64,000 nt of DNA. Source: an uncultured Gemmatimonadaceae bacterium. GTDB lineage: Bacteria > Gemmatimonadota > Gemmatimonadetes > Gemmatimonadales > Gemmatimonadaceae. Positions 1-64,000 of this stretch are shown here, one piece after another; the stretch's first letter is position 1, and each line of letters begins with the position of its first letter. The stretch spans positions 384,001-448,000 of the forward strand of contig CAWBOC010000010.1 in the NCBI GenBank assembly GCA_963790305.1, given 5' to 3'. Position numbers and translations under genes: made by a program. Under the pieces are notes generated by a model. That model ran no database searches, had not been told where the DNA came from, and was given only the letters and a program-made list of their open reading frames with translations.

Positions 1-226
1 GATCCTCTGTCTTCGACTGTCCGCCGCCCCGCTGATCATAGAAAATCAGCTCGTGCTTCTCGGCCAGTGCCAGCATCTGCGGAAGCAGATAATCGTGATG
101 CGCGCCCGGCCCTCCATGGAGAACGAGCAAGCGCGGGGCACCCTCGCGTCCGTACGCGGCCCAATAGAGAGGAACGGGCGTGGTTTTCGTGAGGCCGGAA
201 GCGCGAGGCCGGGGGATTGGCGCCAT
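1..226 (-). CDS. Alpha/beta hydrolase, proline iminopeptidase-like (N-terminal part; runs off the window edge)
   Basis: Manual translation from ATG at 226: MAPIPRPRASGLTKTTPVPLYWAAYGREGAPRLLVLHGGPGAHHDYLLPQMLALAEKHELIFYDQRGGGQS. HGGPG and YDQRG motifs. Not in the ORF track. Confidence 0.85.
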   Translation of the reverse strand, partial: MAPIPRPRASGLTKTTPVPLYWAAYGREGAPRLLVLHGGPGAHHDYLLPQMLALAEKHELIFYDQRGGGQSKTED

Positions 227-246
227 GGCGAAGGATACCATGAGGA

Positions 247-358
247 CTGAGGGGTGAGGAGTGAGGAATTCGATGGAGTGGCGTTTTCATCAATGATTTC
301 CCACTCCCCACTCCCCACTCCCCACTCCTCACTCCTCACTCCTCACTCTCCGTTCCTC
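247..358. repeat. Heptamer tandem-repeat inverted element, (GAGGAGT)n ... (ACTCCCC/ACTCCTC)n
   Basis: ctgaggggtgaggagtgagga on the left arm; ccactccccactccccactccccactcctcactcctcactcctcactc on the right arm. Confidence 0.8.
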
Positions 359-421
359 ATTGCCGAGGTCGTGAAAGGGGTCTATAATCGACGCCCCCCA
401 GATGTCTGGAATGAGGTAACG

Positions 422-940
422 ATGACCACAGCCACCGCGAACGCCACCAAGAGTCAAAAGCAGCAATTTCTGGAAGGATTCGAGCGTGAGACGGCGACGA
501 CGCTGAAGGTCCTCAAGGCGTATCCCGCGGATCAAAGCGAGCTTCGCCCACAGGAGCGAATGAAGACGGCTCGTGAGCTTGCCGCAATGTTCACCATGGA
601 GATGGCGGCCATCGACGCCGTGGTACGCGGGACGTTTACCTTCCCACCGAAGCCACCACCGATGCCTCAGAACTGGCAGGAGGTCGTCGATGCCTTCGAG
701 AAGACTCGCGCGCGCACCCTCGAGGGACTGCACGACGTGACCGACGAATCGCTGGCGTCGGGCACGGTCACCTTTCCCACCGCTCCCAAAAAGGTGAGCG
801 AGTGGCAGAAGCTGCCGTTCGCGTGGTTCCTCTTGTTCGACCAGATCCATCACCGCGGGCAGCTCTCGGTGTATCTGCGCCTGGCGGGCGGCAAGCTTCC
901 GTCGATCTACGGGCCCACCGCCGACGAGCCCTGGACCTAA
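422..940 (+). CDS. DinB family protein
   Basis: GAGGT RBS before ATG 422; C-terminal HHRGQLSVYLRLAGGKLPSIYGPTAD signature. Confidence 0.9.
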   Translation: MTTATANATKSQKQQFLEGFERETATTLKVLKAYPADQSELRPQERMKTARELAAMFTMEMAAIDAVVRGTFTFPPKPPPMPQNWQEVVDAFEKTRARTLEGLHDVTDESLASGTVTFPTAPKKVSEWQKLPFAWFLLFDQIHHRGQLSVYLRLAGGKLPSIYGPTADEPWT

Positions 941-969
941 CGAACGCTCACTTTCAGCCTCAACGCCTC

Positions 970-1608
970 ATGATTCGCTTCTCGCTTCTCGCAGCCGCGG
1001 CGTTCGCGCTTCCGCTCGCCGCTCAGCAACCCAATGCCAAGCCTGCGTCGCGTCCGACCCTCCCCGAGGGATGGCAGGTACGGCTCGACCGCGCGAATGC
1101 CAACGCCACGGCCATCAAGTTCGCGACGATGCCCCCCGGATGGCACGTCACCGCCGGGCCCTCGGCGATCTACTGGAATACGCAGAACATGGGAAGCGGC
1201 CAGTACGAGGTGCGCTCGTCGATCATCCTGATGAGGCCCTCCGCCCACCCGGAAGCGTACGGACTTTTCTTCGGCGGCAAGAATCTCGATACCGATGAAC
1301 AGCGCTATAACTATTTTCTCGTCAGGCAGGATGGGAAATACCTGATCAAGCATCGCGACGGCACCGAGACGCATACGATCGTCGACTGGACGGCCCATCC
1401 CGCGGTGAAAGTGCCCGAGGGGCAGGGCGAGGCCAGCAACGATCTCACCGTGCGCGTCGGGAGCGACTCGGTCGCGTTCCTCGTCAACGGGCAGCAGGTG
1501 AACGCCTTCCCGCGCAGCGCGATCGCGGATATTGACGGGCAGGCGGGGCTGCGCATCAATCACAATCTGGATGTGCACGTGGCGAAGCTGGAGGTCGGAA
1601 AGCCTTAG
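970..1608 (+). CDS. Secreted hypothetical protein, probable beta-sandwich (DUF1080/ConA-like)
   Basis: Signal peptide MIRFSLLAAAAFALPLAAQ; beta-strand-rich body (HPEAYGLFFGG, VAFLVNG). Confidence 0.7.
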   Translation: MIRFSLLAAAAFALPLAAQQPNAKPASRPTLPEGWQVRLDRANANATAIKFATMPPGWHVTAGPSAIYWNTQNMGSGQYEVRSSIILMRPSAHPEAYGLFFGGKNLDTDEQRYNYFLVRQDGKYLIKHRDGTETHTIVDWTAHPAVKVPEGQGEASNDLTVRVGSDSVAFLVNGQQVNAFPRSAIADIDGQAGLRINHNLDVHVAKLEVGKP

Positions 1609-1626
1609 TCTCGCGCGCAAGGTACG

Positions 1627-1732
1627 ACTGCAATAACCACAGAGGCACAGAGGGCACAGAGGAACGGCGAACTGCTCGTTCGAGCAGTTCGCCGTTCCTC
1701 TGTGCCCTCTGTGCCTCTGTGGTTATTGCAGT
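1627..1732. repeat. Perfect palindrome with 52-bp arms (REP-like), copy 1, between convergent genes
   Basis: actgcaataaccacagaggcacagagggcacagaggaacggcgaactgctcg-tt-exact reverse complement. Confidence 0.95.
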
Positions 1733-1736
1733 GTGT

Positions 1737-2642
1737 TCACGCGCAAAACTGGCCCGCGATCCTCGCCGTCGCGACATGAATCGCGACGGTCTCCCGCACA
1801 TCAACGCCATATCCTCCCGCGATCGCGATCGCCACCGGGATCCCGACCTCCCGGCACGCCTCCAGCACCATCGCGTCGCGGCGCTCCAGTCCATCGAAGG
1901 TCAGCTTCAGTCGTCCCAGACGGTCGCGCTCGTGCGGGTCGGCGCCGGCGAGGTACACGACCAGATCCGGTCTGCCTTCGTTGAGCACGTGGGGTAATGC
2001 GTTGGCGAGGAGCGCGAGATACTCATCGTCGCCCGTGCCGTCGCCAAGCTCGATGTCGAGCGTTCCCGGCACCTTGTGAAAGGGATAATTCCGGCCGCCA
2101 TGCATGCTGAACGTGAACGTCTCGGTGTCACCGGCGAAGATCGCGTGCGTACCGTTGCCCTGGTGCACGTCGAGATCGACGATCGCCGCTCTGCGAATGA
2201 GCCCTTCCGCGCGCAAACTGCGAATCGCGATCGCGACATCGTTGAAGACGCAGAAGCCCTCGCCGCGGTCGGGAAAGGCATGGTGCGTTCCGCCGGCGAG
2301 GTTCATCGCCACGCCGTCCTCGAGCGCGCGACGCGCGGCGCCGAGCGTGCCTCCAACCGCTCGATAGGATCGCTCGACGAGCGCCGGGGACCAGGGGAAG
2401 CCGAGTAGACGCAGCTCGGCCTCGCTCAGCGTGCCATTCGTGAGGCGCTCGACGTAATCGCGGGTGTGCACGCGCTCCAGCTCCTCGACGGTCGCGCGTG
2501 CAGGCTCGTGGACGTTCGACGCGGCAACCAGCCCCTCCGCGATGACCGCGTCGCGGAGGAGCGCGTACTTCTCGATCGGAAAGCGATGGCCCGCGGGAAG
2601 CGGGAAAGTGTAGGCGGCCGAGCTCCAGGCGTGGAGCGGCAC
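1737..2642 (-). CDS. Histone deacetylase family protein
   Basis: GGTHHA, GFCVFND, DLDVHQGNGT, GADPH and GGY motifs. Confidence 0.95.
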   Translation of the reverse strand: MPLHAWSSAAYTFPLPAGHRFPIEKYALLRDAVIAEGLVAASNVHEPARATVEELERVHTRDYVERLTNGTLSEAELRLLGFPWSPALVERSYRAVGGTLGAARRALEDGVAMNLAGGTHHAFPDRGEGFCVFNDVAIAIRSLRAEGLIRRAAIVDLDVHQGNGTHAIFAGDTETFTFSMHGGRNYPFHKVPGTLDIELGDGTGDDEYLALLANALPHVLNEGRPDLVVYLAGADPHERDRLGRLKLTFDGLERRDAMVLEACREVGIPVAIAIAGGYGVDVRETVAIHVATARIAGQFCA

Positions 2643-2648
2643 GCGCTG

Positions 2649-3989
2649 TCAGGGAAGGGCGGCGGTCGTCGGCGTCCCTGGCTGCTTGTACACCACGCCA
2701 TCCTTCATCACGAAGATCACACGCTCGGCGGCCGTGATGTCCCGCGTGATGTCGCCCGGCACCGCCACGATGTCGGCGAGCTTGTTGGCGGCGAGCGTGC
2801 CGAGGCGGTCGTCCCAGCCTAACAGCTTCGCGGCGCTGCTCGTCCCCGCGACGATGGCTTCCATCGGCGTGAGCCCGCCCCACTCGACCATGAGGCGCAT
2901 CTCGCGGGCGTTCGTCCCATGCTGAATGACACCGGCGTCAGTACCGAGCGCGAGCTTCACGTTGTTGCTCTTCGCGATCTTGATGGCGTTGCGCATGGCC
3001 GCTGCCGCCGCGAGCGCCTTCTCGGCGCGCAGCCCCTTGAGCGTTCCGTCTCTCGCCGCGCGCTCGACTGCCTCGCCCGCCATCAACGTGGGGACGAGAT
3101 AGGTTCCCTGCTGGGCCATCAACCGCGCTCCTTCCACGTCGAGAAAGGAGCCATGCTCGATCGAGGCGACGCCGGCGCGCGTCGCGATCTTGATGCCCTC
3201 GGTCCCATGAGCGTGCGCGGCGACCTTGCGATCGTGCTTCGCCGCCTCGTCCACCATCGCGCGCATCTCCTCCAGACCGTACTGCACGTTCCCGACGGCA
3301 TCGCCCTCCGACAAAACACCGCCCGTGGCGCAGGTCTTGATGAGGTCGGCGCCGTACTTGATCTGGTAGCGAACGGCGGCGCGCACCTGCTCGGGACCGT
3401 CGGCGATGCCGGTGGTGGGATCGCCATCCATGAGGCCGGGCTTGAAGGCGTTGTTGTCGCAATGTCCGCCGGTGATGCCTAGCGAGTAGGAGGCTCCCTG
3501 CATCCGGGGGCCGCGAACCTTCCCCTCACCGATCGCCTTCTTGAGGGCGAGGTCGGCCCAATGCTCGGCGCCGACGTTGCGGATCGTCGTGAAGCCGGCC
3601 ATGAGCGTGCGCTCGGCGTGCACGACGGAGACCACAGCCCCGTAGGTGTTGAAGTCCTTCACGCTCTCAAGGTCATTTCCCGGGTCACCGAGGACGCGAC
3701 CGCTGATGTGCGTGTGCGCATCGATGAAGCCGGGAAGGAGAGTCGCGTCGCCGAGATCGATCGTTTGCGCGCCGGCGGGTACGGTCACCGAGCCGCTGCG
3801 GCCGACCGCGGTGATGCGGTTTCCGCTTACCACGACCACGCCATTGGCGATCGGGGCGCCTCCCGACCCGTCGATGACGCGTGCGGCTCGCAGCACGATC
3901 GTTGTCGGGGCCTGGGCCGGCTGTTGGGCCTGGGTGACGCCAGCGAAGGCGAGTGCGGTGAGCGCGGTCGAGAGTCGGGTGTGGCTCAT
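2649..3989 (-). CDS. Secreted metal-dependent amidohydrolase (Xaa-Pro dipeptidase-like)
   Basis: Signal peptide; PGFIDAHTH, KxCATGG, AHAHG, IEHG and GTDAG motifs. Confidence 0.92.
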   Translation of the reverse strand: MSHTRLSTALTALAFAGVTQAQQPAQAPTTIVLRAARVIDGSGGAPIANGVVVVSGNRITAVGRSGSVTVPAGAQTIDLGDATLLPGFIDAHTHISGRVLGDPGNDLESVKDFNTYGAVVSVVHAERTLMAGFTTIRNVGAEHWADLALKKAIGEGKVRGPRMQGASYSLGITGGHCDNNAFKPGLMDGDPTTGIADGPEQVRAAVRYQIKYGADLIKTCATGGVLSEGDAVGNVQYGLEEMRAMVDEAAKHDRKVAAHAHGTEGIKIATRAGVASIEHGSFLDVEGARLMAQQGTYLVPTLMAGEAVERAARDGTLKGLRAEKALAAAAAMRNAIKIAKSNNVKLALGTDAGVIQHGTNAREMRLMVEWGGLTPMEAIVAGTSSAAKLLGWDDRLGTLAANKLADIVAVPGDITRDITAAERVIFVMKDGVVYKQPGTPTTAALP

Positions 3990-4068
3990 GGAAGGCTGGA
4001 CTAAGTGGTGAAACCGCAGATGGCCGCAGAAGGCCGCAATCACTGCAACCGCAACGTCACAACCGGGC

Positions 4069-5400
4069 TCAGCTCCGCCTGCCTAACGTTGCCGTCAGCT
4101 CGACGCGCGTGCCCTCGCGCAACACCACGATCTTTACGGTGTCCCCGGGCTTCCGGGCCTGGAGCGCATCGGTGTACTCGTACAGGTCCTTCACCGTCTT
4201 GCCGTCGAACTCGACGATGATGTCGCCTGCCTTGAGCCCCGCCTTGTCGGCAGGACTGTCGGTGCGGACGCCGGTCAGGCGCACGCCCGGAGTCTCCGGC
4301 GCGCTCATGTCGGGGATCGATCCCAGGTAGACCTCGCGGCCGCGCCCCGTGCCCGCCACCGGCGCCGGACGGCTCACGCGTACCAGCGTCAGGCGCTCAC
4401 CACGGTCCGCAATCGTGCGAACGACCCGTTCGGCCAACCCCACTACGCGACCCACGCCGGCCGCGCTCACCTTGTCTGCATCATCGGTGGCACGATGGTA
4501 GTCCTCGTGCAGGTCGGTGAAGAAGTGCAGCACCGGAATCCCTCGCGCGTAGAACGACGAGTGGTCCGACGGGCCATAGCCATCGCCGACGCCGCGCACG
4601 TCGAGGCCCGTGCCTGTCGCCGCGCTGTCCACCAGCGCGCGCATCTCCGTCGCCGTCTCCACGCCGTACACGATCACGCGGTCGTTCCGCAGGCGACCGA
4701 CCATGTCGAAGTTGAGCATCGCCACGACGCGATCGATCGGCACCGGCGACCGATCGACGAACCGCTGCGAGCCGAGGAGCCCGAGCTCCTCGCCGCTGAA
4801 GGTGACGAAGATGACGGAGCGACGCGGGGTCTGACGCGCCAGCAGGCGCGCCAGCTCCATCACCGCGGCGGTACCAGACGCGTTGTCATCCGCTCCGTTG
4901 CGGACGGCCTCGGCCGAATCGGGATCCAGAGCGCTTGCGCCGGAGCGGCCGAGGTGGTCGAAGTGAGCGCCGATGACGACGTATTCGTTCGCGAGGGCGG
5001 GGTCGGTCCCACGCAACAGCGCGACGACATTCTGCGACGGCAGCTCGGATGGCAGGCCTGCGTGGGCTGCTGCTGCCGAGCGCGCGACGAATGGCTGGAA
5101 GTACTTCCGCTCGCATCGCGCATGCAGCGTGGCATCTGAGCTCTGGCATCCGCTGGCGACCGTCGTGAGACGAAGCGATTCGAAGCGACGGGCGATGTAC
5201 GCGGCGGCGCTGTCGTTGCCGGCGGTCCCGGTGCCACGCCCTTCGAATGCCGCGCTCGCGAGGTGCTCGACATCGCGCCGAATCGCCATCGTGTCGGGGG
5301 CGTCCCGGGCGTCGCGGCTCGTCGTCGTCGATGGCGGCGATGGTTGGCAGGCGCTGAGCGCGAGGAATGAGAGGGCGAGCGAAGAAACTGGCCGAAACAT
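4069..5400 (-). CDS. M28 family peptidase lipoprotein with C-terminal PDZ domain
   Basis: Lipobox LSAC; GAHFDH, GADDNASG, EELGLLGS, NFDMVG, YH; YLGSIPD...SPADKAGLKAGD PDZ. Confidence 0.92.
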   Translation of the reverse strand: MFRPVSSLALSFLALSACQPSPPSTTTSRDARDAPDTMAIRRDVEHLASAAFEGRGTGTAGNDSAAAYIARRFESLRLTTVASGCQSSDATLHARCERKYFQPFVARSAAAAHAGLPSELPSQNVVALLRGTDPALANEYVVIGAHFDHLGRSGASALDPDSAEAVRNGADDNASGTAAVMELARLLARQTPRRSVIFVTFSGEELGLLGSQRFVDRSPVPIDRVVAMLNFDMVGRLRNDRVIVYGVETATEMRALVDSAATGTGLDVRGVGDGYGPSDHSSFYARGIPVLHFFTDLHEDYHRATDDADKVSAAGVGRVVGLAERVVRTIADRGERLTLVRVSRPAPVAGTGRGREVYLGSIPDMSAPETPGVRLTGVRTDSPADKAGLKAGDIIVEFDGKTVKDLYEYTDALQARKPGDTVKIVVLREGTRVELTATLGRRS

Positions 5401-5471
5401 GCGGAGGCGTGTTGGAGGGTGCGTGGTCCTCCGTATCTTACGCGCGGGTCACGCCCCTCGCCAAGAACTAC

Positions 5472-6035
5472 GTGTCCACGATCGCCCTCGCCCTCATCCC
5501 CCGCGCCGTCGCCCTCAATCTCGCCATTGGCGCGATCGTGGCGGCGCTGAAGCTTCCCGTCTATCTGGACTCGGTCGGAACCATACTGGTCGCGGCGCTC
5601 GCCGGACCGCTGGCGGGCATCATCACCGGTGTGACGTCGAATCTCGTGCTGGGCATGCTTTCCAGCCCGACGTTCATCGCGTTCATCCCGGTGACGGCGG
5701 TGATCGGCGCGACCGCCGGAATAGCCTCACGAGTAGGCGCCTTTCGCACCGTGCCGCGTGCCCTCGCGGCCGGCGTGGTGATCGGGCTGCTCGCCGGCGC
5801 CGCTTCCGTTCCGATCGTGCTGGCTCTGTTCGGCGGCGTGACGGCGGGGGGGACGGGAATCATCACGATCATCCTGCGAGCGCTCGATCTGCCGCTCGAG
5901 TCGGCCGCGCTGATCTCGAGCATCAGCGTGGACGTGCTCGACAAGGCGGTCTCCTGCGTCATCGTCGCCGCGGTGTTGGCGAGGCTGCCGCGTCGCATCG
6001 GAGCGCGCTTCGGCCTTCCGCATCCCGCTGCGTGA
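5472..6035 (+). CDS. ECF transporter substrate-specific S component
   Basis: Hydrophobic protein with LPVYLDSVGTILVAALAGP and terminal DK motif; upstream of ECF T and A genes. GTG start inferred. Confidence 0.8.
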   Translation: MSTIALALIPRAVALNLAIGAIVAALKLPVYLDSVGTILVAALAGPLAGIITGVTSNLVLGMLSSPTFIAFIPVTAVIGATAGIASRVGAFRTVPRALAAGVVIGLLAGAASVPIVLALFGGVTAGGTGIITIILRALDLPLESAALISSISVDVLDKAVSCVIVAAVLARLPRRIGARFGLPHPAA

Positions 6036-6769
6036 TCGCGCGACTTCGCAGCGTCAACCCGCTCACCGCACTCGCGGCCGCCGTACTGCTCGTCGTCGTG
6101 ACCTACGTCATCCCGGCGCCAGTTGGACCGCTGGCCGCCCTGGCGCTGGCATTCACGTTGGCGGCGATGACCAGCGTCGCCCGTCGTGTCGCGATTCTCG
6201 CCGCCGCCGTCGCGATACCGACCTGGATCTTCCTCGCCGTGATGAATGCGATCGTGGCTCCGGAGGGGGATATCGTCCGCGTCGCCGGCGTGAACATCGC
6301 CGCGCATGCACTGCTCCCCGCGGCCTGGATTGCCCTCCGCCTTGGCGCCGCGGTCGCGGCGCTCGCCTGGGTGGTAATGACGACGCCGCCACAGCGTCTC
6401 GTTCGCGCCCTCGCCCAACGCGGGCTGCCGGCGTGGTCGCAGTACTTGCTCGCGGCGTCCCTCGCCGCCGTTCCCGAGGCTCGGCGACGCGCGCGCGAGG
6501 TGCTCGATGCGCAGCGGTGTCGCGGACTCGCCGTTGGCGGCGGTCCGCTCGCGCGCCTTCGCGCGACGCTCCCACTCGCGGGGCCGCTGATGGTGTCGCT
6601 CGTCACCGAGGCCGAGCGGCGCGCTCTCGCGCTCGATGCGCGAGCATTCGACGCGCGCGGTGCGAGGACCTCACTCACGGAAGTCGCGGACCCTAACGGG
6701 GAACGCACGCTGCGGACGGTGATGTGGGGCCTGGCGATCGCCCTCATTGTGCTGGGGCTGATTCGATGA
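6032..6769 (+). CDS. ecfT: ECF transporter transmembrane T component
   Basis: GTGA overlap; AQRCRG and ALDARAF conserved Arg motifs. The ORF-track ORF is over-extended upstream. Confidence 0.85.
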   Translation: MIARLRSVNPLTALAAAVLLVVVTYVIPAPVGPLAALALAFTLAAMTSVARRVAILAAAVAIPTWIFLAVMNAIVAPEGDIVRVAGVNIAAHALLPAAWIALRLGAAVAALAWVVMTTPPQRLVRALAQRGLPAWSQYLLAASLAAVPEARRRAREVLDAQRCRGLAVGGGPLARLRATLPLAGPLMVSLVTEAERRALALDARAFDARGARTSLTEVADPNGERTLRTVMWGLAIALIVLGLIR

Positions 6770-8157
6770 GCTCGGTCGTGCGCGCCGAGCTGTCGAGCGT
6801 GTCCTACGGCGAAGTCACCGTGCTGCGCGATGTGTTTCTCGAGATTGGCCGGGGGGAGATCGTCGGCCTCACCGGGCCCGTTGGATCGGGAAAGACGACA
6901 CTCGCGCTCGCGTGCGCCGGTTTGCTCGGTCATGCCGTCGCGGCGCGGATCGAAGGGAAGATCCATCATGCGAGCCTTGCTCAGCCCCTGGCCGGGTACG
7001 TGTTCGACGATCCGCTGGCGCAGCTCACCGGGTTGGGGGGCACGGTCGAAGAGGAAGTCGCCGTTGGCCCGGAGAATCTTGCCATCCCGCGCGATGCGAT
7101 TCGCGTCCGCGTCGATCGCGCGCTCGCGGCCGCCGATGTCACCCACCTCGCGCGGCGAGTGCCCGACGAGCTCTCAGGCGGTGAGCGTCAACGTGTTGCG
7201 CTGGCATGCGCGCTGGCACTCGAGGCGCCGCTGCTCGTGCTCGACGAGCCGACCGCGCAGCTCGATCCCGAAGCGACGCAGCGGTTCGGCGAGCGCCTGC
7301 GTGCGCTCGCCGCGAACGGGACGAGCGTTCTGCTCGTCTCTCAGGACAACCACCTGCTCAGGTCGCTGGCGACGCGGGTGCTCGTGCTGGGTGACGGTGT
7401 ACCGCGCGCATCTGGAGCTCCGGCGGACGTTCTCGCGATCCCTGAGCATGCCGTCGCACCGGTGAGTACTGCTGATCGCACCGAGCCTCTCTTCGAGGCG
7501 CGCGAGGTGGTGGCTTCATACGCCGACCGTGTCGTCCTGCACGGCCTGACGCTGGACGTGCCGCGCGGCTCGACGACCGCGATTCTGGGGGACAACGGAG
7601 CGGGGAAAACGACGCTGGCCCGGGCGATCATGGGACTCGTTCCAGTTCGGCAGGGATCGATCGCCGTGGGCGACCAGCGCCTCGATTCGCTGCCCGTCCA
7701 TCAGCGGGCACGCTACGTGGGACTCGTCTTCCAGGATCCGTCGCGCCAGCTCTTCGCACGCACGGTGCTCGAGGAGGTCGCGTTCGGTCCGCGTGTGCTC
7801 GGCGCCTCGCATCGTCAGGCGCACGATCGGGCCCGGGAGGCGCTGGCCACCGTCGATCTCGCCGGGCTGGAGGCCGTCCACCCCGGCGATCTGGCGCCGC
7901 AAACGCAGCGTCTCGTCGCGATCGCGGCGGCCATGGCTTCCGGGCCCCCGGTGCTCATCCTCGATGAGCCGACGGCGGGGCAGGACGAGGCGGGAAAGCG
8001 TCGCATTGCCGCGGCCATCTCCCGTCAGCGCGAGCGTGGCTGCGCCATGGTCATCACCCATGATCTGGCCTTCGCCCGCCGGGTGTGTGACCATGCCGTC
8101 GTGCTGCGTAACGGCCGTGCCGCCTCGCGCGTCCTCCATAGTGCAGGTATCAGCTAG
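6766..8157 (+). CDS. ECF ATPase with two fused ABC domains
   Basis: Two Walker A motifs (GPVGSGKT, GDNGAGKT), LSGGE, two LDEPT. Confidence 0.92.
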   Translation: MSSVVRAELSSVSYGEVTVLRDVFLEIGRGEIVGLTGPVGSGKTTLALACAGLLGHAVAARIEGKIHHASLAQPLAGYVFDDPLAQLTGLGGTVEEEVAVGPENLAIPRDAIRVRVDRALAAADVTHLARRVPDELSGGERQRVALACALALEAPLLVLDEPTAQLDPEATQRFGERLRALAANGTSVLLVSQDNHLLRSLATRVLVLGDGVPRASGAPADVLAIPEHAVAPVSTADRTEPLFEAREVVASYADRVVLHGLTLDVPRGSTTAILGDNGAGKTTLARAIMGLVPVRQGSIAVGDQRLDSLPVHQRARYVGLVFQDPSRQLFARTVLEEVAFGPRVLGASHRQAHDRAREALATVDLAGLEAVHPGDLAPQTQRLVAIAAAMASGPPVLILDEPTAGQDEAGKRRIAAAISRQRERGCAMVITHDLAFARRVCDHAVVLRNGRAASRVLHSAGIS

Positions 8158-8210
8158 GGCGGCATCCCGCCACTGCACTCTCCGGCCGACGCAGGCCGCT
8201 TCGCCACGAC

Positions 8211-9857
8211 ATGGATCATTCGACGACCTTCGCCCGGCATTTCGCGCGACTCGTGCATCTTCTGCTGCACGAGCCGAAGAACATTGCGAACCAGAAGGCG
8301 GCCCTCCGCCTCCTCGTCGCGATGGCGAAAGAGGGCGAGGTCACGCTGGCGGTTCGCGATTGGCAGGTGGTGGCGAACGGGTCGCTCCTTCCTCCGCAAC
8401 TCGAAGGCGCAGAAGACCTTGGCGCCCAGCTCATCGGCCATGCCGTCACCGAGCTGGTCGCCGAGCAGAACGCATCGGCCGCTGACCTTCTCGGGATCGC
8501 GCGCACCCTCGCGACCGAGCCCATTCCCGGCGACGGCGGTCGCAACGTCGCCGACAAGCTCGCTGCCCTGGGCGCGAAGACGGTGCGGGTGACGCTCTCC
8601 GGCAACGCCCCGCTGCCGCGCGTCGCGACCATCTCGATGCCGACCCACGGCTCCGACGTTCCGGGTGTGGTGCAGAAGCCGGCCACGAACGGAGGCAGTC
8701 GCAACACGGGCGATGTCGCCATCGTGGCTCAGGCGCCGGCGGCGCCCATGCCGGCGGCCCCAACGTCCGCGGCGCCGACGCATCGTCCCTCGGTCGAGAT
8801 GGGCGTCATGCGCGGGATCACCGACAGCTACCTCTCACAGTTCGCTGCGCCCGACACGTCCCGCGGCTCCATCTCGACCGGGTTCACACAACTCGACGCG
8901 ACGACGAGCGTGAACGACACCACGAAGCTGCTCGATGGCGTGGCCGGTGCTGCCGAGGCAGCATTTCGCGAGGGTGATTCGGAGACACTCGCGGTCGCGC
9001 TCGCGGGCATCGTCAAGCGCGAGACCGCCGCCGCCGACCCCAACCTGCGACGGGCGTACGGGATGGCGGTGCGCCGTCTCGCCAAGAAGCCGATGCTGGC
9101 CGTGGTCGCGCCGCTTCTCGCCTCGCAACGCGAGATGTACGAGGAGCTTCTCGCGATCTTCGCGCGTACCGCGGACAATGGCGCTGAAGCGCTGATCGAG
9201 CAGCTCAACGCGGCGCAATCGCTCGCCGAGCGTCGTGTGTACTTCGATTCGCTTCGCAAGCTGAACGCTGGCGTTCAGGTGCTCATTCACATGCTCGGCG
9301 ACTCGCGGTGGTACGTCGTGCGCAACGCGGCCGATCTGCTGGGTGAGATGTCGGTCAATGACGCTGAGCCGAAGCTCTCGGAGCTACTCCAGCACGAGGA
9401 CGATCGCGTCCGAAAGGCGGCGGTTTCGGCGCTCTCGAAGATGACGGGTGCGGGCGCGGTGAAGGGCCTCGCCGCATCGCTCGAGGATGGAGCGCCGGGT
9501 GTGCGAGTGCGAGCCGCGGCCGCGCTCGGTGCCTCGAAGACGCCCGCGGCGGCGAACGCGCTGATCAAGCACCTCGAGCGTGAAGAGATCGCCGAGGTAC
9601 AGCACGCGTGCCTCTCGTCGTTAGGAAAGATCGCGACCGGGGATGCGATCCGTTTTCTGACGAAGGCCGCCCAGCCCGCGACCGGGCTCTTCAAGAAGAA
9701 GGCGACCGCCTTCCGTGTCGCCGCGGTGCGGGCGTTAGGCGAGGCGCGCACCCCCGCCGCGATGGGCGCCCTCCAGAATCTCCTGCACGACAAGGAGAAG
9801 GACGTGCGAGAGGCGGTGTTCTGGGCGGTCCGGGCTGGGAAGGGAGAGACCGAATAG
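8211..9857 (+). CDS. HEAT repeat protein
   Basis: C-terminal HEAT units (DSRWYVVRNAADLLG, DDRVRKAAVSAL, VRVRAAAALG). Confidence 0.85.
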   Translation: MDHSTTFARHFARLVHLLLHEPKNIANQKAALRLLVAMAKEGEVTLAVRDWQVVANGSLLPPQLEGAEDLGAQLIGHAVTELVAEQNASAADLLGIARTLATEPIPGDGGRNVADKLAALGAKTVRVTLSGNAPLPRVATISMPTHGSDVPGVVQKPATNGGSRNTGDVAIVAQAPAAPMPAAPTSAAPTHRPSVEMGVMRGITDSYLSQFAAPDTSRGSISTGFTQLDATTSVNDTTKLLDGVAGAAEAAFREGDSETLAVALAGIVKRETAAADPNLRRAYGMAVRRLAKKPMLAVVAPLLASQREMYEELLAIFARTADNGAEALIEQLNAAQSLAERRVYFDSLRKLNAGVQVLIHMLGDSRWYVVRNAADLLGEMSVNDAEPKLSELLQHEDDRVRKAAVSALSKMTGAGAVKGLAASLEDGAPGVRVRAAAALGASKTPAAANALIKHLEREEIAEVQHACLSSLGKIATGDAIRFLTKAAQPATGLFKKKATAFRVAAVRALGEARTPAAMGALQNLLHDKEKDVREAVFWAVRAGKGETE

Positions 9858-9918
9858 AATGCGGAATGCGGAATTCGGATCATGACTTTCCGCATTCCGC
9901 CTTCCGTATTCCGACTTC
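9857..9918. repeat. (GCGGAAT)n ... (ATTCCGC)n inverted heptamer element, copy 1, between convergent genes
   Basis: gaatgcggaatgcggaattcgg ... ttccgcattccgccttccgtattccg. Confidence 0.8.
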
Positions 9919-10988
9919 ACCTCGCCGTAAAGTCAGTCTTCTCTCCGATCTCTCGACAGACTTCAGCAATCAACTCCGCCGTCCGCTCGACATCCTCCAG
10001 CGAGACCATCTCCGTTGGGGGAGTGCATGTAGCGGTTCGGGATCGATACCAGCGCCGTCGCCACGCCTTCGCGCGCGATGTGGATCGCGTCGGCGTTCGT
10101 GCTCGTGTCGCGGCCGGCGGCGTTGACCGTGAACGGGATCTTCTTCTTCTCGGCGGCCTTGCGCAGGAGATTGAAGACGACGGGGTTGATCAGTGCGCCC
10201 CGCGTGAGGACGGGGCCGGAGCCGAGCTTGTGGTCGCCGAGCTCCTTCTTCTCCATGCCCGGCGAATCGCTGGCGTGAGTCACGTCAATGACGATGGCCA
10301 CCTTCGGATTGAGGCAGGCAGCGCAGATTAGCGCGCCGCCCCCGTGCCATGCGATCTCCTCCTGCGTCGTAGCGACGGCGACGACGCGGGCCTTCCCCGG
10401 ATTCTTCGCGTAGCGGCGAAGCGCTTCGAGCGCCGTGAACGCGCCGATGCGGTCGTCGATGGAGCGTGACACCAGTCGCTTGTTCGGGAAGTCCATCGCG
10501 CGCGAATCGATGACGCCCGGATCCCCGACCTGAAGGCGCTCTTCCGCCTCTGACTTGTTGGCCGCCCCGATGTCGACCCACAGATCGGACATCTTCGAGG
10601 CCTTCTCCCGGTCATCGTTTTTCATCAGGTGGATCGGCTTCTTTCCGATGACGCCGAACACGTCGCCGTCCCGACCGAGGAACCGGATGCGCTGGCCGAC
10701 GAGCACCTGGGGGTCCCAGCCTCCGATCGGCCCCACGTGGGCGAAGCCCTCATCGTCGATGTACTGTACGATCAGCCCGATCTCGTCGATGTGGCCGTCG
10801 AGCATGATCGTCGGCGAGCCCTTCGGATTGATCTCGGCGAGGCTGTTGCCGGCGACGTCGCCGCGAACGTCGGTGGCGAACGTCTTCGCTTCTTCGCGCC
10901 AAACCCGCGCGGGAATGGACTCGAACCCCGATGGACCGGGTGAATCGAGCAGACGCTTGAGGAAAGTGAGTGAGGACTCTGGGAGCAT
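9917..10988 (-). CDS. M42 family metallopeptidase; one frameshift near 10012
   Basis: GHIDEIG, DDRIG, QEEI, IDVT, RYMHSPN. Removing one G restores EMVSLEDVERTAELIAEVCREIGEKTDFTAR-stop at 9917. Confidence 0.9.
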
Positions 10989-11043
10989 GGATGTGAGTAG
11001 CGGGCCGCTCTTGATGCAGCCGCCGGCTCCCTACGTCAAGAGC

Positions 11044-11083
11044 ACGGCGGGGGGACTATGCCATTGCATAATCCCCCCACCGT
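11044..11083. terminator. Imperfect GC-rich hairpin downstream of the CsbD-family gene
   Basis: acggcggggggactatgc-catt-gcataatccccccaccgt; no clear U tract. Confidence 0.5.
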
Positions 11084-11090
11084 CAACGCT

Positions 11091-11303
11091 TTACAGGGAC
11101 TCGTCGAGCTCTTCGACCTCTCCCTGCGCCTTGCCCAGGTTCTTCTGGGCCTTGCCCTTGAGCTCGTCCTTCTTGCCCTTGAACTGTTCGCTCTTGTCGT
11201 CGGTAATGTCGCCGAACTTTCCGCGAACCTTGCCGCCGACTTCCTTGAGACCGCCCTCGATCTCGTTCTGTGCACCGCTCTTGCGAGTCGTGTCGTCAGC
11301 CAT
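11091..11303 (-). CDS. CsbD family stress protein
   Basis: MADDTTRKSGAQNEIEGGLKEVGGKVRGKFGDITDD...GKKDELKGKAQKNLGKA; GGAGGA RBS. Confidence 0.88.
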   Translation of the reverse strand: MADDTTRKSGAQNEIEGGLKEVGGKVRGKFGDITDDKSEQFKGKKDELKGKAQKNLGKAQGEVEELDESL

Positions 11304-11350
11304 GATTTCCTCCTGATTCGGTGAAGCCATTGGGAACCGCTGACAGAGCA

Positions 11351-13392
11351 ATGGATGTGCCCGAAGAGCGTGCGACGCCGCGTGCCACGACGGTCGATTT
11401 AGCGCGATTGGCCGTCGATGAAATGATCGAGCACGGGTTCGAGCCCGAGTACCCGCCGGAAGCGCATCGTGAAATCAAGCAACTGGAGCGACATGCGACG
11501 CCGACGATGGAGGACGGCCGGCGCGACCTGCGCGCCGTCCTCTGGTCGTCCGTCGACAACCGAACCTCGCGCGATCTCGATCAGGTCGAGGTAGCCGAGC
11601 GGCTCCCCGATGGCTCGATTCGGCTGATGATCGGCATCGCTGATGTCGATGCGCTGGTCGAGCGGGGAACGGCAACCGACGAGCATGCGGCGACGAACAC
11701 CACGTCGGTCTACACTGGCGTGCGCGTCTTTCACATGTTGCCGACGCAGCTGTCGACGGACCTCACGTCGCTCAACGAAGGCGAGGACCGCAGCGCGATC
11801 GTCATCGAGATGCGGATCGCGCCCGACGGAACGACCGCGTCGGCGGATGCCTATCGAGCGGTCGTGCGCAACCACGCGAAGCTGGACTACGAGAGCGTGG
11901 GAGCGTGGTTGGAGGGTGACGGTCCCGCGCCGCCGGCGCTTGCCACGAATGCCGCGCTCACGGCACAGCTCGAGCTGCAGCACGAGTGTGCAATTCGCCT
12001 GCGGACCCTGCGGCGCTCGACGGGGGCGATCAACATTCGAATCGTCGGAGCCGCAGGCCGTCGTTGTCGGAGGACGCGTCGTCGATCTCGCGGTGGCGCG
12101 GCGCAATCTCGCCCGTGATCTCATCGAGGACTTCATGATCGCGGCGAATCGCGCGGCGGCGATGATTCTCCTCGAGCGGGGCTCGATGTCGATCCGTCGC
12201 GTGGTGCGCGAACCACTGCGCTGGGACCGACTGGTGCAGCTCGCCGGCGATCTGGGCGAGACGCTTCCCGAGGCGCCCGACAGCGGGGCACTGGGGATGT
12301 TTCTCGCGCGGCGCCGCGCGGCGGACCCCGCCCATTTTGCCGATCTCTCACTCACCGTCGTGAAGCTCCTCGGTCCCGGAGAGTACGTGCTCGAGCGACG
12401 GCTCGGAGATCGCCGCGAGAGCGGCCATTTCGGGCTCGGCGTCGCGGACTACGTCCATTCGACGGCGCCGAATCGGCGATTCGTCGATCTGGTGACGCAG
12501 CGGCTGCTCAAGGCCACCGAGCAGCGCGCCAACATGCCGTATGCAGAAGCAGAGCTGCACGACATCGCGCGGCGGTGCACGGAGCGCGAGCGTGAGGCGA
12601 AGAAGGTCGAGCGCGCGATGCGGAAGCGCATCGCGGCGCATTTCATCCGCGACCGCGTCGGCGAGTCCTTCGTCGCGACCATCACCGGAAAAACGTCCGG
12701 TGGAATGTGGGTGCGTCTGCTGTCGCCCCCGATCGAGGGCCGCCTCATCCGGGGCGGTGAAGGCGCGGACGTGGGCGACACGATCCGCGTGCGCCTCGCG
12801 CGGGTCGATGTGCGGCGCGGCTTCATCGATTTCGATCCGGAGACGACGGCGGCCGAGCTGCCCCGCAAGATCGAGCGCCAGCGTCGCAAGCGACACGCGG
12901 CCGACGCGCTGCGCAACCGGTTGGGCGAGCGCTTCGAGGGCATCATCTCGGGCGTATCGGACCATGGCGTTTGGGTGCGGCTCGACGAGAAGCTCCCCGA
13001 CGGCACGCCCATTCGAAGGCAAGGTCGTCGCCGGCTACAAGGCGCTCACGGAGGCGAGCGGCACGCGCCTGTCCGTCACGCTCGTCGGCGTCAACACGGC
13101 GCTCGGATTCATCGACTTCGAGTACACCGAGGGCGTGGAATCGAGAAAGCGCGAGCGACTGGAGCGAAAGCGTGAAGCGGCGCGACGGCTGGTTGCGCGG
13201 ATTGGAGAACGATTCGAGGCCGAGGTCACGGGAGTGACATCGAAGGCGGTCTGGGTGAGGACCGCGGGAGAGGAGCGGATCGAGGGGCGGCTGGTCCGGG
13301 GCCTTCAGGGGCTTCAGACCGGGGACCGGGCTTCGGTGACGCTGCTCGCGGCCGATGTGGAGAAGGGGTTCATCGATTTTGCGCGAGAATAG
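11351..13392 (+). CDS. RNB-domain exoribonuclease (RNase II/R family) with three C-terminal S1-like repeats; two frameshifts (~12036, ~13012)
   Basis: SVDNRTSRDLDQ, IADV, TSVY, LIEDFMIAAN, HFGL..YVHSTAPNRRFVDL spread over three ORF-track pieces. Confidence 0.85.
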
Positions 13393-13411
13393 AGTTTGAG
13401 GCGCAGGGGCC

Positions 13412-13518
13412 AACTGCACTAACCACAGAGGCACGGAGGGCACAGAGGAACGGCGAACTGCTGCTGCAGCAGTTCGCCGTTCCTCTGTGCCCTCCGTGCC
13501 TCTGTGGTTGATGCAGTT
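13412..13518. repeat. REP-like palindrome, copy 2 of the 1627-1732 family, between convergent genes
   Basis: aaccacagaggcacggagggcacagaggaacggcgaactgctg-c-reverse complement. Confidence 0.92.
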
Positions 13519-13531
13519 TCGGCCCCCGCGC

Positions 13532-14438
13532 CTAAGGGACTCGCCTTGCGCGATCGAATGCCGGCGTCCCGAATATCGGTGCATGCATCACCTTCGCCAG
13601 CGTCTCGACCCCATCGATGACCCTCGGCCCCGGACGGCTCGCCAGCGCGTTCGCGTCGATCGCCCAGACTTCCAGGTCTCGCGCCCAACTCCAGGCATCG
13701 CGCGGAAAGAACCGAAGCTCGCCTCACGAGTCGCGCGCTCGAGCCCGTACCCGCACGGAGCGAACACCAGTACCTCCGGGGCCCGAGCCTCGACGGCGGC
13801 GACCTCGACGGCCCGCGAATGCTCCCCCGGCTTGGCAAGCACGTCGATCCCGCCGGCGCGGTGGACCATTCTCAGGGACCCAGTGACCGGCCGTGTACAC
13901 CGGATCGGTCCATTCGAGCACCGCCGTCCGCGGGCGCGGGGCTCGCGCGGCGCTCAGACGGTCATGCACAGACCGAAGTCGCGCGCGAAGTCCGAGGACG
14001 AGCTCCTCCGCCTCGTCAGGCGCATCGATCGCGGCGCCGACCCGCTGGATGTCCGCGAAGATCCCATCGATCGATGTTCCGGCGAGGGTTACGATGGATG
14101 GCGCGGGGGACATACGCCCGGCAATCGCGCGCACGTCCGTCTCGCGCACGGCGCACACGTCGCACAGCGCCTGCGTGACGATCACGTCGGGGCGCAGCGA
14201 GGCCAGCCGCGCCTCGTTCACCGTATACAGCGGCGCGCCGCGCTGCGCTGCCTCACGGACGTCACGATCGATGGCCTCGGGGGAGGCCGCGGAATCGACG
14301 TGAGTGCTCGTCAGGCGGGGGAGACGGGTGACCTGCGGCGGATAGTCGCAGGCGTGCGTGACGCCGACGAGTTGATCCGAGCGCCCCGAGCGCGGCGACG
14401 ATTTCCGTCGCCGACGGAAGGAGCGAGACGATCCGCAC
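13532..14438 (-). CDS. Cobalamin/siderophore-type (BtuF-like) binding protein; several frameshifts
   Basis: VRIVSLLPSATEIV, VGVTHACDYP, PDVIVTQALCDVCAV, LEWTDPVYTAGHWVP, APCGY and RPGPRVIDGVETLA lie in different frames. Confidence 0.8.
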
Positions 14439-14439
14439 C

Positions 14440-14835
14440 CTACTCGCGCGTCAGCGGGAACAGAATGAAGGTGGCGAGCATGAAGCACATGCCGGCGACG
14501 TACCACCGCGAGTCGCCGTGGAGATACCACACCACGCCCCCGAACAGCGCCAGCGTCTCCGCGGCAGCCCAGGAAGTGATCAGAAGCATGGTGCGCCGGG
14601 TTGGGTCCGTCGCCTTGCCGAACAGCCCGCGCAGGAACGCGAGCACGACCAGGACGCTCACCCACAGCGCGTAGCCGACGAAGCGCAGCGGGCCCATGTC
14701 CATCGCCATCGGCGGTGGCGTTTCGCGGCGCAGCCACCAGGTCACGATTCCGAACAGTAGCGCCCCGCCGAAAATCGACAGGCGGATGAGATGCAGCGTC
14801 CGGAGCGACGCGGTCGGCCGGTTCGGCGCGGTCAT
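14440..14835 (-). CDS. Small membrane protein (about 4 TM)
   Basis: Hydrophobic segments; coupled to flanking minus-strand genes. Confidence 0.75.
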   Translation of the reverse strand: MTAPNRPTASLRTLHLIRLSIFGGALLFGIVTWWLRRETPPPMAMDMGPLRFVGYALWVSVLVVLAFLRGLFGKATDPTRRTMLLITSWAAAETLALFGGVVWYLHGDSRWYVAGMCFMLATFILFPLTRE

Positions 14836-16544
14836 GGCTCGCCTAACCCGGCGCGAGTGGCGGCAGGCGTCGTGGATCGCTCGTAGACCGGCCGCCCGCC
14901 CAGATAGGTTGCGAGCACGCGCGTGGCGAGGATGCGCTCTGGAGCGACACTCATGATGTCCTGATCGAGTACCACGAAGTCAGCGAGCTTGCCAGGTGCC
15001 AGCGAGCCGAGCTCCGCTTCCTGAAAGGCCGCAATCGCCGGCCAAAGCGTCATCGACTTGAGCGCCTCGTCGCGCGTCATCTTCTGCTCGGCGAACCACC
15101 CTCCGGTCGGCCAGTTGTTCTCATCCTGCCGCGATACCGAGGCGTGGAACGAGATGAGTGGATTCACCTGCTCCACCGGAAAATCGCTTCCATTGGGAAT
15201 GATCACGCCCGACTGAAGCAGTGCTCGCCATGCGTAGGCACCAAGAAGCCGTGTGGGGCCGAGTCGATTCCCAGCCCAGTACATATCGCTCGTTTGATGG
15301 CTTGCCTGCATCGAGGGGATCACATCGAGCTCCGCGAAGCGCGGGATGTCCGCATAGTGCAGAATCTGTGCGTGCTCGATGCGGAATCGGTGGTCCGCGG
15401 CGGGGACGGTGCCTAACGCCGCCTCGAAGGCATCGAGCACCGTACGATTGGCCCGGTCCCCGATCGCGTGCACGTTGAGCTGAAAGCCCGATCGCAGCGC
15501 ACGCACCGCTACCTGCTCGATGCGCTCGCGCGGGGTCGTGATGAGCCCGGAATGCTCCGGTGAATCGCTGTACGGCTCGAGCAGCGCGGCACCGCGAGAC
15601 CCGAGCGCCCCGTCAGCGCTGATCTTGATCGCGCGGATCCACACCCGTCCATCGTGCAGCGCGCTTTGCGGCCCGCGCTTGAAGTAGTGATCGAGCGTCG
15701 CGTCATCGCTCGCGATCATGACGTAGTTGCGCAGATCGTACCGTCCCTCGCGCGCAAGCTCTTCGTAGACATCGATCGTCGACCGGCCGACGCCGGCGTC
15801 GTGGATTCCCGTCAGCCCCCAGCGATTGGCCTCCTTCACCGCCGCGAGAACCGCCGCCCGCACCTCGTCGCGCGCGGCAGGCGGTATCGAACGCTGCACG
15901 AGCCCCATGGCGCGATCGACGAGGACGCCCGAGGGCGCACCGTTCGCGAGGCGCTCGATTCGCCCGCCCTCCGGGTTGGTCGCCGCCGCGGTGAGATTCG
16001 CCGCTGTCATCGCCCGCGCGTTCACCAGCGCCGCGTGACCATCCACGCGCGTCAGATAGACGGGATGCTCCGGAACGGCGCGCGAGAGCGCCTCGTGCGA
16101 CGGAAAGCGCGTGTCCCCCCAATCGTTCTGGTCCCAGCCCCGCCCGAGGATCCAGGTGCCGGCGGGGACGTCACGGGCGCGAGCGGCGACGCGGGCGACC
16201 ACCTCGTCGTACGATTTCGTGCCGGTGAGGTCGACCGTCCGCAACGCCATGCCCAGGCCGAGGAGATGCGCGTGCGCGTCGACCATGCCGGGGATGATGG
16301 TGCGCCCCTCGAGATCGATCACGCGCGTCCGCGGACCCCGCAATGCCAGCGCGCCGCGATCGGACCCGACGAACCGCACGCGTCCCCCGCCGATCGCCAT
16401 CGCTTCGCCGAATGGTCGGCGCTCGTCAACCGTGTAGATGCGCGCATTGGTGACGATGAGCTCGGCGGGTTGCTGCTGCGCCGGGAGCACCGCCGGCAGG
16501 GTGACGAAGAGCGCGACGCGCAACGCGGTCTGATGTAGTGTCAT
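14832..16544 (-). CDS. Amidohydrolase-3 (YtcJ-like), secreted
   Basis: PGMVDAHAH, DGH, KISADGALGSRGA, HAIGDRA, RIEHAQ, GSDFPVE. Confidence 0.93.
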   Translation of the reverse strand: MTLHQTALRVALFVTLPAVLPAQQQPAELIVTNARIYTVDERRPFGEAMAIGGGRVRFVGSDRGALALRGPRTRVIDLEGRTIIPGMVDAHAHLLGLGMALRTVDLTGTKSYDEVVARVAARARDVPAGTWILGRGWDQNDWGDTRFPSHEALSRAVPEHPVYLTRVDGHAALVNARAMTAANLTAAATNPEGGRIERLANGAPSGVLVDRAMGLVQRSIPPAARDEVRAAVLAAVKEANRWGLTGIHDAGVGRSTIDVYEELAREGRYDLRNYVMIASDDATLDHYFKRGPQSALHDGRVWIRAIKISADGALGSRGAALLEPYSDSPEHSGLITTPRERIEQVAVRALRSGFQLNVHAIGDRANRTVLDAFEAALGTVPAADHRFRIEHAQILHYADIPRFAELDVIPSMQASHQTSDMYWAGNRLGPTRLLGAYAWRALLQSGVIIPNGSDFPVEQVNPLISFHASVSRQDENNWPTGGWFAEQKMTRDEALKSMTLWPAIAAFQEAELGSLAPGKLADFVVLDQDIMSVAPERILATRVLATYLGGRPVYERSTTPAATRAGLGEP

Positions 16545-16651
16545 GAGAGAACGCGAACGGAATCCTTACGAGTGGGCTGGCGGCGAGCTCTGGCCGGCAA
16601 TGAGTGGCGCCGATACTATCGCCCCCACGTCCCCCACTCGCAACCCGCTAA

Positions 16652-17995
16652 ATGAACCCGCTTCGCGCCTCGCGCTTCGCGCTTTCCATCGTGGTCTTGA
16701 CGCCGGCGGCGTCGGCGCAGTCAGCCGCCACGACAACCGCTCCTGATCTCGCGTCGGCCAGTGCGTCACAGCTGCTGCGACTCCTTCCTGACGGAGAGGA
16801 GAAGCGCCGATTCGTACTCGACTGCACCGGCTGCCATGCCTTCGATGCGCGTATCGCCGCGCCCAGCGGGCGGGCACGCACGACCGCCCAGTGGGATTCG
16901 GCAACGCACCGCATGCTGAGCTACGCGGGGGCGAGGACGAACTTTCCCGTCATCTCTGCCGCGCGGGAGCCGGCCTCGACGGCCCGGTGGCTGACCCGCT
17001 GGATCACCGACTCGTCGCTGGCCACCGTCGGCCCGTCCGCAGCGCGCAGCTCGGCAAAGGTGCGCGAATACATGATGCCCATGGCGCAGGACCTCCCGCA
17101 CGACGTCGCGGTGGACGCGGACGGAAAGGTCGTGATTACCGGGATGTTCTCCCACCAAATGTACCGGCTCGATCCGGCGAGCGGCGCGCTCGAGTCGTTC
17201 GACATTCCGGTGGAGCGCGCGAATCCCCGCGCTGTCGTCATCGATGATCGCGGCGCGTGGTGGGTGCTGCTCGGCGGCCCCCGTCGCATCGCGCGACGCG
17301 ACCCCGCGTTGGGCGTGTGGAAGATGCACGACATCGGGATGTATCCCCACAGCATCGGTGTCAATGGCGCCGGTCGCGTATGGTTCAATGGCCACTTCAC
17401 GCGCGATCCCGAGCAGATGGGGTTCGTGGATCCCGTCTCCGGATCGGTTACGCTGCGTGACGTCCCTCCGCACCCGGTGCTCGCGAAGGTCGACGGTGGA
17501 CCGATCCCCTACGAGCTGCGCGTCGCACCTGACGGCTCCGTCTGGATCTCCGAGCTCGGCGGCAACCGTCTCGTGAGGCACGACCCGACCGCGAATGCCT
17601 TCCGCACATTCGACATGCCGACTGCGCATTCAGGGCCTCGGCGATTCGACTTCGACGCGGCCGGGACGTTGTGGATCCCGGAATACGCTGGCGGAAAGCT
17701 CGCGCGACTCGACCCGGCCACGGGGCGGTTCACCCAGTGGGATCTTCCGGTGAAGGACGCCGCGCCCTACGTCGTGCGCGTCGACCGCCAGCGGGGCGAT
17801 GTGTGGATCGGGACCGGCGCCGCCGACGCGGTGTTCCGTTTCGATCCTCGAACGGCGCGCTTCACGACGTACGAGCTGCCAACGCGCGGCGCGCTCGTGA
17901 GGCACCTCGACATCGACCCGCGCACGGGGGTGGTGTGGGCGGCATACGGGGCGAGCCCAGGTGTAGCGGCTCGGATCGCGCGTATCGAGCCGTAG
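16652..17995 (+). CDS. Secreted c-type heme domain fused to a Vgb-lyase-like beta-propeller
   Basis: Signal peptide, CTGCH, then repeated P..I.VD..G.VW / RLDP.TG units. Confidence 0.8.
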   Translation: MNPLRASRFALSIVVLTPAASAQSAATTTAPDLASASASQLLRLLPDGEEKRRFVLDCTGCHAFDARIAAPSGRARTTAQWDSATHRMLSYAGARTNFPVISAAREPASTARWLTRWITDSSLATVGPSAARSSAKVREYMMPMAQDLPHDVAVDADGKVVITGMFSHQMYRLDPASGALESFDIPVERANPRAVVIDDRGAWWVLLGGPRRIARRDPALGVWKMHDIGMYPHSIGVNGAGRVWFNGHFTRDPEQMGFVDPVSGSVTLRDVPPHPVLAKVDGGPIPYELRVAPDGSVWISELGGNRLVRHDPTANAFRTFDMPTAHSGPRRFDFDAAGTLWIPEYAGGKLARLDPATGRFTQWDLPVKDAAPYVVRVDRQRGDVWIGTGAADAVFRFDPRTARFTTYELPTRGALVRHLDIDPRTGVVWAAYGASPGVAARIARIEP

Positions 17996-18019
17996 GATTG
18001 GTGCGAAGGGCCACGATCC

Positions 18020-18844
18020 CTATTGCCGCGTGTACCGCTCCTCCCGAATCCCGGAGAGGAACGGTGAGCGTCGAACCAGGGTGTCGCTTGCGATTGACAG
18101 CGAGTCGCGCGCCGGGACGCTCGACCCGGGGGGTACCGCGTAGTGCAGCAGCACCACCGCGGCCGGCCGGGACTCGTATGTGCCCCACGTCGTCCACTCC
18201 GACTCACTGACCAATGTGACCTGTCCATTCGTATACCCGACAGCCGATTCGGATCGGTGCCGGCGGAAGAACACACCGTCGCTGAATAACAGCGAGTCGA
18301 AGGTCACGTATGCCACCAATCGATGATCGCCGATCGTCGAATCGTACGCGACGAGGGGCTCGGCGGTTCGTCCGTCGATCGATCTCAGGCGATAATCGTC
18401 CGACGGAACGGAGCTCGCCTCGAGCGACACACGCCGATAGACGAGCGTTATCGGATTACCGGCAAAGTCGGGATAGGCCAACGTGATCGAGTCTCCCGAC
18501 ATCCGAGCGGCCAGGTGATCGGTTGGCGCGGCTCCGTGGAGCACAACTTCTCGCCCCGACTGGTGATACGTACCATCTGCCACCTGGCCGGAAACCAAAT
18601 TGCCAGCAAGGGCATGCCGGAAGGTGCCATTTGGGCGAAGCAGGAGATCTCCGCGGCTGATTATCACCGTGAGCCCCAAGCTGGGGGGAAAGTAGGGAAG
18701 CGGCTGGCCGTTGACAGAAACGAGCCGGTAGTGGCCGGCGGCCGAAGGCAATGGAGCGACTCCATCACCGCAGGCTATTGCAACGGCGATGACGAAGATG
18801 ACCGCGAGCCCGAATGGGCGACGTGTGAATAGCGAGTGCATCAT
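18020..18844 (-). CDS. Hypothetical lipoprotein with two internal repeats
   Basis: Lipobox IAC; GHYRLVSVNGQPLP and DDYRLRSIDGRTAEPL. Confidence 0.7.
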   Translation of the reverse strand: MMHSLFTRRPFGLAVIFVIAVAIACGDGVAPLPSAAGHYRLVSVNGQPLPYFPPSLGLTVIISRGDLLLRPNGTFRHALAGNLVSGQVADGTYHQSGREVVLHGAAPTDHLAARMSGDSITLAYPDFAGNPITLVYRRVSLEASSVPSDDYRLRSIDGRTAEPLVAYDSTIGDHRLVAYVTFDSLLFSDGVFFRRHRSESAVGYTNGQVTLVSESEWTTWGTYESRPAAVVLLHYAVPPGSSVPARDSLSIASDTLVRRSPFLSGIREERYTRQ

Positions 18845-18925
18845 GAGGGCGGGAGTGAGCGCCAGCTAAGGTCGCAAGCGGTCATGCAGTCGTCAACGCT
18901 CCTGCGACGGCAACTCGCGTTGGAA

Positions 18926-19405
18926 TCAGAGCCACCGTCGCACGCGCGCTCGGTATGCGGCGTACTCGGCACCGAACGCCTGGCCGAGGTAACGCTCTTC
19001 CCGGCGAATGACGAGCGCGTACAACGACAGCAGAACCATCGGCAGCAACAGAAGCGGCCACGCCATGCTCATGAGCAGCGACAGCCCGACGTATATCGCG
19101 GAGAATCCGACGTACATCGGGTTGCGCGAGAATCGAAAGGGGCCGGTCGCGACGATCGTGCGCGCGGCGCGCGACGGAAGAATCGCCGTGCGCGCCCGCA
19201 CGAAGGTCAGCATCGCCCAGAGCATGAGAAGCGCCCCCACCACGATGAGCGCCCACCCGGCGACGAGGAGCCCGGTGCGGCTGATCCCGCCGAGTGTAAG
19301 AGCGAGCACCCAGCGATGAAGTGCGATCCCTATGAGAAAGCCCACCACGAACAGCGTTGGTGGAGGAAAGCGGACGCCTGGATTCGTCGGACCTTGATCG
19401 CTCAC
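18926..19405 (-). CDS. Isoprenylcysteine carboxylmethyltransferase/PEMT family membrane protein
   Basis: TGPFRFSRNPMY and IRREERYL...FGAEYAAY...VRRWL. Confidence 0.9.
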   Translation of the reverse strand: MSDQGPTNPGVRFPPPTLFVVGFLIGIALHRWVLALTLGGISRTGLLVAGWALIVVGALLMLWAMLTFVRARTAILPSRAARTIVATGPFRFSRNPMYVGFSAIYVGLSLLMSMAWPLLLLPMVLLSLYALVIRREERYLGQAFGAEYAAYRARVRRWL

Positions 19406-20448
19406 GTCACACCTGCGGTCGCGTGCGTCTCCGTCGGATGTCGAGCCTCGACGTCCGTGTCTCCGAGGTACCGCTTCACGCGTCGTACGTGACGCTCGAG
19501 CTGTCGCAGGTGACGCTCGACGCCTGCGCGCATTCCGGGCATGCCCGGCACGACGACAGTGGCGAAGTGCGCACCCCAATCGGGACGACTACCGTCTTCG
19601 TCGACAAAGCCATAGTCGCGGGCGAGCTCCCAGGAGCTGTAGACATCCCCTGAGCGAGCCAGCACGTCGGGATCCCGAGCGAGCGCCGCGACCGCGCGGC
19701 CGACGAAGAGCGGGGATTCGGAGTGGAGGAAGTGCGGATCCTTCTTTCCCGCCTTTCGCCACGTCGTCTCCGTGACGCCGAAGTACTGGAGCATCATCTC
19801 CGATCGCAGAAACCCCGGGGTGATGGCGACCGACGCAATGCCATGCGTTCGCAGCGATTCGGCGAAGCTCATCGCCAGGGATTTCTGTCCCGCCTTGGAG
19901 AGATCGCGCATGATGTTGCCGCTGCCGCTCACCAAAAAATCCCCCTCGGTCACTTCGACGATGAGCCCGCGCCGTTTCTTCATCATGAGGGGCGCAGCAT
20001 GCTTGGCCGTGATGAGGTGGGACACTACCGACTGTCGCAGTCCCTCGGCGAGATACGAGAGGTCGGACTTCCAGAACTGCTCCCACCCGCCCATGCGCGG
20101 GTCTTCGCCGGCAACGCTGTTGACGAGGATGTCGAGCCGTTTCTGTTCGCCCTGTACGCGGGCGAACAGGCTCTGGACCTGGGCCTCCTCGGTGTGATCG
20201 ACCCGAACGGCAATCGCCGTTCCACCGGCGGCAGCGATCATCTCCGCGGTCTGGTCGATTGTCTCCGGGCGCGCGTACGGCGAAGGATCTCCGCGCACGC
20301 TCCGGCCGGTGCAGTAGACGGTGGCGCCCGCTTCGCCGAGCGCGCGGGCAATGCCGCGGCCCGCGCCGCGGGTCGCTCCGGCCACGACAGCGACTCGGCC
20401 GGCCAGCGGTTTCCCAGCGGCGCCGGGCTGGGTTGAACGGCGGCTCAT
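19402..20448 (-). CDS. SDR family oxidoreductase (DHRS1-like)
   Basis: VAGATRGAGRGIA, VYCTGRS, TPGFLRSE. Confidence 0.9.
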   Translation of the reverse strand: MSRRSTQPGAAGKPLAGRVAVVAGATRGAGRGIARALGEAGATVYCTGRSVRGDPSPYARPETIDQTAEMIAAAGGTAIAVRVDHTEEAQVQSLFARVQGEQKRLDILVNSVAGEDPRMGGWEQFWKSDLSYLAEGLRQSVVSHLITAKHAAPLMMKKRRGLIVEVTEGDFLVSGSGNIMRDLSKAGQKSLAMSFAESLRTHGIASVAITPGFLRSEMMLQYFGVTETTWRKAGKKDPHFLHSESPLFVGRAVAALARDPDVLARSGDVYSSWELARDYGFVDEDGSRPDWGAHFATVVVPGMPGMRAGVERHLRQLERHVRRVKRYLGDTDVEARHPTETHATAGVT

Positions 20449-20472
20449 GGTGTCCTCCGAGGCAGGCGTTTA

Positions 20473-20516
20473 TGAATGGTCATTCACTTACCCTGGCATT
20501 ATGAATGGCCATTCAT
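20473..20516. promoter_or_regulatory. Two palindromic operators, probable TetR sites
   Basis: TGAATGGTCATTCA (20473-20486) and perfect ATGAATGGCCATTCAT (20501-20516) between divergent SDR and TetR genes. Confidence 0.8.
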
Positions 20517-20528
20517 TATCTGTCAAGA

Positions 20529-21119
20529 GTGACTCCCCGCCCGCGCACCGTCTCCGACGATGAGATCCTCGCCGCGACCGCGCGCGCGATGTCGAGAGTG
20601 CCTCCCACACGCTTCACGCTCGCTGAGGTGGCGCGCGAGGTGGGGCTCGCGCCGGCGACGCTGGTGCAGCGCTTCGGCTCGAAGCGCGGACTCCTCCTGG
20701 CGTTGTCTGCCCAGTCGGCGGGCAGCATGGACGCCTCCTTCGAGATGGTGCGCCACGCACACGCGTCGCCCCTCGAGGCCCTGCTCACGGCGGCTACGGA
20801 GATGGCGCGGTTCAGCCCGACGCCCGAGGAGTTGGCGAACTCGATTGCGTACCTCCACATCGACCTCAGCGACGCCGAGTTTCACACGCACATTCTGGAG
20901 AGCTCGCGGGCAATGCAGCGAGGGTATCGCACGCTGCTCGACGACGCCATCGAGGCGCGCGAGCTCGTGCAGTGTGATACCGAGCGCCTCGCGCGGGCGG
21001 TCGAGGCAGTGGCGGCCGGGTCGCTCATTGGCTGGGCGATTCACCGGAAGGGAAAAGCCGAAGCCTGGGTTCGCAAGGACCTCGAGACGCTGCTGGTTCC
21101 CTATCGTCGCGGCTCCTAA
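20529..21119 (+). CDS. TetR/AcrR family regulator
   Basis: PRPRTVSDDEIL...FTLAEVAREVGLAPATLVQRFGSK HTH. Confidence 0.92.
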   Translation: MTPRPRTVSDDEILAATARAMSRVPPTRFTLAEVAREVGLAPATLVQRFGSKRGLLLALSAQSAGSMDASFEMVRHAHASPLEALLTAATEMARFSPTPEELANSIAYLHIDLSDAEFHTHILESSRAMQRGYRTLLDDAIEARELVQCDTERLARAVEAVAAGSLIGWAIHRKGKAEAWVRKDLETLLVPYRRGS

Positions 21120-21994
21120 CGCCTCGCCTCGGGCCGCGCGATCCGAAACGACACATCGAGCTCCTTGCCTCCCGCAACCGCCATTATCGCGAGGGCGCCA
21201 GTCACCTGTGCGTTCTGATCATCGAGACGCTCGGCGCGGTAGAGGACGATCCCTTCCGCTTGCACCGGCGCGCTCACCGTCCACCCAGCGCGTCGAATCT
21301 GATCGGCGTAATGCGCGCCGACGGATGCCACACTTTGTGTCGTCTCGAGCCGTGTGAATGCCTCGCGCGAATCTCGCCCGCCTCCGCTGGATCCGGAGCC
21401 GGTCATGCGTGCATTGGGCGGCGTTTCCAGCAATGGCATGATCGGGTAGTCGAGCCCCCTCATCGTACGCCGCACGTCGGCTTCTTCCGCCTCCCTCGTG
21501 CACGAGAACCGCGGTTCGGGGTACGCCACGCTCACGTAGAGAAGACTCCCGCTCCGGTCGGGGCGCGCCCGGGCGGTGTACGAGAGAATCGCATTCCCCC
21601 GACAGAGTCTCGCGGGCATCGTGGACGTGCTCGGGACGAAGCCCCCGAATTGTCGGGGCATATCGGCGTTGCGCCAGCCGGCTCGGTCGAGCTGTGCCGC
21701 CAGCCGAGCCCGCGCGCTATCGGGCGACTCGGGGACCTCGGCGATCACCGAGGCCCCGCCTGCGTCGCGCTCCGAGCCGCCGAGTATTCTGATCCGCTCA
21801 CGGGGAAGGGCGTCGGCCGGAAAGCTTTCCGGCCGGCGGCCAACCACGATCTCGACCGAGGTCGCCGACATCCCCCAGCGGTCGAGCAGGGCGACCGCGA
21901 GCTCGCGAGGGATGGCGTCAGACGTCTGCTGCTGTGCGGGAAGCTCCGTCAGGGCTACGCTCGCCCAGGCGAGCGTGATGCCAATGGCTCGCAT
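21116..21994 (-). CDS. Secreted hypothetical protein
   Basis: Signal peptide; long ORF filling the gap between identified genes. Confidence 0.7.
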   Translation of the reverse strand: MRAIGITLAWASVALTELPAQQQTSDAIPRELAVALLDRWGMSATSVEIVVGRRPESFPADALPRERIRILGGSERDAGGASVIAEVPESPDSARARLAAQLDRAGWRNADMPRQFGGFVPSTSTMPARLCRGNAILSYTARARPDRSGSLLYVSVAYPEPRFSCTREAEEADVRRTMRGLDYPIMPLLETPPNARMTGSGSSGGGRDSREAFTRLETTQSVASVGAHYADQIRRAGWTVSAPVQAEGIVLYRAERLDDQNAQVTGALAIMAVAGGKELDVSFRIARPEARR

Positions 21995-22045
21995 ACTATT
22001 CCTCCGCCGCTTTGACTAGCAGACCGCGCGAAAGGCGTGCCTATC

Positions 22046-22603
22046 CTAGAGTCTGCGAATCACCTTGCAGGGGTTGCCTGCCGCCACCACGCCTGATGGG
22101 ATGTCGCGGGAGACCACGCTCCCCGCGCCGATGGTCGTGTCATCGCCGATGGTCACGCCCGGGAGCACGATCGCGCCCCCGCCGATCCACACCCGCTTAC
22201 CGATGGTAATGGGCTTTCCGAGCTCTGGTCCAGCGACGCGCGCCGCTGCCTCACGAGGGTGATCGGCGGTGTAGAGCTGGACGTAGGGGCCGAGCTGGGT
22301 TTGTGCGCCGATCCGAATAGGAGCGGGATCGAGCAGGACGCAGCCGAAATTGAGGAACACGTCTTCGTCGAGCTCGATCTGGGTTCCGTAGTCGCAATAG
22401 AATGGCGGCTCTATCCACGCTCCTGGCCCCACCTTGCCGAGGAGATCCATGAGGATCGCGAGGCGCTCCGCGCTGTTCTCAGGTGAAGACGCGTTGAAGT
22501 GCATCCAGAGCAGCCGCGCCCGTTGTCGCGCGCCGACGAGCACCGGATCCGACGCCAGGTACAGCTCGCCGCGCAGCATCTTCGCCCGCTCGGTATCTGT
22601 CAT
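22046..22603 (-). CDS. maa: Maltose/sugar O-acetyltransferase
   Basis: KMLRGELY, IEPPFYCDYG, hexapeptide repeats, GNPCKVIR. Confidence 0.92.
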   Translation of the reverse strand: MTDTERAKMLRGELYLASDPVLVGARQRARLLWMHFNASSPENSAERLAILMDLLGKVGPGAWIEPPFYCDYGTQIELDEDVFLNFGCVLLDPAPIRIGAQTQLGPYVQLYTADHPREAAARVAGPELGKPITIGKRVWIGGGAIVLPGVTIGDDTTIGAGSVVSRDIPSGVVAAGNPCKVIRRL

Positions 22604-22626
22604 CTCGGTGCGGTGGAGAGTTGTTA

Positions 22627-22753
22627 GGGGTCAGGAGTCAGGAGTCAGAGGTCAGGGGGTGTCAGGGAATAGGTTGGAGGAGAACGGCTCGCGCACTCCT
22701 GTGAACCTCATTCCCTGACACCCCCTGATCCCTGACTCCTGACTCCTGACCCC
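22627..22753. repeat. (GGAGTCA)n ... (TGACTCC)n inverted heptamer element
   Basis: ggggtcaggagtcaggagtcagaggtcagggggtgtcagggaat ... attccctgacaccccctgatccctgactcctgactcctgacccc. Confidence 0.9.
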
Positions 22754-22774
22754 TCGGGAATCAACAGCCCGACA

Positions 22775-23395
22775 TCACGATACCAGCCGAGCCAATTCCG
22801 CGAAGTACTCCGGCTTCCGCGTCGAGAACAGCCCGTACCACGCCTCGAGCACCTCGGGGTCGTAGAGATCCAATCGCCGATAGATGTGATACGCGAACTC
22901 GAGCGGCGCCATCGACGCGGCGGTGATGAGGTCGCCGTCGGTCACCGCGGGCTCGTCCTCGTAGTGCGCACCGCCGCGATAGCCGGTTGCCGCGATGTAT
23001 TCGCGCGCGTTACTGGTGTGACGGCGCTCGTCGAGGAGCCCGCCGCGCGCGAGACCCGCCGTCGCGCCGCAGATCGCCGCGACGGGAACTCCGCTCGCGA
23101 GAAACTCCCGAGCCTTCTCGACAGCTTCGGTGTTTCCCCCTTCGTCCCACACATCGCCTCCGGGCAGGAGCAGCATCCGGCTGTCCGCAGGTGCGAGCTC
23201 ATCGAGCGTGAGGTCGGGGACGATGCGCACTCCGCCAGACGTGACGATGGGATCGCGTCGCAATGCAACGGTGCGGACCTGCCACTGATTGGGCACGCGG
23301 TGAAATTGCGTGTTGTGGACGCCCGCGATCGCGAAGCCATGCTCCCAGTCGGCCAGCGTGTCGAAGACGTAGCAGTGGACGGTGGATTTAGACAT
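22775..23395 (-). CDS. DJ-1/PfpI family protein
   Basis: DTLADWE, LLLPGG, AAICGAT, HTSN, DGDLITA. Confidence 0.92.
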   Translation of the reverse strand: MSKSTVHCYVFDTLADWEHGFAIAGVHNTQFHRVPNQWQVRTVALRRDPIVTSGGVRIVPDLTLDELAPADSRMLLLPGGDVWDEGGNTEAVEKAREFLASGVPVAAICGATAGLARGGLLDERRHTSNAREYIAATGYRGGAHYEDEPAVTDGDLITAASMAPLEFAYHIYRRLDLYDPEVLEAWYGLFSTRKPEYFAELARLVS

Positions 23396-23418
23396 AAGGC
23401 TCCTCTAGCGGCGACGAC

Positions 23419-23501
23419 GAATGCGGAATGCGGACCGCGGAATTCGTTCGACTGAGAAACACGTTATCGACTTCCGCAGTCCGCATTCCGCATTCCGCAT
23501 T
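23419..23501. repeat. (GCGGAAT)n ... (ATTCCGC)n element, copy 2
   Basis: gaatgcggaatgcggaccgcggaa ... ttccgcagtccgcattccgcattccgcatt. Confidence 0.85.
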
Positions 23502-23505
23502 GCAG

Positions 23506-24075
23506 TCAACTGCATCCCTCCACCAACTGCACGGCCGGCACCCGGCCGGCGCGATAGGTGGTAACGCGACCCTTCAAGGTCTCGAAGATGATGCGGTGCA
23601 GGCTGTCGCCCGGAGGGGTCACCACGACATAGTGGCCGTCAGGATAGGTGTACTTGTGCGGCTCGATCCGCGCCCGGGCGCCGTACAGCTCGAGCACGCG
23701 CGACTCACTGTCGCCCACCTGCGCTCCCTCGGCAGTCCGAATGCCGGCCGAGTCGATCTCGACACGCGCAACGGTGTCGTCGATGACCATCAGGAGAACT
23801 CCCTCGGGCAGCGACGCGGGGTTCACATGATCACACCCGGCCTGTGTCACGCGCAGCGTCTCGCCTAACGTCCGCGAGGCGGCCGCGAGCGACACCCCCA
23901 CGCGGAGGCGACCGATTCCATCGGCGCGAACGATCCATTGTGGCGGAGCCGTGTCGGCGGCCACCGCGGAATCACGCGTCGTATCGGCGGTGACCGACGC
24001 GGTGTCGACGCTGTCGCGTGCTGCAGGGGAGCAGGCGAGCAGCGCGATGAGAAGCAGCCGCCTCGCGTCAATCAC
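23506..24075 (-). CDS. Hypothetical lipoprotein (start approximate)
   Basis: Lipobox LLAC; DGIGRLRVG, PHKY, C-terminal EGCS. Confidence 0.7.
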   Translation of the reverse strand: MIDARRLLLIALLACSPAARDSVDTASVTADTTRDSAVAADTAPPQWIVRADGIGRLRVGVSLAAASRTLGETLRVTQAGCDHVNPASLPEGVLLMVIDDTVARVEIDSAGIRTAEGAQVGDSESRVLELYGARARIEPHKYTYPDGHYVVVTPPGDSLHRIIFETLKGRVTTYRAGRVPAVQLVEGCS

Positions 24076-24132
24076 GGTCACGTGTGTACACGGTTTTCGA
24101 TCACTCGAGCCTCCAATATCGACCACCGCACG

Positions 24133-24585
24133 TTACCCCCGCTCGCGCCCTTTGGCGAGGTGTTTCTGCTCGCCCACCGCATACGCTTCGGCCAGCCACC
24201 CCCGAAATTCGGCGTCGATCTCCTCCAGGGTCATGATGCGGAAAGCGTGGAGGTGATTGCGCGGCGAAAACGTCTGGACGCTCCGAAAGCGCGGACTCTC
24301 GAGTCGTCGCGCGAGCACGACGTGTCCATCGAGCCACGCTCGACGCGGCGTCACCTGGGCAAATGACATGCGAACGTGGAAGGCGATGCGCGTTTTCTCG
24401 GGAAGAACTTCCACCGGCCCGATGTCGCGGATGGCCGCCACCACGGCATCGAACATCTTGCGGATGCGCGCGGGCTTGCCGGCGAAGTGGTGCTCCAGAT
24501 CGTGCTTGCCGCAGGCGTGCGTCTGATTGCGATTGGCGAATTCGCGGCCGCACTGCTCGCATCGCCACAGCGGCGCCTGGCTCAG
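24133..24585 (-). CDS. DUF5655-like protein with N-terminal Cys/His finger (start uncertain)
   Basis: The frame extends upstream of the ORF-track ATG: LWRCEQCGREFANRNQTHACG; C-terminal WLAEAYAVGEQ. Confidence 0.7.
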   Translation of the reverse strand: MSQAPLWRCEQCGREFANRNQTHACGKHDLEHHFAGKPARIRKMFDAVVAAIRDIGPVEVLPEKTRIAFHVRMSFAQVTPRRAWLDGHVVLARRLESPRFRSVQTFSPRNHLHAFRIMTLEEIDAEFRGWLAEAYAVGEQKHLAKGRERG

Positions 24586-24727
24586 GGCATGACTCGCGAA
24601 CGGCTCATGCCCGATGATACGACGACCGCGGCGGCGGCACCACGCTCACGCCAGCCATCGCCTCGATACTATTGTGTCGGCGGGGTGTTCGGCGTAGCAT
24701 GTCTGCTCCGCAACAGTGGGATTCGCA

Positions 24728-26626
24728 ATGCCGCAGTCCCTGACCATCCTCGCGCTGGGGGTGGTGGCGATGATGGGCCCGTCGACGTTCGACGACGTCA
24801 CCACGCCCGTTTCCCCTCAAAAGCCAGCGCGGGTCGTTTTCAACGACAATCGCACCCCCGCGGGTGCGCTGCGTTCTGGCGTGCTGACGCTGCGCCTCGT
24901 CGCCCAACCGGCGATCTGGCGACCAGAGGGTCCCAGCGCTCCCGATCTGTCGGTGTACGCATTCGCCGAAGAGGGGAAGCCGCCGCGCATTCCTGGCCCA
25001 CTCATTCGCGTACCTGTCGGGACGGAGATCCAGGTCAACGTCCGAAACGCGCTCCCCGACACGCTGCGCGTCTACGGGCTCCAGGACCGTCCGGCGGAAC
25101 GAACGGACAGCCTCGACCTCGCTCCGGGGAAGAGCACGCTGCTCAAGATCCGCGCGGCCGCGGCAGGAACGTACTTCTACTACGCGCGCACGTCGCGCGA
25201 CACCTTTCCGTTCGGGCACATGGCCGACGGTCAGCTGAGCGGGGCGATCATCGTCGACACCCTGGGCGCTCCGCAACCCGCCACCGACCGCGTGTTCGTG
25301 GTTGGGTTGTGGCGGGGTAACGAAACGCCGTTCGGAACGCCGGTCGAGAAGCGACAAGAGGTGCTCGTGTTCAACGGGCGCGCCTGGCCCAACACCGAGC
25401 GGCTGTCCTATAGCGTCGGTGACACGCTCCATTGGCGATTCATCAATGCGACGCGACGCGGTCATCCCCTCCATCTGCATGGGTTCTACTACCGCGTCGA
25501 CGCGCGCGGCAACGCGACGCGCGACACGCTCTTCGCCGAACCCGACCGACGAACGGTCGTCACCGAGCTCGTGGTGCGTGGAACGACCATGGGGATGACG
25601 TGGTCACCCCACACGGCGGGGAACTGGCTTTTCCACTGCCACGTCGTTGAGCACATCTCGGGGCACTCGCGACCCTCGGGCCTGTTTCCCGCGGAGCACC
25701 GCTCGCACGGCTCGGCCCCGGGCGGTGTCCACGAGATGTCCGGCCTGGTGATGGGGATTCACGTCCGGCCGAGACCTAACGATCCGGCCCGTCTACCCGA
25801 CCCGCCGCAGCGCGAGCTCCGGCTCTTCGTGACCCAACGCCCCGCCTTCTACGGCGGCCGCAGCGCCTTCGCGTTCGTGCTTCAGGAGGGCGATCGCGAG
25901 CCCACGTCCGACTCGCTCCGACTCCCGGGCTCGACGATTACGCTGGTGCGCGGGGAGCCGGCGGCGATCACGGTCGTCAATCGCGCACGGGAGCCGGTCA
26001 GCGTGCATTGGCACGGGATCGAGCTCGACAGCTACTTCAATGGTGTCGGTCACTGGAGCGGCATTGGCGAGCGTCTGGCACCGACGATCGCACCGGGCGA
26101 TTCCTTCGTCGCGCGCATGACGCCGCCGCGGGCCGGTACCTTCATGTATCACACCCACGCCCATGAGGTCGAGCAGATGATCGGCGGCTTGTATGGCCCG
26201 CTCATCGTCCTCGAGCCGGGTCAGCCGCGAGACCCGATGACCGATCGCATTCTCATGCTCAGCACGAGTGGGTCCGCCGCGCAGTCGCCGAACGTGAACG
26301 GGGACACGACGGTCGTGCCGCTCGAGCTCCGCAAAGGCACGACGTACCGGCTGCGCTTTCTCGCATTAGCACCTAACGAGGGCAGGCTGGTGCGACTTCT
26401 GGCTGACACCGTGGTACAGCGATGGCGCCCGCTCGCCAAAGACGGGGCGACCCTGCCCGCGAACCAGGCGGTCGCGCGCCCCGCGCGCTTGGCGATGGGC
26501 ACGGGAGAGACGTGGGATGTCGAGCTGACGCCGTCCGAGACACGGGAGCTGACGCTCGAAATCCTGACGGTGGGCCGTGGGTTGCCGCCGGTGCGAACGC
26601 GGATTCCGGTGCGCGTGCGGGACTAG
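24728..26626 (+). CDS. Multicopper oxidase with permuted motif order (1)
   Basis: HPLHLHG and HCHVVEH precede VHWHG and YHTH; signal peptide. Confidence 0.88.
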   Translation: MPQSLTILALGVVAMMGPSTFDDVTTPVSPQKPARVVFNDNRTPAGALRSGVLTLRLVAQPAIWRPEGPSAPDLSVYAFAEEGKPPRIPGPLIRVPVGTEIQVNVRNALPDTLRVYGLQDRPAERTDSLDLAPGKSTLLKIRAAAAGTYFYYARTSRDTFPFGHMADGQLSGAIIVDTLGAPQPATDRVFVVGLWRGNETPFGTPVEKRQEVLVFNGRAWPNTERLSYSVGDTLHWRFINATRRGHPLHLHGFYYRVDARGNATRDTLFAEPDRRTVVTELVVRGTTMGMTWSPHTAGNWLFHCHVVEHISGHSRPSGLFPAEHRSHGSAPGGVHEMSGLVMGIHVRPRPNDPARLPDPPQRELRLFVTQRPAFYGGRSAFAFVLQEGDREPTSDSLRLPGSTITLVRGEPAAITVVNRAREPVSVHWHGIELDSYFNGVGHWSGIGERLAPTIAPGDSFVARMTPPRAGTFMYHTHAHEVEQMIGGLYGPLIVLEPGQPRDPMTDRILMLSTSGSAAQSPNVNGDTTVVPLELRKGTTYRLRFLALAPNEGRLVRLLADTVVQRWRPLAKDGATLPANQAVARPARLAMGTGETWDVELTPSETRELTLEILTVGRGLPPVRTRIPVRVRD

Positions 26627-26991
26627 TCCGGCCCTAACGCCGCCGCCAGCTTTTTCGGCGCCGCCAGGCGGTATGCCTCGCGGAGGATGTCGCCCAGCTC
26701 CGCCCAGTCGCACTTCCCGTCGAGGTAGACGCCCACCCATCCGCTCGGGCCCACGTACGGCGGCTTGAAGAACCGGTTGGGTGCCTCGCGGATGAGAAAC
26801 TCCTGATTGACGTGCACCGACTTGCACCACACCGACGAGCGTCCACCGCCGTGGTGGGTCGACGCGTCCGCGTACATCGCGAAGATCTTGTTGCGCACGC
26901 GGAACGTTGGCTCGCCCCACGCCTCGACTTCGTGCGCCTCGGGAAGGGCGAGGCACATCTTGCGAAGGCGGGTCAGCGGCCGGGGCGGCAT
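26623..26991 (-). CDS. MmcQ/YjbR family protein
   Basis: CLALPEAHEVEAWGEPTFRVRNKIFA, PPYVGPSGWVGV, AYRLAAP. Confidence 0.9.
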   Translation of the reverse strand: MPPRPLTRLRKMCLALPEAHEVEAWGEPTFRVRNKIFAMYADASTHHGGGRSSVWCKSVHVNQEFLIREAPNRFFKPPYVGPSGWVGVYLDGKCDWAELGDILREAYRLAAPKKLAAALGPD

Positions 26992-26992
26992 C

Positions 26993-27133
26993 CTACCGGG
27001 CGCGCTTCGACGCCCCGCGCTTTCGCGCTGCTCCCCTCGCATTGGCGCGCCGCCAGCAGATCTCACATCGCGCGCCACGATACTTGTGTCCGCGCGAGCA
27101 GGTCTTCCATCCTGATTTGCGAGCCTTCGGCAT
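26993..27133 (-). CDS. 46-aa basic small protein with a C-x3-H-x6-C-x2-C putative zinc finger
   Basis: GAGGAG RBS 6 nt before [49 protein letters not shown]; stop lies 1 nt before the next ATG. Confidence 0.75.
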
Positions 27134-27200
27134 CCGTCACTCCTCTAGGGTGATGATGTGGCGGCGAGCGCAACCAGACAGGCCCAGCGCGCGCGCGGCG

Positions 27201-27602
27201 TCACAGGCGCCGTTGTCCCTGGGCATCGCAGGCGAAGGCGCGGCCGTTGGCATCGTAGCACGTGCCGTACGGACTCCGTCCATCGCCGGTAAAGGCCGCG
27301 AGACCAATACCGACAATGGCGAGAACCACCAGCCCGGCCGCGGCCGCGGCAACAACGCCCAGCGTGAGTCGGTTACGCAGCGACCGCGGGTGGCGGTCGA
27401 GAAGTCCCCAGCTCGCGTAGCTCGCGGCGGCGCCGAGCATCGCCGCGACCGGCCACCAGCCAGGCGCGAAAACCAGCGTCGCCGCGGCGGCGACCGAGGA
27501 GGCCATCGCCTGCTCGACCAACGATCGGCGCGATCGCTGGCGCGCACGTGCGGCGAACATCTGGAATACCGTTTCCCCGCCGTCAGTACGGTCGACGACC
27601 AT
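27201..27602 (-). CDS. Hypothetical membrane protein
   Basis: GGAG RBS, three hydrophobic segments, C-terminal CYDANGRAFAC. Confidence 0.65.
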   Translation of the reverse strand: MVVDRTDGGETVFQMFAARARQRSRRSLVEQAMASSVAAAATLVFAPGWWPVAAMLGAAASYASWGLLDRHPRSLRNRLTLGVVAAAAAGLVVLAIVGIGLAAFTGDGRSPYGTCYDANGRAFACDAQGQRRL

Positions 27603-27638
27603 GGCCACTCCGCCTAGACTCCAAACGCCCACTTCGAA

Positions 27639-28163
27639 CTACAGGAGCATCTCAAAATACACCAGGGGAACGCCGCGATAGGTCGCATCCCCGACGTGGC
27701 GGAACCCGGCTCGCGAATAGAAGCCGCCAGCCCCGGCCGGACTGTCGTAGGCGTCGAGACGGATCGCGTCCGCCGGCCAGGCGCGGGCAATGGCAACGAT
27801 CTCGTCGATGCACACCCGCCCGACGCCACGTCGCTGATAATCCGGACGCACCGCCATGTTGGTGAGATAGAGCGGCCGCTCGCAGCGGGTGAAATACGAT
27901 TTGTCGATTGCCCACGGCTTTCGTGTGCCGAGCGCGAACGTCGCAACCTCGGCTCGCCCGCTTCGCGCCAGCCACACCCTCGAGATGCGCAAGTCGTACA
28001 TCGTGCCTCGCTCAGTCGGCTCGCCCGACCAATGGCCCCGGCCGAATCGTTCCGTCAGATCCCGCGCGGTCGCGGTGCGAAGTGCGACGACCGCTTTGAC
28101 GTCCTCCTTCGAGCGTGCCTCGCGAAAACTCAGGCGCGTACCGGCTCCCGAAGGCTGCCTCAG
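27639..28163 (-). CDS. GNAT acetyltransferase (start approximate)
   Basis: YLTNMAVRPDYQRRGVG, GGFYSRAGF. Confidence 0.85.
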   Translation of the reverse strand: MRQPSGAGTRLSFREARSKEDVKAVVALRTATARDLTERFGRGHWSGEPTERGTMYDLRISRVWLARSGRAEVATFALGTRKPWAIDKSYFTRCERPLYLTNMAVRPDYQRRGVGRVCIDEIVAIARAWPADAIRLDAYDSPAGAGGFYSRAGFRHVGDATYRGVPLVYFEMLL

Positions 28164-28558
28164 AGCGGAACCAGCTCGGTCGTCGTTCCCCGTGATTTCG
28201 CGCGGCCGAGGTCGCGCGCGTATTTCGACGAGCCGGGCGTATGGTATTTCTCGAGGTACGCGCGAGACACGGCATCCTTCAAGCGCTCGCTCTTCGTGAA
28301 CACGGCGCGAACACGGATCTCCCGTCCCTTCACGCTCACTGCGCCGCGTGGCTCCTCGAGGAACGTGCGATACCAGCTTCGTGGCTTGAGGCTCCACGAT
28401 CTGACGAAGACGCGATCGCCGACCATCACGAACCGAATGCCAATGAACCGGTGCGGTTCGGTGCCGGCGCGGATGCCGATCACGTTGTCGTCGCGCAATG
28501 CCGCAAGAATCTTCGCCGGGAACTTGCGGCGCGCGCGCGCCTTCGTGCTCGGACTCAC
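28160..28558 (-). CDS. DUF2255-like protein
   Basis: IGIRAG...VGDRVFVRSW...WYR...AYLEKY. Confidence 0.7.
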   Translation of the reverse strand: MSPSTKARARRKFPAKILAALRDDNVIGIRAGTEPHRFIGIRFVMVGDRVFVRSWSLKPRSWYRTFLEEPRGAVSVKGREIRVRAVFTKSERLKDAVSRAYLEKYHTPGSSKYARDLGRAKSRGTTTELVPL

Positions 28559-28709
28559 CGATCGGCCACCACGAACGCTCGCAGAGTGAGTGACAATGCG
28601 CCGTGTCGAACGGAACAGAGAGTCATCGTTGAACTCCAGGTCCGTAGAAGTCCCATGGGCGAACGGGACGGTACGAGGGCGGGCAGTAGGATAGTGCCGT
28701 GTTCGTCCG

Positions 28710-29387
28710 CTAGCCAGACACCTCGGCGATAAAAAGAGCGGAGGCGGGCTTCTGCGTGTTCGGATGGAGCGGCTCGCGCACCTCGAGAAGCCGGAATCCA
28801 CTCTCGCTGAAGAGCTTTATCCAGGTCTCGAGGGTGCGGAAGTACCAGGGTGCGGGATCGGTGAACTCGGTGCCGAACCCCGCCCACGAGCCGGTGCGCC
28901 ACCCATCCATGTAAGGCTGATCGCCGCTGGCGATCAGCGGGTGCAGCGTCTGCACGATGAGCGCGCCACCCTCGTTGAGCAGGGCGGGCGCGTGATGGAT
29001 CAGGTCGTTGACGGAATCCTTACCGAGCAGCGCGAAGTTCGCCACGGCGACGTCGACTCTGATCCGGAGCTCGCCTTCCGCGAGCGCCTCGTACGAGGCG
29101 ACATGAAACTCCCCGCCGCCGGCGCGGGCGGCCTGCTCGACGAGGGCAGGCACCACGTCGACGCCGATGGCGCGGATGCCCTGTGTCGCGAGAGCGCGTA
29201 CCAGCCACCCCTCTCCGCACCCAATGTCGAGCACGACGTTAGGCGACCGGCCGAGGACGGCGTCAATGATCGCCTGATTGGTGACGAGCGTGCGGCTCTC
29301 GATCTGGCTCTCGCGCACGGCATTCGTCCACGGCGCGGCGTTCTTGCGCCAGGAGTCGACGATCTTGGCGTCTGATAGCGGATCCAT
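28710..29387 (-). CDS. Class I SAM-dependent methyltransferase
   Basis: VLDIGCGEGW, GVD, QTLHP, WYFRT. Confidence 0.9.
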   Translation of the reverse strand: MDPLSDAKIVDSWRKNAAPWTNAVRESQIESRTLVTNQAIIDAVLGRSPNVVLDIGCGEGWLVRALATQGIRAIGVDVVPALVEQAARAGGGEFHVASYEALAEGELRIRVDVAVANFALLGKDSVNDLIHHAPALLNEGGALIVQTLHPLIASGDQPYMDGWRTGSWAGFGTEFTDPAPWYFRTLETWIKLFSESGFRLLEVREPLHPNTQKPASALFIAEVSG

Positions 29388-29953
29388 CACGGGGGAGAGT
29401 CCGGTGTCGGATTGCAATCGCCATTCAGTGTCTTCCGCATACGAATCACGCGCAGCCCGAGCCCGTCAGGCATCCCGATCACGAGCTCCTCGACGGAGGC
29501 GAAGGCGAGGGCGCGATACAGCGGCTCGCCGGGCAAGGTGGATACGAGCTCCAACTCTCGGAAGCCGGCAGCCAGAGCGGCGTCGGCGCAGGCCTGGTAC
29601 AGCTGACGGGCGAGGCCTCGCCGAGTCCACAGGGGGTGAACGAAGAACGCCCTGATCCTTGCCGGTTCTCGCTCGGGATCGAGTACTGGGTCGGCAGCCC
29701 CTTTCATCTGGTCGCCACCATACAGCGTGGCGCGGCGGCTCCATCCCCCCGCGGCGACGATTGCTCCTTCTGCCTCGATGACGAAATACGTGCCGTCCGC
29801 GATCAGCTGCGAGTCGGGGCCAAAGACCCAGCGCAACGAGCTCGCGATCTGTTCTTCGGAATAGTATCCGGCACTCAGTACGCGAACCGAGGCATCAATG
29901 AGCGCCCGGATTGCCGGGACGTCGTCGACCGTTGCGACACGGAGGTCGGGCAT
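29387..29953 (-). CDS. GNAT acetyltransferase
   Basis: ARIRAFFVHPLWTRRGLA, TLPGEPLY; the ORF-track ORF is over-extended. Confidence 0.88.
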   Translation of the reverse strand: MPDLRVATVDDVPAIRALIDASVRVLSAGYYSEEQIASSLRWVFGPDSQLIADGTYFVIEAEGAIVAAGGWSRRATLYGGDQMKGAADPVLDPEREPARIRAFFVHPLWTRRGLARQLYQACADAALAAGFRELELVSTLPGEPLYRALAFASVEELVIGMPDGLGLRVIRMRKTLNGDCNPTPDSPP

Positions 29954-30092
29954 GGGAGGCGCGCGACACAGAGTGACCCCATAGTAGAACCGCCGCTGCG
30001 TCACGGGAAGTAGCCAACGCGATGCTTGACGCTGTGCGCCAGGCGCCGTATCCCATTCTCCATCACGGTCGATCCATATTGACGGAGGGACT

Positions 30093-32912
30093 ATGCGGGG
30101 CATTCTGAAGCTGGTGGCGCTGGCGATGGCGATGACCACGCTCGTACCCGTCACGGCGCTCGCGCAGGGTGGCGCCATCCGCGGGCGCGTCGCAGACACG
30201 ACCGGAGCTCCAGTTGCGGACGCAGTCGTGTGGGTGGAGGCGACGGCGCTGCGCGCGATGACCGGTGCCACTGGTGAATACGTCATCAGCGCGGTTCCCG
30301 CAGGCCCGGCGATCGTGCGCGTCCGCCGCATCGGTTACGTCGACATCGCACCGGCGCCACGCGTCATCGTCGTCGCGGGCGGAACCGTCCAGCAGGATTT
30401 CACCCTTCGCAACGTCGCCAACACCCTCGCGCCAATCGTAGTCGGGTCACGCGCCACGCATACCGCCGCCGATGAGCTGGCGGTTCCCGTCGACGTGTTC
30501 ACGCCGGAGATGATCCGCTCGCAGGGCACGACCGAGACCGCTCAGATTCTCGCCCAGCTTGCACCGTCGGTGAATTTTCCGAGGCAGAGCGTGTCCGACG
30601 CGTCGGAGATCGTCAGGCCGTTCACCATGCGCGGCTTGAGTCCCGATCACACGCTGGTGCTGCTCAATGGAAAGCGCCGGCATCACACCGCGCTCATTCA
30701 TTATTACGGGGCAGGGCAGGGGGCCGGCTCGAGCGGCGTGGACATGAACGCGTTCCCGGCGAGCGCCATCGAGCGGCTCGAGGTGCTGCGCGACGGCGCC
30801 GCGGCGCAATATGGCTCCGACGCGATCGCCGGCGTCGTCAACGTCGTCCTCAAGGAAGGCGCATTCGCTCCCTTCTTCAGCGTCGACCTCGGCGAATACA
30901 TGACCAGTGAGGAGAACCCGGCCGCGCTGCCCGTCAATGGCGAGCGTCCGAGCTTCCCGCGCGATGGTCGGACGCTCGACATCAACGGTGGCTGGGGCGT
31001 CCCCCTCGGAGGCGGCTCACTCAGCCTGTTCGCTGAATACCGCGATCGCGACCCGACGAACCGGGCCGGACCGGACTCCGAGCCGCAGTTCGGGGGCGAT
31101 GCGGACGACGTGGTCAACGGCGACCTCGTCGCGAAGAACAATCCGATTCCGATGCCGAATCATCACTGGGGGGACGGGGCGTCGAAGGATCTCATGACGT
31201 TCGCGACGCTTCGCCTGCCGCTCGGTGCCGCCGGCGCCGCGGGCCTCTATGCGTTCGGCGGGTACAGCAAGCGCGAAGGTACCGGCTTCGGCTACTTCCG
31301 CCCGCCGTCGAGCGAGCGCAACTGGACGGAGATCTACGAGAACGGTTTCCTTCCCCGGTTCGCGCCGGACGTCGTCGATCTGTCGGCCGTGGTGGGGGCG
31401 AGAGGTATCGGGGCAGGCTGGGGATACGATTTCAGCATTACCTACGGGCGCAACGCATTCGAGTACAACCTCGACAACACGCTCAACACGTCGTTAGGTC
31501 CGTGTCTCGATGCGCCCTGCGCGCCCGGCCAGGATGGCGTGCTTGGAACGACGGACGATCCGGGCATCCCCAATCAAACGAGCTTTTTCGCCGGTGAGCT
31601 GGGGCTCTCGGAAGGGATCTTCAGCGTGGACCTGAACCGGGAGTTCGAGCTTGGGCTCGCCTCGCCGATTCACATTGCGATCGGCGCTGCTTACCGGCGG
31701 GAGAACTATGAGATCACGGCCGGCGAGCGGGCATCGTACATCAATGGCTTCCATCCAGCGTCGGACAATAGTATTGCACCGTCGGGCTCGCAGGTCTTCC
31801 CCGGATTTCGTCCGGAGGACGCCGCGGACGCCGACCGCAGCAACATTGGCGCGTACGTCGATCTGGAAGGAGACCTGGTGCCGAGACTGCTCGCGAACGT
31901 CGCGGCGCGATTCGAGAACTACAGCGACTTCGGCTCGAAGGTCACCGGCAAGCTCGCCATGCGCTTTCAGCCGTCTACGAAGGTCACCTTTCGGTCCGCG
32001 GTCAGCACCGGCTTCCGCGCCCCGTCGCTCAACCAGAGCTTCTACTCGAGCGTCGTTACCAACTTCAAGGCCGACGAGATCACCGGCGCGCCGATTCCAT
32101 TCGAGATCGGCATCTTCCCGGTGAATTCTCGCGAGTCGCGCGCCCTCGGCGCACGGGATCTGGAAGCCGAGTCGTCCCGGAACTTCAGCGCTGGCGTCGC
32201 ACTCTCGCCGACGGAGCATCTGACCGTCACCGCCGACTTCTTTCTGGTCAACGTCGACGACCGGATCGTTCTCACCGGCTTCCTCGACACCGATAGCGTC
32301 GCGGCGATTCTTCGCGGAACGGGCTCGCGCGCCGAGGCGGCGCAGTATTTCACCAACGCGATCGATACGCGCACGCGCGGGATCGATTTCACCGCGGACT
32401 ATCGGGTGCCGACGACGGGGGGCGAGTTCGGGTTGAACGCCGCGTTCAACTACACGAAGACGACGATCCCGAACGAATGCTGCATTCCGTTGCCGGCCGA
32501 GCTTCAGGGAACCGATGAAGAGCTGATCGGACGGTTCGATGAAGGCGGTCTGTTGGCGATGACGCAGGAGCGGCCGAAGTGGCGCAGCATCGTGACCGGC
32601 CAGTATCGCCGCGGGTCATGGAACGGGCTCGCGCGGTATTCCTACTACGGGAAGTACACGTCGTCGCTGTACAGCTACAGCGGCAATGACGTCACCACCT
32701 ACTCGGCGAAGGGGCTGTTTGACGTCGAGCTCGGGTACACGGCCGCGCGGATCTTCAAGATCGCGGTGGGCGCGCGCAATCTCCTCGATACGTATCCGGA
32801 TCGGATGTCGTACAACAACGGCTTCGACATTTTCCCATACCCGCCCGCATCTCCGTTCGGGTATAACGGGCGGTTCGTGTATACTCGAGTCGACCTCGAC
32901 TTCGGGCGGTGA
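30093..32912 (+). CDS. TonB-dependent receptor with N-terminal carboxypeptidase-regulatory-like domain
   Basis: GGAGG RBS; MRGLSPDHTLVLLNGKR, IERLEVLRDGAAAQYGSDAIAGVVN, STGFRAPSL, SPFGYNGRF. Confidence 0.93.
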   Translation: MRGILKLVALAMAMTTLVPVTALAQGGAIRGRVADTTGAPVADAVVWVEATALRAMTGATGEYVISAVPAGPAIVRVRRIGYVDIAPAPRVIVVAGGTVQQDFTLRNVANTLAPIVVGSRATHTAADELAVPVDVFTPEMIRSQGTTETAQILAQLAPSVNFPRQSVSDASEIVRPFTMRGLSPDHTLVLLNGKRRHHTALIHYYGAGQGAGSSGVDMNAFPASAIERLEVLRDGAAAQYGSDAIAGVVNVVLKEGAFAPFFSVDLGEYMTSEENPAALPVNGERPSFPRDGRTLDINGGWGVPLGGGSLSLFAEYRDRDPTNRAGPDSEPQFGGDADDVVNGDLVAKNNPIPMPNHHWGDGASKDLMTFATLRLPLGAAGAAGLYAFGGYSKREGTGFGYFRPPSSERNWTEIYENGFLPRFAPDVVDLSAVVGARGIGAGWGYDFSITYGRNAFEYNLDNTLNTSLGPCLDAPCAPGQDGVLGTTDDPGIPNQTSFFAGELGLSEGIFSVDLNREFELGLASPIHIAIGAAYRRENYEITAGERASYINGFHPASDNSIAPSGSQVFPGFRPEDAADADRSNIGAYVDLEGDLVPRLLANVAARFENYSDFGSKVTGKLAMRFQPSTKVTFRSAVSTGFRAPSLNQSFYSSVVTNFKADEITGAPIPFEIGIFPVNSRESRALGARDLEAESSRNFSAGVALSPTEHLTVTADFFLVNVDDRIVLTGFLDTDSVAAILRGTGSRAEAAQYFTNAIDTRTRGIDFTADYRVPTTGGEFGLNAAFNYTKTTIPNECCIPLPAELQGTDEELIGRFDEGGLLAMTQERPKWRSIVTGQYRRGSWNGLARYSYYGKYTSSLYSYSGNDVTTYSAKGLFDVELGYTAARIFKIAVGARNLLDTYPDRMSYNNGFDIFPYPPASPFGYNGRFVYTRVDLDFGR

Positions 32913-32946
32913 GGGAGGGAGGGGACACACCTTTCCGGAGGACGCG

Positions 32947-34848
32947 ATGCCGCGTCTCGCATCACTCGCGGTGCTCACGCTGGCGTTCCTGACGTCGGCT
33001 GCCGACGTTAGGCGACCGCCTGCGCCCGAGCGCATTCAGACGCATGACAACGAGCGCTCGGCGGGGACGCTCACGAACGGCGTGCTCCGCCTGCGCCTCG
33101 AGACGCGGATGGGCAGTTGGTATCCGCATGGAGACGACGGCCCCAACACGCAAATGGTCGCGTTCGCCGAGGTGGGCCGACGGCTGCAGATCCCCGGTCC
33201 GCTGATTCGGGTGCCCGCCGGGACGGAGGTCATCGCCTCGATCACGAATTCGCTGTCGGACAGCGCGCTTACCGTGCACGGCCTCCTCTCGCGGCCGGTT
33301 GCGGCGAGCGTAGCCCCCGAGCCGGTGACGATCCCACCCGGTGCGACGCGCGAGGTGACGTTCCGCCTCGACGCGCCCGGGACGTACTACTACTGGGGCA
33401 CCACAATGGGGCGGCCGTTCCGCTTGCGCACAAAGGAAGACGGCCAACTCTCGGGCGCGATCATCGTCGATCGGCCTGGCGCGACCGGGCGCCACGAGCG
33501 TGTCCTGGTGTTTGGCGAGTGGTCCGACACGGTCGGGACCGAGAGTGGCCCCGCGCAGCAATGGCTGCTCCTCGTCGTCAACGGTCGCTCGTGGCCGCAC
33601 ACGTCGCGGTTTACGCAACGCGTCGGCGATACCGTGCGCTGGCACCTGATCAACGCGTCGGCCGACGTTCATCCCATGCATCTTCATGGGTTCTACTTTC
33701 ACGTTGACGGTCGCGGCGACGGCCTGCGCGATACGACCTACGCGGAATCGGCTCGTGACATGGTGGTCACCGAGCGCCTGACCCCGGGCAGAACCGCGTC
33801 GATCACGTGGGTGCCGGAGCGCCCGGGAAACTGGCTGTTTCACTGCCACTTCACGGCTCACTTCGCGGCACGCGCCCCGTTAGGCATGCCCTTGCCCGCG
33901 TCGCCGAAGGGCGCACACGCGCAACACGCTGGCAACCACGCTCTCGAGGGGATGAGCGGACTGGTGTTGGGCGTCGAGGTAGCGCCGCGCCGAGCGGCGA
34001 AACAGAACGGGGAGACCCGACGCGACGCGGGGCGCCGTCGTCTGCGACTGCTGGCGCGGCCCGCGGGCGGGACGGAGGATCGGCCGTTTTACGCGTTCAC
34101 CCTTCACGAGCGCGGAATCGAGTCGGCGATCGATACCATGGTGCGCAGCGGCCCTCCGATCGTGCTTCGGCGAGACGAGCCCGTCTCCATCATGGTGGTC
34201 AATCGCACGCCTGAGCCGACGGCGGTGCACTGGCACGGCATCGAGCTCGACAGCTACTTCGACGGTGTGGCCGGGTTCAGCGGAGACAATCGCCGCCTGT
34301 CGCCACCGATTGCGCCCGCCGATTCGTTCGAGGCGCGTTTCACTCCACCGCGTGAGGGCACGTTCATCTATCACACGCATGTGGACGAGCCACGCCAGCA
34401 ACCGGCCGGTCTGTCGGGAGCGCTCCTGGTCGTCGATCCTGACAAACCCTACGACGCCACGACGGACATTCCCGTCCTGATCTCTACGCCGCGTCAGCCG
34501 GATGTCGCGCGACGGGCGGTCCTGCTCAACGGCACGCTTTCGCCGCAACCGGTGGCGCTCCGGGCTGGCGTGGCGCATCGGATCCGACTCATCAACATCA
34601 CCATCGGCCGCCCCGGCATCCGTGTCGAGGTATCGCGGGACTCCTCACTCGTGCGCTGGCGCTCGCTGGCGAAGGATGGCGCAGACCTGCCTGACGAGCG
34701 CCAGGTGATGCAAGTCGCGCGTCAGCCCATCACCATCGGTGAGACATTCGACTTCGTGTTGACGCCACCCGACACTGGGCCGATGCGCCTCGAAGTGCGC
34801 AGTGGCGGTGGCGTACTTCTCGCGACGATGCCGTTCGTCGTCAAGTGA
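32947..34848 (+). CDS. Multicopper oxidase with permuted motif order (2), paralog of 24728-26626
   Basis: HPMHLHG and HCHFTAH precede VHWHG and YHTH. Confidence 0.88.
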   Translation: MPRLASLAVLTLAFLTSAADVRRPPAPERIQTHDNERSAGTLTNGVLRLRLETRMGSWYPHGDDGPNTQMVAFAEVGRRLQIPGPLIRVPAGTEVIASITNSLSDSALTVHGLLSRPVAASVAPEPVTIPPGATREVTFRLDAPGTYYYWGTTMGRPFRLRTKEDGQLSGAIIVDRPGATGRHERVLVFGEWSDTVGTESGPAQQWLLLVVNGRSWPHTSRFTQRVGDTVRWHLINASADVHPMHLHGFYFHVDGRGDGLRDTTYAESARDMVVTERLTPGRTASITWVPERPGNWLFHCHFTAHFAARAPLGMPLPASPKGAHAQHAGNHALEGMSGLVLGVEVAPRRAAKQNGETRRDAGRRRLRLLARPAGGTEDRPFYAFTLHERGIESAIDTMVRSGPPIVLRRDEPVSIMVVNRTPEPTAVHWHGIELDSYFDGVAGFSGDNRRLSPPIAPADSFEARFTPPREGTFIYHTHVDEPRQQPAGLSGALLVVDPDKPYDATTDIPVLISTPRQPDVARRAVLLNGTLSPQPVALRAGVAHRIRLINITIGRPGIRVEVSRDSSLVRWRSLAKDGADLPDERQVMQVARQPITIGETFDFVLTPPDTGPMRLEVRSGGGVLLATMPFVVK

Positions 34849-35272
34849 ACCGCAGTCGATGGACGAGGTGCAGTAGCGTCCCGTAGAGCAGGGTCAGCGG
34901 GAGAAAGAGGCTGAGGGTGAGCGGGGTAAATGGATCCGTCCCGCGCAGCGTGAGCAGGATGAGGATGACACCGAAGATCACGCCACGCACGGTGGCGCGG
35001 TCGCGCAGCACGCGAACGAGAATCGCGTAGATCAGCCCGCCTGCCGCACCGCTCACCGCGCCCAGGCCCACGACCGTCATCGTGCCGCCGAGGGAGAAGC
35101 CGGGCGCGACGTTCGTGGCGTGCGCGATGACGCGCATGGCGATGCGCCCACCGATCCCGAGGATGGGCAGCCCGAGCGCGATGCCCAGGAGCGGATCGAA
35201 TACCCACGGGTTGCGCGCGAGGTGCATGACGCGCGCGGTTCGGTGCTCCAGGGGCGCGGCGGGTGAGGTCAT
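34841..35272 (-). CDS. Hypothetical membrane protein
   Basis: Four hydrophobic segments; ATGA overlap with the DUF488 gene. Confidence 0.7.
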   Translation of the reverse strand: MTSPAAPLEHRTARVMHLARNPWVFDPLLGIALGLPILGIGGRIAMRVIAHATNVAPGFSLGGTMTVVGLGAVSGAAGGLIYAILVRVLRDRATVRGVIFGVILILLTLRGTDPFTPLTLSLFLPLTLLYGTLLHLVHRLRFT

Positions 35273-35667
35273 GGTCCGTCCTCGATCGAGGCCCCGGCAT
35301 CTGCGAGCATCTCCCGCAGCAGAGTCCGGTGACAGCGCGTGGCATTCTCGCAGTAGCACCCCACGGAAAAGCTCGTCTGGTGCGACAGCGCCGCGAGAAG
35401 CTCAATGAGGTGGCGCGCCCGCGGTTCGCGCATCTCCCTACGGTAGTGTTGTACGTACCGTTTCCAGCGCGCGTCCGTCCACGGCTCGGACAGCGCCCAC
35501 GACACCACCTCGGCGCTGGGGGCGAGCTCCGGGAGCCAGACGTCGAAGTAGTCCTTCGACGCGAAGTCCTCCTTTCGCACGCCGCGCGGAGGTCGCCTAA
35601 CGGTCCCCAGGCGTACGCCTTCGCCGGCCGCTCGAGGAGCTCCGAGGCGGACAACGCGGATGGCCAT
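35269..35667 (-). CDS. DUF488 family protein
   Basis: RLGTVRRPPRGVRK, WLPELAPS, GCYCENATRCHR. Confidence 0.88.
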   Translation of the reverse strand: MAIRVVRLGAPRAAGEGVRLGTVRRPPRGVRKEDFASKDYFDVWLPELAPSAEVVSWALSEPWTDARWKRYVQHYRREMREPRARHLIELLAALSHQTSFSVGCYCENATRCHRTLLREMLADAGASIEDGP

Positions 35668-35670
35668 CGC

Positions 35671-36417
35671 CTAGGGCAACACAACCACGGTATCGATCTC
35701 GACCCGCAACGCCCGCCAGGTTATCGGATCGACCACCACCCGCGCCTTCCCCCCCTCGAAGATGATCGTCCCGTTCTCCTTGAACGGTGGACCGTAGAAG
35801 TAGCGGTAGTCGGTGGCAGGGGATTCCTCGCGGAGGTACAGCGAATCCAGGCGGGCCTGCCGCGGGGAGTAGCGCATGGCATAGAGGCGGTAGCTTCCCT
35901 GGCTTCCCTCCGGCTTCATCCCCCAGTAGTAAACGGTCGAATCGATGACCGAGGGCGACGAGAATCCCGAGTTGAAGTGCGGCACGATCTCGCTGAGCAG
36001 ACGCCGCCCCGCAGGCGTGCACAGGACGTGATCGGTCGGCCACGCCGGTGGCGCCGATATCGAGGCCACTTCGGCGGAATCGGCGTCGTATTTGAGCACG
36101 GGGAAAAAGACGAGCGAATCGCGGCCGACATGGTGCACGCCGAAGTGCACGTCCACGGTGTCGACGACCGCGCCGTTCGCACGCAGGACGACGCGCTTTC
36201 CCTCCTCGATCATCGTCGCCCATGCGAGCGTGTCGCCGAGCGTATAGGTCGCCCCGGCGGGGCAGGGCGTGCGCGCGGCCGAGAAGTCGCCCTCGATGAC
36301 GATCGGCGAATCCGCACCAGCCGAGGCATCGCCGGTGGCGCGGTCGCCCGCGGGCTCGCCGCAGGCAACCACTCCCACCAGGAAGGCGCCCAGGCGAGCC
36401 GTTAGGCGAGGAGCCAC
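35671..36417 (-). CDS. Hypothetical lipoprotein
   Basis: Lipobox VVAC; operon position. Confidence 0.65.
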   Translation of the reverse strand: MAPRLTARLGAFLVGVVACGEPAGDRATGDASAGADSPIVIEGDFSAARTPCPAGATYTLGDTLAWATMIEEGKRVVLRANGAVVDTVDVHFGVHHVGRDSLVFFPVLKYDADSAEVASISAPPAWPTDHVLCTPAGRRLLSEIVPHFNSGFSSPSVIDSTVYYWGMKPEGSQGSYRLYAMRYSPRQARLDSLYLREESPATDYRYFYGPPFKENGTIIFEGGKARVVVDPITWRALRVEIDTVVVLP

Positions 36418-36446
36418 TCGTTGGACAGCCTCAGAGCCTCATTGCC

Positions 36447-37014
36447 TCAGTTCGGCCAGAGCCACCCGAACGTCCCAGCCATCAAGAGAGCATAGACGAG
36501 GCCGTCGAAGGTGTGCTTGACCGTCGTGCTCCATTTCCGATTCCACCAGATGGAGTCCTGCCACAGGCCGCCGACGAAGCCGATGAAGGCGACCGTCCCG
36601 ATGACGCGAAACACGGAGAGATAGGCCGCGCCGGGCCCGAGGGTGCGGCTGGCGATGTACGCGGCGAAGATCGCAATGAGCGCGCAGTAGATGAACCACT
36701 GCACGAGGTTCTTTCCCATGTGAAACGGCCCGGGGGGCAATACCGTCATCACCGGCGATGGGTCCCTGGCTCATCTTCTCCTTGAACGCCGGCTCCTTCA
36801 TCGCCTTCATCGAAGGCGCCCGCGGAATCATGTAGTCGCCGGGAGGAATGTTGAACCGGCGCAGGGCCGCCATCACCCCGTCCTCGTCCGGCACCTTGGT
36901 CACATCGCTGAAGTGGTACGTGAGAACCGCGTTCATGATCGAGCTGGCGAGAAACACGATCACCGCGGAGACGAGGACCGGGACCAGCAATGATGTCAGG
37001 GAAACCATCGCCAT
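36447..37014 (-). CDS. Conserved hypothetical membrane protein; one frameshift near 36755
   Basis: ORF-track pieces 36439-37014 and 36447-36752 join as ...GPIAVMTVLPPG...SIWW...FDGLVYALLMAGTFGWLWP. Confidence 0.75.
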
Positions 37015-37057
37015 CTCCGCGTGAGAGAGTGAGCCCTCGTGCCGCGCGTCTCGCGGG

Positions 37058-37534
37058 TTACGGCGCGCGCGTCGCTTCGGTCCGGAGCACGAGCACGGTA
37101 TCCGAGCCCGTCGTCTGATAGCGGGCGCGCGTCGAGCCGACGAGGCGATCGCCTTCTCGGCGCAGCACGTTGCGTGTGCTGACCTGAACGTTCTGTCGGC
37201 GAACGCTTTGGAATGGTCCCGCCTCGGTCACGACGCTGTCACCTTGCACGGCGACGATACGCACCGGCACAGGTTGTGGGCGATTGGGGAAGCGGATGGT
37301 CCATCCGCTGGTGTCGGACGTCGCGGTCATCGTGTATCGCGTGATGGACGTATCGGTGCCGCTCTCCGGCGTCGCCGTCACGTTCCAGGTGCCGGCGAGG
37401 TCCGCCAGGGCGATGGTACTCGCTACAGGCGCCGTGTCGGTCGCGCCGGCGGCGGTGTCCGTCGCCACATCACGGTCGGCGGTCGAACAGGCGACGAGAC
37501 CGGCAACGCAGCAGCTCAAGGCCAGGATACGCAT
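37058..37534 (-). CDS. Hypothetical lipoprotein
   Basis: GAGGA RBS, MRILALSCCVAGLVAC lipobox, LAGTWNV. Confidence 0.75.
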   Translation of the reverse strand: MRILALSCCVAGLVACSTADRDVATDTAAGATDTAPVASTIALADLAGTWNVTATPESGTDTSITRYTMTATSDTSGWTIRFPNRPQPVPVRIVAVQGDSVVTEAGPFQSVRRQNVQVSTRNVLRREGDRLVGSTRARYQTTGSDTVLVLRTEATRAP

Positions 37535-37679
37535 GGGATCCTCGGACGAATTGTGAGAGGGCGAACCTATCCTTCCCTGGCGAGAAGAGCCAGCCCGAAC
37601 CGTTCGACGACTCGCTGTGCCACGTCGCCCGGTGACACATGGGTGTTGTCGATGCGGAGATAGTCCGCTCGCTCGTCGT

Positions 37680-37741
37680 ACACTCCCGGTCATTTTGCCG
37701 ACCGCGGGCGGTCTGACGATGAACACGAGCGTCGGCGCCAC
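37680..37741 (-). pseudogene. Remnant N-terminus of a P-loop kinase/AAA gene
   Basis: VAPTLVFIVRPPAVGKMT resembles hhhhGPPAVGKMT Walker A with G changed to R; similarity ends immediately after. Confidence 0.45.
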
Positions 37742-37743
37742 GG

Positions 37744-38340
37744 CTACGCTTTTCCGCGACGGCGTTTCGTCCGCCAGTAGTAGTTGCGCGCTTTCACGGC
37801 GCTGCCGCACATCGTCATGCTGCACCACCGCCGTGATCGGTTCTTGCTGGTATCCACGAAGAACCAGCCACAGCTGGGACAGCGGCTCACGCGCTCCAGG
37901 CGGTCCGAGGTCACCAGCGCGACCATCGCCTCGACCAGCCGATAGCGCACCGTTGCGACCCCGGCGGCGTCCGAGTCGAGGACGCGTCTCAACTGCCCCT
38001 TCTCGGAGCGCAATCGCGCCACACGCGCCGCCTCCGCCGCGTCACTGGCCAGCGCCTCGAGGTCGTCTGTGCCTGGCGAGCGCCCGTCCCGTATCGCGCG
38101 CAGCATGCGCTCGAGGCGCGTACGGAGATCGCGCAGGCGCCGCAGCTCCGCCCCCGCCGACAGGGCTGCGAGGCGCCTCGATTCCGGGCCCGAGAGGATA
38201 CCCGCCGTCTCCGCGAACCGCAGCGCTTCAGGGAAGGTCGGCACGTAGTCACGCGGCTCCGGAGCGGTCCAGTCGTGAATGGTGTTCACGAAGTCGAGGA
38301 CGGCGTCGCCACCGATGAGCTCGAAGCGGTGCGCAGGCAT
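37744..38340 (-). CDS. ABATE/CGNR zinc-finger regulator
   Basis: LDFVNT; RCPSCGWFFVDTSKNRSRRWCSMTMCGS. Confidence 0.92.
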   Translation of the reverse strand: MPAHRFELIGGDAVLDFVNTIHDWTAPEPRDYVPTFPEALRFAETAGILSGPESRRLAALSAGAELRRLRDLRTRLERMLRAIRDGRSPGTDDLEALASDAAEAARVARLRSEKGQLRRVLDSDAAGVATVRYRLVEAMVALVTSDRLERVSRCPSCGWFFVDTSKNRSRRWCSMTMCGSAVKARNYYWRTKRRRGKA

Positions 38341-38369
38341 GGGGCCAATGTAGCGGGTCGCGGCGTGTA

Positions 38370-38436
38370 TTACCAGCATAGCGCTCTTGACAGGTAAGAG
38401 ATAATGTATCACCATCAATATGGCTTTGGCTGGTAA
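38370..38436. promoter_or_regulatory. Divergent promoter with two T(T/C)ACC-N18-GGTAA boxes and TTGACA
   Basis: TTACC 38370-74 with GGTAA 38393-97; TCACC 38409-13 with GGTAA 38432-36; TTGACA 38387-92. Confidence 0.65.
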
Positions 38437-38458
38437 TATCCCGTCTGGAGGGACTCCC

Positions 38459-39406
38459 GTGCATCGTCGCATCGCCCTCGTAGGCGCACCATCGAGTATC
38501 GGCATCCGCCCGTACGACGACGGCACGGCGCGTCGCCTCGACCTCGCGCCCACGGTGCTGCGCGAGCAGCGACTCGGGTCTCGAATCGCCGCGCGCGACT
38601 TCGGCGACGTGCTCCCACCGCCGTATCGCGACTTTGTTCGGCCGCAGGGTCGGCCGCGGAACGAGGCGGACGTCGCGACCTACTCACGCCAGATTGCGTC
38701 TCGCGTCGCGCAAGCGCGGGCCAAGGGCGCCTTCACCCTCCTGCTCGGCGGCGATTGCAGCATCGTGCTGGGCGCCCTGCTCGGCGCCAGGCGTGGCAGC
38801 CGCTCGCGCGTGGGACTCGTCTACGTCGACGCGCACGCCGATTTCGCGACGCCCGAGACGTCGCAAACCGGCTCCGCCGCCAGCATGTGTCTCGCCCTCG
38901 CGGTGGGTCGGGGGGACACGCCCCTCGCCCGCCTCAACGGGGGTGCTCCGCTCGTGCGGGGGGAGGACGTGGTCGTCATCGGCCGTCGCGACGACTGGGA
39001 CGAACCCTGGTACGGCGAGGACGCATTGCGCGAATCGCCCGTGCTGGATCTCACCCACGCGACGGTTCGCAGCGGGGGCGCGGCCGCCGCCGCGCACGCC
39101 ACGATCGACCGGCTGGCGCCTAACGTGGACGGCTTCTGGATCCACGTCGACGCCGACGTGCTCGATCCCACCGTGGTCCCGGCCGTTGACTCGCCCGAAC
39201 CCGGCGGCCTCAGTCTCGAGGAGCTGGCCGACCTGTTGACTCCGCTCGCCCACCACCCGGCAGCGCTCGGGCTCGAGTTGACGATCTACGATCCGGCGCT
39301 GGACCCCGATCGCTCGAGCGCGTCCCGCCTGACGACGCTCCTCGAGCACGTCCTTGGCGGGCCCGCCTCGGCATTCTGGGAAGGCCTGGCACGGAGTCAC
39401 GCATGA
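38459..39406 (+). CDS. Arginase/ureohydrolase family protein
   Basis: GGDCS, DAHAD, HVDADVLDP, PGGL. Confidence 0.9.
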   Translation: MHRRIALVGAPSSIGIRPYDDGTARRLDLAPTVLREQRLGSRIAARDFGDVLPPPYRDFVRPQGRPRNEADVATYSRQIASRVAQARAKGAFTLLLGGDCSIVLGALLGARRGSRSRVGLVYVDAHADFATPETSQTGSAASMCLALAVGRGDTPLARLNGGAPLVRGEDVVVIGRRDDWDEPWYGEDALRESPVLDLTHATVRSGGAAAAAHATIDRLAPNVDGFWIHVDADVLDPTVVPAVDSPEPGGLSLEELADLLTPLAHHPAALGLELTIYDPALDPDRSSASRLTTLLEHVLGGPASAFWEGLARSHA

Positions 39407-39714
39407 TTGCACGCACCTGGCACGGTCGAGTTCCAACCGCCAAAGCGGACGCCTATGAAGCGTTTCTCCACCGTACGGGGCTCGCAGACATCGCGGCAAC
39501 TCCGGGAAACCGGGGCCTGCTGCTGTTACGCCGAAACGAGGGTGGGGTCACCCACTTTCTCCTCACCTCACTCTGGGAGTCCGTGCAGGCGATCGCGCGA
39601 TTCGCCGGCGACGATTACGCGCGGGCTCGCTACTACGACGAGGACGACGACTTTCTTCTCGAGCGCGAAGAGTTCGTCACGCACCACGACGTCGTCGTCG
39701 CCAGGGTGGGCTGA
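39403..39714 (+). CDS. ABM-like dimeric alpha/beta barrel protein
   Basis: MIARTWHG, PGNRG, SLWES..AI..FAG. Confidence 0.85.
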   Translation: MIARTWHGRVPTAKADAYEAFLHRTGLADIAATPGNRGLLLLRRNEGGVTHFLLTSLWESVQAIARFAGDDYARARYYDEDDDFLLEREEFVTHHDVVVARVG

Positions 39715-39772
39715 GCCCTACGCGCCGATTCTGCATTCTGAACTCTGACCTCTCTGCCGTTGAACTCCCGTC

Positions 39773-39802
39773 TTGACCGAAACCACCACACAGAGCTATA
39801 GT
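39773..39802 (+). promoter_or_regulatory. Sigma70-like promoter
   Basis: TTGACC-N18-TATAGT directly upstream of the riboswitch. Confidence 0.6.
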
Positions 39803-39820
39803 GATCGAAGACAACTGAAT

Positions 39821-39873
39821 CCGTGGTGATTTGCCGCCTATTGCCGCCACGTAAAACAAGGTGCTAAAACGCG
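39821..39873 (+). ncRNA. SAM-II (SAM-alpha) class riboswitch aptamer
   Basis: CGTGG-TGATTTG-...-TTGC-CG-CCACG-TAAAACAAG-GTGCTAAAA: P1 CGUGG/CCACG, loop UGAUUU, pseudoknot UUGC with GCUAA. Confidence 0.85.
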
Positions 39874-39877
39874 AACA

Positions 39878-39914
39878 GCCCGGGCGGAACTTCCGCTCGG
39901 GCGCTTTCGTTTTT
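39878..39914 (+). terminator. Intrinsic terminator forming the riboswitch expression platform
   Basis: gcccgggcggaa-c-ttccgctcgggc followed by gctttcgttttt. Confidence 0.8.
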
Positions 39915-39965
39915 CGGTCGACCCCATGTCGGCCGCCGGCGGCCACTCGTCGAGGAGAAGCACAC

Positions 39966-40952
39966 ATGGCCGCGCACGCTCCGCATCGCCCAATCGCCGT
40001 CTTTCACGAGCATCCGCACTGGTTCGCTCCGCTATTCGCGGAGCTCGAGCGGCGGGGCTTGCCCTACGATCGGATCGATGCCGCCTCGCATTCCTTCGAT
40101 CCCTCCGAGCGTTCTGCTCCGTATTCGCTGGTGGTCAATCGGGCGAGCCCATCCGCGTATCTCAGGGGACATGCGCAGAGCCTCTTTTACACGCTGCACT
40201 GGCTCCGTCACCTGGATCTCCTCGGCGTTCCGGTCGTGAACGGCGCGGATGTCTACGGGCTCGAGCTCTCGAAGGCGTTGCAGCTCGACCTGCTCGAGGA
40301 GCTCGGGCTCCCCTACCCGCGCGCTCGTGTCATCAACAACCCGGCGCAGGCGCCGGCGATCGCGGCCGCGCTCCGGGCGCCGGTGCTCGTCAAGGCGAAC
40401 GTGGGAGGCAGCGGCGCCGGGATCGTCCGGTACGAGACCACGGCGGCGCTCACGGAGGCGGTCAAGCAGGGGCGCGTCGAGCTCGGCGTCGACGGGACAG
40501 CGCTCGTGCAGGAGTGCGCGCCGCTCCGCGACGGCCACATCACGCGTGTCGAGACGTTAGGCGGCTCGTTTCTCTACGCGATCAACGTATATCCCGCGAC
40601 GGGATCGTTCGATCTCTGCCCGGCGGACGCCTGCCAGACGACCGAGGGCGTCGAGCTCGTGCGCGGGGCGTGCGCCGTCGACGCTCCGCGGACGGGACTT
40701 CGCGTCGAGGCCGCGCGACCGCCCGCGGAGATCATCGCGCAGGTGGAGCACATCGCTCGCGCGGCGCGGCTCGACGTGGGCGGGATCGAGTACCTCGTCG
40801 ATGATCGCGACGGTCGCCACTACTTCTACGACATCAATGCACTCTCGAACTTCGTGGCCGATGCACCCAACGTCATCGGCTTCGATCCGTGGGTGCCGCT
40901 GGTGGACTATCTGGAGCAACGCGCCGGCCTCGCGCAGGCGAAGGTGGCCTGA
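39966..40952 (+). CDS. ATP-grasp (RimK-like) protein
   Basis: GAGGAG RBS; HEHPHWF, VNG, KANVGGSGAGI, LVQE, GGIEY, YDINALSNFV. Confidence 0.85.
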   Translation: MAAHAPHRPIAVFHEHPHWFAPLFAELERRGLPYDRIDAASHSFDPSERSAPYSLVVNRASPSAYLRGHAQSLFYTLHWLRHLDLLGVPVVNGADVYGLELSKALQLDLLEELGLPYPRARVINNPAQAPAIAAALRAPVLVKANVGGSGAGIVRYETTAALTEAVKQGRVELGVDGTALVQECAPLRDGHITRVETLGGSFLYAINVYPATGSFDLCPADACQTTEGVELVRGACAVDAPRTGLRVEAARPPAEIIAQVEHIARAARLDVGGIEYLVDDRDGRHYFYDINALSNFVADAPNVIGFDPWVPLVDYLEQRAGLAQAKVA

Positions 40953-41998
40953 TGCGCTACGGCTACTGGCTGCCCGTCTTCGGTGGGTGGCTGCGCAACG
41001 TCCCTGACGAGGGCATGGCACCGACGTGGGAGTACGTCCGGCGTCTCGCCCAGCGCAGCGAGCAGATCGGGTACGATCTGACGCTCATCGCCGAGCTGTT
41101 TCTCAACGACATCAAGGGCATCACCGCTCCGTCGCTTGATGCGTGGTCGACCGCCGCCGCGCTCGCCGCCGTGACCGAGCGACTCGAGCTCATGATCGCG
41201 GTGCGTCCGACCTTCCATAACCCGGCGATTCTTGCCAAGCAGGCGGCGAGCATCGATCGCATCTCGACCGGGCGCGTGGCGCTCAACGTCGTCTCGTCAT
41301 GGTGGCGCGACGAGGCCCGTCGGTACGGCGTGCAGTTCGACGAGCACGATGACCGCTACGCGCGAACGGCCGAGTGGCTCGCGATCGTCGACGGTGTGTG
41401 GCGCGAGCCCACGTTCAGCTTCCGCGGGAAATACTTCCAGGTCGATGAGACGATCGCCGAGCCGAAGCCGCTCAGGCGGCCGCGTCCTCCGGTCTATGCC
41501 GGTGGAGAGTCGGACGCGGCGAAGGCGCTCATCGCGCGGACGTGCGACGCGTACGTCATGCATGGCGACCCGCCGGAACGCATCGCGCCGCGCATCGCCG
41601 AGCTGGCGAGGCGTCGCGAGGAGGCGGGGCTTCCCCCGATGGGGTTCGGCATGGCGGCGTACGCGATCGTCCGGTCAACGGAGCGGGAGGCGCGGCGCGA
41701 GCTCGAGCGGATCACGAACGTCGCGCCTGGCTCGCCCGGGTATGGCAACTACAGCGACTGGGTGGCGAACACGAGGCTCGAGCAACGGCTGAGCCTCGAG
41801 GACTACTCGGTGTCGAACCGCGGATTGCGCGCCGGACTGGTCGGGACGCCGGAGCAGGTCGCCGACCGCGTGCGAAGCTTCGCCGCGATCGGCGTCGATC
41901 TTCTGCTCCTGCAGTGCAGCCCGCAGGTCGAGGAGATGGAACGCTTCGCCGCCGACGTCATGCCACTGGTTGGCGCTCGGCGCGAGGCGGCGGCGTGA
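40952..41998 (+). CDS. LLM-class flavin-dependent monooxygenase (SsuD/SfnG-like)
   Basis: YWLPVFGGW, LDAWSTAAALAA, AVRP, NVVSSWW, YAGGES, LVGTPEQVA. Confidence 0.9.
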   Translation: MRYGYWLPVFGGWLRNVPDEGMAPTWEYVRRLAQRSEQIGYDLTLIAELFLNDIKGITAPSLDAWSTAAALAAVTERLELMIAVRPTFHNPAILAKQAASIDRISTGRVALNVVSSWWRDEARRYGVQFDEHDDRYARTAEWLAIVDGVWREPTFSFRGKYFQVDETIAEPKPLRRPRPPVYAGGESDAAKALIARTCDAYVMHGDPPERIAPRIAELARRREEAGLPPMGFGMAAYAIVRSTEREARRELERITNVAPGSPGYGNYSDWVANTRLEQRLSLEDYSVSNRGLRAGLVGTPEQVADRVRSFAAIGVDLLLLQCSPQVEEMERFAADVMPLVGARREAAA

Positions 41999-42062
41999 CC
42001 CGGACACTTGCACGGGGATGGTAGACGCTGCAGAATCAGGTACTTACCGCTTCGAGGTTCCA

Positions 42063-42524
42063 ATGACCTCGTCCTGCTCGCGCATCCCGCTCGTCCTCGC
42101 GCTCGGCCTTGCTCTCACCACCGGGTGCAAATCGGCGCAGCGCGCCGACACCGATCCGCCGCCGCCACGTCGCGACGACGTCACGGCCGAGGACATCGAG
42201 CGCGCGCCCGGCCAGCCCATCGAGGAGATTCTCAAGGGTCGCGTCGCCGGCGTCACGGTTACACAGGGGCAAGGGGGTCTCGTCGTCCGAATCCGGGGCG
42301 TCAGCTCGTTTTATGGCAACAACGAGCCGCTCTACGTGCTCGATGACGTTCCGATCACGCCAGGGTCCGGCGGCGTCCTGAGGGGGCTAAGCCCGTACGA
42401 CATCGAATCGATCAACGTGCTGAAGGATCCGGCCGAGACGGCACTCTATGGTGTGCGCGGAGCGAATGGCGTCATCGTGATCCGGACGAAGCGTCCAGTG
42501 AAGAACAAGACCCCAAGCGGATAG
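42063..42524 (+). CDS. Lipoprotein consisting of a TonB-receptor plug domain only
   Basis: Lipobox TTGC; IRG...PLYVLDD...DIESINVLKD..ALYGVRGANGVIVIRTK, then stop. Confidence 0.85.
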   Translation: MTSSCSRIPLVLALGLALTTGCKSAQRADTDPPPPRRDDVTAEDIERAPGQPIEEILKGRVAGVTVTQGQGGLVVRIRGVSSFYGNNEPLYVLDDVPITPGSGGVLRGLSPYDIESINVLKDPAETALYGVRGANGVIVIRTKRPVKNKTPSG

Positions 42525-42628
42525 ATCGCGCGCTCACCGACGTCTTCTTGACAATCCCGCCCCTCGGCCGTAATACGATCTAGCTTTTCCGGGCCTTCTT
42601 GCTCGTGACGGGCTCGGCCTAACGCGGT

Positions 42629-43592
42629 GTGAAGTCGACAAGCCTCAGGTCCTCTTACAAGGAGGGTCGCACGCGGCTGCTCGGTCTCTTCGCTCTGCTC
42701 CTGTTGTGCCCACTCTCCTCGTCCTGCGCGCCGACCCGTGTGGCCGGCCAGACGGATGCGGCCCCGCGTGCGGCCAACGCCCAGCCGACCTATCTCCTCA
42801 TCCGCAGTGATGATGCGGGGATGAGTCACAGTGTGAACCTGGGCCTCCAGCGGCTGATCGAGAGCGGCTTGCCCGTCTCGATCTCGGTGATGTTTCCCAC
42901 GCCGTGGTACCAGGAGACCGTCGAGCTCCTGAAGCGGCACCCCACGGTATCGGCGGGCATTCACCTGACGCTCAACTCGGAGTGGAAAAACTATCGGTGG
43001 GGACCGGTGTTGGGCCGTACGGCGGTTCCCAGCCTGGTGGACGCGCGAGGGATACTTTTTCCCGTCCGCTGACACCCTCTACAAGAACCGCCCCGACCTG
43101 CAGGAGGTCGAGCGGGAGCTGCGCGCGCAGATCGAGCGCGCCCTCCGGTCCGGCCTCAGGATCGACTACGTCGATTACCACATGGGCACGGTCATGCGCT
43201 ACCCCGAGTTCCGCGAGATCACCGAGCGGCTCGCCCGGGAGTTCTCGTTAGGGATGTCGGGCTATTTCGGCGAGACCAGCCACGACCCGCAGTACGCGGC
43301 GCCTCCGCGGGCCAAGCTCGACAGCCTGCTGGTCATGGTGAACCGCCTCGAGCCCGGCCTCAACCTCGTGGTCACCCACGTCGGGATCGATGATGCGGAG
43401 CTGGGTGCGCTACTGGACATGAACACATCGAATCCGCTCCCCGACATGAGCAAGAATCGTCAGGGAGAGCTCGACGCCCTTACGTCACCGCGGTTCAGCG
43501 CCGCCGTCAAGGCGCGCAACATCCGCCTCGTGACGTATCGCGATTTGATCCAAATGCACGGCCTGCAGGTGATGCGACGCCCCGGAGGATGA
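42629..43592 (+). CDS. ChbG/YdjC family carbohydrate deacetylase; frameshift near 43050
   Basis: LIRSDDAG, GIHLTLNSEW, ELRAQIE, YVDYHMG, VTHVG. Confidence 0.85.
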
Positions 43593-43621
43593 GAACGATC
43601 TGCGCCACTCGGAGGTTTCCC

Positions 43622-46600
43622 ATGGAGAAGATGCTGTCAGGTAGAAGTGCGTTCCGGAACGGCGCCGCTCGCCGCGTCGCGATGATGAGCGCGCTGTTCG
43701 CGCTGGTCTGGAGCGGAGCCGCGCTGAGCCAGGAGATCGGGGTGTCGGGAACGGTCACGGCGCCCACCGGTGCTCCCCTGCGGGAAGTTCTTGTCCGCGT
43801 CCAGGGCGGCGATGCGCGGACGCTGACTGACGCGGCCGGACGATACGCATTGCGAGCGCCCACCGATGGGGTGCTGAGCTTTTCCCTCCTCGGCCGCCGC
43901 GCCACGCAGCAACAGATCGCGGGCCGCACGACGATCGACGTCGTCATGGAGCAGGTTCCCTATCTCGAAGAGGTGGTAGTCACCTCGTACACGGAACAAC
44001 GGCGAGCGGATATCACGGGAGCGGTCGCCAGTGTCGATCTGGATGCGGCGAACCGGCAAACGGGAGCCAGTGTCCTGCAGCGGCTCGATGCGACCGCGCC
44101 GGGTGTCACGGTCGTTTCGAGCGGCTCTCCCGGGTCGCGCAGCACCGTCCGAGTGCGCGGCATCAGCTCGTTCCAGAACAACGATCCGCTCTACATCGTG
44201 GACGGGACGCCGGTTCAGGATTCCTACATGAACTTCCTGAACCCTAACGACATCACGTCCATCCAGGTGCTGAAGGATGCATCGGCCGCCTCGATCTACG
44301 GCGCGCGAGCCAACAATGGCGTGATCGTCATCGAGACGACCAGGAAGGGGGCGGGTGGGCCGCCGCAGGTGACCCTGCGGATGAGAACCGGCATCGCCAG
44401 CCCGGTGCGCGGCTACGACGATTTCCTCATCACGAACGCGCTCGACTATCACGCGGTGCTCAAGGCGAGCTATCTCAACGCGGGGGAGCCGGTTCCGACC
44501 AACGTGTACGGCGACCCCAACAGTCCGTCCATCCCGGCGTACATCTGGCCGAACGCCTGCGCCGCCACGCCGCAGCCCGCCTCCTGCGCGAACGTGGTCA
44601 CGGCGTTCGATGCGTTTGGCCGGCCCACCGCGGTGAATTCGAACGCGTATTCGTTCCCCAACACCTTGATCATGCCCGGCAGCGCGGGCACCAACTGGTG
44701 GGACGCCGTCTTCGGGACGGCGCCGGTTCACGACTACAACTTCGATGTGTCCGGTGGCAGCGACGTCAATGCCTACCGTGTCTCCTTCAACTACTTCAAC
44801 CAGGGCGGCACGGCGCGGTGGAACGACTTCAAGCGAGGAAGCGTCCGCGTCAACACCCAGTTCAATCGCGGGCGGCTGAGCTTTGGGGAAAACCTCTCCA
44901 TCGCCGTCAATCGGCATCGCGGTGGCATGCCGAACGATCCGGACGACTACGTCGAAGACGGCATTCTCGGCAAGAACATTCTGATGCAGCCGGTGATTCC
45001 CGTCTACGACATCAATGGGAACTTTGCCGGCGGGAAAGGCCACCGGCCTGGGCAACCAGAGCAATCCGCTCAAGGCCGCATGGGCGGCGAAGGACGACGA
45101 GAACAAGACCGACCAGATGTTCGGTAACGTGTTCGCGGGCCTCGACGTCGTCGAGAACCTGACGTTCAGGACCAGCCTCGGGTTCAATCTGAGCCAGGTC
45201 TCGGTCCTGACCTTTACGCCGAGCTTCCCCGAGGTTGCGGAGGCGACATTCAGCAGCGCCCAGGCCGAGAACACGAATCGATTCACGGACTGGACGTGGA
45301 GCAACACCCTGCGATACAGCAAGGTGCTCTTCTCGCAGCACACGCTGAACATCCTGCTCGGGCAGGAAGCCAACGCGAGCAACAACCGGTACATCGAGGG
45401 ATCGATCGGCAGCCTCATCAACACCGATCCGGATTCCCGGTACATCCAGGACGCCCTCGGTGCGGGCAAGAACGTCCTCAGCACCGGTGGTCGGAGCGCG
45501 TTGTTGTCGTTCTTCGGAAAGGCCGACTACAACTTCAACGACCGCTACGTCGCGAGCGTTACGCTGCGACGGGATGGGTCCTCGCGACTCGGTCCCGGAA
45601 ACCGGTGGGGAACGTTCCCGGCGTTCGGGCTCGGGTGGAGAATCACCAACGAGCCCTTCCTGGCGAACAACAGAATCCTCTCCGATGTCATGCTGCGGTA
45701 TGGATGGGGCGTCACCGGAAACCAGTTCATACCCTCAGGACGCATCTGTCGCCAGGTACGGCGGCGACCGTGGAAACTCCTACTACGACGTCAACGGGGC
45801 AAATAGCACCCTCGTCGGAGGATACCGGCAGGTTTCCCAGGGGAATCCCAACCTGAAGTGGGAAGAGAACAGATCCACGAACATCGGCGCCGACATGGTG
45901 CTGTTCGAGGGACTGCTCAATGTCGTTCTCGATGTCTACCAGCGGCAGACGAACAACCTGCTGTTCGATCCGCGACAGCCGGCCACGGCAGGCGACGCCG
46001 ATCCCCCGATTCTCAACGTCGGGAAGATGCGAAACACCGGCTTCGATCTCTCCATCGGCCATGAGGGCTCGTTCTGGAACGCTACCCTCAACGTGGGCCG
46101 CTACAAGAACAAGATCGTCTCGATTGATGGAGCGACGGAGTCGTTCCGCGGTCCGATCTCGACGCGCTTCGGCAACCAGGTCATCAATCAGGTTGGTCAC
46201 CCGATCGGCTCGTTCTATGGCTACATCGCCGATGGGTTCTTCCGCGATGCTGCCGACGTCGCGGCGCATGCCGACCCAGGCCGGCAAAGCGCCGGGCAGG
46301 ATCAAGTTCCGGGATGTGAATGGCGACGGCTCAGTCACCCTCGCCGACCAAACCATCATTGGCAATCCGCATCCCGATTTCACCGCCGGCCTGGACCTCG
46401 GCGCCCGCCGTGGAAATTTCGATCTGAGCGCCACGTTCTTTGGTACGTTCGGGAACGACATCTTCGAGAACCAGAAGGAGTTCTACGTCTTTCGCGAGTT
46501 CAGCACCAATGTCCGACAGGACCTGCTCGCGAATTCATGGACGCCGCAAAATCCGAACTCCAAGTATCCCCGTCTCGACAAGAACGACACGTTCAGCTGG

Positions 46601-46891
46601 GCGCTGAGCAGCTACTACGTCGAGGATGGATCGTACATCAGGCTGCGCAACATGCAGCTGGGGTACACCGTTCCCAACTCGTTCGGGCGGTGGTTCAAGG
46701 CCGGCTCGAGGGTGTATTTGGCGGCGGAGAACCTGTTCACGATCACCGATTACGAGGGTCTCGATCCATCGTTGCCCGCCGCGAACATCAACGGTGCGGC
46801 CGGCGACGTTCGTGACCAGTATCGCGGCGTCGATCGTGGATCGTATCCGAGCAACAGAGTGTTCAGCATTGGCGTCGTCACCTCCTTCTAA
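43622..46891 (+). CDS. susC: SusC/RagA family TonB-dependent transporter; three frameshifts (~45035, ~45745, ~46277)
   Basis: PLYIVDG, VLKDASAASIYGARANNGVIVIETT, RRDGSSR, LKWE, GRIKFRDVNGDG, VEDGSYIRL, terminal F. Confidence 0.92.
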
Positions 46892-46919
46892 TCACAACGC
46901 CTTTTTCAAGGAAGCAGAG

Positions 46920-48716
46920 ATGATAAAACCGCTATCGCGGCACCCGCTGCTCTTCGGGACGGCGTTTGTGCTTCTCGCGGGAGGTGCAGTGCACGGCTGC
47001 TCCGATTTCCTCGAGAACGCGGCGGCCCCGCAGGGAACGCTGGATGACAAGACGATCGCGAGTCGCGTCGGCGTCGAAGGTACGCTCATCGGGGCGTACC
47101 GCACGCTCGACTGCACCACCACCACCAATAGCGACTGGGGGTGCGCTGCCAGCAACTGGGTCTTTGCGTCGGTCGCGGCCGACGATTCGTACAAGGGATC
47201 CGACGGCAGCGACCAGCCCCCGATCAACGACATCGAGGGATACCACTGGGGCACGCCTAACGCCGAGTCTTATCTGAATACCAAGTGGTCCCACGTCTAT
47301 GAAGGCGTTGTTCGAAGCAACGCGACCCTGCGCCTGCTGCAGCAGGTCATGGCGATATCGACCGAAATCCCCGACGCACTCGCCTCCGAGATCGAGGGCG
47401 AGGCGCTGTTCCTCAGGGCGCACTACCACTTCGAGGCATGGCGGATGTGGGGACGTATTCCGTACTACTTCGAGGATGATGAGGATACTCGCAAGCCGAA
47501 CCTGTCGAGCGCCGAGGTCGTAACGGCCCTGCTGGCGGACCTCGACGCAGCCATTGCAAAGCTGCCTTTGACTCCGCGGAATGGGCAAAAGGGCCGAGCG
47601 ACACGGTGGGCCGCGAAGGCCTACAAGGGACGCGTGCAGGTGTATGCCGGGCAATACGCTGCGGCCGTGACGACGTTGCAGGACGTCAGGCTCAACGGAC
47701 CGTATGCGCTCCAGCCAAGCTTTGACCAGGTGTGGAGCGGTTTTCAGGAGTATTCGAACGGACCGGAGACCATATTCGCCTATCAGGCCTCCACGAACGA
47801 CGGAGAACCCAATGGCGACAATGGCAACTGGGGCGAACGACTGAATTTCCCATACTCCGGAAGCCATTTCGGCTGCTGCGGATTCAATCAGCCAAGTCAG
47901 AACCTGGTGAACTTCTACCGGGTCGACGCCGCGGGCCTTCCCCTGGCCCTATCGGCCCCAGGGAGCTGGAACGCATCGAATGCGAACATGACGGCGGCGA
48001 CGGTTCCGGTGGTAGATCCGCGGCTTGATTGGACCGTTGGTCGCGACGGCGTGCCGTACAAGGATTGGGGAGCTCACAGCTCGAGCGGGGGCTGGGTCCG
48101 TGACGTGGCCAACGGTGGGCCGTACAGCCCCAAGAAGAACGCGCATGAAAAGGCCAGTGGCGCGGAACAGGTGTCTGGTGGCTGGGCGCCGACCCAGCAG
48201 AATTCCATCAACATTCATCTCTTCCGTTATGCGGACATGCTCTTGCTCCTGGCCGAGGCAATGATAGAGACCAACGACCTGGCAGGCGCGACGGCGATCG
48301 TCAATCAGATCAGGGCACGTGCAGCAGTCCGGGCCCAGGGCCCGGGAACCGATCGCGCGACGATCGCGGTGCCGATCAATAGCCCGTCGATCACCTGGGC
48401 GGTTTACAACGTCGGCCAGTATCCGGTGTTCGCGAGTCAGGCTTTTGCGCGGGACGCGGTTCGGGCGGAACGCCGGCTCGAGCTCGCGCTGGAAGGACAA
48501 CGGCTGTTCGACCTGCGGCGCTGGGGAATTGCTGACGCGACTCTCAATGGCTACATCAACGGCGTCGGCGGAGGAGCCGAGGAGACCCGGAGACTCTACA
48601 AGGCGAGTGCGGAGACGTTCACGGCCAAGCACGCCCTGTACCCGATTCCGCAGATTCAGATCTCGCTGAGCCGGGTAGGCGGGGAGGATCGCCTAACGCA
48701 GAATCCGGGGTGGTGA
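46920..48716 (+). CDS. susD: SusD/RagB family lipoprotein
   Basis: Lipobox HGC; GEALFLRA, RYADMLLLLAEA, ERRLELALEG.RLFDLRRWG, QNPGW. Confidence 0.93.
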   Translation: MIKPLSRHPLLFGTAFVLLAGGAVHGCSDFLENAAAPQGTLDDKTIASRVGVEGTLIGAYRTLDCTTTTNSDWGCAASNWVFASVAADDSYKGSDGSDQPPINDIEGYHWGTPNAESYLNTKWSHVYEGVVRSNATLRLLQQVMAISTEIPDALASEIEGEALFLRAHYHFEAWRMWGRIPYYFEDDEDTRKPNLSSAEVVTALLADLDAAIAKLPLTPRNGQKGRATRWAAKAYKGRVQVYAGQYAAAVTTLQDVRLNGPYALQPSFDQVWSGFQEYSNGPETIFAYQASTNDGEPNGDNGNWGERLNFPYSGSHFGCCGFNQPSQNLVNFYRVDAAGLPLALSAPGSWNASNANMTAATVPVVDPRLDWTVGRDGVPYKDWGAHSSSGGWVRDVANGGPYSPKKNAHEKASGAEQVSGGWAPTQQNSINIHLFRYADMLLLLAEAMIETNDLAGATAIVNQIRARAAVRAQGPGTDRATIAVPINSPSITWAVYNVGQYPVFASQAFARDAVRAERRLELALEGQRLFDLRRWGIADATLNGYINGVGGGAEETRRLYKASAETFTAKHALYPIPQIQISLSRVGGEDRLTQNPGW

Positions 48717-48725
48717 GAAGAAGCT

Positions 48726-48817
48726 GAGGCGCTAAAGGCGCTAGAGGCGCTAAGGGCGCTGGGGACTTCCCTCAGCGCCTTTAGCGCGTTTAGCGCCCCT
48801 AGCGCCTCTAGCGCCTC
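48726..48817. repeat. (GGCGCTAGA)n ... (TCTAGCGCC)n nonamer inverted element
   Basis: About four units per arm; overlaps the 3' end of the convergent FG-GAP gene. Confidence 0.88.
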
Positions 48818-51800
48818 TGATCGCGAACGTCTGAAGCGAATCGCCCGTATTCGCGACGAGCAGCGCCTTGCCGGCTGGCGTGTCGATCAGCGCCAGCCCC
48901 GCGACGTTCAACGGAGCAAGGAAGCCACTTTCGCTCGCCGGCACTGGGGCGAAGTGACCTCGGCCGTCGCCTCTGAGCCACAGCCCGTTCCCCGCATCCG
49001 CTCGCGGCGTATTGGGCTCGGTGTCATAGAGATTCCCAGCCAGAATGACATCGCGATGCCCGTCACCATCGACATCGTGGACGACGATCGCGCGGACGGG
49101 TGAGATTTGCGCCAGAGTGGGCAACCGTGACACGCTGAAAGTCCCACCGCCATCGTTACGCAGGAACACGCTCGCGAACGTATCGGCCTCGTAATGCAGG
49201 GCCTGCCGGAGCTGAGCGGCGCTGAATAGCTGCGAGATCGTCGCTCGCGCGAACGATCCATACGTTGGGAATTTCAGCGCCGTCTGATAGATCGCCCGAC
49301 CGACGGGGGCCAAACCCCCCAGCGAGTACTCAATGCCATCGATCTTCTTCGTCAGAACGACGTCCGTCGTTTGGTTGCCGGTGAACGTGTTCGCGTACAC
49401 GCCGAACGCACTGTCCTTCAATGCAGTGTACGTATGGTTCAGCCCGAGGTTCCCGGCGATGAGGTCGGACCGACCGTCGCTGTCGAAGTCCGCCGCCGCG
49501 AGGCTATACCACCATCCTCGCAGCGATGGTCGCCGCGTGGCTGACGTGACGTTGCGCAACGTGCTCCCATCGTTTCGATGGAATTGAATCGGCATCCACT
49601 CACCGACGGTCACGAGATCCAGGCGCTTGTCCCCGTCGAAGTCTCCCCAGACCGCGTCAGTGATCATTCCTCCGGGCTCCACGAGCTGGGGTGCAACCTG
49701 CTCAGTGACGTCGCTGAATCGTCCGCCGTCATTGCGAAGCAGGTAACTCCGGGTGGGGTAGGGATACTGCCGCGGCGTTAGGCGGCCACCGACGAAGAGA
49801 TCAGGGCGGCCGTCGCCGTTGAAGTCTCCGGCGCGGACCGTGGACGTGCTCGTGAGCATGACCGGCAGCGCGCCGGTGTCTCTGACGAATCTGCCGCCCC
49901 CGTGGTTGATGTACAGCCGGTCCTGCAACAATGGGGAGCTCGGCGCGAGTTGATAGCCGCCGCTCGCCACGTACAAGTCCAGCCTGCCATCGGCGTTTGC
50001 ATCGAAGAACGTCGCTCCCCAATCCTCGTGCTGCTTGTCCGCATCCCAGGGTTGCGCTCGCGCCGACTCGACGAAGCTTCCGTCCTTGCGCTGCATGAAC
50101 AACGTGCCAGCGAGGCCACCTCCGCCGCCGACGAAGACGTCCTCGAGCGTGTCGCCGTCGACATCCCCGACGGCGAGCGCCGGACCCTGTCGGGAGATCA
50201 TGTACGGCAGGAGCGGCTGTACACTGTAATCGACTGATGTGCCGAGTTGATGCGTGTAGGGAACGCCCTCGATCGGCTCAAACCATCTCCTCCTGTCTTT
50301 TACGTCAGTCGTGTCGTTGGTGAGCCTCGCGTCTATCTGCCTGACGGTGACCAACCGATCGACGTCCAGCCCGGTGAGCACCTGGGCTCGGCCGTCCGGC
50401 CATCGCACTTCGAGACTGTCCACGCGGCGGGCGCGACCGAGGCCAAAGTGCGCGCGCGGATCCACCGTGGACATGAAGCCTCGGTACGGGTTGTAGTACA
50501 GATGCTGCTTTTGCCCTGCGGCCGTCAGCGTCAGCGTCGCCCCGGTCGCGCGTTGCGGTGATTCTCCCTTCAGCTCGACGTTCAGGTAGTGATGCGCGTC
50601 GTCGTTGGGCGCGACGTTGTGATAAATGAACGCCGGTGCGTCGATGTTGCTCACGACGAGGTCGAGCCTGCCGTCGTTGTCGAGATCGGCATAGGCGGCG
50701 CCGTACGAGTAGCTCGGGCGGTCCATCCCCCAGGCGCGTGTCTTGTCGATGAACGTCAGGTCCCCCGCGTTCCGAAAGATGAAGTTGGGTTCCTCGTACC
50801 CGTGAAGGCCCTGGAGGAGCGCGCGAGCTGCTCTGACGGTCCCCGCGTCATTGCGGCGGCCTAACGCGAAAAGGGCGTTCAGGTAATCGAGATCGATGAC
50901 CGCCTTCGGGTAGCCGTTGCCGATGAAGATGTCCTTGTGGCCATCGTTGTCGAAATCGGCAAAAAGGGCGCTCCAGCTCCAATCCGTATGGGCGACTCCC
51001 GCCAGGCGGGAGATTTCGCTGAAGCTGACATTCCCTTCCGTCGTGACGCCATTGCTGAGCTGCAGGGTGTTGAGGCTATAGTCGTAGCGAAACCCTCTTC
51101 GACGCCACTCCTGGAAACTCCCGTATGTCGCGAACCCGCTCATTCGTTTCCGGCGATCCAGATCGCGGGGCATCATGTCGACCTGAAGAATGTCCGGATG
51201 GCCATCGTTGTTGAAATCCGCAATGTCGATCCCCATGCCCGCGGCGCTCGCATGCTTGAGCCACCGATCGGCCTTGTCAGTGAACGTTCCGTCACCGTTG
51301 TTGACGTACACGACGTCGTTCGGTGGACCGTCATTCGACACGTAGATGTCGGGCCATCCATCGCGGTTCAGATCGGCCGAGACCGCCCCCAGCCCGTAAC
51401 CAGCCTTGCGCAGAATTCCTGCGGCATCCGAGACATTGGTGAACCGTCCCCCTTTCTCACCACGGCACGGGTTGCGGTAGAGCTGGTTGTAGCTGTCGGG
51501 TGTCTGGCCACGGAGCGCGGCCGGCTGGTTGGTGACGCCGCGAAAAAAATCCTGGGGGGAATTGGTGAGCAAAAAGACGTCGAGGCATCCGTCACGATCG
51601 TAATCGAGGAAAACGGCGTGCGTCGTAAATCCGACGTCCGCAAGGCCGTATTGCGATGCTGCCTCGGTGAAGGTCCGATTTCCATTGTTGATGAAAAGCA
51701 GGTTCGCGCGATGTTCCGGCGGCGTCCATGCCGGGCCTGAAACGGACACGTAGATATCGAGGTAGCCGTCGTCGTTGATGTCGACCATACTCGCGCCGGT

Positions 51801-52136
51801 GGCCCATCGTGTCGTGGCGACGCCGGCGCGATCGGTAATGTCCTCGAACCGCATCTGCCCCTTGTTGAGATACAGGCGGCTCGAGACCATGTTGCCGGCG
51901 AAGAAAATATCGGCGAGCCCATCGTTGTCGACGTCACCGATAGCGACGCCGCCGCCGTTATAGACGTAGGGGTCGGTCTGGACGTTCAGCGTATCATTGG
52001 TGGTGATGGTGTTCGCGAAAGTGACGCCGGTCTGCGCCGGGCTCAGGAGCTCGAACAGCGCTTCGTCGCTCCCGTCGCCGCCGCAGCCCCCGAACGATGT
52101 GAGCGCGAGGAGGAGCACACAGACGGGCCGGCTCAC
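48750..52136 (-). CDS. FG-GAP/VCBS repeat lipoprotein with central ASPIC/UnbV domain (two propeller regions)
   Basis: Many DxDxDG..D repeats; HFGLG...LEVRWPDG. Confidence 0.9.
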   Translation of the reverse strand: MSRPVCVLLLALTSFGGCGGDGSDEALFELLSPAQTGVTFANTITTNDTLNVQTDPYVYNGGGVAIGDVDNDGLADIFFAGNMVSSRLYLNKGQMRFEDITDRAGVATTRWATGASMVDINDDGYLDIYVSVSGPAWTPPEHRANLLFINNGNRTFTEAASQYGLADVGFTTHAVFLDYDRDGCLDVFLLTNSPQDFFRGVTNQPAALRGQTPDSYNQLYRNPCRGEKGGRFTNVSDAAGILRKAGYGLGAVSADLNRDGWPDIYVSNDGPPNDVVYVNNGDGTFTDKADRWLKHASAAGMGIDIADFNNDGHPDILQVDMMPRDLDRRKRMSGFATYGSFQEWRRRGFRYDYSLNTLQLSNGVTTEGNVSFSEISRLAGVAHTDWSWSALFADFDNDGHKDIFIGNGYPKAVIDLDYLNALFALGRRNDAGTVRAARALLQGLHGYEEPNFIFRNAGDLTFIDKTRAWGMDRPSYSYGAAYADLDNDGRLDLVVSNIDAPAFIYHNVAPNDDAHHYLNVELKGESPQRATGATLTLTAAGQKQHLYYNPYRGFMSTVDPRAHFGLGRARRVDSLEVRWPDGRAQVLTGLDVDRLVTVRQIDARLTNDTTDVKDRRRWFEPIEGVPYTHQLGTSVDYSVQPLLPYMISRQGPALAVGDVDGDTLEDVFVGGGGGLAGTLFMQRKDGSFVESARAQPWDADKQHEDWGATFFDANADGRLDLYVASGGYQLAPSSPLLQDRLYINHGGGRFVRDTGALPVMLTSTSTVRAGDFNGDGRPDLFVGGRLTPRQYPYPTRSYLLRNDGGRFSDVTEQVAPQLVEPGGMITDAVWGDFDGDKRLDLVTVGEWMPIQFHRNDGSTLRNVTSATRRPSLRGWWYSLAAADFDSDGRSDLIAGNLGLNHTYTALKDSAFGVYANTFTGNQTTDVVLTKKIDGIEYSLGGLAPVGRAIYQTALKFPTYGSFARATISQLFSAAQLRQALHYEADTFASVFLRNDGGGTFSVSRLPTLAQISPVRAIVVHDVDGDGHRDVILAGNLYDTEPNTPRADAGNGLWLRGDGRGHFAPVPASESGFLAPLNVAGLALIDTPAGKALLVANTGDSLQTFAIRGARGARGAKRAKGAEGSPQRP

Positions 52137-53689
52137 GGTGTGGGGGCTGGCTTGACCGGCATTCTGTTCTCGAACAGAAGGACCGGATCGCGCTCCGTCG
52201 CAAGCTGCCGTCTGCCGCCCGGCCGTTGAAGGGCACCAACGTTCTGCAGATCCATGGCGCCGATGAGGACATCCAGCCGACCGTCTCGATTCAGATCGGC
52301 CGTCGCCGTGAGGCTCCAGCGATTGGCGGAGGCGATGCTGAAGGCGTAGGGCTGAAAGACGTATCGGCCAGCGCTCTCGAGGAACATGATGCCGCGCTCG
52401 GGATGGCGATCGAAATCCGCGAACGTGCTCGTGGCGAGAATGTCCAGGTCGCCGTCCCTGTCGAAATCAGCGACTTCCGCTCGAGCGGCTCCGTACACGG
52501 GGAAGAAGAAGCGCTCGCGGAAGCTGTTGTCGCCCTCGTTTTCCAGGATCCGAACGCCATGGTACGGCTTGAGCACGCGCGAAAAATCGAAGTTGTCGCC
52601 ATTCACGTAGACAATGTCGAGGCGTCCGTCTCCGTTGAAGTCGTGCATCGCAAAATACATCGAGCCGTACACGGGCGGAAAGCGCGCCAGTATCCGAGGC
52701 CGTGTGGAGAAGCGCCCTCGTCCATCATTTTCGTACAACACGATCCGCTCATCCCCCTGCGCGAGAAGGGCGACGATGTCCGGCGAACCGTCTCCGGTCA
52801 TGTCACGTATCTCGAATCTGATGGCGCCGGGGCTTGAATCGAGTATTCGTCGTTCATACCCCGACCCGTCGTTGCGATAGAGTGCAAGACGCCCACGGTT
52901 ATTGCCGTATTCGCAGATGAGAACGTCGTTGCGCCCGTCCCGGTCGAAATCGAACTGCTGGACGAACACGGGTCTGAACAGCGAGTCGATGAGAACTTTG
53001 CCGAGGCGAAGGGAATCCGTGCCGACAAAGTCGTACCGCACGAGCCTGCCCCTCGGCTGATCGTTCGGATCGAGAATTCCGGATTCGAGAATCAGGACGT
53101 GATCGCGCTCGACAATGACATCCGTCGGTGCGCTGGCTAACGGGAGCGACGAGAGGAGATGCCGGTCCCAGTCGAAGATCCGAAAGCTGTTACTGCCGGC
53201 CTCGCCGACGAAGATGCGCTTGCGTGTGGTATCAGTCTCGAGAAGCGTGATGATCGCGCTGCTTTGCATCCGCGGGACGAAGGGACCTATCCGGAAAAGA
53301 TCCGGGTCCACCTGTGGCTCGGCTGGCAGAGACTGATCCGGTAACGAGTCGGGAGCGCCCTCGCGATAATACCGAACGATCTTCGCCCACGATTCCTCCG
53401 ACGCTCCCTGCGTAAGGACCAACATGTGCGGAGTGCTCATGCTTTCATTGAGCGACGAGTCCGCGCTCACCCCAAGCCGCGGTGCCATCGCCGGCAACAC
53501 GCCGGCTTGCCACGTTGTCTTGTCCAACAGCTGCGGCTCCGGAAATGCGTGGCAGGCCGCGCAATATGCACGGGCGAGCCGTTCTCCGTCTGCGCCATTC
53601 GGTCGCTCGCAGCCCACGAGGGCAAAGCTCAACAGCGTCAGAAAGCACACCCGGATCGGGCAGGTCACGCGCGCGAGCTCCTCATTCAT
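52133..53689 (-). CDS. Cytochrome c (CxxCH) plus FG-GAP repeat lipoprotein
   Basis: Lipobox LVGC, YCAACH, DFDRDG/DMTGDG/DFNGDG/DLNRDG repeats. Confidence 0.85.
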   Translation of the reverse strand: MNEELARVTCPIRVCFLTLLSFALVGCERPNGADGERLARAYCAACHAFPEPQLLDKTTWQAGVLPAMAPRLGVSADSSLNESMSTPHMLVLTQGASEESWAKIVRYYREGAPDSLPDQSLPAEPQVDPDLFRIGPFVPRMQSSAIITLLETDTTRKRIFVGEAGSNSFRIFDWDRHLLSSLPLASAPTDVIVERDHVLILESGILDPNDQPRGRLVRYDFVGTDSLRLGKVLIDSLFRPVFVQQFDFDRDGRNDVLICEYGNNRGRLALYRNDGSGYERRILDSSPGAIRFEIRDMTGDGSPDIVALLAQGDERIVLYENDGRGRFSTRPRILARFPPVYGSMYFAMHDFNGDGRLDIVYVNGDNFDFSRVLKPYHGVRILENEGDNSFRERFFFPVYGAARAEVADFDRDGDLDILATSTFADFDRHPERGIMFLESAGRYVFQPYAFSIASANRWSLTATADLNRDGRLDVLIGAMDLQNVGALQRPGGRRQLATERDPVLLFENRMPVKPAPTP

Positions 53690-53725
53690 GTTCCGATGCG
53701 CCAGGGCCACAGCCCGCTGAACTGC

Positions 53726-53793
53726 CGAATGACACGAATGCTACGAATCAACACGAATTACGAGCGGGCGCAATTCGTGTCATTCGTGTTATT
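53726..53793. repeat. (ACACGAATn)n ... (ATTCGTGT)n nonamer inverted element
   Basis: cgaatgacacgaatgctacgaatcaacacgaatt ... aattcgtgtcattcgtgttatt. Confidence 0.75.
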
Positions 53794-53873
53794 AAGCCGT
53801 TCAGGGAGTTCCGTGGCCCGGCGAGTGGACATCGGCTGTTGCGTGACCGCATGACCCGCCACAGTTTGGCTGC

Positions 53874-54173
53874 GTGACGAACGATCCCCACGCAGGCCTC
53901 CGCGACAGAGTTCTCCAGCGCGTGCTTCAGGGCACCGGCGACACGGATCCCGCGATCCGCAGGGCCGCCGCCGAGGGAAAGGGTGTGCCCGCCGAGCTTC
54001 AGGCGCTGGTCGACAAGATTCACCGCCATGCGTACAAGGTGACTGACGAGGACTTCGCGCGCCTTCGGGCGGAGTACGAGGACGATCAGCTCTTCGAGGT
54101 CGTCGTGAGTGCCGCGCTTGGGGCTTCGCGAAACCGCTTGCTGGCGGGCCTCGAGGCATTGGACGACGCATGA
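53874..54173 (+). CDS. Small Cys-free AhpD/CMD-fold-like protein
   Basis: VDKIHRHAYKVTDEDFARL..YEDDQLFEVVVSAALG resembles the CMD C-terminal half; ATGA overlap with the next gene. Confidence 0.7.
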   Translation: MTNDPHAGLRDRVLQRVLQGTGDTDPAIRRAAAEGKGVPAELQALVDKIHRHAYKVTDEDFARLRAEYEDDQLFEVVVSAALGASRNRLLAGLEALDDA

Positions 54174-54748
54174 GACTTCACAAAGTGCACACCGGACATC
54201 GCCTTCGCGACAAGGCGATGCTGCGTCTCATGCAAGTGGTGATGGGGCATGCGCCCGGCGTCGTGCGAACGTTGCGCTACCGGAAGGAATTCTTCGGGCA
54301 GGCGTTCTCCGAGCTCACGCAGCAGGTGATGCGCGGTCCTTCACCCTGGAGCGTCGGCGAGCGCGAGACGTTCGCCGCGTTCGTCTCACGCCTCAACCAG
54401 TGCGTCTTTTGAACGAACGCGCACTCCGCGGTCGCGGAGGCGGCGCTCGGTGACGGCACCATGCGGCTCATCCTGGAGGACTATCGGACAGCGCCCATCG
54501 ACGAGAAGCTGCGCGCGATGCTCGCGCTGCTCGAGACGTTCACGCTCCATCCCGAGCAGCTGACCGCTGCGAAAGTTCGCGAGGTGCTGGCGGCCGGCGT
54601 CACGCGCGAGGGAATTCGCGACGCATTCTATGTCGCATTCCTCTTCAACACGTATGACCGGCTCGCCGACACTCTCGGGTGGGAGCTTCCGGACGAGGGC
54701 TACTACCTCAAGGCTGGGCGGTTCTTGTTGAAGAAGGGATACATGTAA
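54170..54748 (+). CDS. AhpD/CMD-family peroxidase-like selenoprotein (CxxU; TGA at 54410-54412), 192 aa with read-through
   Basis: ORF-track pieces 54170-54412 and 54461-54748 are in one frame: GERE..AAFVSRLNQCVF[TGA]TNAH. TGA occupies the second Cys of NxCxxCxxxH. Confidence 0.8.
54420..54442 (+). promoter_or_regulatory. Putative bacterial SECIS hairpin
   Basis: cgc-a-ctccgc-GGTC-gcggag-gcg; 17 nt separate the TGA from the apical loop. Confidence 0.65.
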
Positions 54749-54845
54749 GAGGCGCTAGAGGCGCTAGAGGCGCTAAAGGCGCTGAAGGCGCTAGCAACTG
54801 CGCGCCTCTAGCGCCTCTAGCGCCTCTAGCGCCTCTAGCGCCTCT
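54748..54845. repeat. (GGCGCTAGA)n ... (TCTAGCGCC)n element between convergent genes
   Basis: About five units per arm. Confidence 0.92.
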
Positions 54846-56391
54846 TCACCAAGGGATCTGCGGCGAGCGGTAGTAGTTCACCCCGAGAAAATTCCAGCGA
54901 GGCGCGTGCGCCGCGATACGCACACGAAAATCATCCCACCGCCGGGCTGACTGCGGAGACCAGCCGACTTCGGAGAGAGCAGGGAGCCGGGGCATCGCCA
55001 GGAACTGTACTGCGGTGATGTTGCGCAGCGTCTCGCTCCAGATCGGCCCTTCCACGCCCACGATATTGCTCTCCGTCACGCCCGCCTGGTACGTGGCCGG
55101 ATCCCAATTGTAAACGTCACTGACCTCGATGATTGCCGCCCACGTGAGTCCGAGCTCCGTGGTCGCCGTGTATTTCATGTCGAGGTACGCTTTCTTGGAG
55201 GGTGACATGATCAGCTTGGCGCCGGAGCGGAGCGCGAGGACGGCCGAGTCGCTCTTCCATTGCTGTGCGAGCGTCGTTGGGCGGAGCCGGGCCTTTCCGA
55301 TCTCCTCCCAACCCACCATCTCCTTCCCGTGCCGTACGACGATGTCCTGTACGCGCTCGACGAACTTGATGTAGTCCTCGTGCGTCAGCACCTCGACCTC
55401 ATCGCCGCCGATGTGGATGTACCGGCCGGGCGTCAGCGCGGCGAGCTCGCGAATGACGTCGTCGATGAGCGCGTAGGTCTCTTCCTTGTTGGGGCAGAAT
55501 GCGCTCCAGCCGACCTCGGTGCGCGTGTACAGCGCGGGGGGAATGCGGCTGCAGCTCAGCTCCGGGTGCGCCACGAGGGCAGCGTTCGTGTGGCCCGGCA
55601 TGTCGATCTCGGGGACGATCGAGATGTAGCGCTCCTGGGCGTAGCGAACGATGTCGGCGTACTCTGCCTGCGTGTAGAATCCACCGGGCCCGCCGCCCAC
55701 CTGCGTCACACTTCCCAGCTCGGCGAGCCGGGGCCGGGACTTGATCTCGATTCGCCACCCCTGATCGTCGGCGAGATGCAGGTGCAGGACGTTCAGCTTG
55801 TAAAGCGCCAGGATGTCGATGAACTGTTTCACCTCGTCGACGGTGAAGAAGTGCCTCGCGACATCGAGCATCGAGCCCCGCCATGCGAAGCGCGGCTGAT
55901 CGACGATGGTCACAGGGGGAACGACCCACGCGCCGTTGGTGCGCATGTCCGATTCGATCGCCGGTGGCATCAGCTGCCGGAGCGTCTGCATGCCACGGAA
56001 GAGGCCCGCCGCGGTACCGCTGATTCGAATCGAGTCACGTGTGACGGTGAGCTCGTAGGCCTCGCCGGTCGCGCTGGTGTTCAGTCGGAGCGCGATGGCG
56101 CCGGCCCGCGTTGCATCGCCGCCAACGGGAATCGGGTATCCCGTCGCCGGCCGCAGCAACGCCGCGAGCATCTCACCCGTTCGCATAACCTCCGCGACGT
56201 TCGTGAGCAACGATCGAGGTCGTCGAGTCGAGCCGGAATGGCTCGCCCTGGTTCGCTCTGATCGAAACTGGCGCGGGTACGATGGTGTGAGCCGCGCGCG
56301 TTGGGGAGACGGCTCCCGGCTGGCGCGGCCCGGGGCAGCCGGCGAGCGCGAAGCTCAGCACCAAGGCTCCCAGAATGCGGTGAGGGTTCAT
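54846..56391 (-). CDS. GH20 beta-N-acetylhexosaminidase lipoprotein; frameshift near 56212
   Basis: Lipobox LAGC in the upstream frame; RGSMLDVARHF, HLADDQGWR, PEIDMPGH, HIGGDE, WSE. Confidence 0.92.
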
Positions 56392-56414
56392 GTCGGTACG
56401 ATACGGGAAACCGT

Positions 56415-56522
56415 GGCGCTGGAAAAGCGCTGAGGTCGCCGGGCAAGCGCTGAGGGCGCTGGGCAAGCGCTAATGAACCCCAGCGCTATTCCAGCCCTTT
56501 TCCAGCGCTACTCCAGCGCCCC
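56415..56522. repeat. Degenerate (AGCGCTGnn)n inverted repeat element
   Basis: ggcgctggaaaagcgctgag...gggcaagcgct ... cagcgctattccagcccttttccagcgctactccagcgcc. Confidence 0.65.
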
Positions 56523-57378
56523 TGGTTCTTCGAAGATCGATCCATTTAGCGACGGGACCGACCAATGCCAACGCCAGGAACGCCGGCGCCGCATTGAACG
56601 CAACTGGCAGTGGCGCTCCCTGATCGGACGCGAAGCGAATCAACATCTCCATCACCGCGATCAGGATGGCCACCGTGATCTGCCGCCGCCGCCCGCGCAC
56701 GATGGTGCGCGGATCGGTGATCATGAAGAAGATGAACAGCTGGTACATCGGGCCGGTAATCGGGGCGATCTCGGGCAGTACCGGCAAGCCGAGCACGCTC
56801 GCCCGCAGGCTGTTCAGGATGAGGAAGCTCGCGACGTACGTCAGCGTGATATGCAGCACGCCGACCCGCGCGGCGATGATCAGCCCGAACACCCAGATCA
56901 CCAGATTGGTGATCACGTCGTTGCCGAACTGGTGGCTGAGCACCGAGACGCGGTCGGGCGCCAGGAGCAGCAAAGCGGTGACCGCGAAGTTCGTGGGGTT
57001 CCACAGGTGGTTGTCGCGATAGCGCAGGACGTACTTCGACGAAATCGCGAGGAAGCCGCCGAGGGCGAAGGGCCAGAGCGCACCTCCCTGTGGCTTGACG
57101 AGCAGCGTTAGGCTGATCCCACTGATATAGGCGCTGAGGAGGTTGGCGACCCGGCCGCGGTCGAACACCGACAGCAGCGCCTCGGTCGCCACGCACACGG
57201 ACAGCGCGAGGAGGAGCCGGTCGTAGCTGCCGAGCATGTGGTAGCGGAGCTGCGCCGCCACCAGCACCAGCGTGATGAGAAACGCGATGAGGTAGCGCGG
57301 ATCGAGATGGCGTGCGCGATCCCATGAGGTGACGACGGCGTTCGGTGGCGCGGCGGTCGCCTGCGTCGCGTCGTTCAT
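56470..57378 (-). CDS. UnbU/RnfD-NqrB-like integral membrane protein
   Basis: AISSKYVLR...HLWNPTNF, LFIFFMITDPRT; multiple TM helices; directly downstream of the UnbV-like gene. Confidence 0.8.
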   Translation of the reverse strand: MNDATQATAAPPNAVVTSWDRARHLDPRYLIAFLITLVLVAAQLRYHMLGSYDRLLLALSVCVATEALLSVFDRGRVANLLSAYISGISLTLLVKPQGGALWPFALGGFLAISSKYVLRYRDNHLWNPTNFAVTALLLLAPDRVSVLSHQFGNDVITNLVIWVFGLIIAARVGVLHITLTYVASFLILNSLRASVLGLPVLPEIAPITGPMYQLFIFFMITDPRTIVRGRRRQITVAILIAVMEMLIRFASDQGAPLPVAFNAAPAFLALALVGPVAKWIDLRRTRGAGVALEKGWNSAGVH

Positions 57379-57382
57379 GGCG

Positions 57383-59146
57383 TCAGCGCTCTGGTTCCGT
57401 GACCGTCACGATGCGATCGATCGGTGGGCGTGTCAGGATCTGACGCCCTCCCGAAGGCCACTCGATGACGACGCGATCCACCCACTCGCGAGCGCCAAGC
57501 CCGAAGTGCAGGCGGCGATCGTTCTGGCTCGCGAACCCGGATCCACCGTCGACAACCCGCCGCTGCGCCAGATCTCCAGACTCGAGCAGCACCTCTGCGC
57601 CAATCGCGCTGCGATTGCTTCGTGTGCCGATGAGGTGGAAGCCGATCCAGTGGTTGGCGCTGTCGGGATAGCCGCGATAGAGAATGGCGGGCTGGTTCTG
57701 GTTCGCGACGATCACGTCGACCGTGCCACGATTCGAGAAATCGGCGAGCGCCACCGCGCGACCGTCGTAGAGGTCCGTCACGCCGACGTGTTTCGCGACG
57801 TCTATCCAGCCGGCGACGCCGCGATTGAGGTACACACGCGACGGCTCATAGCCGGACAGGCTTGCGTTGCCGAAGGGAGGCCAGGTGGCTGCATCCTCGA
57901 AGAAGCGTGCGTTGGCCCCGGCGATCTTCGACATCGAATACCAATAGTTCTGCTCACGATTCGCCGAGATGAAGCCGTTGGCGACGAAGAGCTCATTGGT
58001 GCCGTCGTTGTTGAGGTCGCCGAACTGTGCACCCCATGCCCAGCCGGCGTCCGCGATGTCACCCTCGGCGATATTGCGGAAGCGGCCCGCCTCGCGCATT
58101 TGATTGAGGCGCAGGTTGTTGTTTTGAAAGAGGTAGCCCCGCTCGGAGATGTTGGTGACGAACGCGTCGAGGCGGCCGCGGTTGAACGCATCGCCCAGCG
58201 TCACCGACATCCCGCTCTTGGATTCGCTCTCGAGGCCGGCGGTGGTGAGGATGAAGCGTCGCCCGTTGTCGTTCAGGTACAGCTCCTCCGGGCCATAGTC
58301 GTTGGCCAGGTAGATGTCGGGCCAGCCGTCGGCGTTGAAGTCGGCTGATGCCGCCGCCAGCGTCCACCGCGTGCTCCCGACTCCCGCCTTGTCGGTGACG
58401 TTTTCGAAGCGCGCGCCGCCCAGGTTGTGAAAGAGGAGGTTCTTCCCGCCGTTCGTGGCGAACTCGAAGCTGTCGTGCATGATGCGCGTCGTCGTGAGGT
58501 GCCACAGATCGACGTCGCGGAAATAGGCCGTGACATAGAGATCGAGCAGGCCGTCGCGATCGTAGTCGAGCCAGATCGCGCCATTGCTGTTCACCCACCG
58601 ACGCAGCCCGGCCTGCGTCGTGATGTCGTCGAAGCGACGGCCATCGATGTTCCGGTAGAGCGCGAGATACCCGTAACGGTAGACGAGCACGTCTTCGCGA
58701 CCGTCGTTGTCGATGTCGCCCCAGACCGCGCCCATCGACACGCCGTCTCCTGGGCGGTTGACGTCCGCCAGCCCCGCAGCCGTGGCGACATCCTCGAACG
58801 TGCCATCGCCGCGGTTGCGGTAGAGCGCGTTAGGCTCGCCGAAACGGCTGTTGGTGAAATACAGGTCGACGTTGCCGTCGCCATCGAAGTCGGTGACGGA
58901 CACCGAGGCGCCGAGTGCGGCGACGTGGGGCTCGATCCCAGCGATCTTCGGGTCGAACGTCGGGCGGCGGTGAACGAAGTGAATGCCGGCGTTCGCGGTC
59001 TCATCCTTCAGCACGAACCCCGGGCGCGCGGCATCTGCGAGCCCGGGGCGCGGCCCGTGGTTCAGCCGCATCGCCAGCAGAAGCGCGGCGACGAAGGGGA
59101 CGGCCATGATGGCACGCCTAACGCTGGGACGAGGCCGCTGTGGCAT
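57383..59146 (-). CDS. CRTAC1/ASPIC-UnbV family FG-GAP protein
   Basis: FG-GAP repeats; GWAWG..FGDLNNDG, SNRSAIGA, GSGFASQN..RLHFGLG, WPSG. Confidence 0.9.
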   Translation of the reverse strand: MPQRPRPSVRRAIMAVPFVAALLLAMRLNHGPRPGLADAARPGFVLKDETANAGIHFVHRRPTFDPKIAGIEPHVAALGASVSVTDFDGDGNVDLYFTNSRFGEPNALYRNRGDGTFEDVATAAGLADVNRPGDGVSMGAVWGDIDNDGREDVLVYRYGYLALYRNIDGRRFDDITTQAGLRRWVNSNGAIWLDYDRDGLLDLYVTAYFRDVDLWHLTTTRIMHDSFEFATNGGKNLLFHNLGGARFENVTDKAGVGSTRWTLAAASADFNADGWPDIYLANDYGPEELYLNDNGRRFILTTAGLESESKSGMSVTLGDAFNRGRLDAFVTNISERGYLFQNNNLRLNQMREAGRFRNIAEGDIADAGWAWGAQFGDLNNDGTNELFVANGFISANREQNYWYSMSKIAGANARFFEDAATWPPFGNASLSGYEPSRVYLNRGVAGWIDVAKHVGVTDLYDGRAVALADFSNRGTVDVIVANQNQPAILYRGYPDSANHWIGFHLIGTRSNRSAIGAEVLLESGDLAQRRVVDGGSGFASQNDRRLHFGLGAREWVDRVVIEWPSGGRQILTRPPIDRIVTVTEPER

Positions 59147-59221
59147 ACGTCAGAGTATAGCCTCCGGCCTTTTCGAGCGCGACGGCTCTGTTTCACCCGA
59201 GGCCCTTGACGTAGATCGCGA

Positions 59222-60073
59222 GTGAGGTTCACTCATGTCGCCATGCATCGCATGCTCGCTGCCAGCCTTTCGATCGCCTTCGCGGTCGCCGCCTGCACGA
59301 CAGCGCCCGGTGGCGCGCCACCGACGGAGTGGACCTTGGCGTGGAGCGATGAGTTCAGCGGGCCCACGGGTGCGGCCGTCGATCCTGCGAAGTGGGTTGC
59401 CGACACCGGAGGGCACGGGTGGGGGAACCAGGAGCGGCAGTACTACACGCCCGGCCCCGCGAACGCCTCGCTCGACGGAAGCGGACATCTCGTCATCACG
59501 GCACGTGTCTCCACGGATTCCTCGCGGCACTGCTGGTACGGCGTCTGTGGCTACACCTCAGCGCGGCTCAAGACCAAAGGCCTGTTCGAGGCGACATACG
59601 GCCGCTTCGAGGCGCGGATTCGAGTCCCGCGAGGGCAGGGAATCTGGCCGGCGTTCTGGATGCTCGGCGCCGACATCGATCAGGTGGGCTGGCCGCAATG
59701 CGGCGAGATCGACGTGATGGAAAACATCGGCCGGGAGCCGAGCATCGTACACGGGACGGTGCACGGCCCCGGATACTCGGGCGCCAGTGGGATCAGCGGT
59801 GCCTACACGCTGACGAGCGGAGCGTTCGCCGACGACTTCCACACGTTCGCCGTCGAGTGGTCCGCTAGCGAGATACGCTGGTTGATCGACGGCGCCGAGT
59901 ACCGGCGCCTCACATCAGCCGGGCTTCCCTCCGGAGCGCCGTGGGTCTTCAACCACCCGTTCTTCATGCTGCTGAACGTCGCCGTCGGCGGAGCATGGCC
60001 GGGCGATCCGGATGCGTCGACGCCACTGCCGCAGCAAATGGTGATCGACTACGTGAGAGTTTATAGGCGCTAG
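59222..60073 (+). CDS. GH16 glycoside hydrolase (laminarinase-like) lipoprotein; start may be a downstream Met
   Basis: WSDEF, GWGNQERQYY, YTSARL, GIWPAFWM, EIDVME, LNVAVGG. Confidence 0.93.
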   Translation: MRFTHVAMHRMLAASLSIAFAVAACTTAPGGAPPTEWTLAWSDEFSGPTGAAVDPAKWVADTGGHGWGNQERQYYTPGPANASLDGSGHLVITARVSTDSSRHCWYGVCGYTSARLKTKGLFEATYGRFEARIRVPRGQGIWPAFWMLGADIDQVGWPQCGEIDVMENIGREPSIVHGTVHGPGYSGASGISGAYTLTSGAFADDFHTFAVEWSASEIRWLIDGAEYRRLTSAGLPSGAPWVFNHPFFMLLNVAVGGAWPGDPDASTPLPQQMVIDYVRVYRR

Positions 60074-60170
60074 AGGCGCTAGAGGCGCTAAGGCGCACTG
60101 AAGCGCGCTAACGGCGCTGAAGGGGTTCACCCCTGGCGGCTTCAGCGCCGTCTAGCGCCTTTAGCGCCTC
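60065..60170. repeat. (GGCGCTAGA)n ... (TAGCGCC)n element between convergent genes
   Basis: aggcgctagaggcgctagaggcgctaaggcgc ... ttcagcgccgtctagcgcctttagcgcct. Confidence 0.88.
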
Positions 60171-63100
60171 ACGACGCGAGTATTGTACTCCCTCAAATAG
60201 CGCTGGCGCTCCGCGTCAGTCGGATACGCATCACCCGGCGCGTACGGGTATGCCCGCGCACCATGGAACGGGAGCGGGTGCACCGTGGTGCCGAACGCCG
60301 TGTTCAGATCGGAGTCCTTGATCCAGCCGTCGGTGTACAGCAGAAAGTCGCGCTTCCAGCCCGGCGGCAGCGAGGCAGCTGAGCTCGCATCGAACTGAAT
60401 GGTCACTTCGTCGCCCGGCCCCATGATCGCGTACATGTCATCGCCGGCGCGCAGGAGCGGCAGCACGTCCCCAAAGCGGGTGAACGCACCTTCGATTGGG
60501 CGCCAGGGCGACTCCTTCGACAGGTCGTCGTAGTCGAACCAGTACGGCCCATAGCGGCCGCCCTTGCGATACATGCGCGAGAACCCGCGGACGTGCAGAT
60601 CGGCGGACGTCGGCGCGAGCGTCGTGATCTTCGCCGGACCATTCGTGAGGTCGCGAGCGACGAACGCCTGGTCCCAGTAGATCTGCATGTTCGTGCGGAT
60701 GCGTACGTGGCGATCCGAGGTCGGAAATTTCCCCGCCAGATCGATGACGATCGTCTTGTCCTTGCCGGACGGAAATCCAATGTCGGCCACGCTGCGCCAC
60801 GTGCCGTTCGCGTCCCGCACCTCGAGCGATGGAGGCGCGAGCGCGATCGTCCATTGCTGTGACAGCGCGACGTTAATGCTGGCATCGGTCGGATAGATCC
60901 ATCCGCGCAGGAAGAGATACGTGTCGGGACGGCCGGCGTCCGGCCCCAGGTCGAGGATGACATGGTGCGGCTCGACCGCTCCCTGGTATTGCATCGGCGT
61001 GAGGTTCGACACGAACACATCGTCGGCTTCGCGCAGCGCCGCCAGCACATCGTTTCCCCCCTCGTCCACCGCCGAACGCGGCGCCGTGCGGCGCGCGATC
61101 TGGAAGAGGCGGAGCGAGACCGGTCCGGGAGGGACGAAGCGCTCGTCCACGAACACGTCCACCGAATCCGGACGGTCGACGGCGACGAGCTTCACCTCAT
61201 CGGCGTAGGCGGTTTCCCACAGCTCCTCGGTGAGCTGAATGACGTAGCGTCCGTCACGCGGCTGGAGGGCATCGCCGGAGATTCGCACGTACTCCTGCGA
61301 GGCGCCGGCGGGAGCGAACGCGCTCGTGCTCCCCATGAGGCCGAGGGGCATTCCCAACGCGCTGCGCCACATGGCATCGGTGACGAAGCGGAAGCGTTTG
61401 CCATCCCACGTGTACACGAAGGCGCACGATCCCTTGAGTAGCTCTTGCTCGACCACATCCTGGTCCGTTCCGGGGAGGTAGACCGTCTGCGGGACGCCGT
61501 TAGGCCATTCCACGCGGAGCACGTCGGCCTTGAGGTGAGGGCCCAGGCCAAAATGCGTCACGCGACCGGTCGCAATGCGTGTCTGATAGATCTCTCCAGC
61601 TCGCAGCTCGAGTCTCGCGCCAGTGCCGAACGTGTTGTTCTTACCGCTCCCAGTACGGAGACCCTTGAGCTCGACGTTCACGGCGAGGTTGCTGTTGCCG
61701 AGGTCGTTGCGAAGGAGTCGGGGGGCCCCGCTTCCGTCGATCAGGACGAGGTCTTCGTCACCATCGTCGTCGACCTCGGACACCGCCAGCGCCAGAACCC
61801 CCGCGGCGCGCACGTGCTCGGGTACGATGCTCGATCTATCGAGCAGCCTGCCGGTGCCGTCGTTGCGAAGGAAGTGCACGGTGGACGAGCTCGCCGCGGT
61901 TCTCGCGGCACCCGCGACGATGAGATCGAGCCAGCCGTCGTTGTCGTGATCGATGAACGTCGCCGCTGATCCCGATGTTGAACGGAGCGGCTGCAGTGCA
62001 CCACTCGAGCGGCGATCACGGGTGAACGTGCCGTCTCCCTCGTTGAGCCAGAGCGCAGGCTCCGTCCCATTCACCGTCGCTACGAAGAGGTCGAGGAAGC
62101 CGTCGTTGTTGTAGTCTCCCACCGCTGTTGCACCAGAGCCCCCATTGCTCCCCAATCCGCTCGCCGCCGTCACGTCGCTGAAGCGCTGGGCGCCCCCGTT
62201 ACGCAGCAGTGCATCGCTGCCGCGCTCACTGGTGATGAACAGGTCGACTCGGCCATCGCCGTCGAAGTCGGCGTACACGGCGTCGCGCGCACCACCGCCG
62301 CCAAGACCGAAGCTGGCTGTCGCCTCGGTGAAGGTTCCGTCGAGATTATTGCGGTAGACGGTGCGCGTCGTGTCGCTCGCGAGAAAAAGGTCGAGATCGC
62401 CATCGTGATCGAGATCGACGAACAGCGATCTATGCGATCCTCGAACGTCAGCGACTCGCGCTTGCGTCGTCACATCCGCGAACGTGCCATCGCCGCGGTT
62501 GCGGAGCAGGCGTCCGCCGCCGTCACCGCCAATGACGAAGAGATCCAGCCAACCATCGTTGTCGTAGTCCGCGAACGCGGCGTGCTCGCCGCCCTGCGGC
62601 AATAGGATGTTCGATCCTTCGGTGACGTCGCGAACGAATCCGCCCTGCACGCGATAGAGGCGGCCCGAGAGAAAGAGCTCGTCCGTTCCATCCCCATCGA
62701 CATCGCCGGCGGCGAGCGCCGTGTTGCGGGGATTTGGAGCGGAGCGTACGAAGCCGGCTTCGTCACTGGCGTCGGTGAACTTCGCCAGGCCGACCGCCGC
62801 TTGCTCGCGCACTCCATGAACGGTGACAAAGGACTTGGGGGCGAAGGAGAGGATGACCCGGCCGGGAATAGGACCCTCGATCAACCTCACGCCGTCCAGC
62901 GACGCCTGATAGGGCGCCGTCCCCTCCATTAACCGGAAGAAGCGATCGAGCGTTGCCCGCGATTCCGTAGTGTCCCTCGCGCGGAGCAGTTGAATCGATC
63001 GCTCGAGAGCCGATCGCGCCTGCGGTGGAAGCGCGGGAGGCACCCGTCGGACTTCCTCGAGATGCCTGACAGCGCTATCAGCTTCGCCGGTCCTGGCAAA

Positions 63101-63643
63101 TGCCTCGATGAGCTTGAGCCGAACGGCGAGATTCCCAGGCTCGATCGCGAGCACCTCCGTGAGCCGACCGCGATATCGGCGGGCAGAGGCACTATCCGCC
63201 TGCTGCGCTTCCAGCTCAGCGAGCGCGTACAGCACGCGCGCATGCGCGGTCGTGTCCCGCTGCAGCTGCTCGAGCTCGGCGCGAGCCTCGCCGGGCCTTC
63301 GCGTCAGGGAGTAGAGCCGCGCGAGTGCCAGACGCACCTCGACATTTCCGGGATCGAGGTCGCGCGCCCTCCGCAGCTGCTCTTCCGCGTCCTCGTATCG
63401 AGCGGCCTGCAGGTAGGTGAGTCCGAGGTCGGCGTAGCCGAGCGGATCGTCGGGGGCAAGATCGGTGAGCTTCTTGAACTGGGCCTCAGCCTCCGGCAAC
63501 TGGTTTCGCTGGAGATAGCTGAGGCCGAGCATGCGGGTGGTGTAGAGCTCCTCCACCGGCGCCCGCTCCGGTCGGCACCCGAGCCCGGTGGCCAGCGCCA
63601 TGCCGAGAATGACAGAGTACCATCGCCAGGGCGTCCGGATCAT
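60161..63643 (-). CDS. TPR + FG-GAP + ASPIC/UnbV + C-terminal domain lipoprotein
   Basis: Lipobox GLGC, N-terminal TPRs, DxDxDG repeats, HFGLG..VEWPNG, KGSCAFVYTWDG, TEELWE, GWIKDSD. Confidence 0.88.
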   Translation of the reverse strand: MIRTPWRWYSVILGMALATGLGCRPERAPVEELYTTRMLGLSYLQRNQLPEAEAQFKKLTDLAPDDPLGYADLGLTYLQAARYEDAEEQLRRARDLDPGNVEVRLALARLYSLTRRPGEARAELEQLQRDTTAHARVLYALAELEAQQADSASARRYRGRLTEVLAIEPGNLAVRLKLIEAFARTGEADSAVRHLEEVRRVPPALPPQARSALERSIQLLRARDTTESRATLDRFFRLMEGTAPYQASLDGVRLIEGPIPGRVILSFAPKSFVTVHGVREQAAVGLAKFTDASDEAGFVRSAPNPRNTALAAGDVDGDGTDELFLSGRLYRVQGGFVRDVTEGSNILLPQGGEHAAFADYDNDGWLDLFVIGGDGGGRLLRNRGDGTFADVTTQARVADVRGSHRSLFVDLDHDGDLDLFLASDTTRTVYRNNLDGTFTEATASFGLGGGGARDAVYADFDGDGRVDLFITSERGSDALLRNGGAQRFSDVTAASGLGSNGGSGATAVGDYNNDGFLDLFVATVNGTEPALWLNEGDGTFTRDRRSSGALQPLRSTSGSAATFIDHDNDGWLDLIVAGAARTAASSSTVHFLRNDGTGRLLDRSSIVPEHVRAAGVLALAVSEVDDDGDEDLVLIDGSGAPRLLRNDLGNSNLAVNVELKGLRTGSGKNNTFGTGARLELRAGEIYQTRIATGRVTHFGLGPHLKADVLRVEWPNGVPQTVYLPGTDQDVVEQELLKGSCAFVYTWDGKRFRFVTDAMWRSALGMPLGLMGSTSAFAPAGASQEYVRISGDALQPRDGRYVIQLTEELWETAYADEVKLVAVDRPDSVDVFVDERFVPPGPVSLRLFQIARRTAPRSAVDEGGNDVLAALREADDVFVSNLTPMQYQGAVEPHHVILDLGPDAGRPDTYLFLRGWIYPTDASINVALSQQWTIALAPPSLEVRDANGTWRSVADIGFPSGKDKTIVIDLAGKFPTSDRHVRIRTNMQIYWDQAFVARDLTNGPAKITTLAPTSADLHVRGFSRMYRKGGRYGPYWFDYDDLSKESPWRPIEGAFTRFGDVLPLLRAGDDMYAIMGPGDEVTIQFDASSAASLPPGWKRDFLLYTDGWIKDSDLNTAFGTTVHPLPFHGARAYPYAPGDAYPTDAERQRYLREYNTRVVRR

Positions 63644-63774
63644 GCGCTCATTTACGCGACAGAAACCCATAGGGCAAGGAGCAGCGCTGCACACCAGTAA
63701 AAGCCAAACCGCTGAGAATCCGTGCGGACGACAGCAACGGCAAAGCCGTTTGTTTTTTGCTTTTTGAAGGGAGG

Positions 63775-64000
63775 TTAAGGAACGCGCCTCGCGGCGGCGA
63801 TCTCGTTGACGGCGTCCCACTGAAAGCGAACGAAGCGGTGCAGCTCCGCTTCGAGAATGCGCTCCTGGTCGCTGTGCGCGGCGAAGCCCTTGGGGCCATC
63901 CTCAATGTCCGTCGCGGGCCCGATGCCGTAGCACTGCATCCCTTTCGCGCGCAGGTACGCCATGTCGGTGGCGCCGGTGCTCATCGTCGGCAGCGTCACG
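63775..64000 (-). CDS. M20/M25/M40 metallopeptidase, C-terminal part
   Basis: MSTGATDMAYLRAKGMQCYGIG...AHSDQERI. Confidence 0.8.
   Translation of the reverse strand, partial: VTLPTMSTGATDMAYLRAKGMQCYGIGPATDIEDGPKGFAAHSDQERILEAELHRFVRFQWDAVNEIAAARRVP

Follow-up and report, generated by a model that had tools for sequence, protein, structure and literature searches.

The genome of a soil bacterium of the family Gemmatimonadaceae (a MAG of 4.31 Mb) is strewn with an asymmetric octamer, GCCTAACG/CGTTAGGC, which ranks first for over-representation among all octamers of the genome under order-2 and order-3 Markov models. Its 855 copies (436 on the plus and 419 on the minus strand) compare with 40-44 expected, a roughly 20-fold excess, and masking the word in the background lowers the order-3 figure to 11-13. 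The octamer is a DNA-level signal, and a protein or codon effect is ruled out. We tentatively read it as a self tag akin to DUS, USS or HIP1, kept by transfer-linked molecular drive. A literature search found no publication on GCCTAACG as a hyper-abundant word.

Abundance and coding context of the octamer

The window, the 64,000-nucleotide stretch of DNA analysed here, holds 20 copies, ten per strand (Table 1), where about 1.1 would be expected; dinucleotide-preserving shuffles of the window yielded 1.11 ± 1.06 copies and never more than 5. The original prediction had listed these 20 copies and their even strand split, and every position proved correct. It had also listed ten further core sites, all of which contain CCTAAC, but missed three (2818, 14842 and 22623); altogether 33 CCTAAC cores are present against 7.9 expected.

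Table 1. Copies of the octamer, its CCTAAC core and one variant in the window
Feature	Position	Strand	Context and reading	Relatives
GCCTAACG	4081..4088	+	- strand gene reads xCG-TTA-GGC	identical in 3/3 aligned congeners
GCCTAACG	9733..9740	-	+ strand gene reads xCG-TTA-GGC	identical in 4/5 congeners
GCCTAACG	15411..15418	+	- strand gene reads xCG-TTA-GGC	identical in 3/4 congeners
GCCTAACG	23863..23870	+	- strand gene reads xCG-TTA-GGC	
GCCTAACG	29237..29244	-	sense, xxG-CCT-AAC-Gxx	
GCCTAACG	33006..33013	-	+ strand gene reads xxC-GTT-AGG-Cxx	
GCCTAACG	33878..33885	-	+ strand gene reads xCG-TTA-GGC	L021 differs by one letter
GCCTAACG	35595..35602	+	intergenic (crude gene calls)	identical in L021
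GCCTAACG	36400..36407	-	intergenic (crude gene calls)	identical in L021; L067 has CGTCAGGC
GCCTAACG	39118..39125	+	sense, xxG-CCT-AAC-Gxx	
GCCTAACG	40555..40562	-	+ strand gene reads xCG-TTA-GGC	L020, L067 have CTG-GGx
GCCTAACG	42617..42624	+	intergenic (crude gene calls)	
GCCTAACG	47255..47262	+	SusD-like gene, sense, xxG-CCT-AAC-Gxx	
GCCTAACG	48691..48698	+	SusD-like gene, sense, xGC-CTA-ACG	
GCCTAACG	49776..49783	-	FG-GAP/ASPIC gene, sense, xGC-CTA-ACG	
GCCTAACG	50859..50866	+	FG-GAP/ASPIC gene of 49776 copy, antisense, xCG-TTA-GGC	identical in L020, L021
GCCTAACG	57106..57113	-	sense, xGC-CTA-ACG	
GCCTAACG	58828..58835	-	sense, xxG-CCT-AAC-Gxx	
GCCTAACG	59116..59123	+	intergenic (crude gene calls)	
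GCCTAACG	61498..61505	-	sense, xxG-CCT-AAC-Gxx	
CCTAAC without full octamer	936..941	+		
CCTAAC without full octamer	2818..2823	+	not in original list	
CCTAAC without full octamer	6692..6697	+		
CCTAAC without full octamer	9620..9625	-		
CCTAAC without full octamer	14842..14847	+	not in original list	
CCTAAC without full octamer	21115..21120	+		
CCTAAC without full octamer	22623..22628	-	not in original list	
CCTAAC without full octamer	25775..25780	+		
CCTAAC without full octamer	26372..26377	+		
CCTAAC without full octamer	26633..26638	+		
CCTAAC without full octamer	31493..31498	-		
CCTAAC without full octamer	43247..43252	-		
CCTAAC without full octamer	44243..44248	+		
GCATAACG, second enriched variant	48225..48232	-		

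As had been proposed, the word lies mostly inside genes: 16 of the 20 copies in the window are genic, and by the crude gene calls made for this analysis the genome has 670 genic copies, 51 at gene edges and 134 intergenic, the last share roughly matching the fraction of the genome without gene calls. The remark that copies force rare leucine codons also holds, with TTA in 327 copies (frame xCG-TTA-GGC) and CTA in 139 (frame xGC-CTA-ACG); 327 of the genome's 986 TTA codons fall in the word.

That a single frame accounts for 327 of the 670 genic copies might suggest a by-product of protein motifs, codon usage or a dispersed mobile repeat, but all four stop-free frames (327/146/139/58) and intergenic DNA are used, and in each frame the word takes 2.7-22% of its peptide opportunities, 8- to 51-fold above the codon-usage expectation. 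A codon-aware model predicts 33.4 copies in called genes against 668 counted, and twenty rounds of synonymous-codon shuffling within genes left 37.7 ± 6.0 (maximum 51) against 670, an 18-fold excess. Five control octamers of similar composition stand at 0.1-1.4x, none of them enriched like GCCTAACG. These shuffles and controls mean that neither outcome named by the original prediction as speaking against it, loss of enrichment after codon shuffling or similar enrichment of control words, was found. Orthologous differences at the sites are substitutions rather than insertions, no position flanking the intergenic copies exceeds 0.08 bit, and there is no flanking consensus. The by-product reading is thus refuted by the shuffles, the codon-aware excess and the lack of flanking conservation, and we give it practically no weight. 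The proposal of a lineage-specific signal in the DNA itself, by contrast, gains support from the use of all frames and spacers, the codon-aware models and the shuffles.

Spacing, conservation and distribution among relatives

Copies of the octamer repel one another below 1 kb. There are 4 gaps shorter than 200 bp where 33.6 are expected, 34 below 500 bp (expected 81.5) and 108 below 1 kb (expected 155), while gaps over 20 kb occur as expected (13 against 14.3). Density is uniform along genes and over codon-adaptation classes (0.15-0.22 per kb). Tolerance to change is graded at positions 1, 3 and 8; one-letter variants at inner positions stay at background (0.5-2.9x), and outside the integron array the genome has 241 copies of GCATAACG where 17 are expected. 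GCCTAAAG is likewise a one-letter variant of GCCTAACG.

In alignments with eight close relatives, 19 of 31 site-by-genome comparisons are identical, against a rate of 15-29% among the remaining octamers of these alignments, so that the word is about three times better conserved between congeners; ten copies, at six positions, occur only in the relatives. Hyper-abundance is nearly restricted to Gemmatimonadaceae and spread over many genera there. By a hand count, 52 of 151 genomes are word-rich, with at least 200 and up to 6,360 copies, whereas about 60% of the genomes in the family are without the hyper-abundant word. Word-rich species have sisters without it, with a 60-fold density gap between them, and the preferred letter following the octamer varies by lineage. 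Two word-poor relatives, searched over 200 kb each, contain no alternative hyper-abundant word, which argues against 'dialects' such as those of the DUS among Neisseriaceae.

Part of this picture would be expected of a recombination hotspot of the Chi type that a helicase-nuclease reads. E. coli Chi (GCTGGTGG) is an asymmetric octamer found in genes about once per 5 kb, as GCCTAACG is here, and KOPS/SRS words share the asymmetry, the over-representation and the dispersal through genes. Unlike Chi and KOPS/SRS, however, GCCTAACG shows no replichore polarity anywhere in the genome: counts on the two strands are even in each 50-kb bin, as well as to either side of the point on contig C5 where GC skew switches, which bears out the original argument against Chi or KOPS. 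In a first sample AddAB/RecBCD was more often lacking from word-rich genomes (present in 4/28 against 13/24 word-poor), but a second did not replicate the hint (3/11 against 2/24); pooled counts are 7/39 and 15/48, and a sign test over independent pairs gives a median p of 0.125. RecC turned up in three of 32 genomes; the present genome is not among them and also yielded no PDDEXK_1 nuclease domain or AddAB-type nuclease. With the 60-fold gap between sister species added, a Chi-like role is close to refuted.

The octamer might instead be bound by an abundant chromosomal protein (nucleoid-associated, chromosome-organising or repair) under ordinary per-site selection. Uniform density along chromosome and genes, short-range repulsion, conservation above background and a graded tolerance resembling a protein recognition matrix are all consistent with this. 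Yet with 855 to 6,360 sites to maintain, each would be under very weak selection, sister species have neither the word nor a substitute, and no candidate protein emerged among the handful of families tested. The site-specific chromosomal proteins known so far bind between tens and hundreds of sites, most of them palindromic or polar. We consider this explanation unlikely.

Methyltransferases and integron core sites

CCTAAC, six asymmetric letters with A at position 5, is shaped like a type IIG or BREX-type methylation target, and a motif screen, whose list may be incomplete, found two methyltransferases in this genome, a 1,021-aa Eco57I/MmeI-like N6-adenine enzyme and one of the D12 class. A methylation-linked motif could have been raised in frequency by methyl-dependent uptake or by biased short-patch repair, and HIP1 offers a precedent, since according to PMC13756078 two methylases recognise it and its boost to transformation depends on methylation. 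The large enzyme, however, is present in 48/48 genomes, word-rich and word-poor, with NPPW intact in 41/41 sequences; no alignment column splits the two groups (best difference 0.57), and they interleave in its tree. Word-poor G126 has the D12 enzyme, whereas none turned up in word-rich G059. Short-patch repair should deplete one specific transition variant, and none is depleted; its effects are about 1.5-fold, against the 20- to 70-fold excess of GCCTAACG. A methylation link therefore seems distinctly improbable.

The heptamer within the octamer fits both integron consensus boxes, GCCTAAC as R'' (RYYYAAC) and GTTAGGC as R' (GTTRRRY), as these are given in PMC12901181. The original prediction did not mention this match. 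Dispersed copies could then be lone double-stranded R boxes, docking sites of an integron-integrase or Xer-type tyrosine recombinase or a derived DNA-binding protein, which might titrate or guide the recombinase or serve as landing or exchange points for cassette traffic. One-strand clusters of the octamer in the word-poor relative L019 are true attC sites, in which the word opens the hairpin: GTTRRRY follows 18 of 23 copies, 17 of those 18 fold with R'' paired to R', and the 18 segments span 94-107 nt at -21 to -35 kcal/mol. In G019:C26 and G021:C80, similar arrays adjoin integrase matches. These bacteria have integron integrases unusually often (TIGR02249 above cut-off in 37/52 genomes against 0/14 control genomes), and the present genome has its own, with at least 16 attC-like repeats, several of them with GCATAAC/GTTATGC boxes; GCATAACG is the second enriched variant of the word.

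Against such docking, the integrase does not track the word: it is above cut-off in 16/24 word-rich and 18/24 word-poor genomes, with no match at E <= 1e-30 in word-rich G067 and G125 (about 3,200 copies each) and three in word-poor G126. Unlike attC or attI core sites, each dispersed copy is a lone box in double-stranded coding DNA; the copies arose by substitution and lack L box, hairpin partner and flanking conservation. GCAGAAC, the commonest attC box here, is not enriched when dispersed (261 against 251 expected), nor are the purine swaps that GTTRRRY permits (GTCTAACG 0.8x, GCCCAACG 1.0x), and insertion sites within genes should face counter-selection. Moreover, the match was spotted post hoc, and by our estimate a random heptamer fits the degenerate consensus in about 0.2-0.4% of cases. 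A recombinase site is, on balance, an improbable explanation.

DNA uptake and known self tags

Among the three options of the original prediction, an uptake-like sequence fits best, because the word is strand-symmetric, occurs in every frame, shows repulsion at short range, is conserved yet turns over, and coexists with uptake genes; the methylation option is left without support and the nucleoid-protein option stays unlikely. The genome encodes ComEC, a PilQ-like secretin, four PilT paralogues and DprA, and pilin and minor-pilin operons adjoin pilMNOPQ. GCCTAACG could plausibly be a free-standing, asymmetric 8-bp word recognised by a protein. Under transfer-linked drive, point substitutions would create the word in genes and spacers, often by bringing in rare TTA, CTA, CCT or AGG codons, and a force on the DNA itself would retain it. 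A DNA-binding uptake component (type IV pilus, ComEC or DprA) would favour fragments bearing the word, and homologous recombination would spread such alleles in the population. One copy per fragment of about 1 kb would saturate the advantage, leaving close neighbours unfavoured, and loss of the specificity factor in a lineage would let the word decay to background. Biased uptake, spread by recombination and a separate specificity factor are steps that we infer.

A reader of the word was not found among ComEC, PilQ, PilT, FtsK, the two methyltransferases, minor pilins, the integron integrase and AddAB/RecBCD, none of which tracks it. ComEC is present in 139/151 genomes, the PilQ-like secretin in 48/48 (0 above the equivalog cut-off) and PilT in 32/32; FtsK is single-copy in word-rich and word-poor genomes alike, and the word-poor sisters G126 and G051 have, if anything, more minor-pilin sets. 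A ComP_DUS search gave no match in this genome, but as it gave none in any control genome either it is uninformative, and no paper on natural competence in Gemmatimonadota was among the matches listed. An uptake-like role does not predict the integron core-site match. Singly mismatched USS are in excess in Haemophilus, and the background level of inner one-letter variants here counts against uptake.

From sequence alone, GCCTAACG resembles the DUS of Neisseriaceae and the USS of Pasteurellaceae as a short asymmetric word with hundreds to thousands of copies, equal on both strands, in all frames and spacers, with close pairs rarer than expected at random, kept among relatives but with turnover, restricted to one family and accompanied by uptake genes. 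It differs in having only eight letters and no flanking context, whereas DUS have 10-12 letters and USS nine plus AT-rich flanks, and, unlike DUS, in its absence from most of the family with no dialect in the two word-poor relatives sampled. HIP1 (GCGATCGC) of cyanobacteria is also a hyper-abundant genic octamer with exceptions within its phylum, but it is palindromic and known to be targeted by methylases, whereas GCCTAACG is asymmetric and tracked by neither methyltransferase found. PMC13756078 describes HIP1, much as seen here, as conserved in evolution and quasi-evenly spaced, and proposes it as a mark for uptake or self. In that study its occurrence correlates with pilus and competence genes; here, pilus and ComEC genes are present irrespective of the word. 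With these likenesses and differences, GCCTAACG resembles the "self tags" that let a few bacteria tell their own DNA from foreign DNA.

Abundance of the octamer

The original prediction had counted 20 copies of the octamer GCCTAACG and its reverse complement in the window, and every one is present where it had been placed, ten on each strand; dinucleotide-preserving shuffles of the window give 1.11 ± 1.06. Each of ten further sites that it had called core heptamers carries the core CCTAAC, and three such cores had been overlooked (window positions 2818, 14842 and 22623). The core occurs 33 times in the window against 7.9 expected. In the whole assembly of the source genome (4.31 Mb in 13 contigs, 66% G+C, 94% complete), we found 855 copies of the word, 436 forward and 419 reverse, against Markov expectations of 40 (order-2) and 44 (order-3), making it the top over-represented octamer of the genome (z ~125). 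The window lies on contig C10 of this genome (G000), at 384001–448000. Higher Markov orders absorb the signal only because the sub-words of the octamer share its inflation; once the core is masked out of the background, order 3 predicts 11–13 copies, a 67- to 78-fold excess.

We then compared the word with what the encoded proteins predict, using our own rough gene calls (3,421 genes, covering 66–89% of each contig). Codon usage given the encoded peptides predicts 33.4 genic copies, compared with 668 found, and synonymous-codon shuffles within each gene (n = 20) give 37.7 ± 6.0, with a maximum of 51, against 670. Five control octamers of similar composition reach 0.1–1.4×. The shuffles and controls therefore exclude both outcomes that had been named as refuting the prediction, namely loss of the enrichment on codon shuffling and equal enrichment of control octamers.

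Other octamers are also over-represented in this genome: AATGCGGA/TCCGCATT (628 copies, ~5×), one word of the GCCTCTAGCGC type and words of the TGACTCCTGA type. The enriched octamer CACAGAGG/CCTCTGTG is probably accounted for by a ~110-bp near-perfect hairpin repeat, REP/MITE-like and intergenic, which occurs twice in the window and in dozens of copies, on both strands, in the congeneric genomes G004 and G008.

Placement, spacing and conservation

Genic copies occupy all stop-free frames: 327 as xCG-TTA-GGC, 146 as xxG-CCT-AAC-Gxx, 139 as xGC-CTA-ACG and 58 as xxC-GTT-AGG-Cxx. Another 134 copies lie between genes and 51 extend across gene ends. Depending on the frame, the word takes 2.7–22% of its peptide opportunities, and it distorts codon usage: 327 of the 986 TTA codons in the genome, a third, lie inside it. 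Density is even along genes and over codon-adaptation classes, and the strands are balanced in each 50-kb bin and on either side of the GC-skew switch. Chi is biased with replication direction and read by RecBCD/AddAB, and KOPS/SRS point strongly to the terminus; the word has no such polarity, and neither RecC nor a PDDEXK_1 domain was found in the 94%-complete source genome. Chi and KOPS are thus excluded, there being neither polarity nor reader.

Copies rarely lie close together. Close pairs are depleted in both direct and inverted orientation, with 4 gaps below 200 bp (33.6 expected) and 34 below 500 bp (81.5 expected); the deficit extends to gaps below 1 kb, and long gaps follow random expectation. 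We considered motif-free islands and rejected them, as long gaps occur at chance frequency and codon usage within them is normal. No flanking position is informative, whether all copies or the intergenic ones alone are aligned, and the flanks yield no extended consensus. REP and MITE repeats have a longer conserved unit and are mostly intergenic; the word has neither property.

Tolerance to substitution is graded. Both outer positions rank G > A > C > T, and position 3 accepts A, giving GCATAACG, of which 241 copies lie outside the integron array (17 expected); the remaining inner variants are at background. GCCTGACG is mildly in excess (826 against 305) and is the most frequent alternative state at orthologous word sites. 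GCCTAAAG is a one-letter inner variant of the word. When the window was aligned to eight close relatives at ~77–87% nucleotide identity, the word was identical in 19 of 31 site-by-genome comparisons, which are non-independent because the relatives share ancestry; the remaining octamers of these alignments are identical in 15–29%. Copies also turn over: ten, at six positions, are present in the relatives only.

In the window, RNase R is split over two overlapping open reading frames by a frameshift or an assembly error, and the gene for a SusC/RagA-type receptor, which has a SusD gene downstream and lies in DNA of lower G+C (0.62), is broken or misassembled.

Distribution in the family and candidate readers

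The closest named loci to the window belong to metagenome-assembled Gemmatimonadaceae genomes. By hand count, 52 of 151 Gemmatimonadaceae genomes reach 200 copies or more (hereafter word-rich; maximum 6,360, in G016), 8 have 85–194 and the other 91 have no more than 73. The distribution tallies given here draw in part on unpublished genomes (G015, G053, G054, G152, G207 and G236), and we base no claim on these alone. At least one word-rich genome occurs in 31 of 77 genera. All nine genomes of the source genus carry 382–1,006 copies. Another genus shows both states, with 3,896 and 4,141 copies in G068 and G168 and 66 in G126. In a tree built from a universal 1,021-aa protein of 41 genomes, the word state switches at least seven to nine times. 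Outside Gemmatimonadaceae, the count stays at 91 or below in all of 92 genomes of the phylum; G030, from another family, has 345.

The DNA of four word-rich genomes carries the identical word, strand-mixed, with a lineage-specific preference for adjoining letters. G125, G093 and G067 seemed to have runs of copies on one strand, but this was an artefact of how the copies were listed; the DNA of these genomes is strand-mixed. We also looked for a dialect in 200 kb each of the word-poor genomes G070 and G010, where the word is at background, and found no substitute hyper-abundant word. Among the full-text literature matches listed, no paper deals with this word in Gemmatimonadota. This pattern is what a DNA-level tag would show if kept by drive or per-site selection and repeatedly gained or lost in one family.

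The word would appear to work most like the DNA uptake sequences (DUS/USS), and like the cyanobacterial octamer HIP1 as now interpreted. As with DUS/USS, the copies number in the hundreds to thousands, many times more than composition-aware models predict, with the two orientations in balance and no replication polarity; they fall in every open frame and between genes too, as expected of a signal in the DNA itself, and are spaced more evenly than random. DNA that bears DUS/USS is taken up in preference, and word-bearing DNA would be predicted to behave likewise. HIP1 is now argued, in passages of PMC13756078, to be a self tag for DNA exchange. It is palindromic, which GCCTAACG is not. It is also the target of cognate methylases; the two methyltransferases found in the source genome do not track the word.

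An uptake route is encoded in the source genome, comprising ComEC, a PilQ-like secretin, four PilT paralogues and DprA, with pilins beside pilMNOPQ; word-poor relatives encode these genes just as often. The search for a reader covered about a dozen gene families, none of which tracks the word. ComEC (139 of 151 genomes), the PilQ-like secretin (48 of 48) and PilT (32 of 32) were each rejected, being present irrespective of it, and the four minor-pilin sets show no rich-only pattern across two rich/poor sister pairs and G010. Neisseria uses the sequence-specific receptor ComP; its family PF16732 (ComP_DUS) has no match in the source genome, nor in any control genome. Two PilQ-like genes with near-identical scores reflect either duplication or assembly redundancy.

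A motif screen gave the two methyltransferases. The first, a 1,021-aa Eco57I/MmeI-like N6-adenine enzyme, is found in all 48 family genomes tested, mostly near full length and at 44–87% identity, with its NPPW motif intact in 41 of 41; it behaves like a core gene and not a sporadic defence gene. We rejected it as reader, since it is universal, has no column that discriminates the two states and gives an interleaved tree. The D12 methyltransferase fails likewise, occurring in word-poor G126 and not being found in word-rich G059. A second FtsK/TraB-type translocase was considered as octamer reader and rejected, 31 of 32 genomes having a single FtsK; in the source genome the FtsK motor domain is split over two open reading frames.

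RecC was found in 3 of 32 genomes and not in the source genome, and was dropped as reader. In a first sample, AddAB/RecBCD (a strong PDDEXK_1 match in a large open reading frame, or RecC) occurred in 4 of 28 word-rich and 13 of 24 word-poor genomes (raw Fisher p 0.003). We abandoned its absence as a correlate, as the median p over independent pairs was 0.125 and the trend was reversed in a second sample (3 of 11 against 2 of 24). By this criterion such helicase-nucleases are uncommon across Gemmatimonadaceae, with 22 of 87 genomes having one and the source genome none.

Coordinates of features in the window and the source genome (G000; C, contig; L, locus cut from a genome)
Feature	Location	Detail
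Hairpin repeat, ~110 bp	window 1625-1732; 13401-13530	
RNase R, two open reading frames	window 11351-12118; 12093-13175	model positions 216-418, 438-655
SusC/RagA-type receptor pieces	window 42063-42524; 43182-43592; 43622-45127	stretch 42063-45127
1,021-aa methyltransferase	L108:5023-8088 (G000:C7:233,022-236,087)	
PilQ-like genes	G000:C3:186339-187694; C11:41993-43348	
FtsK motor domain	G000:C13:171208-171832	
Integron integrase	G000:C9:694,912-695,922	448.9 bits on TIGR02249
Chromosomal integron	L204:912-17521 + L205 (G000:C9:694,912-715,3xx)	outside window

The integron core site

The heptamer GTTAGGC/GCCTAAC within the word matches the consensus boxes of integron core sites, RYYYAAC and GTTRRRY, as printed in sections of PMC12901181. 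Word-poor relatives carry the octamer in clusters on one strand, with copies spaced 0.4–2.3 kb apart. On one contig of G021 (C95), a GTTRRRY box follows 18 of 23 copies, and the R'' box pairs with R' in the folds of 17 of these 18 segments, which are 94–107 nt long with folding energies of −21 to −35 kcal/mol. These segments are attC sites with GCCTAAC(G) as R'' box and GTTAGGC as R' box. Cassette arrays of this GCCTAAC...GTTAGGC type lie on that contig and on C3 and C26 of G019, and similar arrays are probably present in G217, G220 and G254.

Integron integrases are very common in Gemmatimonadaceae and its order, with 37 of 52 genomes passing the curated TIGR02249 cut-off against 0 of 14 controls. 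The source genome has one, followed by at least 16 attC-like repeats of ~150 nt on one strand, 0.5–3.3 kb apart, several with GCATAAC/GTTATGC boxes; this stretch has lower G+C (0.58–0.66) and few long open reading frames.

A direct integron role for the dispersed word fits in the R box and fails in the L box, the R''-L''...L'-R' hairpin and dependence on the integrase. The presence of an integrase does not follow that of the word: 16 of 24 word-rich and 18 of 24 word-poor genomes are over the cut-off, and G067 and G125, with ~3,200 copies each, are without one. Dispersed copies have no paired L box, as the flanks show no conservation; a search for lone attC sites or attC-like hairpins at these copies found none, and inverted pairs closer than 300 bp number just five (1 convergent, 4 divergent). 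The commonest attC box of the source genome is not enriched as a dispersed word. Since integrase tracking, L box, hairpin and enrichment of that box all disfavour a direct role, we keep the link between word and core site as a lead.

One way to join the two is improbable in our estimate: the integron core site would be the model for the word, a self or transfer tag spread by drive. The reader, perhaps descended from a tyrosine recombinase, would have a specificity like that of an integron integrase and would favour import or recombination of DNA bearing R boxes; natural gene transfer would thereby be coupled to the cassette pool of the family, in which ~70% of tested genomes encode an integrase, and drive would then carry the tag across whole chromosomes.

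To our knowledge, just two bacterial families have an established sequence-specific self tag for exchanging DNA, and HIP1 is now put forward as a third case. If the word is such a tag, it would extend the list to an abundant and little-studied soil phylum. The sharp contrasts within a genus, as between G068 or G168 and G126, should make the reader findable by comparative genomics, and such sister pairs would let the birth and decay of a tag be dated. As a marker, the word can also help with binning in Gemmatimonadaceae and with the recognition of foreign DNA there. Through its coincidence with the integron core site, a connection between genome-wide tags and the traffic of gene cassettes becomes testable.

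Follow-up and report, generated by a model that had tools for sequence, protein, structure and literature searches.

The 64,000-nt window analysed here (positions 384,001 to 448,000 of contig CAWBOC010000010.1, from an uncultured Gemmatimonadaceae bacterium) carries at 54170-54748 on the forward strand what is very probably a true selenoprotein gene, belonging to the known AhpD-like CxxU family. Read as a whole, the evidence argues, at a probability that we put at about 0.88, for an intact AhpD-fold gene decoded with selenocysteine (Sec) and coupled to a dead paralogue, which is its likely dimer subunit. All positions below are those of the window.

Results

A single TGA interrupts an AhpD-like reading frame

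From the ATG at 54170 to the TAA at 54746-54748, the + strand holds one frame of 192 codons whose sole internal stop is a TGA at 54410-54412. The two ORF fragments on either side of it (54170-54412 and 54461-54748) share this frame, so that read-through yields a 192-aa protein, as the first-pass annotation had proposed from one split frame with a single TGA. In the peptide, NQ-C-V-F-[TGA]-T-N-A-H, the TGA takes the place of the second Cys of a CxxC-type motif, which marks it as the candidate Sec codon, U81. A scan for sigma-70 promoters, which is little informative for Gemmatimonadota, returned 0 sites.

Profile searches with the read-through product bore out its earlier assignment to the AhpD/CMD enzymes. 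The protein matches the Pfam CMD model (PF02627) with 33.2 bits against a cut-off of 23, and a PDB profile search built on 24 family members retrieved 6k40 at E 6.5e-28, as well as 2pfx, 3c1l, 2oyo and 2prr at E 1e-24 to 6e-21. When U is replaced by C, the NCBIfam model TIGR01926 ('peroxidase-related enzyme') is matched at E 1.1e-20 with 74.2 bits; this score falls short of the curated cut-off of 81.8, so the protein is a near neighbour of the curated subfamily and not a member by cut-off. Alignment delimits the active-site segment to 54365-54424 (+), with E66 at 54365-54367, C78 at 54401-54403, U81 at 54410-54412, and H85 at 54422-54424. In 24 sequences, E64, R65, E66, N76, C78, C/U81, and H85 are invariant, and the spacing E66...C78-x-x-U81...H85 is the same as that of the active site of 2PRR, formed by Glu74, Cys86, Cys89, and His93 (PMC4674687).

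The in-frame TGA aligns with the second Cys of the CxxC motif in Cys homologues, the signature of the CxxU family. This family was described as new in 2005 from the Sargasso Sea, with 27 sequences falling in COG2128 (PMC1088965), was represented in the GOS data of 2008 by 299 sequences of 'AhpD-like 1' and 70 of 'AhpD-like 2' (PMC2398784), and figures in a 2026 review as 'AhpD-like protein, TIGR01926, CxxU' (PMC13188914). Because the CxxU family has been on record since 2005 and 2008, the core selenoprotein finding amounts to an annotation fix. Like the known family, the gene of the window encodes an AhpD/CMD fold with Sec as the second residue of the CxxC motif, has a hairpin just behind the UGA, and is accompanied by widespread Cys homologues; it differs by an obligatory Cys-free partner gene, which is absent from the published descriptions in the excerpts consulted. 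No word starting with 'Gemmatimonad' occurs in the corresponding excerpts of the 2026 review (PMC13188914) and of the BSepDB paper, and our search of the open-access full-text literature found nothing that takes Gemmatimonadota selenoproteins as its subject.

The best solved relative is DR1765 of Deinococcus radiodurans (PDB 6k40), which has CxxC at the same column and whose deletion, according to a review, renders the bacterium sensitive to H2O2, both Cys residues being needed for complementation (PMC8945050). DR1765 differs from the window's enzyme in carrying Cys instead of Sec, and the excerpts of PMC8945050 make no mention of a partner gene. Mycobacterium tuberculosis AhpD (1knc, 1gu9) belongs to the same superfamily and shares the Glu...CxxC...His proton-relay motif, but differs in the position of this motif along the chain and in its oligomer. 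In the M. tuberculosis protein, Cys133 is the attacking residue. The product of the 192-codon frame would be an AhpD-fold thiol/selenol oxidoreductase of the COG2128/TIGR01926 type, most likely alternating between selenol/thiol and selenenylsulfide states; by analogy with the CxxC relatives, it would reduce hydroperoxides or a peroxiredoxin-type partner.

A Cys-free partner gene is coupled to the enzyme gene

Directly upstream, at 53874-54173 (+), an ORF with a GTG start encodes a 99-aa Cys-free protein, for which an AlphaFold (AF2) model predicts a cut-down AhpD fold. Its stop codon and the start codon of the enzyme gene overlap by 4 nt in an ATGA (54170-54173, +), an arrangement that is seen across loci and suggests translational coupling. 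The overlapping Cys-free protein of 99 aa that the first-pass annotation had placed upstream is thus borne out.

We surveyed one genome per species and collected 73 loci, mostly from Gemmatimonadaceae MAGs and for the rest from Polyangiaceae, Myxococcaceae, Gaiellaceae, Ktedonobacteraceae, and Tengunoibacter. An orthologue of the partner gene directly precedes the enzyme gene in 66 of the 73 loci, that is, in 66 of the 67 with upstream DNA, and in all nine of the close loci. Six of the seven partnerless loci begin inside the enzyme gene at a contig end; the seventh (L121, from Tengunoibacter) does have upstream DNA, which holds a cytochrome P450 gene. According to the locus table, the 4-nt stop/start overlap, in the form of ATGA, GTGA, or TTGA, is kept in 58 of the 66 partner-bearing loci. 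The partner also precedes an orthologue of the Cys form, L032 (E 1.6e-18), so the pairing is independent of selenium. Beside the pair no third gene is conserved, and the neighbours vary by lineage: FG-GAP and GH20 genes here, and elsewhere P450/ABC1 kinase, a 4Fe-4S protein, or ArsR/AHSA1.

A profile of the partner searched against 1.84 billion representatives matched 1,677 clusters when the limit was set to E <= 0.001 and 1,010 when it was E <= 1e-10, mostly of 100-125 aa. Neither Pfam nor NCBIfam holds a model that matches the family at its cut-off; one member is labelled 'hypothetical protein' at NCBI, and the Protein Atlas offers unnamed clusters only. A split pair of enzyme and partner was not found described in the open-access full-text literature.

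The partner is probably a shortened AhpD-like paralogue

The first-pass label 'CMD-like' finds support, for the partner, in a predicted fold and in weak profile matches. Its AF2 model has five helices with a pLDDT of 93.9, and the best Foldseek matches of this model come from the structural family of the enzyme (TM 0.69-0.70, E 0.075-0.17). Consistently, VIA-align returned 3c1l, 2pfx, 6k40, and 2oyo with Z 8.1-8.9, a range in which chance matches occur among helical models and which is not decisive alone; these alignments cover 96-97 of the 99 partner residues over ~146 target residues. At the level of profiles, the C-terminal half of TIGR01926 matches the partner at E 0.006, the partner HMM, run on a small local database, matches the C-terminal halves of AhpD-like paralogues with E-values from 7.8e-6 to 6e-3, and two partner members show sub-threshold CMD matches. 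Searched as a profile against the PDB, the partner had no significant match, and hhalign of partner against enzyme returned a probability of 2.5%. As judged from the MAFFT layout of the partner on the enzymes and from helix strings, the partner appears to keep the helices that flank the active site, whereas the catalytic helix would be missing along with both termini. The partner would thus be a shortened Cys-free paralogue, translated in step with the enzyme by virtue of the 4-nt overlap.

Fused relatives combine the two proteins in either order. The Gaiellaceae locus L117 joins partner and enzyme, in this order, in one open frame, whereas the order is enzyme-partner in P0072 and P0073, which have CxxC, and in another 12 database proteins whose sequence begins past the presumed TGA. 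Residues 1-178 of P0073 match the window's enzyme (34% identity, E 2e-27), and residues 193-284 match its partner (28% identity, E 7e-13). The model of P0073, folded from an alignment of database proteins only, is one compact unit with a pLDDT of 92.6 and a pTM of 0.92. Among known structures, this model comes closest to human Sestrin2 (Z 22.1, rmsd 2.4 A over 240 residues), with both domains covered; single AhpD-like chains reach a Z of ~13 over residues 1-171 only, and M. tuberculosis AhpD is a weaker match still, with Z 7.1-7.2. These values are to be read with the reserve that P0073 shares only 34% and 28% identity with the two proteins of the window and that Sestrin or AhpD dimers in the training data may have shaped the AlphaFold prediction.

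The conserved coupling, the fusions in both orders, and the Sestrin2-like model of the fused form make it likely that enzyme and partner associate into a heterodimer that mimics the AhpD-like dimer. The partner most probably replaces the second subunit of the usual dimer, leaving one live and one dead subunit. Alternatively, the partner could have a separate role as a regulator, a chaperone, or in substrate delivery, with the enzyme forming the usual homo-oligomer. Such a division of labour would agree with the Tengunoibacter locus, where no partner lies upstream, and with the more distant Sec paralogues L033-L039, which have no separate partner in their loci. It would, however, leave the fusions in both orders and the conserved 4-nt overlap unaccounted for, as well as the confident prediction of the fused form as a single unit with its domains packed as in Sestrin2, and we regard it as unlikely, although it is the alternative that best withstands the data.

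The predicted architecture resembles that of Sestrins

Human Sestrin2 (PDB 5dj4, 5cuf) is laid out like the predicted structure of P0073: in both, the N-terminal domain is AhpD-like and catalytic, and a degenerate one comes after it. The two domains of Sestrin2 overlap the 2PRR dimer, and the C-terminal one has lost the helix-turn-helix motif (Kim et al., PMC4674687). The sequence link between Sestrin2 and the fusion is weak and limited to the N-terminal domain (E 0.0021). Moreover, P0072 and P0073 do not match the Pfam Sestrin model (PA26) at E <= 0.01, and the acidic hinge DDYDY, named as Sestrin-defining (PMC11429811), is absent from the partner alignment. In the window, the halves are separate genes in the opposite order, the active site carries Sec, and nothing indicates a leucine- or GATOR2-type function. 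On these sequence and model comparisons, the resemblance to Sestrins is one of architecture, not of membership.

Fused AhpD-like proteins with one Cys-less domain have been proposed as Sestrin-like in Corynebacterium ureicelerivorans and Comamonas aquatica (PMC11429811). As excerpted there, they have in common with the pair a live AhpD-like domain and a Cys-less pseudo-domain, but they are single chains whose Cys-less domain is N-terminal and keeps the helix-turn-helix. Unlike in those fusions, the pseudo-domain of the window is a separate 99-aa protein (C-terminal in P0072 and P0073) and apparently lacks the catalytic helix. A prokaryotic form with the helix deleted was not found according to the excerpts of that 2024 review (PMC11429811). 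It is conceivable, though doubtful, that the pair represents a split bacterial Sestrin architecture in which the dead subunit, more than a scaffold, has its own role, for instance in binding a ligand or docking a partner, and so gates a selenium peroxidase; if so, the partner family, with its ~1,700 clusters, would be the step in Sestrin ancestry that the excerpted review reports as missing from prokaryotes.

The genome encodes the machinery for selenocysteine

The sel genes sought as a check on the first reading are all present in the genome, which encodes selA, selB (261.4 bits), and selD (359.1 bits), all over their cut-offs, and a tRNA-Sec ~95 nt behind selD (73.1 bits with Rfam; anticodon TCA with ARAGORN). 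SelD carries a TGA of its own in a glycine-rich motif of the G-x-G-x-K type. A TGA first seen inside selD was discarded because it results from a frameshift; the genuine Sec codon lies upstream in another frame.

In this assembly, selA, selB, and selD are each broken by one frameshift. Should these be real, the strain would be unable to make Sec, and the gene pair would be a relic in which a member of a true Sec family has outlived its machinery, the UGA terminating translation to leave an 80-aa fragment. Yet rpoC, dnaE, and ileS are frameshifted as well: in the six essential genes tested, we counted one frame change in rpoC, one in dnaE, and two in ileS (rpoB, gyrA, and secA being whole), that is, ~4 events in 19 kb, which points to assembly indel errors. 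The assembly clearly contains such errors, and the three events in ~4.3 kb of sel genes are somewhat above the essential-gene rate (P ~0.06, Poisson estimate). Within the same genus, selA is whole and in one frame in six of the eight other genomes; in the remaining two, it is split over contig ends in one and has no match in the other, of 71% completeness. The genome also has another AhpD-like gene with a TGA, likewise intact, and an independent contig shows the gene pair undamaged and identical, with its TGA and hairpin. Together with the frameshifts in essential genes, these observations speak against a strain-specific relic, which we deem very unlikely.

A conserved hairpin follows the TGA

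A SECIS-type hairpin with a 6-bp stem and a GGUC loop, CTCCGC-GGTC-GCGGAG, occupies 54424-54439 (+), as supported by pairing, covariation, and frozen synonymous sites. The first-pass annotation had set the start of this hairpin 17 nt after the TGA; this distance holds for the loop, whereas the stem begins after 11 nt. Both the 11-nt spacing and the G-containing loop presumably fit what has been described for Escherichia coli fdhF and for bSECISearch. As a fold, the region 54410-54470 is unremarkable (z = -0.47, with 52 of 200 shuffles equally or more stable); the hairpin alone is thus unexceptional in this GC-rich DNA, and its weight comes from the comparison with relatives. An Rfam scan of 53600-55000 matched no SECIS family; it returned only sub-threshold miRNA-model matches, on the long palindrome. 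A genome-wide scan for a TGA followed by a hairpin was abandoned as too unspecific, since it gave 756 candidates in this GC-rich genome.

Across 23 Sec-form sequences from Gemmatimonadota, Myxococcota, Gaiellaceae, and Ktedonobacteria, the stem pairs are kept in 99.3% of cells, and three of the six change on both sides (C-G to U-A, U-A to G-C, and C-G to G-U). These 23 sequences have a covariation score of 0.363; shuffles have 0.114, none of 500 attains the observed value, and all slid registers of the hairpin score far lower. Codons +4 to +9, which are exactly those of the hairpin, have invariant third positions in 65 loci, and the four-fold degenerate codons that flank it vary by 0.6-1.9 bits in the same set. 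In the Cys forms L032 and L036 the hairpin is absent. A G-containing apical loop 3' of the UGA, a general trait of bacterial selenoproteins, is accordingly conserved among the Sec forms, and the early claim of a SECIS-like hairpin is upheld: the element is conserved, covaries, and is missing from Cys forms. In the standard bacterial mechanism, SelB with Sec-tRNA(Sec) would be recruited by this 16-nt hairpin, and the UGA at codon 81 would be read as Sec.

These results bear on a reading of the UGA by an ordinary tRNA (Trp or Cys), or on a reassignment of TGA, either of which would give a protein without selenium. Aligned database homologues have Cys at the U81 column in ten cases and W in five, the latter as ordinary read-through might leave it. 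All five W entries are from JGI, and we take this residue to be probably a TGA translated under another code. Ordinary read-through is contradicted by the conserved ATGA overlap, where TGA serves as the stop of the partner, and by the dedicated tRNA-Sec and sel genes; in addition, a hairpin at fixed spacing is predicted by the Sec mechanism but not by plain read-through. We therefore hold a selenium-free product to be highly improbable.

The TGA is conserved in relatives and independent contigs

In whole genomes of relatives, exactly one TGA is found in the own locus and in all eight other full-length matches with at least 52% identity, and the next match, at 43% identity, has none. When 30 loci were compared by codon at the second residue of CxxC, 25 had TGA and four had TGC; more distant homologues have TGC at the U81 column. 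In the larger survey, all 72 loci whose sequence includes the site have TGA there, 71 of them called by script and one (L115) by hand; L122, which starts past the site, was excluded from this count. Column 81 thus holds either TGA or Cys, the outcome that the first-pass annotation had anticipated for an alignment with homologues.

This comparison of columns is matched by independent sequencing. Contigs from four runs of four studies span the TGA codon, and among the differences listed none falls at 54410-54412; the contig of run X3 has 0 differences over 54312-54462. A check for sequencing error had also been foreseen, and these contigs, assembled from independent runs, all carry the TGA. In public protein sets the gene is split or truncated, and several 111-aa entries begin right after the TGA, as would be seen with a sequencing error, a nonsense mutation, or two separate small genes, but such explanations are virtually eliminated by the TGA in 72 of 72 loci and in independent contigs and by the in-frame conservation of the 16 codons that separate the TGA from the following ATG, including that of the invariant His85.

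Discussion

The selenoprotein itself is nothing new in kind but a further member of a known family. For annotation, the finding concerns a gene that is split or truncated across Gemmatimonadaceae, a common soil lineage that goes unmentioned in the excerpts of the selenoprotein literature considered here. The companion gene, coupled or fused to the enzyme across several phyla, provides a testable case of an enzyme with a dead paralogue, and the pair may be a bacterial parallel to the build-up of Sestrins from an AhpD-like dimer.

Inverted repeats flanking the partner and enzyme genes

On the 3' side of the gene for the AhpD-like selenoprotein, two genes converge, and everything from one stop codon to the other is taken up by a long hairpin (54747-54846) with 45-nt arms that are 93% complementary. 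Its arms are made of tandem 9-mers, AGAGGCGCT and its complement, and 56 arrays with at least three 9-mers of this type, frequently arranged as facing pairs, occur in the source genome. Metagenome contigs stack on this hairpin, reaching a depth of up to 63 as compared with 2-9 across the enzyme gene. The structure resembles a palindromic repeat of the dispersed kind or else a terminator acting in both directions. Another inverted repeat (53717-53804; 32-nt arms, 81% complementary), composed of short ACACGAAT-type repeats, is also intergenic and lies between the gene for the Cys-free partner and a divergent gene encoding a 525-aa FG-GAP repeat protein (52133-53710, minus strand), which carries a CxxCH (haem c type) motif close to its N-terminus. 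The divergent neighbor is likewise an FG-GAP gene at L031, a locus from the same order and a different family.

Fusions and database records of the enzyme family

Natural fusions of partner and enzyme exist in either order, as in a Gaiellaceae MAG (L117:94-879) and in the database homologs P0072 and P0073. Another homolog, the 167-aa P0033, looks like a deletion chimera in which the N-terminal two thirds of a partner run into the enzyme's C-terminal half. Five public metagenome proteins from JGI (P0002, P0003, P0004, P0007, and P0008) have Trp entered in place of Sec, presumably the result of gene calling under a switched code in which TGA specifies Trp, and other family members are cut to 111 aa.

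Frame changes in the assembly

Single-base frame changes affect essential genes of the assembly, with about four in the 19 kb tested; they fall in rpoC (C9:421854-425883), dnaE (C9:540917-544022), and ileS (C9:62920-65525). Frame changes also affect selA, selB, and selD. Therefore, calling the broken genes here pseudogenes would require the reads. An in-frame TGA within selD, returned by the genome search, was rejected as a frameshift artefact.

Other Sec-related genes of the genome

The selD and tRNA-Sec genes map together (C6:122300-123401), with the tRNA (anticodon TCA) ~95 nt downstream of selD, which itself contains a Sec codon (C-A-G-U-A-A-K). A second AhpD-like gene, which lies beyond the window at C10:280325-280759, has an in-frame TGA in the motif C-K-Y-U-I-D-S-H, followed by a downstream hairpin of its own. 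Relatives have up to three such AhpD-like paralogs with in-frame TGA per genome, on which basis the clade seems rich in AhpD-type selenoproteins.
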